Shown here piece after piece: positions 1-64,000 of a DNA stretch of 64,000 bases. The stretch comes from Octopus sinensis (lineage: Eukaryota). Numbering within the stretch: position 1 is the first letter of the stretch; each line of letters starts with the position of its first letter. The stretch is from NCBI RefSeq assembly GCF_006345805.1, contig NC_043000.1, positions 10,540,001 to 10,604,000 on the forward strand, written 5' to 3'. The translations under genes and the position numbers were made by a program. A model generated the notes under the pieces. The model was given only the letters and a program-made list of their open reading frames with translations. It searched no databases and was not told where the DNA came from.

Positions 1-516
1 ATTGTTTGTTGGGGAAAAACTTAGAAAAAAATTTGCTTTGGAGGATCATTCCCTGCCCCCACTGGACATCTTTTAGTTAAATGCACATCTTTTAGTGAAA
101 TTTTCCAAAGGTATGTTTTCAATAGTGTAGATTACAATTATCTACATAAAATTTGAAAAAAAATTGCTTACAAGAGAAAAGTTGATGGGGCACACTTTTG
201 TAGACACTTAATGAATGCCTACACGAATATGGCTTGACCAATCAGCATTGACTGACTTGTTACAGTTGATCAGATGAATTTCAAAGGAAATGAGTGTGTT
301 TTTCTACCAAATAGTTTAGTTGAAGGTTCTGGAAACTTTTGCTTGCAGTCATAAAAAGTCGGTGCATTTCATCTCAGACTAGAACCATTCAGCAATCCAC
401 ACAAAGCTGTCTCTCTGCTAAAGTAAGTTGATCTTTCTCCCACTTTCATTTTTCTTACTTAACATGCTAGTATTGTATTCAATAAAAATCTACCAACCTT
501 GACTATAGTGTCAAAT

Positions 517-550
<34 letters not shown>

Positions 551-2254
551 TACAAGCATACACATTGCTTAAATACAATAATTTAAACTCTTTCTATTTA
601 TTTTGTTATCAATAACTATGAACTACTTTCATAATATCATCTCACCATAATATTATAGAAGTAATATTAAAGAAAATTCGTTCCACTCTATTATTTTCTT
701 TATTTCATGAATGTTGTTTCATTAAATTCTTGTTGTGTACAAATACAAATATAAATGATGTGACGTAATAAAAATGTAAGAAAATTTAAATAAAAATTAA
801 TGTAGTTGTTCTTATTATCATATACAGTCTACTTAAAACTGTGTACTACCAATGAAGAATTAATGAATAAAACTCTGCACTAAAGTATTAGTCCTTCTGA
901 CTCTCCTGTTTTCTTAATGCGACATTGGGATCTTTTCTGTTTGACTGTGCCTGTGGAAATTTTAAAGTTTGGTAAAAATTTTTAAATTTGGTGTATTGAT
1001 GTAATTTTCCACGCTGAATCTCAGAGGCTAATTCACTTTTTCCAGAAAATTAAAAAAAAAAGTTACAGAAGTTTAAAGTTTGATTATTTTTACCCAGTTG
1101 GAAAACAGGATTTGGAAGCTATCATTTTGTGTCTGACTGCACATGTTGTCAACTGTAAACAAATGAAATATTGGCAGAATTCTGCTTTATGCACGCCATA
1201 TATTTAATTTTTGGAATTTTCAGAAAATTTTTGTGAATTTGTATTCTATACGCGAGAATTCATACGATTATGCAAAAACTAACTAAAAATATCTTGGTGT
1301 GTGATATAAGGCTTATTTAACTATTAATTTTAACACATATCACGGTCCCTGTGTTTTATGCATTTTATAAGCGAAGAACGACCATGTGGGTAAGCAGCTC
1401 CGTAACAGCTTGGCTTGTTACTATGGACACAGGCAGCTATATGTCTGTGGCTTTCGACTGGCTAGAATTACCCAAAATTCCCAAACTTTAAAGTTATAAA
1501 CTTGTTATTTATAGATTTATAACAAAAATTAATTCCATACAAAACTACATCAACACATCAAATATGAAACCAATTGGAACAAAAATCGAAGAAATCGAAA
1601 AGTGGCAGCCAAACAGAAAGGATCCCGACACTACGTTAATGAATTGAAGACACTTATTCTGCGACCCTATAAATCTCGCGTGTATATTAATATTCAAACA
1701 ATGAATGTAACAACCTGAAAGAAAACCGTAGCTTTGTACAATTTTAACGGAGAAATTTTTAACTCGATGGAAAATGGGATGATTGAAAGTTACCCATAGG
1801 GCGGGAAAGGTGGGTTTGCAATACAATATCTTTTATTTATTAAAAGCACGTCGATCTAATAGTTTTTACAGCAAAAATTCGTGAATGTTCTTTCCTAAAC
1901 AATAAATTCTTTTCATGTACAAGCATTTATTAACAGAATAAAGTTGAAAGTTTCGTATTATGTTCAACTAGTATGTAAAATTCAAACTGAAGTTCTTTGC
2001 TAAAAACGTCAGTGAAAATTGAGAGAGAGAGAGTTGCGTGCATACTAGGTTAGTCCGCCATGACAATGAGAGACCGTGCCTGCAAATATGATACAGATTT
2101 TGAAAACAACCATAGGCTGGGATAAGACTTCCGAGAAAAGTTGCTGGGGGTGTCGCACTGATTGGCCAATTTTTTAGCCAGTTTTAGCCAATGTAAAGCG
2201 TCAAGACGAGATTGTTGGATCAATTCAGCCTTTGCTGAAAATTCATATAAGAAA

Positions 2255-2891
2255 CTAGCAGTATCACCCGGCGTTGCTCGGGTTTGTAAGGGAAATAACT
2301 ATATAAGCATTTTTAGAGAGTTATAGCCAAAAAAGAGCAAAAAATGCATTAAAAATGGAAAAAATATGATGGTAAATTTTTTGAAAAATCGTTGACTCAT
2401 CGTAGACATTTTTAGAGAGTTACTTCCCTTATATAATAGCGAAAAAATGCATTAAAATGGGAAAAAAACGATGGTAATTTTTTTTTTAAATCGTAGACTC
2501 ATGTAGACGCTTTCTTAGCCATTTCTGTTTTGGTGTCTCCAAGCCATGAAGTCGTTGTTCTAAAAGAACGCTGGTCTCCTTGACAACGCATTACGACGTT
2601 GATTTCCTTACACTCCCTTCCCCACAGGTGCAGGTGTGAGCGTGGACGCCAACTCCGCCGCCATCGACACACGAAAAATTATGCATTAAAAATGGAATAA
2701 AAAATGATGTTAAATTATTTTTAAATCGTAGACTCATCGTAGACGCGCGCTAATACTCAGACGGGCTCGATATGAATCACGACTATAAGATACCCGAATT
2801 TGGTTAAACTGCACCGCAAAATGTGGGAGTAGTTAGGAATCTAAATCGAAGGGGACAGACACTCACACAACTACAGTTTTATATATATAGA
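2255..2891 (-). mobile_element. Non-autonomous Helitron-like element, family A (~640 bp)
   Basis: Minus strand begins A|TCTATATATATAAAA and ends with the hairpin CCCGAGCAACGCCGGG followed by GATACTG-CTAG|T. A/T insertion site, no TSD. Same family as 45988-47368. Confidence 0.8.
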
Positions 2892-2899
2892 TATACATA

Positions 2900-3200
2900 G
2901 CGCAGTAGTGGTGAGATGTGACAGCAAAGAAAAGCATACATTCACTCTCTGCATGCAATTAGACTCGGAAAGTTCGTGAGGAACCCATTGACCCAATTTG
3001 CTGACTTTTCCGATAGCACACAGGTCTCAATGAATGGTTGAATGACCAAATCCAAGCTTCTCTGCTAGTTCCTCAACAGTTACGATGAGATTTTGTTCCA
3101 CCAGGGTTTTCAGGAAGTCCTTGTCGAGTTCTACAGATCTTTCAGGATGAGGCTCGTCTTCTAGGCTGTTCCAATATAGCTTTGAAAAAAATAGCTGTTA
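2900..3200 (-). pseudogene. Mariner transposase fragment (second HTH plus WVPHEL linker)
   Basis: Minus strand translates SLEDEPHPERSVELDKDFLKTLVEQNLIVTVEELAEKLGFGHSTIH*DLCAIGKVSKLGQWVPHELSESNCMQRVNVC. WVPHEL is the mariner linker motif. One internal stop. Confidence 0.9.
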
Positions 3201-3344
3201 AAATCGAAATGCACTCTTCAAAACTTGCACTATGAATAAGGACAAGATAAAATTACTACCTGCTTTTATAGCAAGTTAATATAAGTAGTTTATCCCATTC
3301 CCCTCTGACTTTTAGTTCAAGCTGTTGAAAAAACCGCATTATTA

Positions 3345-3358
3345 TATACATACATACA

Positions 3359-3390
<32 letters not shown>

Positions 3391-3630
3391 CACACACACA
3401 CTCTCTCTCTCACACACACACATGCACACATTTATATTCTGTTATTCTTTTATATGTTTCAGCCTTGAGGTTGTGGCCATGCTGGATCATGTGTGTGTGT
3501 GTGTGTGTCTATCTGTCTGTCTGTCTGTATGTATATATGTATATGTATGTGTGTGAACAATAATATTTTCAACAGATGTGTTGCAAATGTATCTGATTGT
3601 TCTCAAGCTTCAATACTGTGTGTGTGTGTA

Positions 3631-3661
<31 letters not shown>

Positions 3662-3672
3662 ATGTATGTATG

Positions 3673-3703
<31 letters not shown>

Positions 3704-3748
3704 GTGTATGTATGTATGTGTGTGTGTATGTATGTATGTATGTATCTC

Positions 3749-3779
<31 letters not shown>

Positions 3780-3810
3780 ATGTATGTATGTATGTATGTA
3801 TGTATGAGTG
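3345..3810. repeat. Compound (CATA)n/(CA)n and (TG)n/(TATG)n microsatellites around a short SINE-tail fragment
   Basis: Directly visible. Explains the MYVC/HTYI-repeat ORFs. Confidence 0.95.
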
Positions 3811-3869
3811 TATGTTTACTTTATTACTAACACAAGCCACTACGGTTATTTAAAGTCTTCCTCAAATCA

Positions 3870-4257
3870 CTATCTCTGGCTATTTACTCTCTTCCAAGAA
3901 CATTTTCACTCACTCTTATGTGTTAGCTTCCCATACATTTTACTCATGTATCTATCAGCGTGATAGAGAGAAACAAATATTACATCTAGTTTCACTTTAT
4001 TCGTTGCCCACTGTGTGTGTGCGTTTGCGTGTGGTGTAAACCAGACTAAGAAAAGCATTTGACACACACACCAGAATGTGAGTTTTCTGTAAATTTTGCT
4101 TAATTGGAGTTTAAATTTTAAAAACTGGACCTGGCATGACGCGATGCATTGTACTCTTAAAAATGGTAGGTAAATTGTAATTGAAGAAATCCTATATTGT
4201 AGATTTGTATAACTCCCAAAGGGAGGCAGATAAAATCTGCCTTTTATAATAAGAGAT
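3870..4257 (-). mobile_element. Possible Helitron/Helentron-type 5' fragment
   Basis: Minus strand starts ATCTCTTATTATAAAAGGCAGA with a subterminal inverted repeat AGGCAGAT...ATCTGCCT. No 3' CTAG hairpin found. Confidence 0.3.
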
Positions 4258-4899
4258 GAATTAGGCTAATAGGAGGAAGTGTTAATAATTTCTGCTACAT
4301 CTCGAATTGCTGTTTTGATAGTTAATATGTAGGTTAGCTGAGTTTAATAATGGAAACAAACTATGAGAGCTAGGCGTGTACAAATCACTACCTAACTATC
4401 ATATTTTCCTCCTTTAAACGCTAGGCTTTTAACATCCTCCCCAATTTTAACATTTCGTTCAAACCATGCACTTGATGCTACTAATTCATGAGAACCACAT
4501 TATCAGCATTAGGCTTTTCAAATCTTCTTACAATTCTGATCTGATTTGGGGACTTTATATAACCACTTCTTGAAGATCAACACCATCGCCATTAGGCTGT
4601 ATTTGCCGAATAGGTATTAACCGTTGCGCAAGGTGTTTTACTTAAGGCATTCATTGTGTATCTCTAACAGTGAACGGTGCTAATTACTCAATTGCGACAA
4701 GCTGCAAAAGACGATCATCCTTTTTAATTTATTGCAGATAGTCTTTCTTGAATTCGAACTTGAAATGTTTCACTGCAAAAGTCAAAACTGCTGGCGAATA
4801 ATATTACTGTATTTGGCAGTATTGACTAGAGATAGATGCTTCTAATGATTAATAATTCAATATTTGGTTATATTAACCAGTTTACTTATATTTTTTCCA

Positions 4900-7100
4900 G
4901 CCAATCAGTTTTGGCATAATTTAACGTTACATTTTGTAGGGCAGTAGGAAACAAAATGAATAGTTTCATTTTCGCACCCAAATGTTTCATAGAATGTTCT
5001 AGAATATTTTGACGGGCTTATAAACACCTCTGAGTTCAGCTCCCTACATGGAATTACCTTGCTGCGACAGAGGTTATGTGTCATTACACCTTCGTTTAGT
5101 AAGATATTTTCATCCCTCAATTTTCCCTCTAAAACTGCGTTCACAACTACTCTTATCTGTTCATTATTTTTTCAGCAGATAATAACTTACATACAACCAC
5201 CTGAGATACTTCAATAATTAGCTAAAGTTTTATTCAAGTAGTAGTGGAAATGCTTGAGGGTAGCTTTTACCGTTTGCACAACCCTTTCAGCTGCACCGGA
5301 TGCAAACTGATAAGTGAGTGTCAATCTTTCTACAACTCATTGATAACAACTTTATATCAAGAGCAACGAATTCAGAGCTATTGTTTGATAGTAAGGTAGT
5401 AGATTCTCCAAAGCGAAAGAATACTTCTATAGCATACACTCGAGTGAAATTCCTCTCCTCCCTTTATTATATATACGTGCATTAGAACGTAGCAGGCAAC
5501 AGCTAGCCTTTGGCTGCTATATGGACCCCGTTGTGTCCACTACTCTGATTGGTTAGTATTGGCGCAATTTGTCTCTTATTCTGTCGCGCCAGTTTGCCGC
5601 ATATAACCAATCGGAGCCTATAAATAGATCACGTGAGACAGCCTGTTCTCAACCCAGTTTTTGAGTCTGCGGCTCCTTATAAAAATTCACCTTTCCTCCT
5701 TTCGAGGTCTTTTGGTTTCATACCTTTTTAGGTCTAGCCACTGACCACACAAGACACAGCTAGTTCCATCACGACACCACAGCAGCCACGTTGAGACTTA
5801 CCAACTTTGTCCAACAGCATTACGGCAACCTCCTTCGTCGCCACCATTGTCGTTAACGTCGTTACGTACACAGCTCAGCAAGCATTTCACCCAGGTTCCA
5901 ACACTTCACTGTTTGTGAATTAGTTCACCATGGATCATCAGCAAATATACAACCTGCAAGAACTCCTGTACCAAGTGACCCAGACACCAGTATCACATCC
6001 ACGACTTTACATACGACATGTACCTGTAACCGGCTCAGTATCATGGCTGCGACTTCTCGATACAGTATTTCAACTACAGTGTACAATTGACTACGAACTG
6101 GTATTCTCTTTCTTGTGTACATGAATTCTCTTCTCACTTCGATGGCTATAGACTCTTTCACTGTCTCCTTCATTGCCATTCTTATATGTTCTTAACACGC
6201 GCGTACATCTACGCTTACACGCATACATGCCTTTGTTCTTATGAAGGCCTGCCTGTTATTCTGTGTATATGACACAGACACATGTTAACACATCAATAAA
6301 TCTCTTAATCATTCAACGCGTTGTGTTTCCTTTTTTCCTCTGGCACTTATGGGTACCATTCAAATTATATATTTATCGTATCGACCGTGTGATGCACTAT
6401 AGAGCTATTCTCATCACCTCGCATTGCTCGGTCCTTACACTTCATTCAATTCACTTTTTACTACTTTAGTTGTTCAATCTGGATATACAAATGCTTCTAT
6501 CTGTGTTGAATACGAATCCACTCTGATTAAAATATTGCCAATATTTGAGATATATGCTTTAGCCACATAAACACGTTCCACACAGCTCTCAATCAACGTA
6601 TGTATCATCAGTTTTTATTAGATGCGACCTGAACTTTTAACAACTTCTGCAATCTAGTTTGATTAGTCTTGAAACAGGAAATGAAACATCAACGACTTCT
6701 TATTATGAAGGCATTGTCACGAATCAATATGTCTCTGAGACATAATATGGAGGAATTGGAAATTATTTGATAAATAGCCAAAAGTCAAAAAGAAATTGTT
6801 AGCGTCAGGACGATCTATTTATTTTACTTACATCTGTCATCAGTGAGAGGCGGCATCCAGCTTAGATGTCTTTTAATGCATCAGACAACTTAACTAATAA
6901 ATGTAATTCGAACATCAACGCCATCAGAGAGAAACATCCTGCTTTAAAACGTCCTGTTTCTATTTTTATAATGACAGATATAGTCATACACCGACTTCTT
7001 TCATCGATGAAAGGCTTTACCGTTATTTCTGATGATAATTTGAAAATGTAAACAATATCATAATCAATGTTTAGCAACTAAAGTGCAGACGTTACGGATT
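4900..7100 (-). pseudogene. Decayed Ty3/Gypsy pol (integrase core), split by a solo LTR
   Basis: Removing 5428-6439 and one TSD restores LIRVDSYSTQIEAFVYPD*TTKVVKSELNE|VFFRFGESTTLLSNNSSEF, then ASGAAERVVQTVKATLK after a frameshift. These match the integrase motifs VDxYS, FxRFGxPxxxxSDNG and NGxAERxVQTVK. Outer limits approximate. Confidence 0.75.
5428..6439 (+). mobile_element. Solo LTR (~1.0 kb), copy 1
   Basis: Termini TATAG(TG-like)...TTACA, 4-bp TSD CTTC (5424-5427 and 6440-6443). Internal CCAAT boxes, TATAAATAG, and AATAAA near the 3' end. Homologous to 25493-26477. Confidence 0.8.
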
Positions 7101-7421
7101 TGCAGAAACTTCACACCGCTTCGTTACAGATACTTTGTGTTACATCTAAAGTCAATACATTTACATTTTGGAGACCTTCAAAGAGTTCTGAAATGTTGTT
7201 CTTTTTCTTTTGTTCATTTATTTGTTTCAGTCGTGTAACTGCGGCCATGTTGGAGCACCACCTTAAGGGATTTTAGTCGAACAAATCAACCCCAGGACTT
7301 ATTCTTTGTAAGCCTAGTACTTATTCTATCAGGTTGTTTTGCCGAACTGCTAAGTTATGGGGACATGAACCCAACAACATCGGTTGCCAAGCGATGGTGA
7401 GGGGAGGGACAAACATAGACA

Positions 7422-7467
<46 letters not shown>

Positions 7468-7480
7468 CACATATATATAT

Positions 7481-7589
7481 ATTACAGGTGAATGCTTGTT
7501 TATAGGGTTACCCTGGGTTTCTCGCCATAAAGATACTCTTTATGATGAGAAACCCAGGGTAACCCTATAAACAGGCCTTTACCAGTAAT
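7481..7589. repeat. Short hairpin/MITE-like inverted repeat
   Basis: Perfect 27-bp stem (7497-7523 / 7547-7573), continued by CATAAAGA/TCTTTATG with a 3-nt loop. Confidence 0.85.
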
Positions 7590-7675
7590 GAATATAGACC
7601 GCCATACTTCTTAGAGTGTGCTTCTTCTCCGTTTTTATGTTTTTCTAATCCCACCCCACAAAAAAAAAAACAACG

Positions 7676-7752
<77 letters not shown>

Positions 7753-7852
7753 AAAAGAAAATGGATATAATAACAATGGGGAACTCCTGGCTTATGCTGG
7801 CATGTCTTTAATTAAATAGGTAACAAAGAAGTAAGAAGCAGAGATGAGGGTG

Positions 7853-7903
7853 GCATTTACGATCGTTTCGATTTACTGGAGTAAGCAAATCTCTTCAGAA
7901 TGC
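7853..7903 (-). ncRNA. Type I minimal hammerhead ribozyme
   Basis: Minus strand: GCAUU (stem I) CUGAAGA GAUUUGCU-UACUCC-AGUAAAUC (stem II) GAAA C-GAUC-G UA | AAUGC (stem I). All conserved core nucleotides present. Stem III ACGAUCGU is self-complementary. Confidence 0.8.
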
Positions 7904-7993
7904 GAGTATAGATACATGTGTCGGTTAGGATGCGAAAATGATTGATACATATGTGATGGTAATATAAACAAATTGGTAATTCTTACATTGAAA

Positions 7994-8042
<49 letters not shown>

Positions 8043-8401
8043 AGGCATTTTTTTCCCAAATACGCCAGCTAAACTAAGTTGTACTGTCTATTAGTCGTAA
8101 GTCACCCGCTGTTTTTGTCCTGTTTTTACCATTATTGTTATTTGTATTTTATATTCGTGTGGCCTCGTCCGTTTTTCTGTCCCTGTTTCATATACATTCG
8201 ATCCTTTTTCCAAGAAATCTAATGCTCGTAGCTTAGTTTTTTCCTTGGGGCTGGCCGGATCGGAGCGATCTCAAGATTAATCAGCCGAAATTGCGAAGAT
8301 GATCCGGTTCTTGATTGAAGATTGAAGGCTTCGAATGCCCCATCCGTGTTTTTTGTATCGTCTTCTAAATGTTTTGCGTTCTTGTCCCAGTTTGTAATTT
8401 T

Positions 8402-8436
<35 letters not shown>

Positions 8437-9284
8437 CGGGATTCTTTCGGTTTCCGTCAACCAAATCCACTCACAAGGCTTTGGTCGGCCCGATATCATA
8501 GTGGAAGACACTTGCCCAAGGTGCCGCGCAGTGGTTGAGAAGCAAGCTTCTTACCACACAGCCACGCCTGCGCCTATGTTATCTTTGAACATTGAGAACT
8601 TTTATCAAAATACTTCAGTAGATTCAACAAAATGCAGGAACGACTGGTATTAATTTTAAACTAGAATTTTTAAAAAATCAAATATGCTGTAGTTGTTTGG
8701 ACCTAGATAATCTCGGAACGAGCAAATCTATGATTTAAAGCATTCCATCCCTGACCACTCTGTCTCTCCTTTACAGTGTGTCCGTTTTTTAAAGATAGCG
8801 GAGCATAATTCAAGACGACTTAAACTTATTTCCTTTGAAGTAACCGATCCATAAAGAGAAAAATACATTTGCAGTAGACAGTAATTATATCAAATTCTCA
8901 ATGCTCACCAACAATAATTATAATGGCTGATGGCTTTTGACACTGGTGGCTTCTATTATTATATTTCCAATCGTTCACTTATTACAATCCATTCAAATTT
9001 AAACACCCTACCACTACCACCACCACCACCAACGCTGACTGCAAATATCTTAATTAATCAATTGCAATTGCCCCCAGATACGAAGTTAAATTATTTCACA
9101 GTAATGTGAGCACCCTCATTCATTTTGATAAGTAGCTAAATATAACCATTACGAGCAACTTGATTGGGAAAATTTTACTACGAAGCTTTTAAAACACGAA
9201 CTCGGATAAAAGAACTGAAATTAAAATAAGACGTTAAACTTGAAAAAAAAAATCATTTCAAGGATTATATATATATATATATAA

Positions 9285-9504
9285 TTTGTGTTTTACTTGT
9301 TTTAGCCATTAGTCTAAAACCATGTTGGGACGCCGCCTTGAAGAAATTTTAGTCGAATGAATCGACCCCAGTACTTTATTTTAAAAAGCCTGGTACTTAT
9401 TCTATCGTTCTCTTTTGGCAAATGCTAACTTATAGAGATGTAAACACACCAACATCGGTTGTCAAACGGTGAGGTGAGGCGACAAACACACACACACACA
9501 CACA

Positions 9505-9545
<41 letters not shown>
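9285..9545 (-). mobile_element. SINE family 1, 3' half
   Basis: Matches the family-1 tail (gaccccagtac...tctatcg...cggttgtcaa) plus (CA)n. Confidence 0.8.
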
Positions 9546-9554
<9 letters not shown>

Positions 9555-9556
<2 letters not shown>

Positions 9557-9732
9557 GGTAAAGACCCACCCCCTTGGGTCATGAATGACATGCGATTACA
9601 CATGTCCGGGCAAAGTTGTTTATGTAAGACCAGCAGTCGCCCATGCATACCAGTTTCTTTTCTCTACGCCACCAATGTTATCCAAGGGAAAGGTAATGGT
9701 CAATACAGATTAGCACCAGTGACGTCGCAAGT
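9555..9732 (-). mobile_element. SINE family 3, 3' part
   Basis: Reverse complement of the 3' part of 11598-11930 (gcgacgtcactggt...gcatgggcgactgctggtctt). Confidence 0.7.
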
Positions 9733-10397
9733 TTTGATCGGGTGAGGCTTAGGCTTAGTGCCTGTCCAACAGTGATTGCATCATCCATACTCTCAACAGT
9801 GCGCCTTTAAATATGGTCTCTGATTATAAATATCTTGGGTCATACATATCATCATCTGGAAAAGACTTTCTAACTAGAAAGGGTATGGCCTGGTCAGCCT
9901 GTAATGACATGCATAAGATCTGGTCATCAAATCTAAGTAGAGACTTCAAACTTGAAATATTCAAAGCCACAGTCGAACCAATTCTACTATATGGCTCAGA
10001 AACCTGGACATTATCGAAGAAGCTTGAGAGGCGGTTGGATGGAACCTACACTCGCCTCCTTATGAGAGCTCAAAATCTCTCGTGGAAGCGCCATCCAACC
10101 AAAATGCAAATATATGGGAGACTACCACCTGTGTCATCTCTTGTGAAAGGTAGGAGAGTCCAGTTTGCTGGACATTGTTGTAGAGCTGAAAAAGAAATAA
10201 TTTCTACTCTTCTCCTCTGGAAGCCATCTACTCGCAATACCAGAGGGCGCACACTCTCCTACCCTGATGTAATCTCCAGGGATACAGGCATCCAGCAACA
10301 GGACCTCCGTAATGCTATGATGGACCGTGAAGTCTGGCGTAACATAGTAAATTCCATTGTCTCGACCACGGTCGAACAATGATGATGATGATGATGA
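9733..10397 (+). mobile_element. 5'-truncated RTE-clade LINE insertion with (GAT)n tail
   Basis: Flanked by the 13-bp TSD TGACGTCGCAAGT (9720-9732 and 10398-10410). The tail follows the stop codon directly. Confidence 0.9.
9813..10382 (+). CDS. RTE LINE ORF2 C-terminal fragment (end of RT, thumb, C-terminal region), 189 aa uninterrupted
   Basis: Motifs DYKYLGSYI, LLYGSETW, RRVQFAGHC and AMMDREVWR are typical of RTE-clade ORF2. Confidence 0.85.
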   Translation: MVSDYKYLGSYISSSGKDFLTRKGMAWSACNDMHKIWSSNLSRDFKLEIFKATVEPILLYGSETWTLSKKLERRLDGTYTRLLMRAQNLSWKRHPTKMQIYGRLPPVSSLVKGRRVQFAGHCCRAEKEIISTLLLWKPSTRNTRGRTLSYPDVISRDTGIQQQDLRNAMMDREVWRNIVNSIVSTTVEQ

Positions 10398-10871
10398 TGA
10401 CGTCGCAAGTAGGCCTCGAAACCGGTTTTATATTATGATCAGTAAAACCGAAACGGATTTGCCAAAACTGATTTTAATGCTTGCTGTTTCATTTTTTTTT
10501 TTTTTTTCGCAAAACATTTCTCCATTTTTTTCTTTTGAAGAAATATCGTTGAAACTGAACTAACTGAACTATTGTCGGTCGATTTAAGTTGAAATTGCTG
10601 TCTGTTTCATTGAAATATATCGCAACATATCAATTCTAACTTTCTCTCCCCTTGAACCTTAGATCAGCACCTTGTCATTTCCTTCGCTAACCCCTGGCTG
10701 ACTCTTTGAATTTGGAGGTAGCAGAGTTTATTCATAGCAAGTCAAGGGGATGCTGTTTATCTTCAGTCAGGTGATCTTTCCGGTTGAGCATATGTAATAA
10801 CCAGTTCCAGATTCATTTCAAGGAAGTAACACTAACTAAATTTTTTCTTAATTATTTTCATTAGCCCTAGC

Positions 10872-11360
10872 ATGATAAAAAGAAAATCAACTGTTTGGAA
10901 TTTTTTTAGCTAGGAAAAACAAAGATGAAGCTCAATGCAATAAGTGTGATAAGATCATGAAGTCTTCTGGAGGATCTACTACGTCTCTGATCTTGCACTT
11001 GAAGAAAATTCATCAAATCGACATAAATCAAGATGCAAACCAACCTCCTGTGAAAATGACAAGAACAATGGAACACTTTTTAAGAAATCAATGGAAGAAG
11101 TTTCAAAGTTAGCTGCTATGGATGGATTCTCTTTCAATGCAATCGCCAAAAGCGATTTTATACAAAGAAATCTTCATAGTCAAAGTGGCAAATATGATAA
11201 ATTACAACCAACATTTGCAAACGGAGTCAGGAATATGGTAATGAATTATTATATAACCAAGAAAGAGTAACTTATTCATTATTTCGAAAAAGAAGTAGCG
11301 CTGGGGATTCGCTACTCATTGATATTGGATGAATACACATCAATTTAAAATAAACGATGT
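10872..11360 (+). pseudogene. hAT transposase N-terminal fragment (BED zinc finger to first catalytic Asp)
   Basis: STVWNFF/..EAQCNKCDKIMKSSGGSTTSLILHLKKIH (BED finger), LAAMDGFSFNAIAKSDFI, RYSLILDEYTSI*NKR. Frameshifts and stops present. Confidence 0.85.
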
Positions 11361-11597
11361 TTAACCCCAGGCTGGCCTTGGTTGAACGGGTTAATGATCA
11401 AAAACACTCCAGCTGTGATCATCCCGTTTTTTCTACAAGCAGAGAATCCAAGACCTCATTATCAAATATGTTCCTTCTTAAGATGGCAGGGCGTAATTTG
11501 AAAGAGATTTACTCGCTATTTCTAGTAATTCGTGGGATCACATAAAGACTTTTCTTTAGCTTGATGCTGCAGTAATAGGGATGTTGAATATGCGTCT

Positions 11598-11930
11598 GGT
11601 GAAAGCGCATGGCTAAGTAGTTAGAGCGTCGGGCTCACAATCATGAAATAGTGAGTTCAATTCCCAGACTGGGCTGTGTGTTGTGTTCTTGAGCAATATA
11701 CTTTATTTTCACTTTGCTCCAGTTCACTCAGCTGTAGAAATGAGTTGCGACGTCACTGGTACCCAAGCTGTATTAGCCTTTGCCTTTTCCTTGGAAGGCA
11801 TCGGTGGCGTGGAGAAGGGAGACTGGTATGCATGGGTGACTGCTGGTCTTCCATAAACAATATTGCCCTTGGGGAAAAACTTTCTAGGTGCAATCCCATC
11901 GTCATTCGTGACCGAAGAGGAGTTTTTACT
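11598..11930 (+). mobile_element. SINE family 3 (tRNA-derived)
   Basis: A-box-like TGGCTAAGTAG, B-box-like GAGTTCAATTCC, central ctccagttcactcagctgtagaaatgag segment. Confidence 0.75.
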
Positions 11931-12893
11931 TTTTTATGTGTCTACAATGGCGGCTTGTGTATAGGAACTGCGGGACTGTAGCACCCCTTATTTCCACTCG
12001 ATATTATCGATAACATAATGAGTCCTTTTTTCTTTAATTCTTTCTTCATACTTGTACATTATATGATCCTTAAGCTTAATGTCAGTAGCCATCCCCTACT
12101 CTATGAAAAAAATACAAAAATCCTTGTAGAGAACTGTGCGCTTCACAGTTCCAGCGACGCGGTGTTTGGCTGTTGTGCGCATGCTCACATGTCTGAGATA
12201 GGAAGCTTCACGCTAGAGATAGAGAGAGAGAGCACTATCATTCACGCAGTGCCGGTGAAAGGTAGTGTTTCTTTTTGACTCCGCGTGTGTTGTGCTTAAA
12301 AACGTGTTTATATTTTTGAATGTGATAAAGTGTAGAATTAGATTATTATCCTGCTTCTAGCTTCAGCGGTGCTGCCAGGATTTGGAAAATAGGGCACCCC
12401 CCTCCCCCGCCCTATTTTGTGATATGGGGAAGATTTTTGAAAAACAAGGGGGAATTAGCGGCGGTGTTCAGAGAACAAATAAAACACACTGCCCGGCAGT
12501 GGCTAAAACGCGAACCGATCAAGTTTATGTATAAATTTTCTTTTTGTATGTTTGTTTCCTTTAACACAATATTAAAACAAGGATAAAAATTTTCTGAAGC
12601 AGTACACCAACTAATTTTATCTACGAGCCGCCACTGTGTGTCTAGGTGTTTAAAGGTGGTGTTTCACGTCGTAGGGTTGAAGCTGCCATCGTAACAGACT
12701 ATGTCCTTCGTATATCCAGTGGTCTTTTATTTCTCGTAATTTTGTTTCGTTGTGTAAGTAGTCTCCAAGAGTGATCTATGTATGCAGTTCAGTGTTTTGA
12801 ATTCTTTGTAATTTATTGTGGTTTGTTGCAGAAAGAGTGAGAACTAGCAGAGTCTATGAAGAATCTAATTCTTTATTATTTGTACATCATCAA

Positions 12894-13125
12894 GGCGGCG
12901 AGCTTGCAGAATCTTTTGCACGCAAGACTAATGCTTACTAGCATTTCGTCCATCTGTATGTTCCGAGTTCAAATTCCGCCGAGATCGACATTGACTTTCA
13001 TCCTTTCGAGGGAGGATGAAATAAGTACTAGTTGAACGCTGGGATCGATGTAATCGAATAGCTCCTTCCCTAAAATTTCTGGCCTTGTACCAATGGTAGA
13101 AAGGAGTATTTTGTACACCATTATT
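12894..13125 (+). mobile_element. SINE family 2 (head ggcggcgagct.gcagaa, body ttcatcctttcg)
   Basis: B-box-like GAGTTCAAATTCC. Matches 29712-29930. Confidence 0.8.
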
Positions 13126-13137
13126 GTTATTTCTTTC

Positions 13138-13759
13138 GGATCTTTTCGGTTTGAACGGCAGATTTTTTTAATAATTTCCATGTAATTAAAAATTTTTAAA
13201 TTATTATACTGGTAGAATGTGTTCATAAAACATCTTTTTCCCTTGGCTTTTTTGAGAAAATTCAGTGGTTTGTAAGATATTTGTAAGATATTTTCTTCAA
13301 TTTCTGCAAGTTCAACCAATCAATGACGTCTATTGAGCTGAAACGATTTCTGCCGTAGAGTGTAAACAACATTTTCTGGCAGTGTCATATGAAAATGTCA
13401 CCCATAATTATGACCCTAGTGTCGATCTGTTGCATTTCAATCCGTTTTAGTGTTAGGGTTAGAGTTAGGGTTAGTAGGGGTAGTTAGGGGTGGGGGAAGG
13501 GTATGTTTTTTTCATGACACCGCCAGAAAATGTTTATGGCAGAGAATGTTTTCACTTCAATAGACGTCAATGATTGGTTGAAATTGCCGAAATTGAAGAA
13601 AATATCTTACCAATAACTTACAAACTACATAATTTTCTCAATAAAGCCAAGAGAAAAAGATGTTTTATAAACACATTCTACCAGTATACGAAGTTTAAAA
13701 GTGTTTAAAAGTTACATGGAAATTATTTTTAAAATCTGCCGTTCAAACTGAAAAGATCC
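13138..13759 (+). mobile_element. Foldback MITE with GGATC...GATCC termini and central TTAGGG tract (full-length type)
   Basis: TIR GGATCTTTTCGGTTTGAACGGCAG, long inverted arms, 8-bp TSD TTTCTTTC (13130-13137 and 13760-13767). Confidence 0.9.
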
Positions 13760-14339
13760 TTTCTTTCTGTTAATAAATGTGATACCTGTGAATTGCCTAA
13801 AATATATTTGTGAATCTTTTTGCTTTCTTTACTATGCTTTATATAAAGGTTGTGGAGGCGTTGTATGTAATTTCTATTGTTTTTATCTTCTGTGCATGAT
13901 GTTTATGTTGAGTGTGACTGATGCTCTATGGTGCTGCTAGTAAGAAGGAAGACAGTAGATTAATGGGTGCTGCGGAGCCAATTATCTTGCTGATTTAAGT
14001 AAGGTTGAAGTAGTGCAGCAGTGTTTGTAGAAAGGTGTGGGCGAGAGGACAGATTCGTTTACCCGATTCGAAAAATTGCATGTTCTAGAAGTGTTGTTCT
14101 TGTACAGGTTTAGAGGCATGAGTAGTAATTGTTTGTTAATGTTTTGTAATGTTTCTTAAGATGATGTTATGTACTTTTTGTTTGAATGGATAACAAGAAA
14201 TAAAGTCAAAATCTTTACTGATGTCGATAATAGTTAGAATAGCAGGTTTGAGAGGGCTTTTTTTTTTTCTTTTTCTTGTTGAAATCTTTGTGTATTCCTT
14301 GTTAGGCTTGTGAGTAGTGTGACGGTAGAGACTAGTTGT

Positions 14340-14556
14340 CTGAATTCATATTGGTTTCAATTTCGAGCGCAAGTGCGTGAGAGGAAGTAAGTCGATTACA
14401 TCGACCCCAGTTCTCAACTGGTACTTATTTTATTGATCCCAAAAAAATGAAGGGCAAAGTCGAAATCGGCTGAATTTGAACTCAGAATGTAAAGACGGAT
14501 GAAATGCCGCCAAGCATTTTGCCTGCCGTCCTAAGGATTCTGCCAGGTCGCTGCCT
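14340..14556 (-). mobile_element. SINE family 2
   Basis: Reverse complement of the family-2 head and body. Confidence 0.75.
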
Positions 14557-14653
14557 TAGTTTAAATTCATATTGAGATCTGGAGAAAAGGGTATGAGGAT
14601 TAGTAATGTTAAAGATTAACCTTTCTAGGATTTTTTAGGGTGTGCATGAAAGG

Positions 14654-14817
14654 CACTAGTGTAGCTAGGAGGGAGTAAGGGCGGTCCGCTGCCAGCGGCA
14701 CTTTTAATGGGGCGGTTCTTTTGGATCTGCTGTAGGCAATATGTGTTTTTTGGGGGGTTCCGGAGGCGGCAATCGGAAGGGCCGCCCCGGGCGGCACACA
14801 CTCTAGCTACGCTAGTG
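14654..14817. mobile_element. GC-rich hAT-like MITE (164 bp)
   Basis: 15-bp TIR CACTAGTGTAGCTAG / CTAGCTACGCTAGTG (one mismatch). Imperfect 8-bp flanks ATGAAAGG/ATTGAAGG. Confidence 0.6.
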
Positions 14818-15499
14818 ATTGAAGGATGATGGTCTGTATGTGTTACTTCATCTGGCTTTTGTTAGATTTTAGAATTGTTATAATAGTGTCCAGTTCCAAA
14901 ATTCTAGGAATTTGACCATGTTGTTACAAGTAGTTTCTGGATATTGATGAGTGATTCCTTCAAGCCCAATGTTTCCGGTAGTTTTTGAGGGGTTTGTCTG
15001 GCCTTGAGGCATAACTGTCCATATCTCTTCTAATTTATACTGTAATATCTTTATTCTTAACTTAATGCGGACGTGAATAACTGACAAGTTCAATAAATTC
15101 TGTGTCAGAAGAATTATGAAACTAACGGTTCAGGCCCTAGTTTTTCACCTGAAAGTCGCAAGAGAGAAGGTGCTGCTATTGCTTTGGCAGAAGGATAAAA
15201 ATGAAGATGGGATTCGAAATTGATGTGGCGAATGAGGAGGTCAGATCGCAAGAGAGGTGGTACAAGAGGGTTAGAAATCTAAGGTACAAGGTTGAAGAAA
15301 GTGAGAAAGCTAAAATTAAAGCAGGATATTGAAAGTGTCAAAGCCTCTGAAACGACAGAAGTAAGAGGTGGCATTTAAGACAAGAGGATACGGGAATTAC
15401 ACACCCTGAAAACTATTTTTAAATATTTTTTAAAAAAACATTCATATAACATTTTATTTACAAAGGAGAATGATCTGGAAAGTGAGGAGAAACGCAAGA

Positions 15500-16860
15500 A
15501 AGACAAGGTATCAGAGTGGTGCGAGAGGAACAGATTGGGCTCAGTAACTCTGACAGTTTCACGGATCTCAACCAGTGTCCATCCTACTAGACGTCTGTCC
15601 CGAAATAATTCATGATCTTGGATCTATTTACCAATTGGTGGAGCAATGATCTTAACCGTTTCGATTTTCTGGAGCATTTAAGACGCCTTTACGTCTCTCG
15701 GACGGAACCTGTGCACTCCGCTGCTTCCGATACAGATATGCTTTAGTAGTCAAACTGGTCCACAAGGATAATGGTATGATAGCCTGACCTCTACAAAAAC
15801 GAAGCAATTCGGTGGCTCCTCACGCCCGTATTCGAATGGAAATTGCTCTCCGATCACACAGATTTCAACCAACAGCACGTTCCCCATCATATGCCTACTC
15901 ATCACCTCCTCTACTTTCCCTCCCACAGCCACCAGTTTCACCCATAGTACATTACTCCACTGGCTATTTCTCCAAAACCCAAACACCAATTTTCATTGTG
16001 GCAACATCGTCTCCGAATGTAGCTGTCTCGACTAGCTGCCCTCTAACTTGGATGCAGCCTTTCCATCATACATCCATGACATCAACTACACCCGTCATCT
16101 CTTCAACTCCTTTTTTTCTCTTTAACTCCTCCTAGCTCCTTTTCACTAAAGATATTAAGGCCCTCTTTCTGTAGAGGGACTGGATCGATCTCAGCGCTAC
16201 GCGGTTATTATATTTAAGATTGCATCGATGTCACCTCCTTTACCCATGAACAGCTCAACGTCATCGCTTTCGTCAACTCTTTCTATCCTGACCTGCGTAT
16301 CACAAACACCATTTCTCTAACTTTATTCACTTTTTGAACAACTCTGTTTCTATTGATTACCCCAGTCTCCAAACCTTCGTCTTTCACAAATATATCGACT
16401 CTCACATTTACTTCAACTTCAACTCACCCTACTCAATTCACACCAAATCTGGAATCGCTTTCATTTCCACCTCCTTCGCTGCCTTTGTAGCCGAAACTCC
16501 GTCTTTGATACTCAATCGAACCTTGTAGTCCACTACTACTTTACGCAAAGTGGTTACTCCCAAGTTGCTGCGCTACTAAGCACTCTTCCACCCTGTTGCA
16601 TCACATTCGCTCCACTTTCTCTTTCCCTTACACACCATCCGACCACCTTATCTCTCCAGCACACCCTCGTACGAAAATTTCGTTTTGTCTACTATGGTCC
16701 TGTTACTTCTCCCTCCTTTTTTCAAATATCATCGTAATCTGCGCAACCTTCTAGTTTTTAGATCCTTTATCCCTTACCACACTAATCCTGGATCCTTTCT
16801 CGCTGCCGTTCTCGCAGCAAACCCTGTCTTTTAATCTAGAGCACAGCCACGCTACATGGA
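15500..16860 (+). pseudogene. Decayed Penelope-like retroelement RT region
   Basis: Frameshifted peptides FVNSFYPDLRIT, FLNNSVSI..LQTFVFHKYIDSHIYFNFNSPYSIHTK and RNLRNLLV match PLE RT motifs (NSFHPxLKFT, KPTDSHxYL..S.HP.HTK, NLRxxLV). Confidence 0.7.
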
Positions 16861-17659
16861 CTTAACTTATTCTTCCAACCAATTTATCTCTACCATCAAA
16901 ATCATTATTTATACAAGTAACATATGGTGTATTCAGTCATGAGAAAGCAGATACAATGCGTGCATCAATAGCTCAAAGTTTTAGAGTACTTCGCTAGAAA
17001 AAAAAACAAAAAACATCGGAGTCGTAAAATGTAATATTAGCAAAAACATTACAATAGGAAAAGATGCTTGTATTTCAATAATCATTTGATTTGATAATCG
17101 AAGAGCTCTGTAGAAAGTAAGTTGTTGGGAACTGAAGTGGTACCTGGCTCTTTCAGAGCCAGTTCTAGTGGTGAATATTTTGTTAAGTTCAGGACGTGCA
17201 TTCACTAGGAAACACTTCTATGGATGATGATACCTAATATTTGTAGCAAACTTGAAGGTGTTAGTTTTGTTCATGTTTAGAAGGCTAAATCTCACTCAAA
17301 TCACACCCTACCGTCTTAAAAAAAAAAGGCATAATATAACTGAGTGTAAAGACTGAATGGTCGTAGTTAGAAGGTATTTATTCATAGCTGAACTAGGATT
17401 TAAACAAAATACTCTATCATAAAATTGTCTAAACCAGCAGTTCTCAACCGGGCTCCCAGGGTCGCATACGGTCTTCAAGCAGCCTTTTGGAAGCCCTCGA
17501 CAGTCTTCCCTCTATAAATATAATTTTTTCTTTAAATGACTTGTGTTTTACTTGTATTCCCTTCTGACTTTGTGCCCTCTCTTCGAAAAATTATTGGGAC
17601 TGTGCCTGCGCCTGTCGCAAAACGGATCATTAGTCAATCTACACTTCAATCACAGGCGC

Positions 17660-17774
17660 AAGCGTGACTATGTAGTAAGAAGTTTGTTTTTAAACCATAT
17701 GGTTCGGGGTATAGCCTCGAGCTGACAAAAATCTTGTGAGTAGATTTGGTAGATGGAAATTGTAAGAAGCTCGT

Positions 17775-17843
<69 letters not shown>

Positions 17844-18020
17844 ACCACTTGCTAACCTGTGTAGGTTTGTTTACGCCCAAGTAATTCGGCGGTTCGGCGA
17901 AAGAAGTCGATAGTATAGGTACCAGGCTTAATAGCAAGTAATGGGATCGATTCGTTTGACTAAAACCCTTCAAGGTGGTATCCCATCATGGTCGTAGACC
18001 AATAGCTGAAGCAAGTAAAA
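17660..18020 (+). mobile_element. SINE family 1 (diverged) with internal (GT)n(GA)n
   Basis: Head tgtagtaagaagtttg...ggttc, body and tail recognisable. Confidence 0.7.
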
Positions 18021-18330
18021 GGCAGAAGGTACCACAAGACAAACTACACACCTGTCACAAAAATCATTTTACTGACCGTTAAGTCTATATACAGTCCCGT
18101 AATACCACGCAGATCTACCGTTATTCTTTCTACCCAACCGCCACACCAAGCCAAAATTTGTCTATCCATCCACACACCTGTCATAACATCATGAAAGTGC
18201 TGTAGCACGAACTGCTAGAAACTGCAGCTAAATGTCCCTTAAATTACATCATCCAATCTTTAACAAAAAAAAATGGAAAACAGAAAAGGTATAACGGACA
18301 CATTGGATTATGTGGTCCTAAATAAATTCA

Positions 18331-18381
<51 letters not shown>

Positions 18382-18399
18382 CGATCGATCGATTTAAAC

Positions 18400-19312
18400 C
18401 TATTTCAGTTACTGGACAGGGAGCATGATGGAACACTACTTTGAAGTGTTTGTTTAATCGATTGAATTGATTTCAGAACTTATGTAAAGTCTGGTACTTA
18501 TTCCATCGTTCTCTTTTGCCGAACTGCAAAGTTACTAGATACAAACAAAGCAACACTGGTCCTCAATCGGTGTAAGATAACTACACCCCACCCCAAATAT
18601 ACATGCATGTATGTGAATATATATAAATGTGTATGTATATGTATGTAGATGCATGTACGTATGCATGCATGTATATGTGTGCATATATAAAATATACATA
18701 TAAATATATATATACATATATAAAATATACGTAATATATAAATGAGGATAAATACACATATATAAGTATACATAAATACCCACAAACATACGCACGCGCA
18801 CGCACATATTCTTTTATTCTTTTACTTGTTTCAGTCATTAGACTACAGCCATGCTGGGGCACCACTTTGAAGAATGTTAGTCAAATAAATCGACTCCAGT
18901 ACTTGTTATTTTTCAAGTCTGGTACTTATTCTATCGATCTTTTTAGCCAAACCGCTAAGTTACGGGGGGTATAAACACCCCACCTCTGGTTGTTAAGCGG
19001 TGGTGAGATACAAACACAGACACAAAGACACACATAGGCATACGCATATACATATACACACACGACGGGCTTCTTTCAGTTTCAGTCTACCGTAGCCACA
19101 GACAAGGCTTTGGTCGGCCCGGAGCTATAAGAGAAGATACTTGCCCAAGGTGCCACGCAGTGGGACTGAATTCTACTAAATTCACTCTCACAAGGAATTG
19201 TTCGTCCTGAGGCTGTAGAAAATACATTTGCCCAAGGTGCTACATAGTGGAACTGAACCTGAAACCACGTGGTTGCGAAGCGAACTTCTTGACTACATAG
19301 CCATACCCGCGC
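18400..19312 (-). mobile_element. Cluster of SINE family 1 pieces (3' part, near-full copy, extra 5' part) with (TATG)-rich spacer
   Basis: Two tails (18400-18590, 18800-19040) and two heads (19060-19170, 19180-19312). Confidence 0.75.
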
Positions 19313-19380
19313 CCATTGTATCGCAAAAGAAAATTGGAATGGTCACAGCAAGAATTCAGTTGTAGATCTTTAGATCTACA

Positions 19381-19835
19381 GGATCTTTTCGGTTTGAACG
19401 ACAGTTTTTTCTAGCGGTGTCATATGAAATTGTCACCCATAATTATGACCCTAGTATCGATCTATTGCATTTCAATCTGTTTTATGGTTAGAGTTAGTTA
19501 GGGTTAGTTAAGGTTAGTTAGGGTTAGGGTTAGGGGTGGAGCGAAGTGTATCTTTTTTCTTCATAAATGAAAATAAACCCAATCTGTTTCTTAAACGAGA
19601 AACATATTCATACGGCACAGAATGTTTTCACCTCAATAGACGTCATTGATTGGTTGAAGTTGCAGAAATTGAAGAAGAAAAAACAACAAATATCTTACAA
19701 ACTATAGAATTTTCTCAATAAAGCCAAGAGAAAAAGATGTTTTATAAACACATTCTACCAGTATACGAAGTTTAAAAGTGCTTAGTTACGTGGAAATTAT
19801 TTTTTTTAAACTGCCGTTCAAAACCGAAAATATCC
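19381..19835 (+). mobile_element. TTAGGG-carrying MITE, short type
   Basis: GGATCTTTTCGG...AAAATATCC. TSD GATCTACA/GATCTGCA (7 of 8). Confidence 0.85.
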
Positions 19836-20855
19836 GATCTGCACACCTCTAGCAACAACATACTACTAACGACCAACTGACTAGCTTTCTCTTCAACACT
19901 TATGTCAGTAAGCAACATATCACAACATATATATAGATTCCATCACAACAAAGAAACATTTATCAACTTAAAGCAGACGATACTTCTCTGAACTTCAAAT
20001 CATTGCTGAAATAATTTTAAAATAGCATGAAAATAACATTCTTAAACAAAAAAAAAAAAAACATAGAAATAAACTAATTTGTTTTTGTGAAAATGTTCTA
20101 ATCAAAATATTGTTGGAGAAAAAATATTTATACTTACTTTATAAGAGTCAGTAACAAGTAAAATATTGTCAGTGACACCATCTATGCATGCTGCCATTTT
20201 GAGTGAATCTGGTCAGTGAACGTTTGCGCATGTGCACACAGAATCGTCTGCTTTTCAGGGAAAGTTTATCTACGGATGTAAATCCGAACCATAATACGTA
20301 TTGTTTTTAGGGCCAGTAGCTTTTTTTTTTTTGTTTTTTTTTTTCTATGAAAAGAAATACTAACCATAACTCGACTTGACTGAACTCGTTCAAGCGTGAA
20401 GGTTGGGAAAGACATGATCGGTTGGCAAGTGGCCAGCATCTGCTTAACTAGGGAAATGAACAATTGACATTCATTATTGATGGAAACCTGTCTTGTTGTG
20501 TAGAAAAGTTATATTTAGAAACAATGATCATACTAACACTTTCAAATAAATCTGTTTAAAGGATGTATAAAGTAATATTAAAAAGAAATTAGTTTTGCTC
20601 CATAAGCGACAATATTGATATCTTTATTAATTATTTTCAGCATTTTTTTTATTTCTTTTATTATTTTTACCATAGAGAGATGTTGTTGCTAATGTTGTTG
20701 TTGTTGTTGCTTTATTAGCTCCAAATCAGTTTTGACTTAACACACGTAATATTTAAATATCTTTGGCGTTTTTTTGTTTTTGTTTTTTTGTTTTTTTGTC
20801 ACTTAGAAACAACATCCTTATTTCAAAGTAATTTCCGAGTAAAAAGGGAAATTTA

Positions 20856-21265
20856 GGATCTTTTCGGTTTGAACGGCAGTTTTTAACATAATTTCTAGGT
20901 AACTAAAAAATTTTAAACTTCGTATACAGGTAGAATGTGTTTATAAAACAGCTTTTTCTCTTGGCTTTATTGAGAAAATTCTATAGTTTGTAAGATATTT
21001 GGTCTTTAATTTCTTGCATTTCGGCAATTTCAACCAATCAATGACCGTCTATTCTGTGCGGTATGAATATGTCCCTCATTTAAGAAACAGAGTTGTTTAT
21101 TTACATTTGTGAAGAAAAAAAGATACCCTCCCCCACCTCTAACCCTAACCAACCCTAACCCTAAAATAGATTGAAATGCAATAGATCGATACTAGGGTTA
21201 TAATTATGGGTGACAATTTCATATGATACCGCTAGAAAAAACTGCCGTTCAAACCGAAAAGATCC
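20856..21265 (-). mobile_element. TTAGGG-carrying MITE, short type (CCCTAA on plus strand)
   Basis: TIRs intact. 8-bp TSD GAAATTTA (20848-20855 and 21266-21273). Confidence 0.9.
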
Positions 21266-21699
21266 GAAATTTAATCCAATCACGGAAGATTCAAATGTAA
21301 TGAGAGAAAATGGTAATTTGATCTTACAATATTATGTAGTCACTTTAAATGCCACCTATTATCTTAATAACCTATATAATATATTGGTCAGTCTCTTCAT
21401 TTACTTCTGTGGATTGTTAGTACTTGATATTTATTAGTGTAGGAATGATTGTGATGGAAATATATTTTTTGTTGATGTTTTAAGCTCCGTGTACATAGAA
21501 AGATTATCATTTTTATTTTGTACCATTTCATTTGTGATTGCGCGGGGTTTATTTTGCTTTGACTGGTTGAAAGTGAAAATTATTACTTTTTTCTCAATGA
21601 ATTAAAACTTTACTCAAACGTATATTGTTCAGGACATTTTGGAAATGAATTATACATCTTAGGCCAGTTGCTTTCTATTAGCTGGCGGTACGTAAAAAG

Positions 21700-22400
21700 A
21701 AAAGAATAAAGAGAATTATTAAAAAATAGCATGAAAGAGAATCATTATATATTCATTTGTTGCTGTTTCTCACATTCATATTTTATTACACCTATCAGAG
21801 AGTTGAAACTCCAGCAAGACTTAAGATTTGAACACCATTCTCTAAGTTACATGAGTGAACCACATATGTTTCAGGTACACATTCTATTTATTGACCATTC
21901 AATTTGCAGGAGATCAAGCCACACAGAACAAAACTGAATGCTCTGTGCTTTTCTCTTGTGATAAGCAGAGTCCGCGAAGATCTGGCGGACAGTGTGTTGA
22001 GGGCAGTCAAATAACACATGTCTCACTTCTTGCCATAAGCAAGCCAGAAATATGAGTAGATTCGGATTAACTCACATCATGATTTTCATTCAAGACCAGT
22101 TCGTTCCTATTTCTAGAGTAAGCTCTTAATGATTGATGAATTTAGACACTGTGAAAGTTGATCCTTATACCCTAGGTCTTTCTGCAATGATTGTCTGAAA
22201 ATCCACATTCATCTATGTACATACTTTCCTTCAATAAATATATTATAAAATTTCACGAATTTTCTTCTTGTTTACAACACACACAGCCAACCTAATCCAT
22301 AGTAATCTTACATTGAAGACCATTGCAACAATAAAGACCAATTCACCTATGCGACAATGATGACCCAACGCAACAAGCTATCTTAATAAAATACCAATCA
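21700..22400 (-). pseudogene. Probable LINE ORF2 C-terminal (zinc-knuckle) remnant
   Basis: Minus frame WQEVRHVLFDCPQH resembles the ExxxHxLxxCP motif. Extent uncertain. Confidence 0.4.
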
Positions 22401-22464
22401 TCGCGACAAAACTATTATGCTTTATTAGTTATTAGTTTACATTTTTATTTTATTTTTTTATGCG

Positions 22465-22756
22465 CCCTTTTTCAAGCCGAGCCAGGTTCATGGGCCCGGT
22501 TTCTATGGCGTATGTGTTCCCCCAGCTGGACGGGACGCCAGTCTATCGCAGCGTTACTCAAGAAACAGGAAGAAAGAGAGAAAGAAAGTTGGGGCGAAAG
22601 AGTACAACAGGGGTCGCCACCACCCCCTGCCGGAGCCTCGTGGAACTTTAGGTGTTTTCGCTCAATAAACACACACAACGCCTGGTCTGAGAATCGAAAC
22701 CACGATCCTCCGACCGCAAGTCCGCTGCCCTAAGCACTGGGCCACTGCGCCTCCAC
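22465..22756 (-). mobile_element. SINE family 4 (tRNA-derived)
   Basis: Minus head GTGGAGGCGCAGTGGCCCAGTG...GGTTTCGATTC. Homologous to 33095-33406. Confidence 0.8.
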
Positions 22757-22879
22757 AGTTTATATTTTACCGTGTATGTAATAACTTTTCCGTAATATAA
22801 GTTTTTACAAAAGAAAGACAAAGAAAAGAGAAAAAGGCAGGAAAAAGAAAAGGAGGAAAGGAAAAAGGAGAAGAAAGAG

Positions 22880-23870
22880 AAAAGAAAACATCAATGTAGT
22901 ACCAAGTGCTTCAATTGGTGCAACATTGCTAAGGTGTTGGAAAAGTTAAGCGCCCTCGCAGGCATCACCTGACACCTCGGTGAGGCGAACCGAGCTGCCA
23001 ACGATGATAAGAACTCCGCGGTTAGTGGCCCAGTCCCTCTAAACGTTTCAAACGCCACAGGTTGAAAGATTTAGTTCACTATCAGGTCCCGATACTTCAG
23101 GGTTTTGTTCCGTTCAGCTACAGAAGCAGTAACCCTCCCATTTACTGCAGTATCCAGGTTGTGGAAGGGAGCAAAAGAGTCACAGACTGTGGTGTCCCAG
23201 ATGAAGCACTTACTTCTATCCCGAAGACAGAGGGTAAGACCATCTGGTCTCTTCTCATCACTTCTGGATAATTCTGCCGGCTCCAGCTAGGGCCCGCTTA
23301 ATGATTGAGTTTATCTCTGTGTGACGAGCAAAACGACCATCACTTAGGCGGCAAGACAGGCTGTGAAGACCCGTGGGATCGAAGAGCCTATCACAACGAC
23401 ATCTCAGTCCCCTACAGACATCAGCTCCCATTCTGAGTGCGATGGGGATACGGAGCTCATCAAGGCTGAGTAGACCTCCAATGTTGGTCACAGACAGAGC
23501 ATCAATCCAGCCCCATCCCATCCCCAAAGATTTTGCACAAGCTGAAAGTAGGCGACACCTCAAAAATTGATCAAATTGATCAAGGAGGGAAGTTAAAAGT
23601 GGCGCCTGAACGCAGATTGTCCCATACTCACTACTTCCGTTTATCCTCAACTGTAACAGGAACTGACGAACCCTGCTCTCTCCACTGTAACAGAGCTTTA
23701 TCTATCTCCCTGTTGCAATTAGTAAATGTTGGAGAGGAGAGGATGTTGCTTACTAAAGAGAAGGAAGAGTGGATGGAGGACAGAAAACAGGGAAGAGATA
23801 AAGACGAGCACTTACGCAGAACTAGACCCCCAAACCGTTGGGGCAAAGCAGCCTGAATGTCAGTTTGGGG
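22880..23870 (-). pseudogene. CRE-clade (restriction-like endonuclease) non-LTR retrotransposon 3' fragment
   Basis: LPQRFGGLVLR; LSLDELRIPIALRMGADVCRGLRCRCDRLFDPTGLHSLSC..GRFARH (CCHC); DEKRPDGLTL..IWDTTVCD; IFQPVAFET. These are RLE-type motifs characteristic of CRE elements. Frameshifted. Confidence 0.8.
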
Positions 23871-23959
23871 TCAAATGTGAGACCTAGGTTTTATTGTTGT
23901 TATTGTAGATATTAGATATTTGCATTCTCCTGTCATTGTAAGCTCTTTGTTTTCACGAC

Positions 23960-26600
23960 TGTTTCACTGGCATACACCATACTGCTGGATATCCCTTCTA
24001 CATATCAGGTGTGATATAGCTTTTTCTTGAAACGTGTCTTCTAAGAGTTTAGTCACTTCGATTCGAAAATAACAAATACAGAGTAGAATTGATTCTACAA
24101 GAACAACAATTTTTTTCATGTTGGTGCCACAATAAATAGCTATCCTCGTATATTTTAGAGGAGATGTATCCAACTCATCATCCAATTCTACACCAACACT
24201 TGGCACCTGGATTCTTTTATTGGAGTCGACTATGTTGCAAGCATTCAGACCAGTTTACTGATCTGAGGATAACATAGTCCCTTCACACGCTGATTCCAAC
24301 TATATCTTTTCTTGGGTATTACCACTAATCGTCAGATGGTACCAATAGGAATATTTTTTGGTGAAGGCTTATCACAGAATAGTTTGTACATAACTCCAAA
24401 CATACGGGAGGTAGCTCTATGATATAGGAAAACAGTTACCTTTTCTCTGGTTTGTGGATGGCGATCCTCTACAGCGAGCACAGGATTTGGAAAGGTCAAT
24501 GACTTCCTGCTGGGTTTCTCGACATAGTGATTAGTTTCTCTTTCTCCTCTTTCACCAACATTGTTTTTCTCACATCTGTTTGACATGTCAGAAGAACTGC
24601 CCCCTCAGCAAACTGTCCGAATCGCTCTGAGTTTTTAACAATAAAACAAATATATGTGGTAAAAGTATCATTATTTCTTTTGTGGCATTTGATGGAGCTA
24701 AAACTCCATAAAAAGCCTCTTGGCGTGATGACCTTTCGTTCGGGATGATAGAATTCGTAGAGGATCATTCAAAAGCAAAATGAAAAGCCGTTAGGGCATA
24801 TAAACAGTTCACCAATTTCACATGAAATAAGGATTTCACAATGAATTGTTAAAATGTTGCCATAAATTGCAGATATCAAAACCTGTATCAAGAGACAAAA
24901 ACATATAATTGAAGAAATGAAATTATTGAAGCTGAATTCTATAATGTTGCCTAGGATTTAGAACGTTGTGAAGAATGTTTGACTCTGTAATTTTGTATTA
25001 GATGCCATTTTTATTGCTTTTTCCCCCTCGACTTTAAGTTAAATGCTTATTTTCCTGATTTGTGGGGTAAGTTAAATTATAGTAATTTTTTATAACATTG
25101 TATTCTCTTAAACTCTGTAATGTAATTCCATCTTCAGTGCTAATCAAATAACTTAGATAGGAGACTTTTTAAACCGCGAAACAAGATTAAATGCTAGCAA
25201 TGAAATGTGAGATTATCAATGTAAATTCCATTGCAGGTGGTTAAGATGGTTATATCAACCATAGCTTGTAGGGATTCGAAGAGACAAAAAGTAAATGGCA
25301 ACTGACAGCACGAAGCTGACTTTATTTGGAGTGGATGAATCTTATAAACTGAATAAGCAGCATCAGATAAAATATAACATGATTCAAGGATACAGAACAA
25401 TGGAGACTAATCTTTCCATTGAATTAACAACTTAATTCCATTAAATAGTTGGTAAAGACTAAGTTTTTGCGAATGAATGTTTAAAAGTAGTCTGTAGAAC
25501 GATTGTGCGGAAGGAGAGGTGACGAAGAATGGCTCCTTTAATACACCGCACAGTCGCTTACGATTTATACAAAAAGGATAAATGAGTACAAATGCCAGAA
25601 AGAAAAGAAAGACGACACAACCAGTAGAAAGTTAAAGAGAAGATTTTATTTAGATGTTAACATGTGTGTGCGTCATAAGTACATACATAATAATAATAAT
25701 AATAACAATAGACAGACCGTCAAGTATACATAATGTATATGTGTGTGCATACAAATACAGAGCATTGAAAGAGTCTATAACAGGACGTTAGAAGAATGTT
25801 CAGACACAAGGAAGATAAATACCAGTTCATAGTAAGGTACGCAATAGTTGAAGTGCTGTAACAAGAAGTTGTGGCGAAGGAGCAGAGCCGGTTGAAGCAC
25901 ATGTCGTGTAAGAAGTTGTGGCTACTATGCTGCAGCCGGTCACTTGATACAGGAAGATTTTGCAGGTTGTATTTGCTGTTAACTATGGTGAAATAATTCA
26001 CAAACAGTGAGGAGATAGAAGTGGGTGTACGTAGGGAGATGTTGTTGGCGACGTTAAGATGAAGGCGACGGAGATGGAGGTCCTGGTACTGCTGGACGAA
26101 GTGTTGATGTTTCTCCATGTGGCTGCTGGTGTTGAGCTATCGCTGGAACTGGCTGTGTGCTCTGTGGTCAGTGGATAGACCTTAGAAGGTCTAGAACCAA
26201 AGACTTCGACTTGGTGTTGAAGCTAGCATTTTATAGTGAACTATCAGAGCAAACGGAGATTTAGAAGAGACTGCCTCACATAACCTTATCAGAAGGCTGC
26301 GTTTGGTTGGGTTGCACATAGGCGCGTAAAAGAGCAAGAGACAAATTGCGCTAATACCAACCAATCAGGGTAGTGGACACAACAGGGTCCAAACGGCCGA
26401 AGGCTAGCTGTTATCTAATACGTCCGTATTTGTGTATATATAACAGACAGAGAGAATTTCACTAAGCGTACGCTACAAGTCCTTATTCATTGTCACTAAC
26501 AAGACATTTGTTTCTCCGTCACTCGGCTCCTTAGTGGCATCATAAATATTCTTCATGTGACTACTTATGACGATAGATTCGTCTGCCAGGTTACTAATGT
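23960..26600 (+). pseudogene. Heavily decayed Gypsy pol (RNase H to integrase), split by a solo LTR
   Basis: NEKPLGHINSSPISHEIRISQ (DHKPL-like), HSL*GFEETKSK..ARS*LYLEWMN (integrase zinc-binding-like), PLNSW*RL.. just before the LTR. Resemblance is weak. Confidence 0.4.
25493..26477 (-). mobile_element. Solo LTR (985 bp), copy 2
   Basis: TGTAG...CTACA termini. 4-bp TSD AGTC (25489-25492 and 26478-26481). Colinear with copy 1. Confidence 0.85.
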
Positions 26601-27495
26601 ACTTGTTTCAGTGATAGATCTTTAATAAAACATTAGCAAGCCCTAGGTTAAGATTAGATTGTTGTTGTTGCTGTTTAACCCCAAACAGGGCCTCCAGACC
26701 CGTGAGGTCCCTTGTGCGTCTCTTACCCTGATGACGGCTTTACATCTACCTCTACTGTAACTATCCCTCACCACCATCCTTTCCCTTTACTGTGACTATC
26801 ATTCACTACGTTACATATCCGTACCATCAACATTTACCCGTAGTCGTCTTTGCAGTACTATAGCCATCACTACCCCCACTGGACAGATAAATGCACTTGA
26901 CCCTGATGTATTAATTAATTAATTAATTTGCTTATTTATTTATATACTTATTGATAGCAAGTCGCAACATACATAGGTGATAATTGGGTCCCAAGAACTG
27001 TCTGGAGCCCCGAGCAACAGTCCCGTGTGCCTATGCTTTAAGACGATACTAACCCCAATTCAACTGTAATTAAGTAGATCTATGATCAAAAACATTCCAC
27101 CAAAGACTGTTCTTGTCTTTCTTCAGTCATGGTAAACCCAGGACTACATTTTTTAAAAATACTTAGATCGTAGGTTGTGAGATTTAAGGGAGATTTGGCT
27201 GTTATTCAAGCCAATTCATTGTAAAAATTTCCCCGGTGGCTTGCTAGTAAAGCTAGATTTAAAGTTTGGGTCGAGATTTAGAGCTATGATCATGGTAAAA
27301 GTTAAGGTTTGGGTTAGAGGCTGCGGTCAGATTGAGAGTTAGGTGTTAAGGCTTTGGTGTTGTTTAACTCCAAGTCAGTCCTGATCAAGCAGAGTTATGA
27401 TCAAAAGCGATCCACTCGTGACCATCTTATCTTTATCGCATGTTCAAGGAGCCGAGGACCACACTATTCGACGTGCTTATCTATTTATCCATTTA

Positions 27496-27871
27496 CTTGC
27501 AGTATCGCCCGGCGTTGCTCGGGTTTGTTTCGACCCTTTAGAATTGGAATTTTTGAAAAGTAAAAATTTTGCATTGTGTAGCTTGTTATTCTCTGGTTGA
27601 AATACACCGAAAAATGGCGACGCCGCAGTAAAAAAAAATCATAAAAAATAGGGATTTTCATAGAAAAAAAAGCACCTGTTTGATGTAAATAATTTTTGGT
27701 GTTAACATGGTCCGATTTGAATTTTTCTTCTACTGAAGGAAGAGAAAGCCTTCTTCTATCATACTCTCAGTTTTGGTCAACTTGCGCCGCAGGGTCTCGG
27801 AGGAGATAGTGTTAGTTGAAGGCTACCAAACCTGCCATACTCAGACAACTTCAGCTTTATTTATAGAGAGA
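27496..27871 (-). mobile_element. Non-autonomous Helitron-like element, family B
   Basis: 5' A|TC. 3' hairpin CCCGAGCAACGCCGGG plus CAAG|T (CTAG variant). Homologous to 40253-40644. Confidence 0.8.
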
Positions 27872-28333
27872 TTTATTACTAAGTCTATGGTGGTGTTATT
27901 TAAGGGAGTTTTGACTGCTATTTCTTGCAGCGCAAATGGTTACGTAAGTGACTCATTTGCTCCTTTGTTGGTTCAAGGTTAATGTGTTGATTAGGTTTGG
28001 CGTTAGTTTAGTTTGTGTTTGTGTTAGGGTGTAAGTAAAGGTTGAATCAGATATAAAAAGAAAACAAAAGTTTACTGAGCTTTTCCAATTTATTAATATT
28101 AATCGCCTGAATAATTGATTGTTGCGCCAGTTCCTGCATTGTGCTGTGCAATCAACATTTATATCTGGCAAGTCAGGACAAAAGACCTGGCAATTTGTCA
28201 GGTATAAAATCGGTTCCACTCTTGACAAGTTCAAACATGAAACTTGAAGCTGAAGCTGAGGTGGAAAACGTTCTAAGTATTTCTATGTCAGCTGCCGCCA
28301 TTCCGATGTAGATAAATACTGGCCAATACGTAC

Positions 28334-28345
28334 GTGCACTCACAC

Positions 28346-28394
<49 letters not shown>

Positions 28395-28930
28395 CACACA
28401 CATGCACGCACGCACATACACATACACAAACATACATACACATGCGTACAAACCTGTGTGCTTTCCCATATGCTCATAAAAACGTGCGCGCATGCGGGTA
28501 CTCTGACGCATACGCACGCACATATACACCACTTACGCACCCGCAATGCCAAGGCACGCACGATAACTACACATACACATACACATACATTAAAATGTAT
28601 ACACAACATTCACACACATACAACCATACTCGTATAAACATGCCCTCATACATACACGCACATACATACAAACGGGTGATCGTCTGTATTCTCATACAAA
28701 CGTGCGCACATCCATCCACGTATATTTACACATACATACATACAATACCCACAAGTACGCACCACGTTTACATGCTCGCACACACACACATACACACATA
28801 CACAGCGTTCACACATATACCACATACACGCACACATACATATACATACACACAAACATAAAGCCATATACATATAGACATGCACACACACACACTCATG
28901 AACACGAATCACATATATATACACACATTC
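28334..28930. repeat. Long degenerate (CA)/(CATA) low-complexity tract
   Basis: Directly visible. Source of the HT/VC-rich ORFs. Confidence 0.9.
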
Positions 28931-29168
28931 GCTATCACAGAGGGAAATTATCTTGTACGCGATACATGTCAGATAACTGCAGAAAAATATTAGAAATAAT
29001 TAAATTCACTGCAGAATTGTAGAATTGGGCAAGACAAGTGTACTTCAGGCAATATCAGAGTTGACTTGGTGAAACCCCTTGCTATATGAAGCTTAGAAAC
29101 CCCTCTATTAGAAAACTTCACCAGAAGGATTTGCAAAATTTGAATACACGTATGCTTTTTAATTATTT

Positions 29169-29357
29169 GGGGTCTGTGAAGCCGGAAGGCCGCATCAGGC
29201 CCAGTCAGATCTGGCAGTGTTTTTTTTTTCTTCCGTAGAAACACTGCCAGATCTGACTGGGCCTGATGCGGCCTTCCGGCTTCACAGACCCCAGTTGAAC
29301 CGTCCAACCCATGCTAGCAAGGAAAACGGACGCTAAATGATGATGATGATGATGATG
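29169..29357 (+). mobile_element. RTE 3'-UTR fragment with 5' foldback duplication and (GAT)n tail
   Basis: 54-bp perfect inverted repeat (29169-29222 / 29239-29292), then ccaacccatgctagc...(GAT)n. Confidence 0.9.
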
Positions 29358-29478
29358 AATAGCATATTATAGATGCAGTTGTGGGTGTTTGGTAAGAAGT
29401 TCACTTCCCAACCATATGATTTTGAGTTCAGTCCCACTGTGTGATACCTTGGACGAGTGTCTGCTACAACACACCCCC

Positions 29479-30016
29479 AGGTGACGAGAATAGCTCCTTT
29501 AGTACACCACACGGTTGATACAATAAATGCGAAAAGGATAAATGAGTATAAGTGCTTGAAGGAAAAGAGAGACACAACTGGGTAGAATGTTTAAGAGAAG
29601 ATTTTATTTATATGTTAACATGTGTGTGTGTGCATCATGTATACATAATAATAGACAGGCCGTCATGTATACATAATGTGTATGTAGAAACATGGATGCA
29701 TGCTTGTGTGATGGCAGAAACGTTAGCATGCCAGGCGAAATGCGTAGCCATATTTCGTCTGCCGTTACGTTCTGAGTTCAAATTCCGCCAAGGTCGACTT
29801 TGCCTTTCATCCTTTCGGGGTCGATAAATTAAGTACCAGTTACGCACTGGGGTCGATGTAATCGACTCAATCCGTTAGTCTGTCCTTGTTTGTCTCCTCT
29901 ATGTTCAGCCCCTTGTGGGTAGTAAAGAAACAGATAAGTACAGAGCATTGAAAGAGTCTATAATATGACATTAGAAGAATGTTCAGACACAAGGATGATA
30001 AATACCAGTTTGTAGT
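29479..30016 (-). mobile_element. Partial third copy of the solo-LTR family (3' part), interrupted by a SINE
   Basis: Aligns with 25515-25830 on both sides of the SINE at 29712-29930. Confidence 0.8.
29712..29930 (+). mobile_element. SINE family 2 monomer
   Basis: Near-consensus head, GAGTTCAAATTCC box, tail gccccttgtgggtagtaaagaaa. Confidence 0.9.
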
Positions 30017-30399
30017 CAAATATTAGAAAAATATTAGAAATAATTAAATTCACTGCAGAGTTGTAGTATTGGGCAAGACAAGTGTACTTCAGACAATATC
30101 AGAGTTGACTTGGTGAAACTCCATGCTATATGAAGCTTGGAAGCCCCTCTATAAGAAAACTTCACCAGAAGGATTCACAAAATATGAACACAAGTATGTT
30201 TTTTAATTATTTAATAGCATATTACAGATGCAGTTGTGGCTGTGTGGTAAGAAGTTCGCTTCCCAACCATATGGTTTTGGGTTCAGTCCCACTGTGTGAT
30301 ACCTTGGACGAGTGTCTGCTACAACAGCCCCAATGGTGGTGGTGATGATGATGATGATCTAAATTTATTTACTGTCTTGTATTTTCTTCTATATTTATA

Positions 30400-30590
30400 T
30401 CTATAAGCATGTTTCTGAATGAATTACCTCCTCTAATGGTAGGCAACACAATTTATCGCTCTCTAAACTCAGAATGCTAAGGGCAAACAGTTTCTCTTGA
30501 GACACAGTGGCTCTCTGCTCATTACTTAATCTCTTTAGCTGTAAAAATGATCTTTTGCCTGAACAATTTATTACCATCAAATATAACGAG
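30400..30590 (-). pseudogene. hAT transposase C-terminal dimerisation-domain fragment
   Basis: KRSFLQLKRLSNEQRATVSQEKLFALSILSLESDKL..LEEVI matches SFSxLKRxKxxxRSTMSQERLxxLAILSIE. Confidence 0.75.
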
Positions 30591-30595
30591 AATTT

Positions 30596-30890
30596 ATTGT
30601 TTCCGGAGAGACTCATTCTCTTTTAGTACCGTATTAATTTAACACACTTACCGGTCTGATTTCTTATTTGCTTATTATTTTTTACTAAAATTTTTGTTGT
30701 GACTTGCAACCTTTTCAATAGTTGTTGATTCTGTCCATTATCAGAATTCCAATAATGGACAGAATCAATGACTTGGAAAAGTTGCAAGTCACAACAAAAA
30801 TTTTAGTTAAAAATAATAAGTAAATGAATAGAAATCAAACCAGTTAAATTAATAAGGCACTAAAAGAGAATGACTCTCCCTAGAGACAAT
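30596..30890. mobile_element. Foldback MITE (~145-bp arms, ~10-nt spacer)
   Basis: ggagagactcattctcttttagt... pairs with ...actaaaagagaatgactctcc. A half copy lies at 35755-35930. Confidence 0.8.
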
Positions 30891-31185
30891 AAAATATGCT
30901 TCAACACACGAATTCACATAAAGAATTTTGCAAACTGCATACAAAAACGAAATAACAATAATTACAATGTTGCTTTAACAGCAGAGAAAACTAAATACAT
31001 CTTGTTTTGTTTAGGACAAAATTATTCTTTTCCTGAATAATTTTGCATAACACAAACATAAAACACCTTACTTCACCTGTAAGGTTAATATTCTTTATTA
31101 TTTTGGCATAAGGCCAGCAATTTTGAGAGGTGGGACAAGTTGATTACATTAAGCCCAATACTTGACTGGGATTTTATTTTATCAA

Positions 31186-31405
31186 CCCTTTTGATAACAA
31201 CCCACCTGAAACTGCCTATGGCTCTGTACTACAAATGTCTTGTTTTCATAAGTTTTGAATAAAGATCTTCCCCCAAACCTTAGTCACAATTTATGTTCCT
31301 AACACCAGCTTAATGATAACTAAGTTATTTTAATAAATTCTTTGTTATATTTAAAGTAATTGAAAGAAACAGAGCATCACAAAATAAATACAGTAACAAA
31401 AAGAG
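31186..31405. mobile_element. piggyBac-type (TTAA) MITE family P1, inserted in a minus-strand family-2 SINE
   Basis: CCCTTTTG...AAAGAG|TTAA. Body homologous to 38722-38941. SINE halves on both sides (about 31100-31510). Confidence 0.7.
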
Positions 31406-31846
31406 TTAAAAGGATAAAAAGCAAAGTTGACCTCAGAGAGATTTGAACTCAGAATGTAAATACTGCTAAGCATTTTGTCCAATTCACTAACAATTCTGTC
31501 AGTTCAGTGCTTTTTGTAAGGCAACTATCAACACCGTTTGGGTATTCTTCAATCAAAGTTTCTACTACTTCTTGTTACTGAAGCTTCCAAATAAACTAAA
31601 AATGAGAAGTTGTTGTAACATAGTAAGTAGACTGCTACTTTTCTGCTGAAGTTTACTTCAAGAATATCTTAAACAGGAATGAAGAATTTCACAAATATAT
31701 CCCCTGGAGAAAGCTCTTCATCAACATCAGATGCTGATCTATTATTAGCTTGTTCTTTTTCGTTTGTCTATTTTCTGGCTTTCATTCTTTTCTTTGTACC
31801 GTTGTGTTCTTACATTAAGCAGTTTGAATTAAACACCCAGTTCCCC

Positions 31847-31915
31847 ATCATCATTATCATCATCATCGTCATCATCATCATTGTCATCATCATCATCGTC
31901 ATCATCATCATCATT
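31847..31915. repeat. (ATC)n microsatellite
   Basis: Directly visible. Confidence 0.95.
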
Positions 31916-31964
31916 ATATAAATGTCCACTTATATGCTTGCACAGGTCAGATGAAATTTGCTGA

Positions 31965-32355
31965 AATAAGGCGGCGAGCAGGCAGAAACGTTAGCACACC
32001 AGACGAAATGCTTAGCGGTATTTCGTCTGCCGCTACATGGCACATGAAAAAACATTCAAGCGAGGTCGTTGCCAGTGCCGCTGGACTGGCTCCTGTGCAG
32101 GTGGCATGTAAAAAATACCATTTGAGCATTGCCATTGCCAGTACCGCCTGCATGCTGGTGGCACGTAAAAGCATCCACTACACCCTCAGATTGGTTGGCG
32201 TTAGGAAGGGCATCCAGCTGTAGAAACTCTGCCGGATCAGATTGGAGCCTGGTGCAGCCATCTGGTTTGCCAACCCTGTCAAATTGTCCAACCCATGCTA
32301 GCATGGAAAGCGGATGTTAAACGCCGCCGCCGCCGCCGATGATGATGATGATGAG
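31965..32355 (+). mobile_element. Family-2 SINE head joined to RTE 3'-UTR fragment with (GCC)n(GAT)n tail
   Basis: ggcggcgagcaggcagaaacg head, then ggcgttaggaagggcatccagctgtagaaactctgcc...ccatgctagcatgg. Confidence 0.75.
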
Positions 32356-33094
32356 TGACCATGTTGACAGACCTCTCAATACTGTTGGAAATGACACTAC
32401 ACCACCATTTATAAAAAAATTGCAACATAAAATATCACACTTCACTACCAATGTTATGATGCCCATCTCTAGTAACTTTTCGACATTAACAAAGTCATTC
32501 TAGATCCCACTTTTCATACACAACTCCCAACATAAAGTATCCTCTTTCACAACACTTATTAAGAATCAATATGTTTACCAAGTTCTCCAAGAAGCCCCAC
32601 ATTCCTAACATAGTAAAAAGCCTATTTAAAAAATTGGTGTTTTTCTTGGGTCCATTAACCTTCTATTAACCCTCTACATATGCCTCAAAAAATTTCCGCT
32701 TGCATATCTTGAATGATATACTTCTTCACTGGTATCCTCAACCCTATTCTGGAGAGAACTGCCTTTTCAATGAAATAACTATCGTCAATGTTATCTTTAA
32801 GTCAATTCTAATGCATTTCCATATTCAAAAACCACAATGGTGTAATATCTCTTTTGTGTGATGTAGAACTGGGAGAAATGCTCCACAATTTGTTTCAGAC
32901 ATTATTTCTAATGTTTCTCTCAGCACATTACAGGATATTCATTTCAAACATGGTATAAAGCTGGAAATTTGGTGGGTTTGAGAGCATAGGTGATTTCAAT
33001 GATTCTAATCCTTTAATAATACTCATTTTATTGTTCTAAAATGATGGAAAGCAGACATAGTTGGACTTGAATGCAAAGTATAAAGAGACATAAT

Positions 33095-33406
33095 GGAATT
33101 GTTTGTTTGTTCCTTCATAAACCATGCCTGGCTCATAAGGGCCGGTTTCTCTGTTTCCTTGGCGTATAGGTTCCCCACCTGGATGGGACGCCGGTCTGTC
33201 ACAGGTGAGCTGCAAGATGCAGGAAGAAAGAGTGAGAAAAAGTTGTGGCGAAAGAGTCAGCAGAAGTTCGCCATTACCTTCTGCCGGAGCCACATGGAGC
33301 TTAGGTGTTTCACTCGTAAACACACACATCACCCGGTCTGAGATTCGAACCTGCAATCCCTCGACCGCGAGTCCGCTGCTCTAACCACTAGGCCATGTGC
33401 CTCCAC
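33095..33406 (-). mobile_element. SINE family 4 (tRNA-derived)
   Basis: A box TGGCCTAGTGG, B box GGTTCGAATC. Confidence 0.85.
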
Positions 33407-33587
33407 GACATAACGGAATACTGCATGATAATTCGTCTGATCCTCTTCTGATTTTGTCATCCATTATCCTACATTACAAATTTATAGGAATAAAAGGAAA
33501 ACAAGACCACTTACTTAGACTGTTTTTATGTAACCATGTTATTCTGTTGACAATGCTACTGATATCGAAGTATTTCTTCGAATTTTG

Positions 33588-34266
33588 GGATCTCTACCTT
33601 TTGACCTACAGATTTAAAAAATAATTTTTTGTAACTAAATACTTTCAAACTTCAGACACTGGTAGAATGTGTCATATAAAACATGTTTTACTCTTAGCAT
33701 TTTTGAGAAAAATTTATATTTAGGAAGTTATTTCATGTTAAAGTTCTCGTATTTCAGTAATTTCAACCAATCAATGACGTGTATTCAGCTGAATAAAATC
33801 ACTGCCATTGTTTATCAACAACAACTATCAGCAGTGTATTTTTCGTTTCTCACTGTTATTTATGACATTGTTTGTGCATTTGTACCGGTTTTAAGGTTTT
33901 AGAGTTAGGGTTTTAGGGTTAGGATGTTAGGGTTAGGGTTTTAGGGTTAGGGCTAAGGTTAGGATTTTAGGGTTAAGCTTAAGGTTTTAGGGTTGTCATA
34001 AATAACAGTGACAAATGAAATATACACTGCCGGAAGTTCTTGTTGACAGCAGTAATTTTATTCAGCTGAATACATGTCATTGATTGGTTGAAATTACTGA
34101 AATACGGGAACTTTCACATGAAATAACTTCATAAATATAAGTTTTTCTCAAAAATGCTAAGAGTAAAACATGTTTTATATGACACATTCTACCAGTGTCC
34201 GAAGTTTAAAAGTGCTTAGTTACAAAAAATTATTTTTTAAATCTGTCGGTCAAAAGGTAAAGATCC
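33588..34266 (+). mobile_element. TTAGGG-carrying foldback MITE, divergent subfamily (679 bp)
   Basis: Termini GGATCTCTACC.../...GGTAAAGATCC, long inverted arms, ~100-bp TTAGGG/TTTTAGGG spacer. 8-bp TSD GAATTTTG. Confidence 0.9.
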
Positions 34267-35532
34267 GAATTTTGTGTAAAATGGTCAACTCACACTAATA
34301 CTTTTGTAAAATGCTATTTAAAAGAAATGCTATGAGTTGATATACAGGATAGGAATGCTACATTATCCATGAAATATTCCAGTCACCAGTTTTTGCATTT
34401 AGATATTTTTGATTCTACATGAGGAAAATTGTAAATTATTGGTTTATATTTGTCAATGGCAAAGTACTTCAGATAGTTATTGTCTAGCTTGAAACATTTG
34501 TTTACAACAGACTTACAATGGCTTTTGCAAGTGACAATGGCTAGACAAAATATAGAAGCCATTACATAATTTCATAATTACGCTTATGAAAATATTGACT
34601 TTCATAAAGAAACAGTGGTGCACAAACTATAGACTTTAACTAGCCATTAATAGTTATCTACAATAGAAGTTGAACAAGAAAGAAAAAATAATATTACATA
34701 AATTTGCTGAAAGATTAGGATAAGACCTTGTACAAGAGGAACAAGCAACATGATTTCAATTTATAAGAGTAATTTTGAAAGTAAATAATTGATTTTATTT
34801 GACCAGAATAAGAGAAACCATTTCTACTTCCCTGTTAATGCCTGGTGCAGCCAATATTTGGCTAATACTGAAAAGCCATCATTGATTTTTTTTTTTTTTT
34901 ACAGACATTTCTCTGGTCAGATAAGTAAACATTTTCTTTTTTGTTTGCTACACATAACTCTCAACCAATGAAGTACTATTTATTCTTGAACAGGCAATCA
35001 GTTCATAATAGATTTTGGAATCTACTGTGCTATTCATCCAAACCTTATGAATGCAATTAAGGCATAATTGTTTATTAGACAAAATAAAAATTAAATTCTT
35101 TAAATAAAAGTCATTTTTTAGACACTGTGTTACAGTAGATTCTAGCATCTATACTATATGAAGAAGTGAAGAAAGCTGTTTATTAAGTAGTTATGCGTAT
35201 GTAACCTTTACTAAAATAAGCAATTATAAAAGTCTACACTATATGCAAAGTTCTTAAAAACTCCAGTTTAAATATATTTGTATTAAAGAATGGTTTTCAA
35301 GTTTCTTTTATTGCAATTATTATAATTCAATCAGAAAATTGATTTTAATTCACTGCAAGATAGCATTTTTTAAATCTTACATGGCAAGATAGCTTTTTTG
35401 TCGTCTTATTTCTTTCACTTTCTCTTTCCATCTCTTCTTTGTTTACTGCCTTTATTCCTATAAGTCTTTCTCTTGCTCTATCTTTGTAACTTTTCCTCTC
35501 TCACTCTTATCCTCAGTTTCTTTTCTTGCAAT

Positions 35533-35534
<2 letters not shown>

Positions 35535-35585
<51 letters not shown>
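35535..35585. repeat. (CT)n microsatellite
   Basis: Directly visible. Confidence 0.95.
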
Positions 35586-35588
<3 letters not shown>

Positions 35589-36304
35589 GCACTCTTAACT
35601 GTCTCTAGTCTCTATTCAGTTATTTTCATTGAGAGTAAGTAATTACAAAGATTTTCTTTGAGATGCTCATAGAATATTTATGAAAGTTTTTACACTCTGT
35701 CTATTTATCATATCAATATTACATAGATTTTTGTTATATCAAGTTTATTCAGTTGTGTCTGGGGAGAGTCATTCTCTTTTAGTGCCTTATTATTTAACAC
35801 ACTCACCGGTAAAATTTCCACTTATTTCTTATTTTTATTTTCTAAAATTTTCATTGCGTCTTGCAACCTTTTCAATAGTCTTGACTTTATTCAGTTATAT
35901 AGAAATATGTAAACCATGGTCCTTTGAATAATAAACGCTTTGGATTAATTTCTGCGCTTATATTATTGACTTTGCATTTATTGTTAGGTAATATATTGAT
36001 TTCATTTATCGTATTGGTTACAATGCAATATTACGATATATACTGAGTTGTTTCCGCAGAATTTTCCAATACAACATATAGTTGCAGAAAATACTCAAAG
36101 GATGTTGTTTCTGCTACTGTAAGAGGATTTTGCTTTTGAAATAATTTTTGTAAAAACAGTTGAAATGTAAAATTTCTCCTCCAGTTTTAACTGTGAATTT
36201 GAATTTTGATAAAACATTTTGAGACCATCCACTACATCAATTGTACATTACAATCTATGATAATCTTTTATTAAGGTGCTTTAACTCTTTGTTACCATAT
36301 TTCT

Positions 36305-36740
36305 TAGAGCACCATCCGAACGTGATCGTTGCCAGAGCAGCAAACTGGCTTCCATGCCGGTGGCATGTAGAAAGCACCATTCAAGCATGATCGTTACCAG
36401 CGTCACCTTACTGGCACTTGTGCCGGAAGCACGTGAAAAAACATTTGAGCGAGGTCATTGCCAGTGCCGCTGGACTGGCTCCTGTGCAGGTGGCACGTAA
36501 AAAAACACCATTTGAGCATGGCTGTTGCCAGTATGGCCTGACTGGCCCTTGTGCTGGTTGCACATAAAAGCACCCACTACACTCTCTGAGTGGTTGGCAT
36601 TAGGAAGGGCATCCAGCTGTAGAAACTCTGCCAGATTAAAATGGAGCCTAGTACAGCCATCTGGTTCACCTGTCCTCAGTCAAATCGTCCAACCCATACT
36701 AGAATGGAAAGCAGACGTTAAATGATGATGATGAGGAGGA
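36305..36740 (+). mobile_element. RTE 3'-UTR fragment with (GAT)n tail
   Basis: Same UTR as 44600-45030 and 62515-62880. Confidence 0.8.
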
Positions 36741-37004
36741 GGATTTCTTTTGAGATACTGTGTGTGTCTTTCAATTAATTTTAAATATAACAAAGAATTT
36801 AGTAAAATAACTTCGTTATCATTAAGCTAGCGTTAGGAACATAAATTGTGACTGAGGTTTGGCAGAAGGTTTTAATTAAGAACTTTTGAAAACAAGGCAT
36901 TCGTACTACTGAGTCTGATGCACTTCCAGGTGGATTGGTATCAAAAGGGTTTAAGCCATTTTTTTTAAAGAGATTCTCAGAAGTTGAAGGCATGACTATA
37001 TAGT

Positions 37005-37340
37005 TAAAGAGCTTTCTTTGCTACAATGTGGTTTTGAGTTCAGTCCCACTGCACAATACCTTGGGCAAAGGCCTTCTACTATAGCCCTAGGCAAACCAAT
37101 GACTTGTGAGCAAATTTGGTAGACGGAAACTGTTCATATATATCTATTTGTGTGTTTCTTTGTGTCTACTTTTGTCCCCTAAAACTGCTTAACAGTTGGT
37201 GGTGGTCAGTTTACATCCTTGTAACTTAGTGGTTCAGTAAATAAGGCTGATGGAATACATACCAGACTTAAAATAAGAAATAAGTATTCAACTGAACCTA
37301 TCTAGGCAGTGCTCCAACAAGGTTGCCGTCTAATTACTAA
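37005..37340 (+). mobile_element. SINE family 1 (diverged)
   Basis: gagttcagtcccactgc...ccttgggcaa head and tail remnants. Confidence 0.65.
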
Positions 37341-38264
37341 AATGAAAAAAAATAAAAGGTACATCAATAATACATTACAATTTACAACAACTTTTTATTA
37401 CAGTGTTTTTAAGCAATGGTGTTTTTTTCTTTTTAAGTGATCTTCAGAAAAATATTTCATATGATTGGATTATTTCAGTATCCTGCATTTAATTACTCTT
37501 ATTTATACAACCAATTGGAAAGATGTGAAGTGATGCCATCTTGGAAATCTCCAGCACGCATGCGCAGAGTTGGATTCTTCTGGGAGGCCTGCCAGAAGTT
37601 CCCTCATGCGCATGCACAGAAAACTAGCAGCAGCGAAATTTCCCTCATATCATTCTCTCGAACGCCGGCAGCTGAACAGGACAGTTGTGTTTTATCACCT
37701 CTCGCAAGCTGCTACCTCATGGCACATCTCCAATATGCTTGAATGGACAGGATTTGGCTCACTGCGATACGCTCCTAGGCTGCCGATTTGCCCAGAAAGA
37801 AGAATGTATATATTGCGAATCAAGAAATAAATATTTATACTGTTGAAGTTAATTGGAAGTCTTGACTCTTTCCTTCGATTAATAATTTTAATGTAAAGGA
37901 TGCGAGCTGCACCCATCCAGTGTGGAGACCTCTCATCCTGTTACAAATGCTTGTTTTCTCAGGTGTGATGACCAAATTCAAACTAATATGTTTGTATGTT
38001 GCTTTTTTATAAAATTAGTTAAGTACACCATGAAAATAGACTTTTTACTATATTCTCCATACTAAGAATTTATCTGATGTTTTAGCTGGTTTCTTATTAC
38101 TAGCTTATTCTTTTAAATCTACTCATTAACCCTTTTATTGCAGATATCAGACATATTCACTCAAAATTCTGTTACCCTTAACTGCAGAAAGCAGTTGTAT
38201 AAATTAATCTATCTTTTGTTGAAGAATCTATCTTTTGTTGAAACCATTTTTTATTGATATAACC

Positions 38265-38437
38265 ATGCAGGTGGCACGTAAAAAGCACCCACTACACTCT
38301 CGGAGTGATTGGCGTTAGGAAGGGCATCCAGCTGTAGAAACTCTGCCAGATCAAGACTGGAGCCTAGTACAGCATTCTGGTTGCCAGCCCTCAGTCAAAA
38401 CCGTCCAACCCATGCTAGCATGGAAAACGGACATTAA

Positions 38438-38484
<47 letters not shown>

Positions 38485-38485
38485 A
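38265..38485 (+). mobile_element. RTE 3'-UTR fragment with long (GAT)n tail
   Basis: ggcacgtaaaaagcaccc...ccatgctagcatggaaaacggac followed by (GAT)n. Confidence 0.85.
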
Positions 38486-38721
38486 ACAAATTTACTGAGG
38501 CAACATGACTTGCAGAAAATATCAATTCTAGTTTTTGATAGATATTTAGCATCATAACTGGTTAATGATCTTTCTTTCAATTTCAAACATTTTCCTGTGA
38601 TTTCTGAATTTATTCCTTGTGGAAACAGGAAACTAAATCTTAATTTTTTGAAAGTGGCTTCAAGAACAAAAAATGAAATAGTTTGTGAAGACCCTCTGCT
38701 AAACACATATTTGACCTTTAA

Positions 38722-38941
38722 CCCTTTCATTACTAACCCGGCTGAAACCGGCTCTAGCTCTGAGTACAAATGTCTTGTTTTCATAAGTTTGGAATTAAAA
38801 TCTTCCACCAAACCTTAGTCACAGTTTATGTTCCTAACACTAGCTGAATGATAACTAAGTTATTTTACTAAATTCTTTGTTATATTTAAAGTAATTGAAA
38901 GAAACACAGAGCATCTCAAAATAAATACAGTAACGAAAGGG
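38722..38941. mobile_element. piggyBac-type MITE family P1
   Basis: TTAA|CCCTTTC...GAAAGGG|TTAA. Confidence 0.85.
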
Positions 38942-39993
38942 TTAAACAGAGCAGTGAATGTACTATTAATTCTGAATCTGCTTTCAGTTAGACTTCCTAA
39001 CTGCTGACCAGAGAACATGACATCTTACAGAAAACATGACATCTTACATTCTTCTGATTGATAAATGCATTGTGCAGCTGTTTGTTCTTTGCTACTTATT
39101 ATTCTGTCTTGCAATTGTCTGATAAAAAATACGGAAATATATTGTTCCATGAATTAGTACAAAACCTAATTACATTCTATTGATTTCATATAACTTTGCT
39201 GAAGTCCACTTAATTTCCAAATTCAAGAATCACAAAGATTGGATGGATAAAGTGTCAACCTTCTAACCAAAAAAGTGTGAATTTGTTATGCATCACTGAC
39301 ATTGCTCTCAGCCTTGAAATCCTTCTGCTGCTCTACTTAACTAACAGCAAAGCAATTAAGAGATAAAGATGGGAAAGTGGGGAAGAGATTAATTTAGTTG
39401 TGATGTACTAAACTGAGTGAAAACCGATAGGTGATTCATAGTGAGATAAGCTCTAACACTCTTAATTAGGAGAGCATGATACATTTAATTAATCAAGACT
39501 ATACCAAGTAAAAGAAGAAAAGGAAAAGACCTTTTCAACTGAGTTAATGTGTAAGAGTACCAATTAATTAATAGGTAGCTCAGTTGTCAAAACTACTGTA
39601 ATATCCTCTCTTCACACAAGACTTAATTAATTGGTTATCAGATATATTAATTTCAGTCTCTTGTAATTTCCTTCTCTCAGTCACATATTTCATAACTGTA
39701 GATATTGTGGCTACCTCTTAATAAACTTCTTTAGTCACTTGATGCCTTCAAATTAAGCATAAAGAAAGCAAAAGATAACTTAATGCTCCCTCACCTCCCA
39801 AATTGTAACAGAGCCATTTAATCTCTTGCCACAAAGATGCCCACCTCATTGAAATATTTGTAGCCACTGATCTACATCAAGGAGATTCTACAAGAAATGC
39901 TTTTCCTGAAAAATCCTTCATATTTGCTGTCTGTTTTATTTCCAATTCCACAGTGCATACCCAAAAAATTACTCCCAAAGACACACATACACA

Positions 39994-40149
<156 letters not shown>

Positions 40150-40252
40150 CCTTTCAATGATCACCAGTTTGACCAAGATCAAGCCATGGCTACAAGAATC
40201 ATGTTCTCTATCATGCAGCAATAGTTTTCTTGATGTTTAAAATTTTTGCAAA

Positions 40253-40644
40253 TCTATATATATATAGATGAAGTTGTCTACGTATGTCAGGTTTGGTAGC
40301 CTTCAACTAACACTATCTCCTCCGAGACCCTGTGGTGCAAGTTGACCAAAATTGAGAGTATGATAGAAGAAGACTTGCTCTTCATTCCGTAGAAGATAAA
40401 ATTCATATCGGACCATGTTAAGACCAAAATTTATTTACATAAAAAAGGTGCTTTTTTTTCTATGAAAATCCCTACTTTTTACGATTTTTTTTACTGCTGT
40501 GTCACCATTTTTCGGTGTATTTCAACCAGAAAAATGATCACTTAAAGAGAATAACAAGCTACGTAATGCAAAATTTTTACTTTTCAAAAATTCCAATTCT
40601 AAAGGGTCGAAACAAACCCGAGCAACGCCGGGCAATACTGCTAG
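40253..40644 (+). mobile_element. Non-autonomous Helitron-like element, family B
   Basis: A|TCTATATATA...CCCGAGCAACGCCGGG CAATACTG CTAG|T. Confidence 0.85.
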
Positions 40645-40779
40645 TGTAATAATACAGCCATTTATAATAGCAAAAGCTTCAACTGTATCTTGTATCAGAA
40701 TACTGTCTTGACTGCCAGTCTATACGCTTCGTATTTTTCAAATCTCTTGAATTAAAAGTTTCCAGTTACTCTTCCACTG

Positions 40780-41230
40780 TAATATGTTCTAATGGGACTC
40801 TTTTCAACCCTTACTCTATCGAATTTAGCATGCCTCTTAAGTTCAGCTATGCCTCCTGCATTTATCCTTCTATACATTAACAACCCAGTTGTTGTCATAT
40901 CTAGGAGCACTCATTCATATGCAGATAATGCCATCTTTTCTCTTGCTTCACTTTGCACACTTAGACATCATCCACATATAACCAAACTACCTCATTGCCA
41001 AATCTACACCGCTTTCCTGAAAAGAACCTTACAAACATCATTCAATGAGAGCATAACATGATCTTTTTCGACAGCATAAAAACACAAACTCTACGCATGC
41101 TAATGCCCTAACCACATCCAAAAGAAGTTCATTTCACTGACTGACAAAGATACACTAACCAACACACAACCACTTGCTGACATATTCACTGTTTCTTCTC
41201 TATCCTTATTCTACTTCTACTATAATGACC
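40780..41230 (+). pseudogene. CR1/L2/Jockey-group LINE RT fragment
   Basis: PPAFILLYINN..THSYADNAIF resembles LFxLYINDL..HxYADD. Confidence 0.6.
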
Positions 41231-41286
41231 TTTACTCCTTTAAATTAGCTGTATATCCCTTCACTTATGTCAGGTGGATTCTTTAA

Positions 41287-41728
41287 CCCTTTCGTTACCA
41301 ACCCGGCTGAAACCGGCTCTGGCTCTTTAGTACAAATGTCTGGTTTTCAAAAGTTCTGAATTAAAACCTTCCACCAAACCTTAGTCACAATTTATGTCCC
41401 TAACTCTAGCTTAATGATAACAATGTTATTTTACTTCATTCTTTGTTATATTAACATAATTAGAAGAAACACTGAGCATCTCAAAATAAATTCAGTAACG
41501 AAAGGGTTAACCCTTTAGTTTTTGAACCGGCTATATCCGGCCCAAATATTCTGCTCATTTTATGCTCAAACTGGCCAGAACCAGTATCTCACACTTACCT
41601 TGCAATGTCATTCTAAAAATAAACAATTACATCTTTCAAATCTTGAAGCTACAAGATAATACCAGATTAATTTTAAAAAATGTAAATGAATAAGGATTAC
41701 TTTTGACATTAATTTGAACGCTAAAGGG
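41287..41728. mobile_element. Two adjacent piggyBac-type MITEs (P1 41287-41506, P2 41511-41728) sharing one TTAA
   Basis: TTAA|CCCTTTCG...CGAAAGGG|TTAA|CCCTTTAG...CTAAAGGG|TTTA. Confidence 0.85.
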
Positions 41729-42574
41729 TTTATCTCTTCTCTCTTCTCTTATCAAATTACCAGACCCTGTAGTAACATAGATAGGGGTGGGCACAAGGAG
41801 CTGACCACTCCAGGTGGTGCTTTTATGGGGCAACACTTTTGGTTCTGCTTTATAAGCTTGTATAGACTGCATTAACCTGGAGGGCAGTGAGGAGAGTAAA
41901 CTCAATGGTTGTCCCAGGTGGCACAATCTTTAGCTGTGCCACTGGTCTTAATATTTACTCTGAAGTAAAAACAAAAGTCATTCTTCCACAGAACAGCATC
42001 AGTCTGGAAATCCACACACAGTGACCTTTGATTTCTTAAGGATGGTGAAATTGGACATCAACTACATAAATGTTCTCCATAGAAGAAGATCTGCAAAGGT
42101 CAGAGGTAACTCTCTATCCACCTCTTTTCACCAACTTATAAATATATGAAAAAAATGGTTGCAGCTCTTTCCCACTCCAGCTATTCTTGATATGTCACAG
42201 GGTGAAAGGCTAGAAAAGTTGAAAGGATACTTATGTCTTCTTGAAACTGCATAGGCACCCAAAACAATTAAGAAAAGTATGGCACATATTAGTAAGTCAT
42301 TTGTGGTTGATAGTAAGCTCTTTTATACTTGTATTATGTGTATGCAAACATAGAATGACACCAGCTGGAGCATTTTGTCTCAGAGCAACTTCTCAAAAAG
42401 ACTTGTGTGTTAAAAACAGAGCTTCACTTAGAATGCCCCAGTAGACTACCAGACACAGTGTTTCAACATGATTTGGCCTCCTCAGTAATGAATACTTTAA
42501 ATGTTCTAAGTCAAACCAAAATGGCTTGTGATATAAAAATCAGTGACCAAAACCTTTATAGCTTTGTGCAAATG

Positions 42575-42990
42575 ATAGCCAGCCCAGGATGGCTAAGAAA
42601 CTTATTTTTTAACCATATGGTTTTTGGGTTCACTCCCACCACACAGCACCCTGAGCATGTGTTTTCTACTATAGCCCTGGGCTGACAATAGCCTTGTGAG
42701 TGGATTTTGTAGATAAAAACTGAAAGACAACAGTTGTGTGTGTGTGTGTGTATGTGTGTGTGCATGCGCATGTGTGCATGTATGTGTGTGTGTGTGTGTC
42801 TTTTGTCTTGACATTGTATGATATTTGTAAATGAACATCACTGTAATGCAAGCAATGCCTTTCATTTCCTTCCAGCCAGGTAAATATGTTTGACCATAGG
42901 GAAATATTACCTTGCTTGAAAATAGATGCATGTAGATGACATGAAGGGCATCAAACCACAGAAAATTTGCCTCAACAAATTCTATCTGAC
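42575..42990 (+). mobile_element. SINE with family-1 head and a different tail
   Basis: Family-1 head and body to (GT)n, then a tail unlike 58570-59005. Confidence 0.6.
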
Positions 42991-43169
42991 CATGCAAGCA
43001 TGAAAAAGAGAAGATTATAACATTGATGATGATATATATTGTATAGAGGAGTTTATTGAGAGTTTACTCCTGATAACAGAGGTTCATCCTGTGCTAAAGT
43101 AGAGTATGAAGTATGTGTTAAGTGTATCATTTGATACAGCATATAGTGATGCACTGGCATTGAATGAGA

Positions 43170-43578
43170 AAAATCTTTTCTAGCAGTGTCATATGAAATT
43201 GTCACCCATAATTATGACCCTAGTATCGATCTATTGCATTTCAATCTGTTTTAGTGTTAGGGTTAGGGTTAGGGTTAGGGGTGGGGGGAAGGGTATCTTT
43301 TTTTCTTCAGAAATATAAATAAACCTAATCTGTTTCTTAAACGAGGGACATATTCATACGGCACAGTATGTTTTCACCTCAATAGACGTCATTGATTGGT
43401 TGAAATTGCAGAAATGCAAGAAAATAAAACAACAAATATCTTACAAAATATAGAATTTTCTCAATAAAGCCAAGAGAAAAAGATGTTTTATAAACACATT
43501 CTACCAGTATACAAAGTTTAAAAGTGTTTAGTTACGTGGAAATTATTTTAAAAACTGCCGTTCAAACCGAAAAGATCC
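43170..43578 (+). mobile_element. TTAGGG-carrying MITE with damaged left end
   Basis: Right TIR intact, clean (TTAGGG)3 plus G-run. Left TIR partly deleted, no TSD. Confidence 0.85.
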
Positions 43579-43985
43579 TAAGTTGAATGCAGTCTATTGG
43601 GTGTGTAATTTTTATTCTATATGAAATACAGAGAACATTTAAGCTTGTAGAGTAGGTAGACTGACTGTTCTCATATGGAAATGTATTGAGAATGGATGAC
43701 AAAAAAGGGTGAAAAAAAACAAAGGCTTTATTCTGTCATGTAAGACATAAGAAAAAGTTTTAAGGTCAACTTAAAAAATTACAGAAAAAATATCACAAGA
43801 CTGAGCTGAGTGTTGACATGACACACTTTCAGATAATAAATGATTCATAAAATGATGATTATGTTGATGATGATAAATATGATAGTCATAACGATAGTGG
43901 TCATAATGAACATGTATGTATATACCCTTATGTACATATACATGTGAGCATGTATATATGTTTCCCTCTCTCACTCTCTGGTGTG

Positions 43986-44016
<31 letters not shown>

Positions 44017-44047
44017 TTATATATAAATATATATATGTATAAATATA

Positions 44048-44158
<111 letters not shown>

Positions 44159-44256
44159 GAAATTTACATAAATAAGGATAAGATCGTTATTTAAAATACC
44201 GATCTTATCAGGTGGTCAGCATCAGAATAAAATCCTCATAGGTAATAATTATTAAA

Positions 44257-44538
44257 ATTATAATTATGGGTATCTAAAAGAATCTACCATGCTAGATATA
44301 GCAGCCAAAACTTGACTCTAAAACCTCATTAAATGTTCATACCACACCAAGAGAGAAGACAAAGAGACAAAATAAACTAGCAAAAAACATTTAGTGGATA
44401 ATTCCAGATCTGGAATTATCCAGTTAACTTTTTTTTTGCTAGTTTATTTTGTCTCTTTGTCTTTAATGAGGTTTTAGAGTCAAGTTTTGGCTGTTATATC
44501 TAGTATGGTGGTATCTCTTATATACCCTTAATTATAAT
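44257..44538. repeat. ~280-bp palindrome with zero-spacer centre, between (AT)n tracts
   Basis: Centre GGATAATTCCAGA|TCTGGAATTATCC (44396-44421). Arms pair outward, with one ~25-nt indel. Confidence 0.9.
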
Positions 44539-44548
44539 ATATATATAT

Positions 44549-44599
<51 letters not shown>

Positions 44600-44606
<7 letters not shown>

Positions 44607-45600
44607 CATCATCATCGTCGTTTAACATCGTCGTTTTCCATGTGGCATGGGTTGGACGGTTTGACTGATGTCTGGAGAGCTAGGGGCTGCACCAGGCTCC
44701 AATCTGATCTGACAATGTTTCTACAGCTGGATGCTTTTCCTAACGCCACCCACTCCAAGAGTGTAGTGGGTGCTTTATATGTGCCACCGGCATGGGAGCC
44801 AGTCAGGCAGGCCTGGCATTGATCACGTCTGGATGGTGCTTTTTACATGCCACTGGCACAAGAGCCAGTCAGGCTGTACTGGCATCGGCCATAATTGGTT
44901 GGTGATTTTTACATGCCACCAGTATGGCAGCCAGTCAGGGGTCACTGGCCACAGCTACAATATTAGTTTTACTTGACTCAACAGGTCTTCTCAAGCATAT
45001 CATATCACTTGACACATCAGGGGTATTCTTAACAGGGCCAGACATGTGTAGCTGCGATCTCACTTTAGTTGCCGGGTCTTCTCAATCACAACATATCTCC
45101 AAAGGTCCCAGTCTCTTATCATTGCCTCTGAGAAGCCTAATGTTCGAAGGTGATGCTTCATCACCTCATCCCATGTCTTCTTGGTTTACCTCTTCCACAG
45201 GCTTCTTCTACAGTTAGGGAGTGGCACTTCCTCACACAGCTGTCTTCATTCATACACAACACATGACTATACTAGTGCAGACGCCTCTCTTGCACACCAC
45301 ATTTGATGCTTCATATGTCCGACTTTCCTCTCAGGGTTTTTACACTCTGTCGTGTATGCACACTGACTTTACACATCCAGCGGATAATACTGGCTTCATT
45401 TCTTTCAAGCCTACGCATGTCCTCAGTATTCATGGCTCATGTTTCACTGCTGTGTAGCATGGCAGTTTGCACACATGCATCATACAGTCTACTTTTCACC
45501 CTGAGCAAGAGGCCCTTAGTTGCCAGCAGAGGTAGGAGCTCCCTGAACTTTGCCCAGACTATTCTTACTCTAGTCGCTACCTCTGAGAGCCTAGATAGCA
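44600..45600 (-). mobile_element. RTE-clade LINE 3' fragment (ORF2 end plus long 3' UTR and (GAT)n)
   Basis: Minus frame VATRVRIVWAKFRELLPLLATKGLLLRVKSRLYDACVQTAMLHSSET*..RLERNEASIIRWMC. Its UTR is the repeat seen at 32040, 36305, 38265, 62515 and 63140. Confidence 0.85.
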
Positions 45601-45734
45601 GAAACTATCAACTACAATAGTTTCTCCTCCTTGCATGTGATGGAATCTATTTTCTGCACATCTTCAGTGTTTATTGCCCCAGTACATCTGCCACACACAC
45701 AAAAACTATTTTCCCAGTTAACCTTCCTTTGATA

Positions 45735-45950
45735 TTGCTGTGCCTTTTATGTGTCCATATATATATATCTATATATATACTATATATGTGGGAATTTCTG
45801 TCTGTGGGTGTGTTTGCGGAGTTGTTATCTAATTCCTCCTCCATCGTTTTATCGATTTTGATGAAACTTGACACGTGAGTAGAACTCATGTCTGGAAACG
45901 TCATGGCATACTCAGATTGTTGAAAATATTGATAATAGGGCCCCTGGAAG
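45735..45950 (+). mobile_element. DINE-1/Helentron-like core fragment
   Basis: TC/TA-rich start, gtctgt block and cgattttgatgaaacttg motif. Family assignment is inference. Confidence 0.4.
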
Positions 45951-45987
45951 TGATCCTTGTATATATCTAATATATTTTATTTTAATA

Positions 45988-47368
45988 TCTATATATATAA
46001 AAGTGAAGTTGTGTGAATGTCTGTCTCCTACGATTTAGATTCCTAAATACTCCCACATTTTGTGGTGCAGTTTAACCAAATTCGGGTATCTTATAGTCGT
46101 GATTCATATCGAGCCCGTCTGGGTATTAGCGCGCATCTACGATGAGTCTACGATTTTAAAAATAATTTACCATAATCTTTTTCCATTTTAATGCATATTT
46201 TTTCGTGTGTCGATGGCGGCGGAGTTGGCGTCCATGCTCACACCTGCACCTGTGTTGCTTCTCCCCCTTCTTCCCTCCCTTGTAAAGTGTGACTGCGCAT
46301 GTGCGAACGTGTGACTGCGCATGCGCAGTCACACTGTCGTGCATGCGCAGTCACACTGTCGTGCATGCGCAGTCACATGTTCGCACATGCGCAGTCACAC
46401 TTTCGCGCATGCGCAGTCACATGTTCGCGCACGCACATATATGTGCGCATATAGCATAAGACCATATATATATCTATATATATAAAAGTGAAGTTGTGTG
46501 AGTGTCTGTCTCCTACGATTTAGATTCCTAACTACTCCCACATTTTGCGGTGCAGTTTAACCAATTTCAGGTATCTTATAGTCGTGATTCATATCGAGCC
46601 CGTCTGGGTATTAGCGCGTGTCTACGATTTTAAAAATAATTTACCATAATTTTTTTCCATTTTAACGCATATTTTTTCGTGTGTCGATGGCGGCGGAGTT
46701 GGCGTCCATGCTCACACCTGCACCTGTGTTGCTTCTCCCCCTTCTTTACTCCCTCGTGAAGCTGTGGGGAAGGAAGTGTAAGGAAATCAACGTCGTAAAG
46801 CGTTGTCAAGGAGACCAGCGTTCTTTTAGAACAACGACTTCATGGCTTGAAGTCGCCAAAACAGAAATCGCTAAAAAAGCTGAAACAGATCCACAAAAAC
46901 GGCAAAAACCGCCACACAGGGCAGGTTTCCTGTGCAAACAATTTGCACAACCGAATGTTTTAGTTGTTGCACAAATCTTTATATATAAAAGTGAAGTTGT
47001 GTGTCTGTCTCCTACGATTTAGATTCCTAACTACTCCCACATTTTGCGGTGCAGTTTAACCAAAACCGGGTATCTTATAGTCGTGATTCATATCAAGCCC
47101 TTCTGGGTACTAGTGCGCGTCTACAATGAGTCTACGATTTAAAAAATAATTTACCATCATTTTTTCCATTTTAATGCATTTTTTTGCTATTATATAAGGG
47201 AAGTAACTCTCTAAAAATGTCTACGATGAGTCAACGATTTAAAAAAAATTTACTATAATTTTTTTCCATTTTAATGCATTTTTTTGCTATTTTTTGGCTG
47301 TAACTCTCTAAAAATGTTTTATAGTTATTTCCCTTACAAACCCGAGCAACGCCGGGCGATACTGCTAG
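45988..47368 (+). mobile_element. Head-to-tail array of three Helitron-like family A units
   Basis: 5' TC starts at 45988, 46473 and 46976. A single 3' hairpin plus CTAG|T at 47341-47369. Confidence 0.85.
46286..46450. repeat. 22-bp minisatellite containing GCATGCGCAGTCAC, with an orientation switch
   Basis: Two inverted units then five forward units. Perfect 26-bp palindrome at 46309-46334. Confidence 0.9.
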
Positions 47369-47619
47369 TATTTTATATATCTAATATATTTTATTTTAAA
47401 AACCAAGGGAAATTCGTCCCTTGATGGGATCATTGTATATAGCCAAGGGAAATAACCCATTCGTTTTCCTAAATTATTTGGTAAAAATGAAAATGAGTAT
47501 GCTTAGTTCTTAGTATTTGAACTGTTAGAGTTATTTTCGCAATTTATCCAGTACAACCCTTAAACAAGTAAATAGTATTTTCCTAAACAATAGATCCACT
47601 TATTTCGGTTAGTGACTTA

Positions 47620-47900
47620 TTCATGAATATACCAACACTAGCGCCTCTGAGGGTAATATTCTCTGGGAATGCACAAAAGCCCTTTTCATAATATCACTAT
47701 CAGACATATAATTCTTACATAACTCTATTAAGTGATCACATCTATTAAATGATGAGTGGCAACAAATAAACATTGCTAAATTTGCTTCAAGCATAGATGT
47801 CTTATCATTTTGGGCTTTAATAAAATTGGCAAGAGGAATCATTTGCTGTGTAGTTGATACCTTATGTTTCTTTGCTTCACAGTGGCTTCTTTCGGAATTT
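47620..47900 (-). pseudogene. hAT-related transposase N-terminal fragment
   Basis: HCEAKKHK and LEANLAMFICCHSSFNRCDHLIELCKNYMSDS resemble the E..L..F...H.S....DH...L.....DS block of hAT-type transposases. Confidence 0.5.
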
Positions 47901-47963
47901 TTGCTAGTACAACTTATTTTTTTTTTGCTCATTATAATGTAGTGGGAAGCAAGAAAATAAATT

Positions 47964-48358
47964 GGTGGCGAGCCGGGTAAAATGCTTAGTGGTATTTCTT
48001 CTGCCATCACGTTCTGAGTTCAAATTCCACCGAGGTCTACTTCGCCTTTCATCCTTTCGGGGTCAATAAATTAAGTACCAGTTACACACTGAGGTCGATG
48101 TAATCGACTTAATACCTATGTCTGTCCTTGTTTGTCCCCTCTATGTTTAGCCCCTTGTGGGTAATAAAGAAATAGGTATTTCGTCTGCCGTTACGTTTTG
48201 AGTTCAAATTCCGCCGAGGTCTACTTTGACTTTCATCCTTTCGGTGTCAATAAATTAAATACCAGTTACGTACTGGGGTCAATGTAATCGACTTAATCCC
48301 TTTGTCTGTCCTTGTTTGTCCCCTCTATGTTTAGCCCCTTGTGGGCAATAAAGAAATA
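47964..48358 (+). mobile_element. SINE family 2, dimeric (head-body-body)
   Basis: Second body starts at the junction aaagaaata|ggtatttc (48174/48175). Confidence 0.9.
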
Positions 48359-51300
48359 AGAAAATAAATTGAATGATTAATAAAAATATAAAATTGAAAA
48401 CACAGCTTATCAGTTTGCCGCAAATAATTCTTTCATTTGCTGTCAACAATTCTTATGTTTGCTACAAACAAATTCTTAAGGTGAAGAATACTGATTCAGA
48501 GATGCAGGGTGGCCAACTTATAAATGGAAAAGTAAAATCTGCAGAAATCCTAAAACTGTGTTCAGATATAAACCTGGGAACATCACATTTCGCTTCCAAT
48601 CTTACATTTAATATCTATTGCTAAAACCACAAATACAACTACAATATTTGAAGAAAAAAAAAGTAAGTAGAACTATAAAGGGGAGACCCCCGCCATCCCC
48701 GTAGTTCTACACAAGATATTTAATCCAAATGGAAAAACACAGGTCTGTTTTAAAAGAGTCAAACTGAAAGTAAATCAGTCAACCTGTCACGATAAAAACT
48801 CATCTCTACAGAATAAAGCATTGTTAGGACGAATTTCCATGCTTTCATTCTTTGCAACAAATTTACGTTATTGTGTAGTGAGTTCAGGTGCTGACATGAG
48901 TTATCTTTTCCCCCTCCTCCCATCAGCACGGCTCTGTATCTAAGCGGCAGGAGTGGGGATGGAAAAGTTCATAACTTGATAAACTTTATTTTGATAAACT
49001 TCCATTTGAAGTTTCATGAAAGTGAAAGAAAAATTCAACAATAGCTGATAGTGCTAAAATTTGGATGTAAGATACTTTGACGAAAGGGGAAAAGGAGGAA
49101 AAAGAAAAAAAAAATGGTAACTATTGTGGAAATAGCATGATCAGAGAAAAATGCTAAAAAAAAAATGCTGAATAAAATTTTAAACCTGCTATTTCCCCTG
49201 CTAAATGCTAGATTCAAAAATTTTCTGCTAAATGCTGAAAAAAATGCAAGATCTAGCATAAAATATGCTAAATTGGCAAACCCTATAAGTTATCTCCCCT
49301 GGTGATGTAACCTCTCGCAGTTTAATGATGGGACCAAACGATGTTGTAATAAACTACCAAGCGACTTGATGAAACAAATGACTAAACTTCAAATAATTCC
49401 TCTTGTTAGTAAGTATTCGACTTTTCAGTTACTTTAATTGTCTTCTGTTAGTATCTCAGCAATACCATGGAATTAATTTTGCCCATTATAACAACGCATT
49501 CTCTGCTACTAACACATATGCTTCTCTACACTTTCTATCATCGTGTCGCGTTAATAACCTTAATATTATTTATAAGCCTTGTTTGCTGTTTACTGTCGGC
49601 AAATCACCCTAATTCTTAATATAGTACAGTAACCTAGGTTTTGTCAGGTAATTCCTTTTTATCACTTCATTCCCACTTAGCATCTCCAATTCAATTACAT
49701 ATCTTTATTCTTATTCGACGGTAGACTACCTCATTCGGGACACTTCACTTAATCTTCTAATACAAAAATTACAGACTCTGTTATCTAAATATAGTTTTTT
49801 TAAATAAAAACACCCATAAATATATTCCTTCGTTGTTTCAATGTTTCTGCTAAGATCGAAACATTCTCTCTCTATATTTTCTGTAGATTATACGTAATTG
49901 CAACGTTTGTATGTTGCCTGTCTTTCGAGACAGTATTTTACTAAAATATTCAATGAAGACATCTTGTTAAAAGATTCCTTAACTAGTAATGATTATAAGA
50001 AAAGATATATATTTGTTTAATTGTTATTTAAAACATACATAAATCTTACTTAAAACTCAAACGTACCTAACCTGTCGCAACACGAATCGAGACAAGCATT
50101 AAAATAACTTCGTAGAAAATGAAATTTTGGGAATAATTAAAAGTTTGAAATTTGTTTTTTTGTATATTATTGTGATGATATCGATAATTCAGTATCTCAA
50201 ATTCTATTTTTCCGTTATTTGTTTCATGACAATAAGACTTTCTTTGCTGTCCGTGTTATGTGAGAGATATAGTGTTCTAGCAGATAAATTTATTTCGAAA
50301 ATATATCCTCTTTAGGTTACGTTTTTTGTTTTGACATTTAATCTCTGAAGCATGGATTTTATAAATCACCTCCCACTTGTTTAATACGCTTTTTTCTTTT
50401 ACTTTTTTCTTCTAATGGTCTTAGTATACAAATATATTGAGCATCGGCTTTTCAAAGTCTTAAAATTAAAATAAAAAAACCTTATTTAAAAAAAAAACAC
50501 AGCATAAAAAACCATAATAAGGAATCTCAACCTAATGCTTTATAAATTACATAAAGGGCACGGTTAATTTTTTTATATGTGTGCGGATTTTAAAAGTATT
50601 AAAAAACATTGATAAATCTCAATTTAGTGTTTTTTCTAATCGTATTTATATATTAATTATAGGGATAATGAACGCTGGCATTGATAATCTTTGAGTATAG
50701 CGTGCCACTTTCACTTTCTCAAACTTTTAGTTAGCATCAGTTTGGCGGTCACGGAAGATTTCTATTTTTTAAACTGTACTGCAGCCAGTTTGTTTGTCAT
50801 AGGGGATATTTTAGGTGCAATTCTGATGCATCGGAGTGTCTAGAATTGTTGTTGTTGTAAACGAGAGGGTATTATGATAGGAAGATTTGGCAGCTATTTC
50901 TAGCAAAGAGAAGCATTTCAATTAACATTATTGTTACTTTTTCAAACACAAGAATAAATAAGACTTTAATTTGATTTAATTCAAACTGGTACTTTCCTTC
51001 TAGTTTCGGAAACTTTGGTTTTATCCTTCAGTTTCGAAAGATAATAATGATTTCAGCAATGAATATCTTAAACAGTTGAAGGAATTTGGGAGCCAATGAT
51101 CAACTTCCGTGATATTATGGAACAGCTGTAATAGAACATATTGTTGATGAATAGCAATTTTTATTTTCCACTAGGTTCATATTTATCCTTACATTATCTC
51201 CATAAAAATTCTTGCAAGTAACTATTGAAAAGTTCTTCAGATGCACCATTCATTTACTTCACTTTTATGTCATACCATAAAACTAAAACGATTTGGTAGT

Positions 51301-51426
51301 TTGTGTATGTGTCTGGCAGTTAGCAGAACTGATGGAATTCTTACTGTGGTTCACAATACATTGACCAAATTCCAATAGCAATTCTCATCATGGCTTGTCT
51401 GCTGAAATGAAAACATAAGGAGACTG

Positions 51427-51830
51427 GGATCTTTTCGGTTTGAACGGCAGTTTTTTCGAACGGTGTCATATGAAATTGTCACCCATAATTATGACCCTAG
51501 TATCGATCTAGGTACGCATTTCAATCTGTTTTAGGGTTAGGGGTGGGGGGAAAGGTATCTTTTTTTTCTTCACAAATGTAAATAAACCCAATCTGTTTCT
51601 TAAACGAGGGACATATTCATACGGCACAGAATGTTTTTTACCTCAATAGACGTCAGTGATTGGTTGAAATTGCAGAAAAAAAAACAACAGTGTTACAAAC
51701 TATAGAATTTTCTCAATAAAGCCAAGAGAAAAAGATGTTTTATAAACACATTCTACCAGTATACGAAGTTTAAAAGTGTTTAGTTACCTAGAAATTATGT
51801 TAAAAACTGCCGTTCAAACCGAAAAGATCC
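51427..51830 (+). mobile_element. TTAGGG-carrying MITE, short type
   Basis: TIRs intact. 8-bp TSD GGAGACTG (51419-51426 and 51831-51838). Confidence 0.9.
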
Positions 51831-52067
51831 GGAGACTGTTCAAATCAGCTTGCTGGTGGCTGATGTGGCCAATACAAGACAGACATGCAGCAATATATCT
51901 ATTTTATCACATGAATGTTCCAGTTATTGGAGCAAATTATTGATCCACATGCAATTTTATTTCCTCTAATCTTGAGCAGTGTGTCTACCCAGTTACCCCA
52001 AATGCTCAGCAGTGTTGCATTAGAGCATTTACACTCTTGGTATTTTTTATATTGTCAAGACAGCGAG

Positions 52068-52473
52068 CTGGCAGAATCGTTAGCACGCCGGGTGAAATGC
52101 TTAACGGTATTTCGTCTGCCGCTATGTTCTGAGTTCAAATTCCAGCAAGGTCGACTTTGCCTTTCATCCTTTCGGGGTCGATTAAATAAGTACCAGTTAC
52201 GCACTGGGGTCGATGTAATCGACTTAATCCGTTTGTCTGTCCTTGTTTGTCCTCTCTGTGTTTAGCCCCTTGTGGGTAGTAAAGAAATAGGTATTTCATC
52301 TGCCGCTACGTTCTGAGTTCAAATTCCAGCAAGGTCGACTTTGCCTTTCATCCTTTCGGGGTCGATTAAATAAGTACCAGTTACGCACTGGGGTCGATGT
52401 AATCGACTTAATCTGTTTGTCTGTCCTTGTTTGTCGCCTCTGTGTTTAGCCCCTTGTGGGTAGTAAAGAAATA
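52068..52473 (+). mobile_element. SINE family 2, dimeric
   Basis: Same junction aaagaaata|ggtatttc (52289/52290). Confidence 0.9.
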
Positions 52474-53649
52474 AGTATTTTTTATGTTGTCAAGTTACAT
52501 CTGACTATCAGATTTAACCCCCTTTCGAATAGTTTTCATTTGTCTGTCTTCCTTTGTATTTTTTTTTTCTTTTTCTCTCAACATAAGTCATTCAGTGGTT
52601 AAATACAGAAATTCAGCATTTTGTATTGTAATTCTTCCTTCCTCTAACAATGATGCATCACTTGACAAGTGAGTTTCACCCTCAAGTTACATGTAAGTAG
52701 TTATGATAAGGGATCTTGTATACCAAAGGCTTTTTAATGACAGCACTTTCCCCAATTATCAAGAAGTTGTTACTACTTTCAAGTATTGGTCATTGTAGAA
52801 AATGCTTGACTCCATGCTACCGACAACTACTATTTATAATTAGGATCAAAAAGATTGCTCAAACTGCAACTTTATCTCAAAGAAAAGGAGTCCTATATAT
52901 TGCCTTTTTGTACATGACTTACGCAAAAAAAAAATTAGCTTTTGTCTCACACTTGTGACACATGGCATTTCTTGCTGGATGTTTTTTTCTGCTCGTGTCT
53001 ACACTCCCCACATACACACAAAATCACTTTCGAGAATCAGCTGCTGAAAGTTTCTGTTTGGTGTCCTGTTTTGTAAGTAGTAGAATTTAAGAAGCTATCC
53101 TCATTATAAATGTTATGCTGTTGAACTAAGTCCAATGTTATGACTTGTGGTACTGCTTTTCCAAATGTTGTGTTCTATTTTCATGTAGTATAAACCTTAT
53201 ATATGTTGCTAATATTCAAGACATAAGAAGGCAGCAAGCTTGCAGAATTGTTAGCATGCCAGGCAAAATACTTAGTGGCATTTCCAATGTTCCAAATTCA
53301 AATTCTTCTGAGGTCAACTTTACATTTCATCCTTTCAGGGTTAGTAAAATAAGTACTAGTCGAACACTAAAGTGAGGGCCAATGTAATTGTCTTGCCTTC
53401 CATCTCTGAAATTGCTGGCCTTGTGCCAAAATTTGAAACCAATATTCCAGAAATATTAGCATTTGTTATCAAAATGCTTAGCAGCCTTTGTCCTTTATTA
53501 TTATTTTTTTTTACATTCTTGGGTCAACTTTGCATTTCTTCCTTTTGTGGTTGATAAAATAAGTTAATAAAATAAGTTATGGTGGGGGGTCAATGTAACT
53601 AACTATCCTCTCCCTCCAGAAAATGCTGGCTCTATGCTAAAATTTGAAA

Positions 53650-54180
53650 CTATTATTGTATGTGATAACTCTACTGAAAATCATAAAAAAATTTGAAGAC
53701 ATTTCTGTCTTGTGTAAAATATCTTGACCTTTTCCAATAAAAAAGTGTATTTCTGATAAATCAAATGTCAGTTTCCTTGGTTGTTAGATTAAAGGCTAAA
53801 AAAATATCAATTGATTCTTATAGGTTACTTTTTCTGAAATGCCTTAAAGTGCCTACTTCTAAAAAGGAACTTTAGAAAATAAAACACTGGGTTGCTAGTT
53901 TATTATTTCAAATGGATGATACATTCTTCTTCTGATAAAGGAAGATGTTTAATGTTATGTACCACTTTTCCCATTCTTCAAGAAGCTATTACTATTTCAG
54001 GAAAAAATGGAAATTGATAGGAAAAGTGCTTGTCTCCATGCTAGTAACAATTCCATTCCATTTACAATCATGACCAAACATTGTTCTAGCTGCAACACAA
54101 AGAGGGCATGCTAGTGACTTTTTCTGCTGTGCCCTTTCCAAAAGTGAACGGTGGAAATGTTTGGGAACAGGAACACTACC
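53650..54180 (+). pseudogene. Decayed Gypsy RT/RNase H fragment
   Basis: KKCISDKSNVSFLGC*I, PTSKKEL*, IPFTIMT and VLAATQRGHASDFFCCALSKSERW match KCxF....xFLG, PxxxKEL and LAAxL..xxVAFFSRxLSKSE. Confidence 0.55.
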
Positions 54181-56444
54181 AGACTGTTATTATGTGTAGC
54201 TAATAGGGATTGATTAAATGTGCTATTGACCAGATTGGTCAAACTGAAAAACAACTGTCATGAATTGTGCACCTTATACCTAAGGTGCACAACACTAAAA
54301 CCTTCTGTCCTACTGGGTGTATGTGTTTAGGTCTGTAATTATGGGATTACTTTAGAAAAGACACGGACAACCTTTTTTTTTCAAGAAGCAGGCTGCCTGA
54401 GACACAGCTCACCATCAAGTGGACTGCTTGATATCCAAGGTAATTTATCGTTAAGTATGCCATTCAGAAAGTCCCATGGGCCACAGTTTGCCTATGATGG
54501 TTTTAGAACTTGCGAGGTGTTATAAATAGGTTGGAAGCCTAGCCTAGTTGGACATAATCTATAATTTATTCTTCTCTTGTATTCTTTTATTGTGTTTTGT
54601 GCTGTTGAGAAAGGAGCTGTCAAGAAGTTGAGTTCTTATGTAAATGGTAATATTATCTCCTACTGAGACATTTTACATATAAAGAATTCAATTGATATAA
54701 AGTAAAAGAATAAAATATTACACTGGAGGGTCAAACTGTCTTCATGTAGTTTCGACAATTTTTTATCAATGTAGAACAGTGTGTATACTGATATTTTGTC
54801 ACAAATGTGCTGACCTGCTGAAGCAGATTAGAATTTTAATCAATATCTTCATGATCAGTTGTTTCACTCAGGTATGTGAAAATTTTTGCACAACGTAGAT
54901 TTGATATCACCTGTTGAACCATTATTAGCTGTCTCAAAGAGCTATCTTTAATTGTAACACCTGGTGCTTTCCATATCAATAGAGGAGCTCTATTCATGTT
55001 GAAGTGAGGAATTTTCTAGAACAACAAAGAATTGGGTAAAAGAGCAATTTTAGCCTTACAACCATAGAGAAAATAAGCAATGTCAGAGAAACAATCACAG
55101 AATGGATATGAGTATCATTAGTTTTAAAGTTGTAGAACCTTCCAGAATTTCTTTGGGAAGATGTTCTTTTTTTTTTTTTTTTTCATTGTACTTTAAAATT
55201 TGACAAGTTAGAAGAAATGAGCAATGCAGGAGAAGCAATCAAACAACAAGGAGCTCATTGTTGTTAGCTTTTATCTCATAAAATCTTCTAGAAACTTGTT
55301 GGGAGAATGTTCTTTTAGAAGTATTTCATTTAATTCATTCTCTGCTCACAATTGCTACTGATAATCATTTCTATCTTTTTAGTAACTATCTTTACTTGAT
55401 GTTTTTCTACTTTTTTGGCTAGTTTTTCTTGGCCCCTAGCATTAGAAGATATTTACACACACACACACACAAAAGTGATCCTTTAGTAGAGAAAGCTGAA
55501 TTATTGTAAGTTTACTTATGTTTAAAAAAAGTACTGGAGTAGTAGACACTATTTTGTTCTGTGAATTGCCACTATGCCCAACGTCTGGTAAAATAATTAA
55601 GCATGCAGAACCAAACTTGACAATTGCTGACTCAGTTCCAGATTCCAGGTCTCAGCAACACTCCTGGATCTTTAAGCTATTTCTCTAGAGGTAGACTCTT
55701 TGAGTAGCAGAGATTGTGAAAATTATTCCACTGAACTCTACCATTCTTATCACTTCTTTTGATAAGCTTTATCATTGAAAGAGAACTACTAAACAAGCCC
55801 CGAAAGACTTAATTTGTGATTTATGTTACATTGTAGAAACAAACTCCATTTCCAAATTGGAATTATTTGGTGCTGCAAGTTTTTGCTAATTTTACAATCT
55901 CATAGTTCATTGTTTTTTGTTTTGTTTTGTTGTTTCTTTTTCTTTGAATGAGTCTGAATGTTGTAATAGTTAGTGCATCACATGATAGATGAGTTATCTC
56001 CATTACTTAACCAAATATTGAGTTGCAGCATTATTTGTTCAATAAAGTCTGTGGTATACTAATCTCTTATTTTGTCACATGACATTGTATTCAACAGTTA
56101 TCCAACGAATTTTATATTTTTTAAACTTAATTTGGGATATAAAGGGCATTTACTGCTAGACAGAATTTAACATAAAACCATTGACATTCAAGGGTTCTAA
56201 GTCATCTAAAATCATTTCTTTGCTTTTTTACCAAAACAAACTCTAAATGGCGTATTATGTATTTAAGGATGAAAGTCAATTTATTGATTTGTAACGAATT
56301 TCTCGACATTGTTCTGTTATATTTCCTATTATTCAGACAGATCTACCTTGTCACAACTGTCACCCAACTAACAGCTGTACTGCATGGTATGTATTCAGAA
56401 TGATGCATATCTGAAGGCAAGTTTCTTGTTAGATATGTTATTTC

Positions 56445-56660
56445 TTTACTACCCACAAGGGGCTAAACATAGAGGGGACAGACAAAGGTATTAAGCCAAT
56501 TACATCAACCCGAGTGCGTAACTGGTACTTAATTTATCGACCCCGAAAGGATGAAAGGCAAAGTCGACCTCAGCGGAATTTGAACTCAGAACGTAACAGC
56601 AGATGAAATACCGCTAAGCATTTTGCCCAGCGTGCTAATGTTTCTGCCAGCTCGCTGCCT
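56445..56660 (-). mobile_element. SINE family 2 monomer
   Basis: Reverse complement of the family-2 consensus. Confidence 0.85.
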
Positions 56661-57974
56661 TCTGGTGAACCAGACGTGTGTAAAAAAATTGTAATATCAA
56701 CCACTACACTGATAGGATATTGTTTAATTTATCCAGACTATGCATTCTACCAAGTTACAACATAACACTCAATGCATCCAAAAGAATCAGGTAGTAGATG
56801 TTGCAAAAAACTACAAGATTTATGCACATAGGACAGGAGATCTCCTTTATCTATTTGGTACTATTTACGAGGGGAATATGCTTTCCAGTGCAGATTTGGT
56901 GTTAAAATGGGGTGAGTTTAACTATTTAATGGGCTTGGTAATAAAACAATGGTAAGTGGTTTTTCGAATATATTGTTGTAGTCCTTCAGCTCATTGGATA
57001 CCGTTGAACCTTCTAACCCATGCCAGCATGGAAGACAGACATTAAATGATAAGGATGATAAGTAGTTGTATACATTTCTGTGAAAAGAGTATATGTTGTG
57101 GAATATCCAAGTGCACCAACCTGTTGATATTGTAACACTGTGGAATTATGTAATTCAGTGTAGTTGAGTGATATTGTACTTGGAGTAGTTCCAACATTTT
57201 CATGCTTCAAGTGCTTATGATTCAGCTTATAATAATAATGATAATAAGGCTACATTTCTGCTATAACTATTTGGTTTGTTCCTTGTGTAAGAATATAGTC
57301 CTCCTATTTGGCAATGTATGGTGGTAGAAGCATTGCTTGACTGTTGTTGATGTCTGTAGATAATTGGGATTGATTAAATGTGTCATTGCACAAATTGGTT
57401 ATATTGAAAAAGGCAGCTGTCATAAATTGTTCACCTGGCATCTAATGTGTTTTCCAACTTGGAAGGTTTCTGTCTTACTGTGTTTATATGTTTGAGTCTG
57501 TAATAATGTAACTGCTTTAGTACTTACAATGTGTGAGATCAGGAAAGGTTTGAGGCACAGGCTGGTTGGACATAGTCCATTTATTTATTCCTTGTACTGT
57601 TTGTCTGCTCATGTTACAGTGAATGAGGAAGAGTTGATACAAGCTTTCAGAAAACTGAATCTGTAACAAAGTTTTTAACTCCCGGTTCAACCATTTTACT
57701 TCGTCTCTGTTTCTCATTACCTCTGGAAAAGTTATGAATATCTCAACTTTTACTTTTTTGTTTTCCTAGAATTATATATATATATATAGTGTACATTTAG
57801 TGTATTATATTTATAGTGTATATTTAGTGTACATATAGTGTATTTATATGAATAATATATAGTCTATTGACTAAATTTTTACACGCTAGCCCACTGGTAA
57901 TAGAAATTTCTAATATTTCTTATTACCCTTTGATATTATTAATAAATATATTTATATATATCTATATATAAGTG

Positions 57975-58340
57975 CAGGAGTGGCTGTGTGGTAAGTAGCT
58001 TGCTAACCAACCACATGGTTCCAGGTTCAGTCCCCACTGCGTGGCACCTTGGACAAGTGTCTTCTGCTACAGCCTTGTGAGTGGATTTGACTGAAAGAAA
58101 ACCATCACACATATATATATATATATGTGTGTGTGTATGTTTGTGTCTGTTTTCTCCATCCACCATTGTTTGAAAACCGATGTTGGTGTGTTTACATCCC
58201 TGTAACTTAGCAGTTCAGCAAAAGAGACCGATAGAATAAGTACTTGGCTTACAACAAATAAGTCCTGGGGTCAACTTGTTCGAGTAAAGGCAGTGCTCCA
58301 GCATGGCTGCAGTCAAATGACTGAAACAAATAAAAGAGTC
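57975..58340 (+). mobile_element. SINE family 1
   Basis: Head ggctgtgtggtaagtagcttgc...ggttcagtccc, internal (AT)/(GT)n, tail to gaaacaaataaaaga. Confidence 0.85.
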
Positions 58341-58569
58341 TAACAACCACTATATTTGTTTTTATTTGGAATGTCGAATATATATTGTACAATACAAACA
58401 AGAAGGTGATATTCTTTCTCTTCAGCAGAATTAATGGGTAATATTACCCTTACAAGGCGGGGCTGTTTGTTGATGACGTTTTCCACCTTGTGAGAGTAAT
58501 GTTACCCATTATTACTGGTGATATAACGGCATCACTGCATTTGAAGAAAAAAAATATCACCTTGTTTGT

Positions 58570-58738
58570 ATCGTGGCTTTGTGGTAAGTAGCTTGCTTAT
58601 GAACCACATGGTTCCAGGTTCAGTCCCACTGCGTGGCACCTTGAGCAAATGTCTTCTACTATAGCCTCGGGCTGACCAAAATCTTGTGAGTGGATTTGGT
58701 AGACGGAAACTGAAAGAAACCCGCCGGATATATGTGTG

Positions 58739-58793
<55 letters not shown>

Positions 58794-59005
58794 ATGTGTA
58801 TGTTTGTGTGTCTGCTTGTCCCCCCCCCAACATCGCTTGACAACTGATACTTGTGTGTTTATGTCCCTGTACCTTAGCAGTTCGGCAAAAGAGACCAATA
58901 GAATAAGTACTAGGCTTACAAACAATAAGTCCTGGGGTCAATTTGCTCAACTAAAGGCGGTGCTCCAGCATGGCCACAGTCAAATAACTGAAACAAGTAA
59001 AAGAG
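58570..59005 (+). mobile_element. SINE family 1, full length
   Basis: Complete head, microsatellite and tail structure. Confidence 0.9.
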
Positions 59006-59300
59006 TATATATATATTGATAGATTTATGTGTTGTCATTACTGACGATGGTTCATGATACGATATTCAGTAGTCCACAGAAAAAAATCATCTATTTATAT
59101 TAGAGTTGTAATGTTTAAATGTTAGGTGTTTATCGGTATGTGTTCGTGTATTTGTTTATTTTGTTTCCCCATTGAGTTGCATTATTTGATGTTGGATATG
59201 TTCTGTTTAATTTGTGGTTTAATCCCATTGATTTTTATGCTCAAGTGGTCCATGAAAATATTCAGTAAGTGAAAATCGTCCACAGTAAGAAACCAGTTAA

Positions 59301-59521
59301 CCCTTTAGTGTTTAAACTGGCCATATCCGGCCGAAGTTTTCTACCTATTTTATGTTCAAACTGACTAGATCAGGGCTCTCACACCTAACCTACATTAACA
59401 TTCTAAAAATAAACAATCACGTCATTGAAACCTCAAAGCTATAAGATAATGCATGATTAATTAAAAACAATTTGAGTAAAAAAAATATTACATTTAACAG
59501 AGTAATCTGAACACTAAAGGG
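59301..59521. mobile_element. piggyBac-type MITE family P2
   Basis: TTAA|CCCTTTAG...CTAAAGGG|TTAA. Confidence 0.85.
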
Positions 59522-59789
59522 TTAAAGAACCTCTGAACTATGTCATAAACTAGAGTGAAAGTTTTACAATTTCGTGTCCTTTGCTGTGAAATATTATCAG
59601 AATATCATCTAACTGCTCGTCGAATTAAAGTTACGAAAGTAGTTTGCTGACATTTGCCTGTTCTATAAATTATTCAGTTGGTAAACACTAGCATGATTTA
59701 TACAAATTCTTAGTTACTGAAATTCTCTAAACATTCCACAACAGTTTTCATTATATCAACATTTATTTTAAACATACACACTCTTTTTA

Positions 59790-60412
59790 CTCTCTTTTAC
59801 TTGTTTCAGTCATTTGACTGCAGCCATGCTGGAGCACCGACTTTAGTCGAGCAAATCGACCCCATGACTTATTCTTTGTAAGCCTAGTGCTTATTCTATC
59901 GGACTCTTTTGCCGAACTGCTTAGTTACAGGGACGTAAACACACCAGCATCGGTTGTCAAGCGATGTTGGGGGTACAAACACAGACACACACACGCATAT
60001 ATACATATATTTTTCTTCTTTTTCTTTTACTTGTTTCAGTCATTTGACTGCGGCCATGCTGGAGCACCGCCTTTAGTCAAGCAAATCGACCCGGGGACTT
60101 ATTCTTTGTAAGCCCAGTACTTATTCTATCGGTCTCTTTTGCCGAACCGCTAAGAGATGGGGACGTAAACACACCAGCATCGGTTGTCAAGCAATGCTAG
60201 GGGGACAAACACAGACACACACACAAAGATATATATATACATATATACGACAGGCTTCTTTCAGTTTCCGTCTACCAAATCCACTTGCAAGTCTTTGGTT
60301 GGCCTGAGGCTATAGTAGAAGACATTTGCCCAAGGTGCCATGCAGTGGGACTGAACCCGGAACCGTGTGGTTGGTAAGCAAGCTACTTACCACACAGCCA
60401 CTCCTGTGCTTA
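59790..60412 (-). mobile_element. SINE family 1 with tandemly duplicated 3' half
   Basis: Tail present twice (59790-60000, 60020-60245), one head (60255-60412). Confidence 0.85.
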
Positions 60413-60967
60413 TATAGGAAGTCTATTCATCAGTAATAGGTTTAAAAAAACTAGAATTAAACAATGTCCTTGGCCATGTGGCTATTTTGCTCCTAATGAC
60501 CTTATTAAACTACAAGTCTTTCTTTTTTTTGTTCTGTATTAAAATATCTTTGTTGATTTTCTCTTGTAAGCTGGTCTTCCTTGAAACTTCCCTAGACTAC
60601 TAGCCTTCATTTGTTTATCAAAGACGTTATATTGTGAATATGTCAGTTTTATAAATATCAGTTATGTAACTGATAAGCTCTAAATTTTCTAAAAATTTTG
60701 ATTGGCTGATATTATTAGAGTTATCTCTTTGTTTTGTTTTTAGATTTTTAAACACCTCTAGAAGTTTTTGTTTACTCATAGCATAGATAAACTGAAGTTA
60801 TTCAAAGTTTTTCAATGCACTATATTACAGTGAGACTCAACTGTTTCTACAGGTATGTGTGTGATATACATATATGCAAAACACTCTCCTGAGGTATCGT
60901 GTTGATATTCATAATCAGGGTCTTTGCATTCCCTATATCTATATATTTATTTATATATATATATATA

Positions 60968-61524
60968 TTGGGTTGTCCGGAAAGTTCATGCCAATTTATA
61001 GTAGCTTACCTTTCGACTTATTTTAGAACATGGTTGAGTCCATAAAATAGGATTTGACTACACCTCCATTTAGAGCACAGTTTAAGCTATCTTTTTGTGG
61101 AAGAAGGTTTATGTTCCTATAACCTGTGTTAATTCTGTAACCCTTTAAAATGGAAGATAAGAAAGTTCATTTTCGGCACTTGATGCTTTGGGAAGCAGAC
61201 AAAAATTGCTGCAGCTCAGCTGGGATGTGTTACCCCACCCTCCATATTCACCAGATATTGCTCCTTCGGATTTCCACTTATTCAGGTCTCTGCAGAATAG
61301 TCTTAATGGTAAAAATTTCAATCATAAAAAGATACCTTGATGAATTCTTTGCCATGAAACCCCCTCAATTCTGGGAAGAGGGTATTTTCAAGTTAAAGGA
61401 AAGATGGAGATTCATTGTGCAACAAAATGGTTCCTATTTAGTTGATTAAAAATGTAATGGCCAGTATTTATTGACCTTTTTCTTTCCTTTAAAAAAATCA
61501 GCACGAACTTTCCGGACAACCCAA
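60968..61524 (+). mobile_element. Internally deleted mariner element
   Basis: TA|TTGGGTTGTCCGGAAAGTTC...GAACTTTCCGGACAACCCAA|TA. Start MEDKKVHFRHLMLWE is fused to a C-terminal piece, WDVLPHPPYSPDIAPSDFHLFRSLQN (mariner YSPDLAPxD motif). Confidence 0.95.
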
Positions 61525-61616
61525 TATATATATATATATTCAAAATGTGACCGTGTGTGTACCATTGAGGATTTTTTTTTCTCCATCTTCCCTTCTTTGG
61601 TTCTTTCCTTTTCCTA

Positions 61617-61653
61617 TGTTTCTGACGAAGAGCTCCACTCGAAACATTAAACC
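61617..61653 (+). ncRNA. Probable degenerate minimal hammerhead-like motif in a ~200-bp (AT)n-flanked unit
   Basis: GUUU CUGACGA A GAG-CUCCA-CUC GAAAC AUU AAAC. Stems I and II can form, but there is an extra A and stem III reads ACAU instead of ACGU. Confidence 0.45.
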
Positions 61654-62514
61654 CTCCTTCTTTCCTGAGCATCCAGTAACACTATACTTGTTCCACGTCC
61701 TTGCGTTGTTGTGTTTTCTCTTAGTGTTTCATGTTTGGATTAACTATATATATATATATAGTTGCTTCGGAGACTGTTCAAATCAGCTTGCTGGCAGCTG
61801 ATATGGCCAATACAGGACAGACATACAGCAATATATCTATTTTTGCTGATTGGAATATGCTTTACTGAGGGGGTTTAATAAGATCAAAACATGTCTACTC
61901 TTTTCACTAGTTTCCTTTAAAGACAAGATTCACGCCTAATTACATAGACTATATTTTCTAAAATAATCTTTCTTTGATATTAGAATTACATCCTTTGTTT
62001 TTAGATTTTAAGCTACCCTAGAGGGAATTTTTGCCTACTTATTGTATGGATAGTTTCAGTTAGCTAAAGTTTTCTGACTTACTACATTATGTGAGACCCC
62101 ACATATTTTAGTATGCCAAAGGTATGTTCTCCTTGCCCTATTGTTGAGTTGATAATTGAGTTTGTATTTTTTTTTTTTTTTTACCACTGTACAAATATTT
62201 AATAAGCTTACACAATTACACCTCATTAATATACAAAAATAAAATAAACCAGTGTTCCAAGAATATCTTAATTGAAGTCTCTGTAAATCTGTAATGTTTT
62301 GTTCTAAAACTGGAATGCTATTTTTTAGTTTATTATGAATCTCTATGCTTCTAAAAACTAATTATCATTCGAGTAAAGCAGTAGAATTTGAGGAAACTAG
62401 TGATGTCCTCATCAGCAAATAGTAATTATTTGTCACATGACTTTCTTCAATCTTTCCTTTGTTTACTGACTCTCGTGTACAGAAAAATATTTCAAGTACC
62501 CAAATATATTTCAT

Positions 62515-63330
62515 AAGAGCACCATCCGAGCGTGATCGTTGCCAGAACAGCTAACTGGCTTCCGTGCGGTAGCATGTAAGAGGCACCATTCAAGCAGGAT
62601 CGTTACCAGCATTGCCTTACTGGCACCTGTGCCATTGGCATGTGTAAAAAGATTTGAGCGAGGTCGTTGCCAGTACCGCCTGACTGGCCCCCATGTCGGT
62701 GGCACATAAAAGCACCCACTACACTCTCGGAGTGGTTGGCATTAGGAAGGGCATCCAGCTGTAGAAACTCTGCCAGATCAAGACTGGAGCCTGGTGCAGC
62801 CATCTGGTTCACTAGCCCTCAGTCAAACCGTCCAACCCATGCTAGCATGGAAAGCAGACGTTAAATGATGATGATGATGAAGTGGTGTCCTGTATTTCAT
62901 ATTTTATACTAAAACAATGGTAAAAGTATATCCTTAACATAGCTGTATCATATCCAACAAATGGCCCTTTTCTTGACAGCCAGTATATTGCTTCCACATC
63001 TAGGATGCTGCTGCAATGGCAGACATGACCCATACTCCACTGCAGAAGTGTTAAGGCCACTTCCCAATGGTGAAGAAGACTGGCCTGCAAGAATCCTGTG
63101 CTGGTGCCATGTAAAAAAAGTACTCATGCCAGTGCCACATGAATGCGCTCGTGCAGTGCTACATGAAAGCACCCAGCACATTCTATAAAGTAGTTGGCGT
63201 TAGGAAGGGCATCCAGCTGTAGAAACAACTGCCAGATCAGACTGGAACCTGGTGCAGTTCTCCAGCTTACCAACTGTGGTCAAACTGTCCAACCCATGCC
63301 AACATGGAAAACAGATGTTAAATGATGATC
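62515..63330 (+). mobile_element. Two RTE 3'-end fragments with (GAT)n tails
   Basis: UTR copies end near 62880 and 63330. Confidence 0.8.
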
Positions 63331-63339
63331 ATCTCATCT

Positions 63340-63960
63340 CACTATTCAGAAAAGGCCACCTGACTGATTGATATAAAGCCTCTGGGCCCACAGATGTGCT
63401 GACCCTTCTCTCTACCTTTTCTAACCTTACTTTAATCACATCTGCTCTTTGCAACTGCCTGGACTTGTTCAACCTCTTAGTCCTTTCTCTGATCATCGCC
63501 CTTCTTTCCCAGAATATCATTCCTCTGGAATCCTCTCTTTGCTTACTAAACTAAAAGCATTTTCAGTATGTTACCTTTCTCTGTGTCATTCAATCACTAT
63601 TTGATGTATCTATCCCATTCCAATTTTTGTTTGATATATCTCTATCTCATCTGCCCTGTACTTCTGACACTTCACCTATTATGCTCTCATTATCAGTTCA
63701 GTTTTAGAAGTATTAGTTGGTTATTTTCACATTCATCTTTATATTTAGACCTCTTCTCAGCTTTGTACAGTAAATCCAATGGCTCATTCTATATGTTACT
63801 ATCCAACAATTGTATATATTCTAACTTTATTGCCTGAGATTCACTTCACAGCTTTTACTTACATTTCATTTGAACATCAACTACACCGATCCACATGTAG
63901 TAAAGGCCATCAATGCTGTGCCTCCTCTGAGCCAATCATTTTTAAAAATGTGTCCCTGTT
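63340..63960 (+). mobile_element. Possible decayed CR1/L2-group LINE fragment
   Basis: C/T-rich strand bias like 40780-41230. No clear motif. Confidence 0.25.
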
Positions 63961-64000
63961 ATACAGACAGAAGCTTTTTATTACTACTGTCAGAATCAGT

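Follow-up and report, generated by a model that had tools for sequence, protein, structure and literature searches.

The window, the whole 64-kb stretch of Octopus sinensis DNA analysed here, contains six copies of a single TIR-bounded non-coding element that together make up 4.7% of its length. An earlier note on this DNA had proposed six copies of one family, a count that was confirmed. The copies (c1 to c6) and their telomere-type tracts are as follows.

c1, 13138..13759, + strand: 622-bp full-length foldback of subfamily A; TSD TTTCTTTC on both sides; arms 87% identical as inverted repeats
c1 tract, 13448..13501, + strand: 39 nt of degenerate TTAGGG and the G-run GGGGTGGGGGAAGGG; in the hairpin loop; canonical G4 motif
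c2, 19381..19835, + strand: 455-bp short form (left arm deleted); TSD GATCTACA / GATCTGCA (7/8)
c2 tract, 19483..19546, + strand: 50 nt, including the 10-mer variant GTTAGGGTTA; degenerate G-run
c3, 20856..21265, - strand: 410-bp short form in inverted orientation; exact TSD GAAATTTA on both sides
c3 tract, 21126..21163, - strand: 25 nt and a G-run
c4, 33588..34266, + strand: 679-bp full foldback of the divergent subfamily B; TIR GGATCTCTACCTTTTGACCTACAG; exact TSD GAATTTTG on both sides
c4 tract, 33892..33993, + strand: 102 nt of degenerate TTAGGG/TTTTAGGG in a 14-mer higher-order unit, without a G-run; nearly the whole hairpin loop
c5, about 43168..43578, + strand: short form; left TIR lost and no TSD; right TIR intact
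c5 tract, 43252..43293, + strand: 26 nt, the purest of the tracts, five units by TRF; G-run; canonical G4 motif
c6, 51427..51830, + strand: 404-bp short form; exact TSD GGAGACTG on both sides
c6 tract, 51532..51555, + strand: reduced to 8 nt (about 1.5 units), with a G-run

These elements are a family of MITEs, non-autonomous cut-and-paste DNA transposons with GG...CC termini and 8-bp TSDs, as the earlier note had held. The 24-nt terminus GGATCTTTTCGGTTTGAACGGCAG was matched eight times in the window at no more than one mismatch, against 0 expected in shuffles, and the variant terminus found at both ends of c4 was matched twice, again with 0 expected. Ends of the form GGATC...GATCC occur in all subfamilies (A, B and a third from O. 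bimaculoides, described below). They had been attributed to every copy in the window and were found on five; c5, which starts near 43168, has no left GGATC. Five copies carry distinct duplications as claimed, exact over 8 bp in c1, c3, c4 and c6 and matching at 7/8 in c2, and when the O. bimaculoides copy m15 is included all readable TSDs are 8 bp long (n=6; c1, c2, c3, c4, c6 and m15), a fixed TSD length being typical of MITEs. The elements measure 404-679 bp, within the limit of about 800 bp usual for TIR-bearing MITEs, and are non-coding, with a longest stop-free stretch of 78 aa. A homologue search with one stop-free stretch (60 aa, from c1) found none, and an Rfam scan of the copies matched no family. 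The sequences flanking the copies differ from one another. A search of about 83 kb of O. sinensis/vulgaris loci gave no copy of the family.

Inverted arms reach about 220-280 bp in c1 and c4, with a TIR core of 24 nt, and form the bulk of the element in c1, c4 and m15 but not in c2, c3, c5 and c6. The two arms of c4 are 90.7% identical to each other as inverted repeats and 74% identical to the arms of subfamily A. Foldbacks in the window are confined to c1 and c4, both with the tract in the loop, and the predicted DNA hairpins have energies of -198 kcal/mol (z = -32) and -241 kcal/mol (z = -50), respectively. The term foldback, which had been applied to the whole family, was therefore overstated, as the other four copies have lost the left arm but for about 30 nt at the left end. 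Because the left-arm deletion junction is identical in c2, c3 and c6, these copies represent one asymmetric short form, and c5 is the same form with its left end truncated further. All four short copies go back to a single left-arm deletion derivative. The ancestral form would have been a long-TIR foldback with GGATC...GATCC ends and two inverted arms, each about 300 bp long, from which a derivative keeping about 30 nt of the left end would later have been amplified by itself to give c2, c3, c5 and c6.

A central TTAGGG-type tract is present in all six copies, in identical orientation in each. The earlier note had the tract usually followed by a G-run, and the run GGGGTGGGGGGAAGGG does follow it in 5/6 copies, the exception being c4. 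Tract length, previously put at about two units in c6 to about 100 bp in c4, extends from 8 to 102 nt. Identity to perfect TTAGGG is 80-100% over the copies and 92-100% within subfamily A; the tracts of c4 and m15 are only 80% telomere-like and are dominated by the non-telomeric variants TTTTAGGG and TTAGTTAGGG. Derived 10-mer and 14-mer units occur inside the tracts. The TTAGGG dimer TTAGGGTTAGGG was matched 16 times in the 64-kb window at no more than one mismatch, against 0.33 expected, and 16/16 matches fall within the six copies. The three canonical G4 motifs of the window likewise all lie within family copies, 3/6 of which have one. The family had been suggested to be a major source of interstitial telomeric sequence; within the window it is the only source, as it is of canonical G4 motifs. 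Since it carries TTAGGG-type tracts, the family disperses them. A genuine terminal telomere, or an interstitial telomeric sequence (ITS) derived from a fusion, is a long pure array that lies at a chromosome end or fusion point without TIRs or TSDs around it, which does not describe these degenerate tracts of 8-102 nt inside TIR- and TSD-bounded elements.

A seventh copy, m15, was found in O. bimaculoides at positions 5575-6284 of an 8-kb contig (L015) that holds one family copy and one end fragment. It belongs to a third subfamily, with an exact 8-bp TSD, TAACGTTG, and a TIR beginning GGATCTTTGGGG... Its central tract is partly head-to-head, a G-tract being followed 14 nt on by an inverted C-tract. 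The tract is thus present in three subfamilies and in 7/7 copies, and its persistence in subfamilies with different TIRs, already proposed for those of the window, extends to one more. Pairwise identity within subfamily A is 90% in the arms and 93% in the central unique segment; between subfamilies it falls to 74% in the arms and to 48% in the centre, which can hardly be aligned. The octopod origin of the window is shown by its SINEs, which match loci of O. sinensis and O. vulgaris at 88-91% identity.

The explanation that we favour, with a probability of about 0.68, is that these are octopod MITEs with a foldback ancestor and a short derivative, likely mobilised by Merlin and carrying a once-acquired passenger tract. 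The Merlin transposase, the single acquisition with its mechanism and the passenger status are the parts of it that we infer. A DDE transposase supplied in trans would recognise the termini, excise the element and reinsert it with a staggered 8-bp cut, giving rise to the TSDs. With each transposition a new euchromatic locus would acquire a short interstitial telomeric sequence, in most cases together with a G-run.

The Merlin superfamily is defined by GG termini (described as universal), TIRs of 24-462 bp and 8-9-bp TSDs (PMC8101967; after Feschotte 2004), and it is unusually abundant in O. bimaculoides, with 191 sequences (PMC8101967). The octopus family has 5'-GG termini, 8-bp TSDs and a TIR length within that range. 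The GG ends, the invariable 8-bp TSDs, the long TIRs and the abundance of Merlin in Octopus make an IS1595-like Merlin enzyme the likeliest candidate transposase, and the assignment of the family to Merlin is plausible. It is unproven because the search turned up no element that combines matching TIRs with a transposase gene. The earlier note had proposed a search for an autonomous partner, and among the octopus Merlin loci examined none encoded DDE_Tnp_IS1595 between TIRs of the type GGATCTTTTCGG... (GGATC...). An 8.7-kb O. sinensis/vulgaris Merlin was delimited that encodes a DDE_Tnp_IS1595 protein; its TIRs start with GG and measure 354 bp, and its three 8-bp TSDs all differ. This verified element resembles the family in its GG ends and TSD length, but its TIR, GGCGATGTTTCG..., is unlike those of the MITEs, the similarity being not significant (p about 0.03-0.2). 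The suggested Merlin fit holds for the structural hallmarks and is in keeping with the abundance in O. bimaculoides. Also in favour of Merlin is a solo end of the family in L015, on the 3' side of a Merlin ORF and about 0.5 kb from it; a search for a left end to partner it found none, and because these MITEs are so dense its position could be due to chance.

That the family instead belongs to another superfamily with 8-bp TSDs (hAT, P, Zisupton, Novosib or an 8-bp MULE), its GG termini being coincidental, is unlikely, although it deserves real consideration. It would be in keeping with the missing Merlin partner, with the non-significant TIR likeness to the verified octopus Merlin and with a zf-BED/hAT fragment situated 2 kb from c1. 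Elements of the hAT type have 8-bp TSDs, short TIRs and YARNG-type termini, and P-element termini start with CA, whereas the family has GGATC; MULEs usually generate TSDs of 9-11 bp, against exactly 8 bp for each of the six TSDs that can be read in the family. When hAT membership was considered by itself, the TSD length fitted but the GGATC termini did not. The universality of GG in Merlin (PMC8101967) also argues against a coincidence, although hAT, Mutator and further TIR families have been reported in O. vulgaris (PMC13282606).

Whichever enzyme moves the elements, the tract itself appears to behave like a passenger microsatellite, because it contains derived 10- and 14-mer variants and its degeneracy is about equal to the divergence of the arms. 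The comparison of tract with flanks called for earlier gave, within subfamily A, 92-100% identity to the perfect repeat for the tract and 90-93% pairwise identity for the flanks, values in the same range, but seven copies are too few to give such a comparison with neutral decay much power. Subfamilies that share 74% identity in the arms and 48% in the centre have all kept the tract, a persistence that could also reflect selection. Under selection, a possibility raised in the earlier note, telomere-repeat proteins bound to the tract, or a G-quadruplex formed by it, would benefit the element, for example by aiding its transposition, resolving its hairpin or shielding it from silencing, or would benefit the host by way of chromatin or regulation. 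The suggestion was not borne out by the data, and we regard such selection as unlikely. It is favoured by the presence of the tract in 7/7 copies of three subfamilies although the surrounding centre has diverged to about 48%, by its retention in the short deletion form and by the confinement of the window's three canonical G4 motifs to the copies. However, the tract is down to 8 nt in c6, just 3/6 copies have a canonical G4 motif, c4 is missing the G-run, and the variants TTTTAGGG and TTAGTTAGGG that prevail in the 80% telomere-like tracts of c4 and m15 are expected to be poor targets for telomere-binding proteins. Persistence is equally expected of a microsatellite that one master copy passes on to the next.

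The left junction of the tract is homologous across subfamilies, reading ...GCATTTCAATCTGTTTTAG in subfamily A, ...GCATTTGTACCGGTTTTAAG in c4 and ...GCGTTTGTACTGGTTTTAGC in m15. A junction common to all subfamilies points to a single acquisition, and the tract was probably gained once, in their common ancestor. At the palindrome centre, in the hairpin loop, it may have been acquired before the subfamilies split by telomerase-assisted repair of a break at this fragile site, or by abortive gap repair, and would afterwards have evolved as a passenger micro- or minisatellite through slippage and point mutation. An unrelated foldback-like element of O. sinensis (L014, 7149-7601) likewise bears a TTAGGG tract at its centre, together with a GGGGTGGGGG motif, and hints at recurrent acquisition as against a single event.

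In a repeated process, telomerase or telomere fusion would act on octopod transposon palindromes, producing central tracts in this and possibly other foldback families, such as that of L014. Foldback centres may break, or hairpins and cruciforms be processed during excision or gap repair, with telomerase adding TTAGGG before the ends are rejoined. Alternatively, the family may have been born when head-to-head fusion of sister telomeres turned a telomere-adjacent transposon end into a mobile palindrome, a fusion of which the head-to-head tract in m15 would be the remnant. We consider such a history, in either version, improbable. The position of the tract exactly at the hairpin loop, the opposed G- and C-tracts 14 nt apart in m15 and the central tract with GGGGTGGGGG in the unrelated element speak for it, and in vertebrates telomerase is known to insert ITSs at breaks (PMC8537989). 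But the shared left junction and orientation favour one event, the 10- and 14-mer variants indicate slippage and not fresh telomerase synthesis, and the inverted C-tract of m15 can be explained by arm-to-arm conversion. Nor did the Rfam scan match a telomerase RNA, although the published animal set holds no cephalopod telomerase RNA. A conserved segment of 75 nt lies on the 5' side of the tract, and that scan was equally negative for it; should it prove to be a piece of octopus telomerase RNA, the family would be a mobile, amplified TERC-ITS.

Segmental duplication or assembly artefact, for which only the clustering of the copies speaks (six in 64 kb, c2 and c3 being separated by just 1 kb), has almost no likelihood and is refuted by the distinct TSDs, as each copy has its own 8-bp direct duplication (c5 excepted) and different flanks, the joined flanks matched no other place, and a related copy with its own TSD is present in another assembly, that of O. 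bimaculoides.

Among known systems, the family is most like non-autonomous Merlin elements (IS1016/IS1595-related DDE) in its 5'-GG, 8-bp TSD, TIR range and abundance in Octopus; a literature search found no described Merlin or Merlin-derived MITE with a telomeric tract. In the ciliates, transposon-like elements account for internal telomeric repeats (Tel-1 of Tetrahymena and TBE1 of Oxytricha), but these repeats lie at the element termini and are tied to programmed DNA elimination, whereas the octopus tract is central, between the arms. The Drosophila elements FB and Tetris (D. virilis; PMC4079207) share the long inverted arms, near-perfect hairpin and expandable internal tandem repeats, but there the repeats build the arms, whereas the octopus arms are unique sequence and the repeat is in the loop. 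Also unlike FB and Tetris, 4/6 octopus copies are no longer foldbacks, although they evidently remained able to transpose. The short ITSs and TERC-ITSs of vertebrates, inserted by telomerase at double-strand breaks and 6-205 bp long (PMC8537989), are likewise short degenerate TTAGGG arrays (8-102 nt in octopus) with a conserved unique segment on the 5' side, and offer a plausible model for the origin of the ancestral tract at a fragile palindrome centre. In contrast to the octopus family, TERC-ITSs are single-copy and immobile (PMC8537989).

Tandem-repeat-containing MITEs are known from molluscs, including DTC84 of Donax trunculus and the oyster 'pearl' elements (PMC3879986), and Cg_HINE elements are Helentron derivatives in Crassostrea gigas (PMC7492417). 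All are small non-autonomous elements with a central short array of variable copy number and/or a microsatellite, dispersed by transposition. They differ in having family-specific satellite-like cores, an AA putative TSD or a Helitron-type affiliation, and short inverted repeats only, whereas the octopus family has an 8-bp TSD and long inverted arms. Its central array is the host telomere motif, and each insertion puts a telomere-like, G-quadruplex-prone tract inside a chromosome.

[quoted passage not shown] The sequence TTAGGGTTAGGG, allowing at most one mismatch, has 16 matches in the window against 0.33 expected, and 16 of 16 lie within six elements that occupy 4.7% of it. The three canonical G4 motifs in the 64 kb are likewise all inside copies (c1, c4 and c5). 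The family was delimited by reading the six sites and by BLAST of c1 and c4 against the window. Five copies belong to subfamily A and c4 alone represents subfamily B:

13138-13759, + strand: c1, exact 8-bp target-site duplication (TSD) TTTCTTTC
19381-19835, + strand: c2, TSD matching at 7 of 8 positions, GATCTACA/GATCTGCA
20856-21265, - strand: c3, exact 8-bp TSD GAAATTTA
33588-34266, + strand: c4, exact 8-bp TSD GAATTTTG
~43168-43578, + strand: c5, left terminus gone, no TSD seen
51427-51830, + strand: c6, exact 8-bp TSD GGAGACTG

The family ends occur as the variants GGATCTTTTCGG... and GGATCTTTGGGG..., and the 24-nt terminus GGATCTTTTCGGTTTGAACGGCAG has eight matches with at most one mismatch, all at element ends, and none in 100 shuffled sequences; both ends of c4 carry the diverged terminus GGATCTCTACCTTTTGACCTACAG. 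Because any one exact 8-bp TSD would arise by chance with a probability near 1.5e-5 and the flanks show no other relationship, the copies are transposition events and not duplications. Segmental duplication was rejected on the same TSDs, each copy having its own apart from the truncated c5. Joined flanks of every copy were used to search for paralogous empty sites and none was found. Site reading, BLAST, and the terminus and tract counts confirm what the earlier note had observed, namely six copies with shared termini, TSDs and a central TTAGGG tract. Copies c2 and c3 (19381-21265) are insertions 1 kb apart in opposite orientation that may reflect local hopping, and together they form a large inverted repeat enclosing about 1 kb of unique DNA.

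Multiple alignment of the copies revealed three structural forms. Copies c1 and c4 are true foldbacks, with arms of 220-280 bp whose identity as inverted repeats is 87% in c1 and 91% in c4; folded as single strands, they form hairpins of -198 kcal/mol (c1, z = -32) and -241 kcal/mol (c4, z = -50) whose loop contains the tract. Copies c2, c3 and c6 share one identical junction, a direct fusion of the roughly 30-nt left terminus to the central segment, and c5 is the same short form, truncated further. The short form also has an additional segment of about 50 nt 3' of the T-run. Copies c2, c3, c5 and c6 therefore descend from a single deletion derivative that was later amplified, and the long left arm is accordingly dispensable for mobility. 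The label of foldback MITE used in the earlier note therefore suits the ancestral form (c1, c4) and not most copies. The family is non-coding, with a longest stop-free stretch of 78 aa; a homologue search with a 60-aa open frame from the c1 arm found none, and an Rfam scan of the copies returned no family match. A block TTCAACCAATCA(N)TGACGTC, a CCAAT box beside a CRE-like TGACGTC, is nearly invariant in every arm of all three subfamilies (for example at 13313-13332, 13566-13585 and 33775-33794, and at L015 5733-5752 and 6099-6118 in the O. bimaculoides copy described below), whereas 7 of 24 positions vary in the terminal inverted repeats (TIRs) proper. This block may be a subterminal site bound by the transposase, or the MITE may be spreading it as a promoter-like motif.

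Octopod loci were retrieved with the O. bimaculoides Merlin protein KOF79200.1 (supplement of PMC8101967) as protein query, and those fetched were L011, L013 and L014 from O. sinensis, L012 from O. vulgaris and L015 from O. bimaculoides. The last of these contained a seventh copy, which defines the third subfamily:

L015 5575-6284, 710 bp: m15, on an 8-kb O. bimaculoides contig, TIR GGATCTTTGGGGTTTGACGGGCAAC, exact 8-bp TSD TAACGTTG

The m15 TIR is a third variant, and the m15 arms are nearest to those of c4. No family copies were found in the roughly 83 kb of O. sinensis and O. vulgaris loci, a small sample; the family may be confined to a lineage or clustered locally. Scanning the exact TIR against metagenome contigs gave 0 matches. 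The conserved arm pattern had 0 matches in GTDB genomes, 0 in IMG/VR and 8 in metagenomes, these eight being rejected as bare 25-nt chance matches. Three further Merlin loci from ENA (L016-L018) are not octopod and are without the MITE.

The tract keeps a constant orientation relative to the element across copies, and its length varies more than tenfold, from 8 nt in c6 through 25-50 nt in c1, c2, c3 and c5 to 102 nt in c4. In subfamily A some 75 nt of conserved unique sequence (...GTCACCCATAATTATGACCCTAGTATCGATCTATTGCATTTCAATCTGTTTTAG) lie directly 5' of it, and GGGGTGGGGGGAAGGGTATC and then a T-run follow; c4 is without the G-run. Pairwise identity within this subfamily is 90% in the right arm and 93% in the central unique segment, and the tracts match a perfect TTAGGG array at 92-100% identity. 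The c2 tract includes a derived 10-mer. The tracts of c4 and m15 are about 80% telomere-like and consist mostly of a derived 14-mer, TTAGGGTTTTAGGG. At the centre of m15, a 78-nt degenerate G-tract is followed by a 14-nt gap and an inverted C-tract, so that the repeats are head-to-head. The tract has the dynamics of a micro- or minisatellite, with slippage, unequal exchange and point mutation, and the pattern does not fit a tract whose purity is maintained by selection or renewed by telomerase synthesis.

All three subfamilies keep the tract despite an arm identity of 74%, while the rest of the central region is 48% identical and barely alignable. The short sequence immediately 5' of the tract (GCATTT...GTTTTAG) is recognisably homologous in subfamily A, c4 and m15. 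This shared junction suggests that the family ancestor acquired the tract once and that it persisted through successive master copies. Its retention while arms and centre diverged could reflect weak selection, but its degeneracy, derived 10- and 14-mers and wide length range speak for mutational persistence, and seven copies are compatible with both and cannot distinguish them. The function that the earlier note had tentatively given the tract is unsupported.

The tract occupies the very centre of a long palindrome, and such centres are prone to breakage. In vertebrates, short interstitial telomeric sequences (ITSs) arise by telomerase insertion during break repair, some with a 5' telomerase RNA fragment (PMC8537989). 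By analogy, a one-off telomerase-mediated insertion during repair of a break at the palindrome centre would be an attractive origin for the tract. An Rfam search for a telomerase RNA origin of the central segment gave no match; cephalopods are absent from the published collection of animal telomerase RNAs. Recurrent acquisition or telomere fusion has to be kept open, given the head-to-head tract of m15 and an O. sinensis foldback-like element with indistinct boundaries and TSD (L014 7149-7601), whose arms are unrelated to the MITE family and whose centre carries roughly 100 nt of degenerate TTAGGG repeat and then a GGGGTGGGGG motif. The m15 arrangement is, however, also explicable by arm-to-arm conversion, and the L014 element is a single case. 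Involvement of telomerase or telomere fusion at transposon palindromes, or a mobile form of the telomerase-inserted ITS that carries a telomerase RNA fragment, seems improbable.

Merlin transposons are characterised by 24-462 bp TIRs that begin with a conserved 5'-GG and by TSDs of 8 or 9 bp, and O. bimaculoides has 191 Merlin sequences, by far the most among bilaterians (PMC8101967). The MITE family agrees with Merlin in TIR length, 5'-GG and 8-bp TSD. As a positive control, an authentic octopus Merlin was delimited from L011 and L013:

L011 4266-12994: 8.7-kb Merlin, O. sinensis
L013 4253-12994: 8.7-kb Merlin, O. sinensis
L012 ~3888-12950: 8.7-kb Merlin, O. vulgaris

This element encodes a 305-aa DDE_Tnp_IS1595 protein and has 354-bp TIRs starting GGCGATGTTTCG/GGCATAGTTTCGG, with 8-bp TSDs GCAAATCT and CAAGGCTT in O. 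sinensis and GAAACTTT in O. vulgaris. It is unusually large for a Merlin and looks recently active; between two O. sinensis chromosomes the copies agree at 99.6% identity. TTTCGGTT and CAGATTT occur both in its TIRs and in the MITE, a similarity that is non-significant against shuffles. In O. bimaculoides, a solo right family end (...AAAAAGATCC, L015 4505-4602) is found some 0.5 kb downstream of a 277-aa Merlin ORF (L015 3223-4056) and matches m15 over the terminal ~96 nt only, as expected of an autonomous partner. The family end is on the 3' side only, with no left end upstream of the ORF; GGATCTTT at L015 1857 was rejected as a left end, being part of a different foldback element. The solo end could be the remnant of an autonomous partner or a chance neighbour of the ORF, and no close relatives of this transposase with DNA on record were found. 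With a lone end lacking its left partner and a non-significant TIR similarity, the Merlin membership proposed in the earlier note is likely but unproven; of that note's other proposals, MITE identity is supported by the TIRs, TSDs and absence of coding, and ITS dispersal by the confinement of the telomere-like matches to the copies. A MULE with 8-bp TSDs or some other rare superfamily is a possible alternative, and hAT membership was rejected since the element ends do not have the YARNG form.

A classical case of such an association is that of ciliate transposons bearing terminal telomeric repeats. Among molluscs, internal tandem arrays or microsatellites are likewise borne by the MITEs DTC84 and pearl (PMC3879986) and by the Helentron-derived Cg_HINE (PMC7492417), and Tetris is a foldback transposon with expanding repeats (PMC4079207). 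The present family is mechanistically an ordinary MITE and is noteworthy for its cargo, TTAGGG being reported as the octopod telomere motif by experiment (Adachi 2014, as cited in PMC6160780 and PMC13218726). We found no MITE or Merlin-type element with the host telomere repeat in the literature on cephalopods or other animals, and no match to the literal TIR and SINE sequences in literature text, but an uncurated Repbase or Dfam consensus may exist. A recent repeat annotation of O. vulgaris includes 2 Merlin families and 65 MITE families and leaves telomere repeats unmentioned (PMC13282606), and the main ITS review treats transposon-borne ITSs as a possibility, not a documented mechanism (PMC6410037). 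If the pattern is genome-wide, telomere-motif scans for scaffolding or T2T checks (--telo-motif TTAGGG, PMC13218726) would match thousands of internal MITEs in cephalopod assemblies, octopod interstitial FISH signal could be mere MITE density, and any fragility or TRF binding linked to ITSs in octopus would trace back to a transposon. The family also offers a tractable system for how a palindromic transposon gains central telomere repeats.

Other repeats in the window include octopod SINEs at 47991-48358, 52106-52480, 59793-60239 and many further sites, which are 88-91% identical to copies in the fetched O. sinensis and O. vulgaris loci and thereby mark the window as octopod DNA. Several are arranged as dimers in tandem, with periods of 184 bp and 230 bp, and one type has an internal AC/AT microsatellite; internal simple repeats within transposable elements seem common in the O. 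sinensis genome. The remaining features are:

9759-10379, + strand: RTE-type LINE C-terminal ORF, 207 aa stop-to-stop, hundreds of homologues
10879-11267, + strand: frameshifted zf-BED (hAT-like) transposase fragment, Pfam PF02892, E = 5e-6
44782-44939: minisatellite, 66-mer x 2.4
46317-46431: minisatellite, GC-rich 22-mer GCGCATGCGCAGTCACACTGTC x 5.2
61141-61446, + strand: internally deleted mariner-like transposase remnant, N- and C-terminal motifs by eye, no Pfam match

Two ENA long-read contigs with relatives of the RTE ORF (L001 and L002) share only the RTE with the window, at 74% nucleotide identity, and have no MITE. The best matches of this ORF are 93% identical and lie on short ENA contigs, and the zf-BED fragment is 2 kb upstream of c1.
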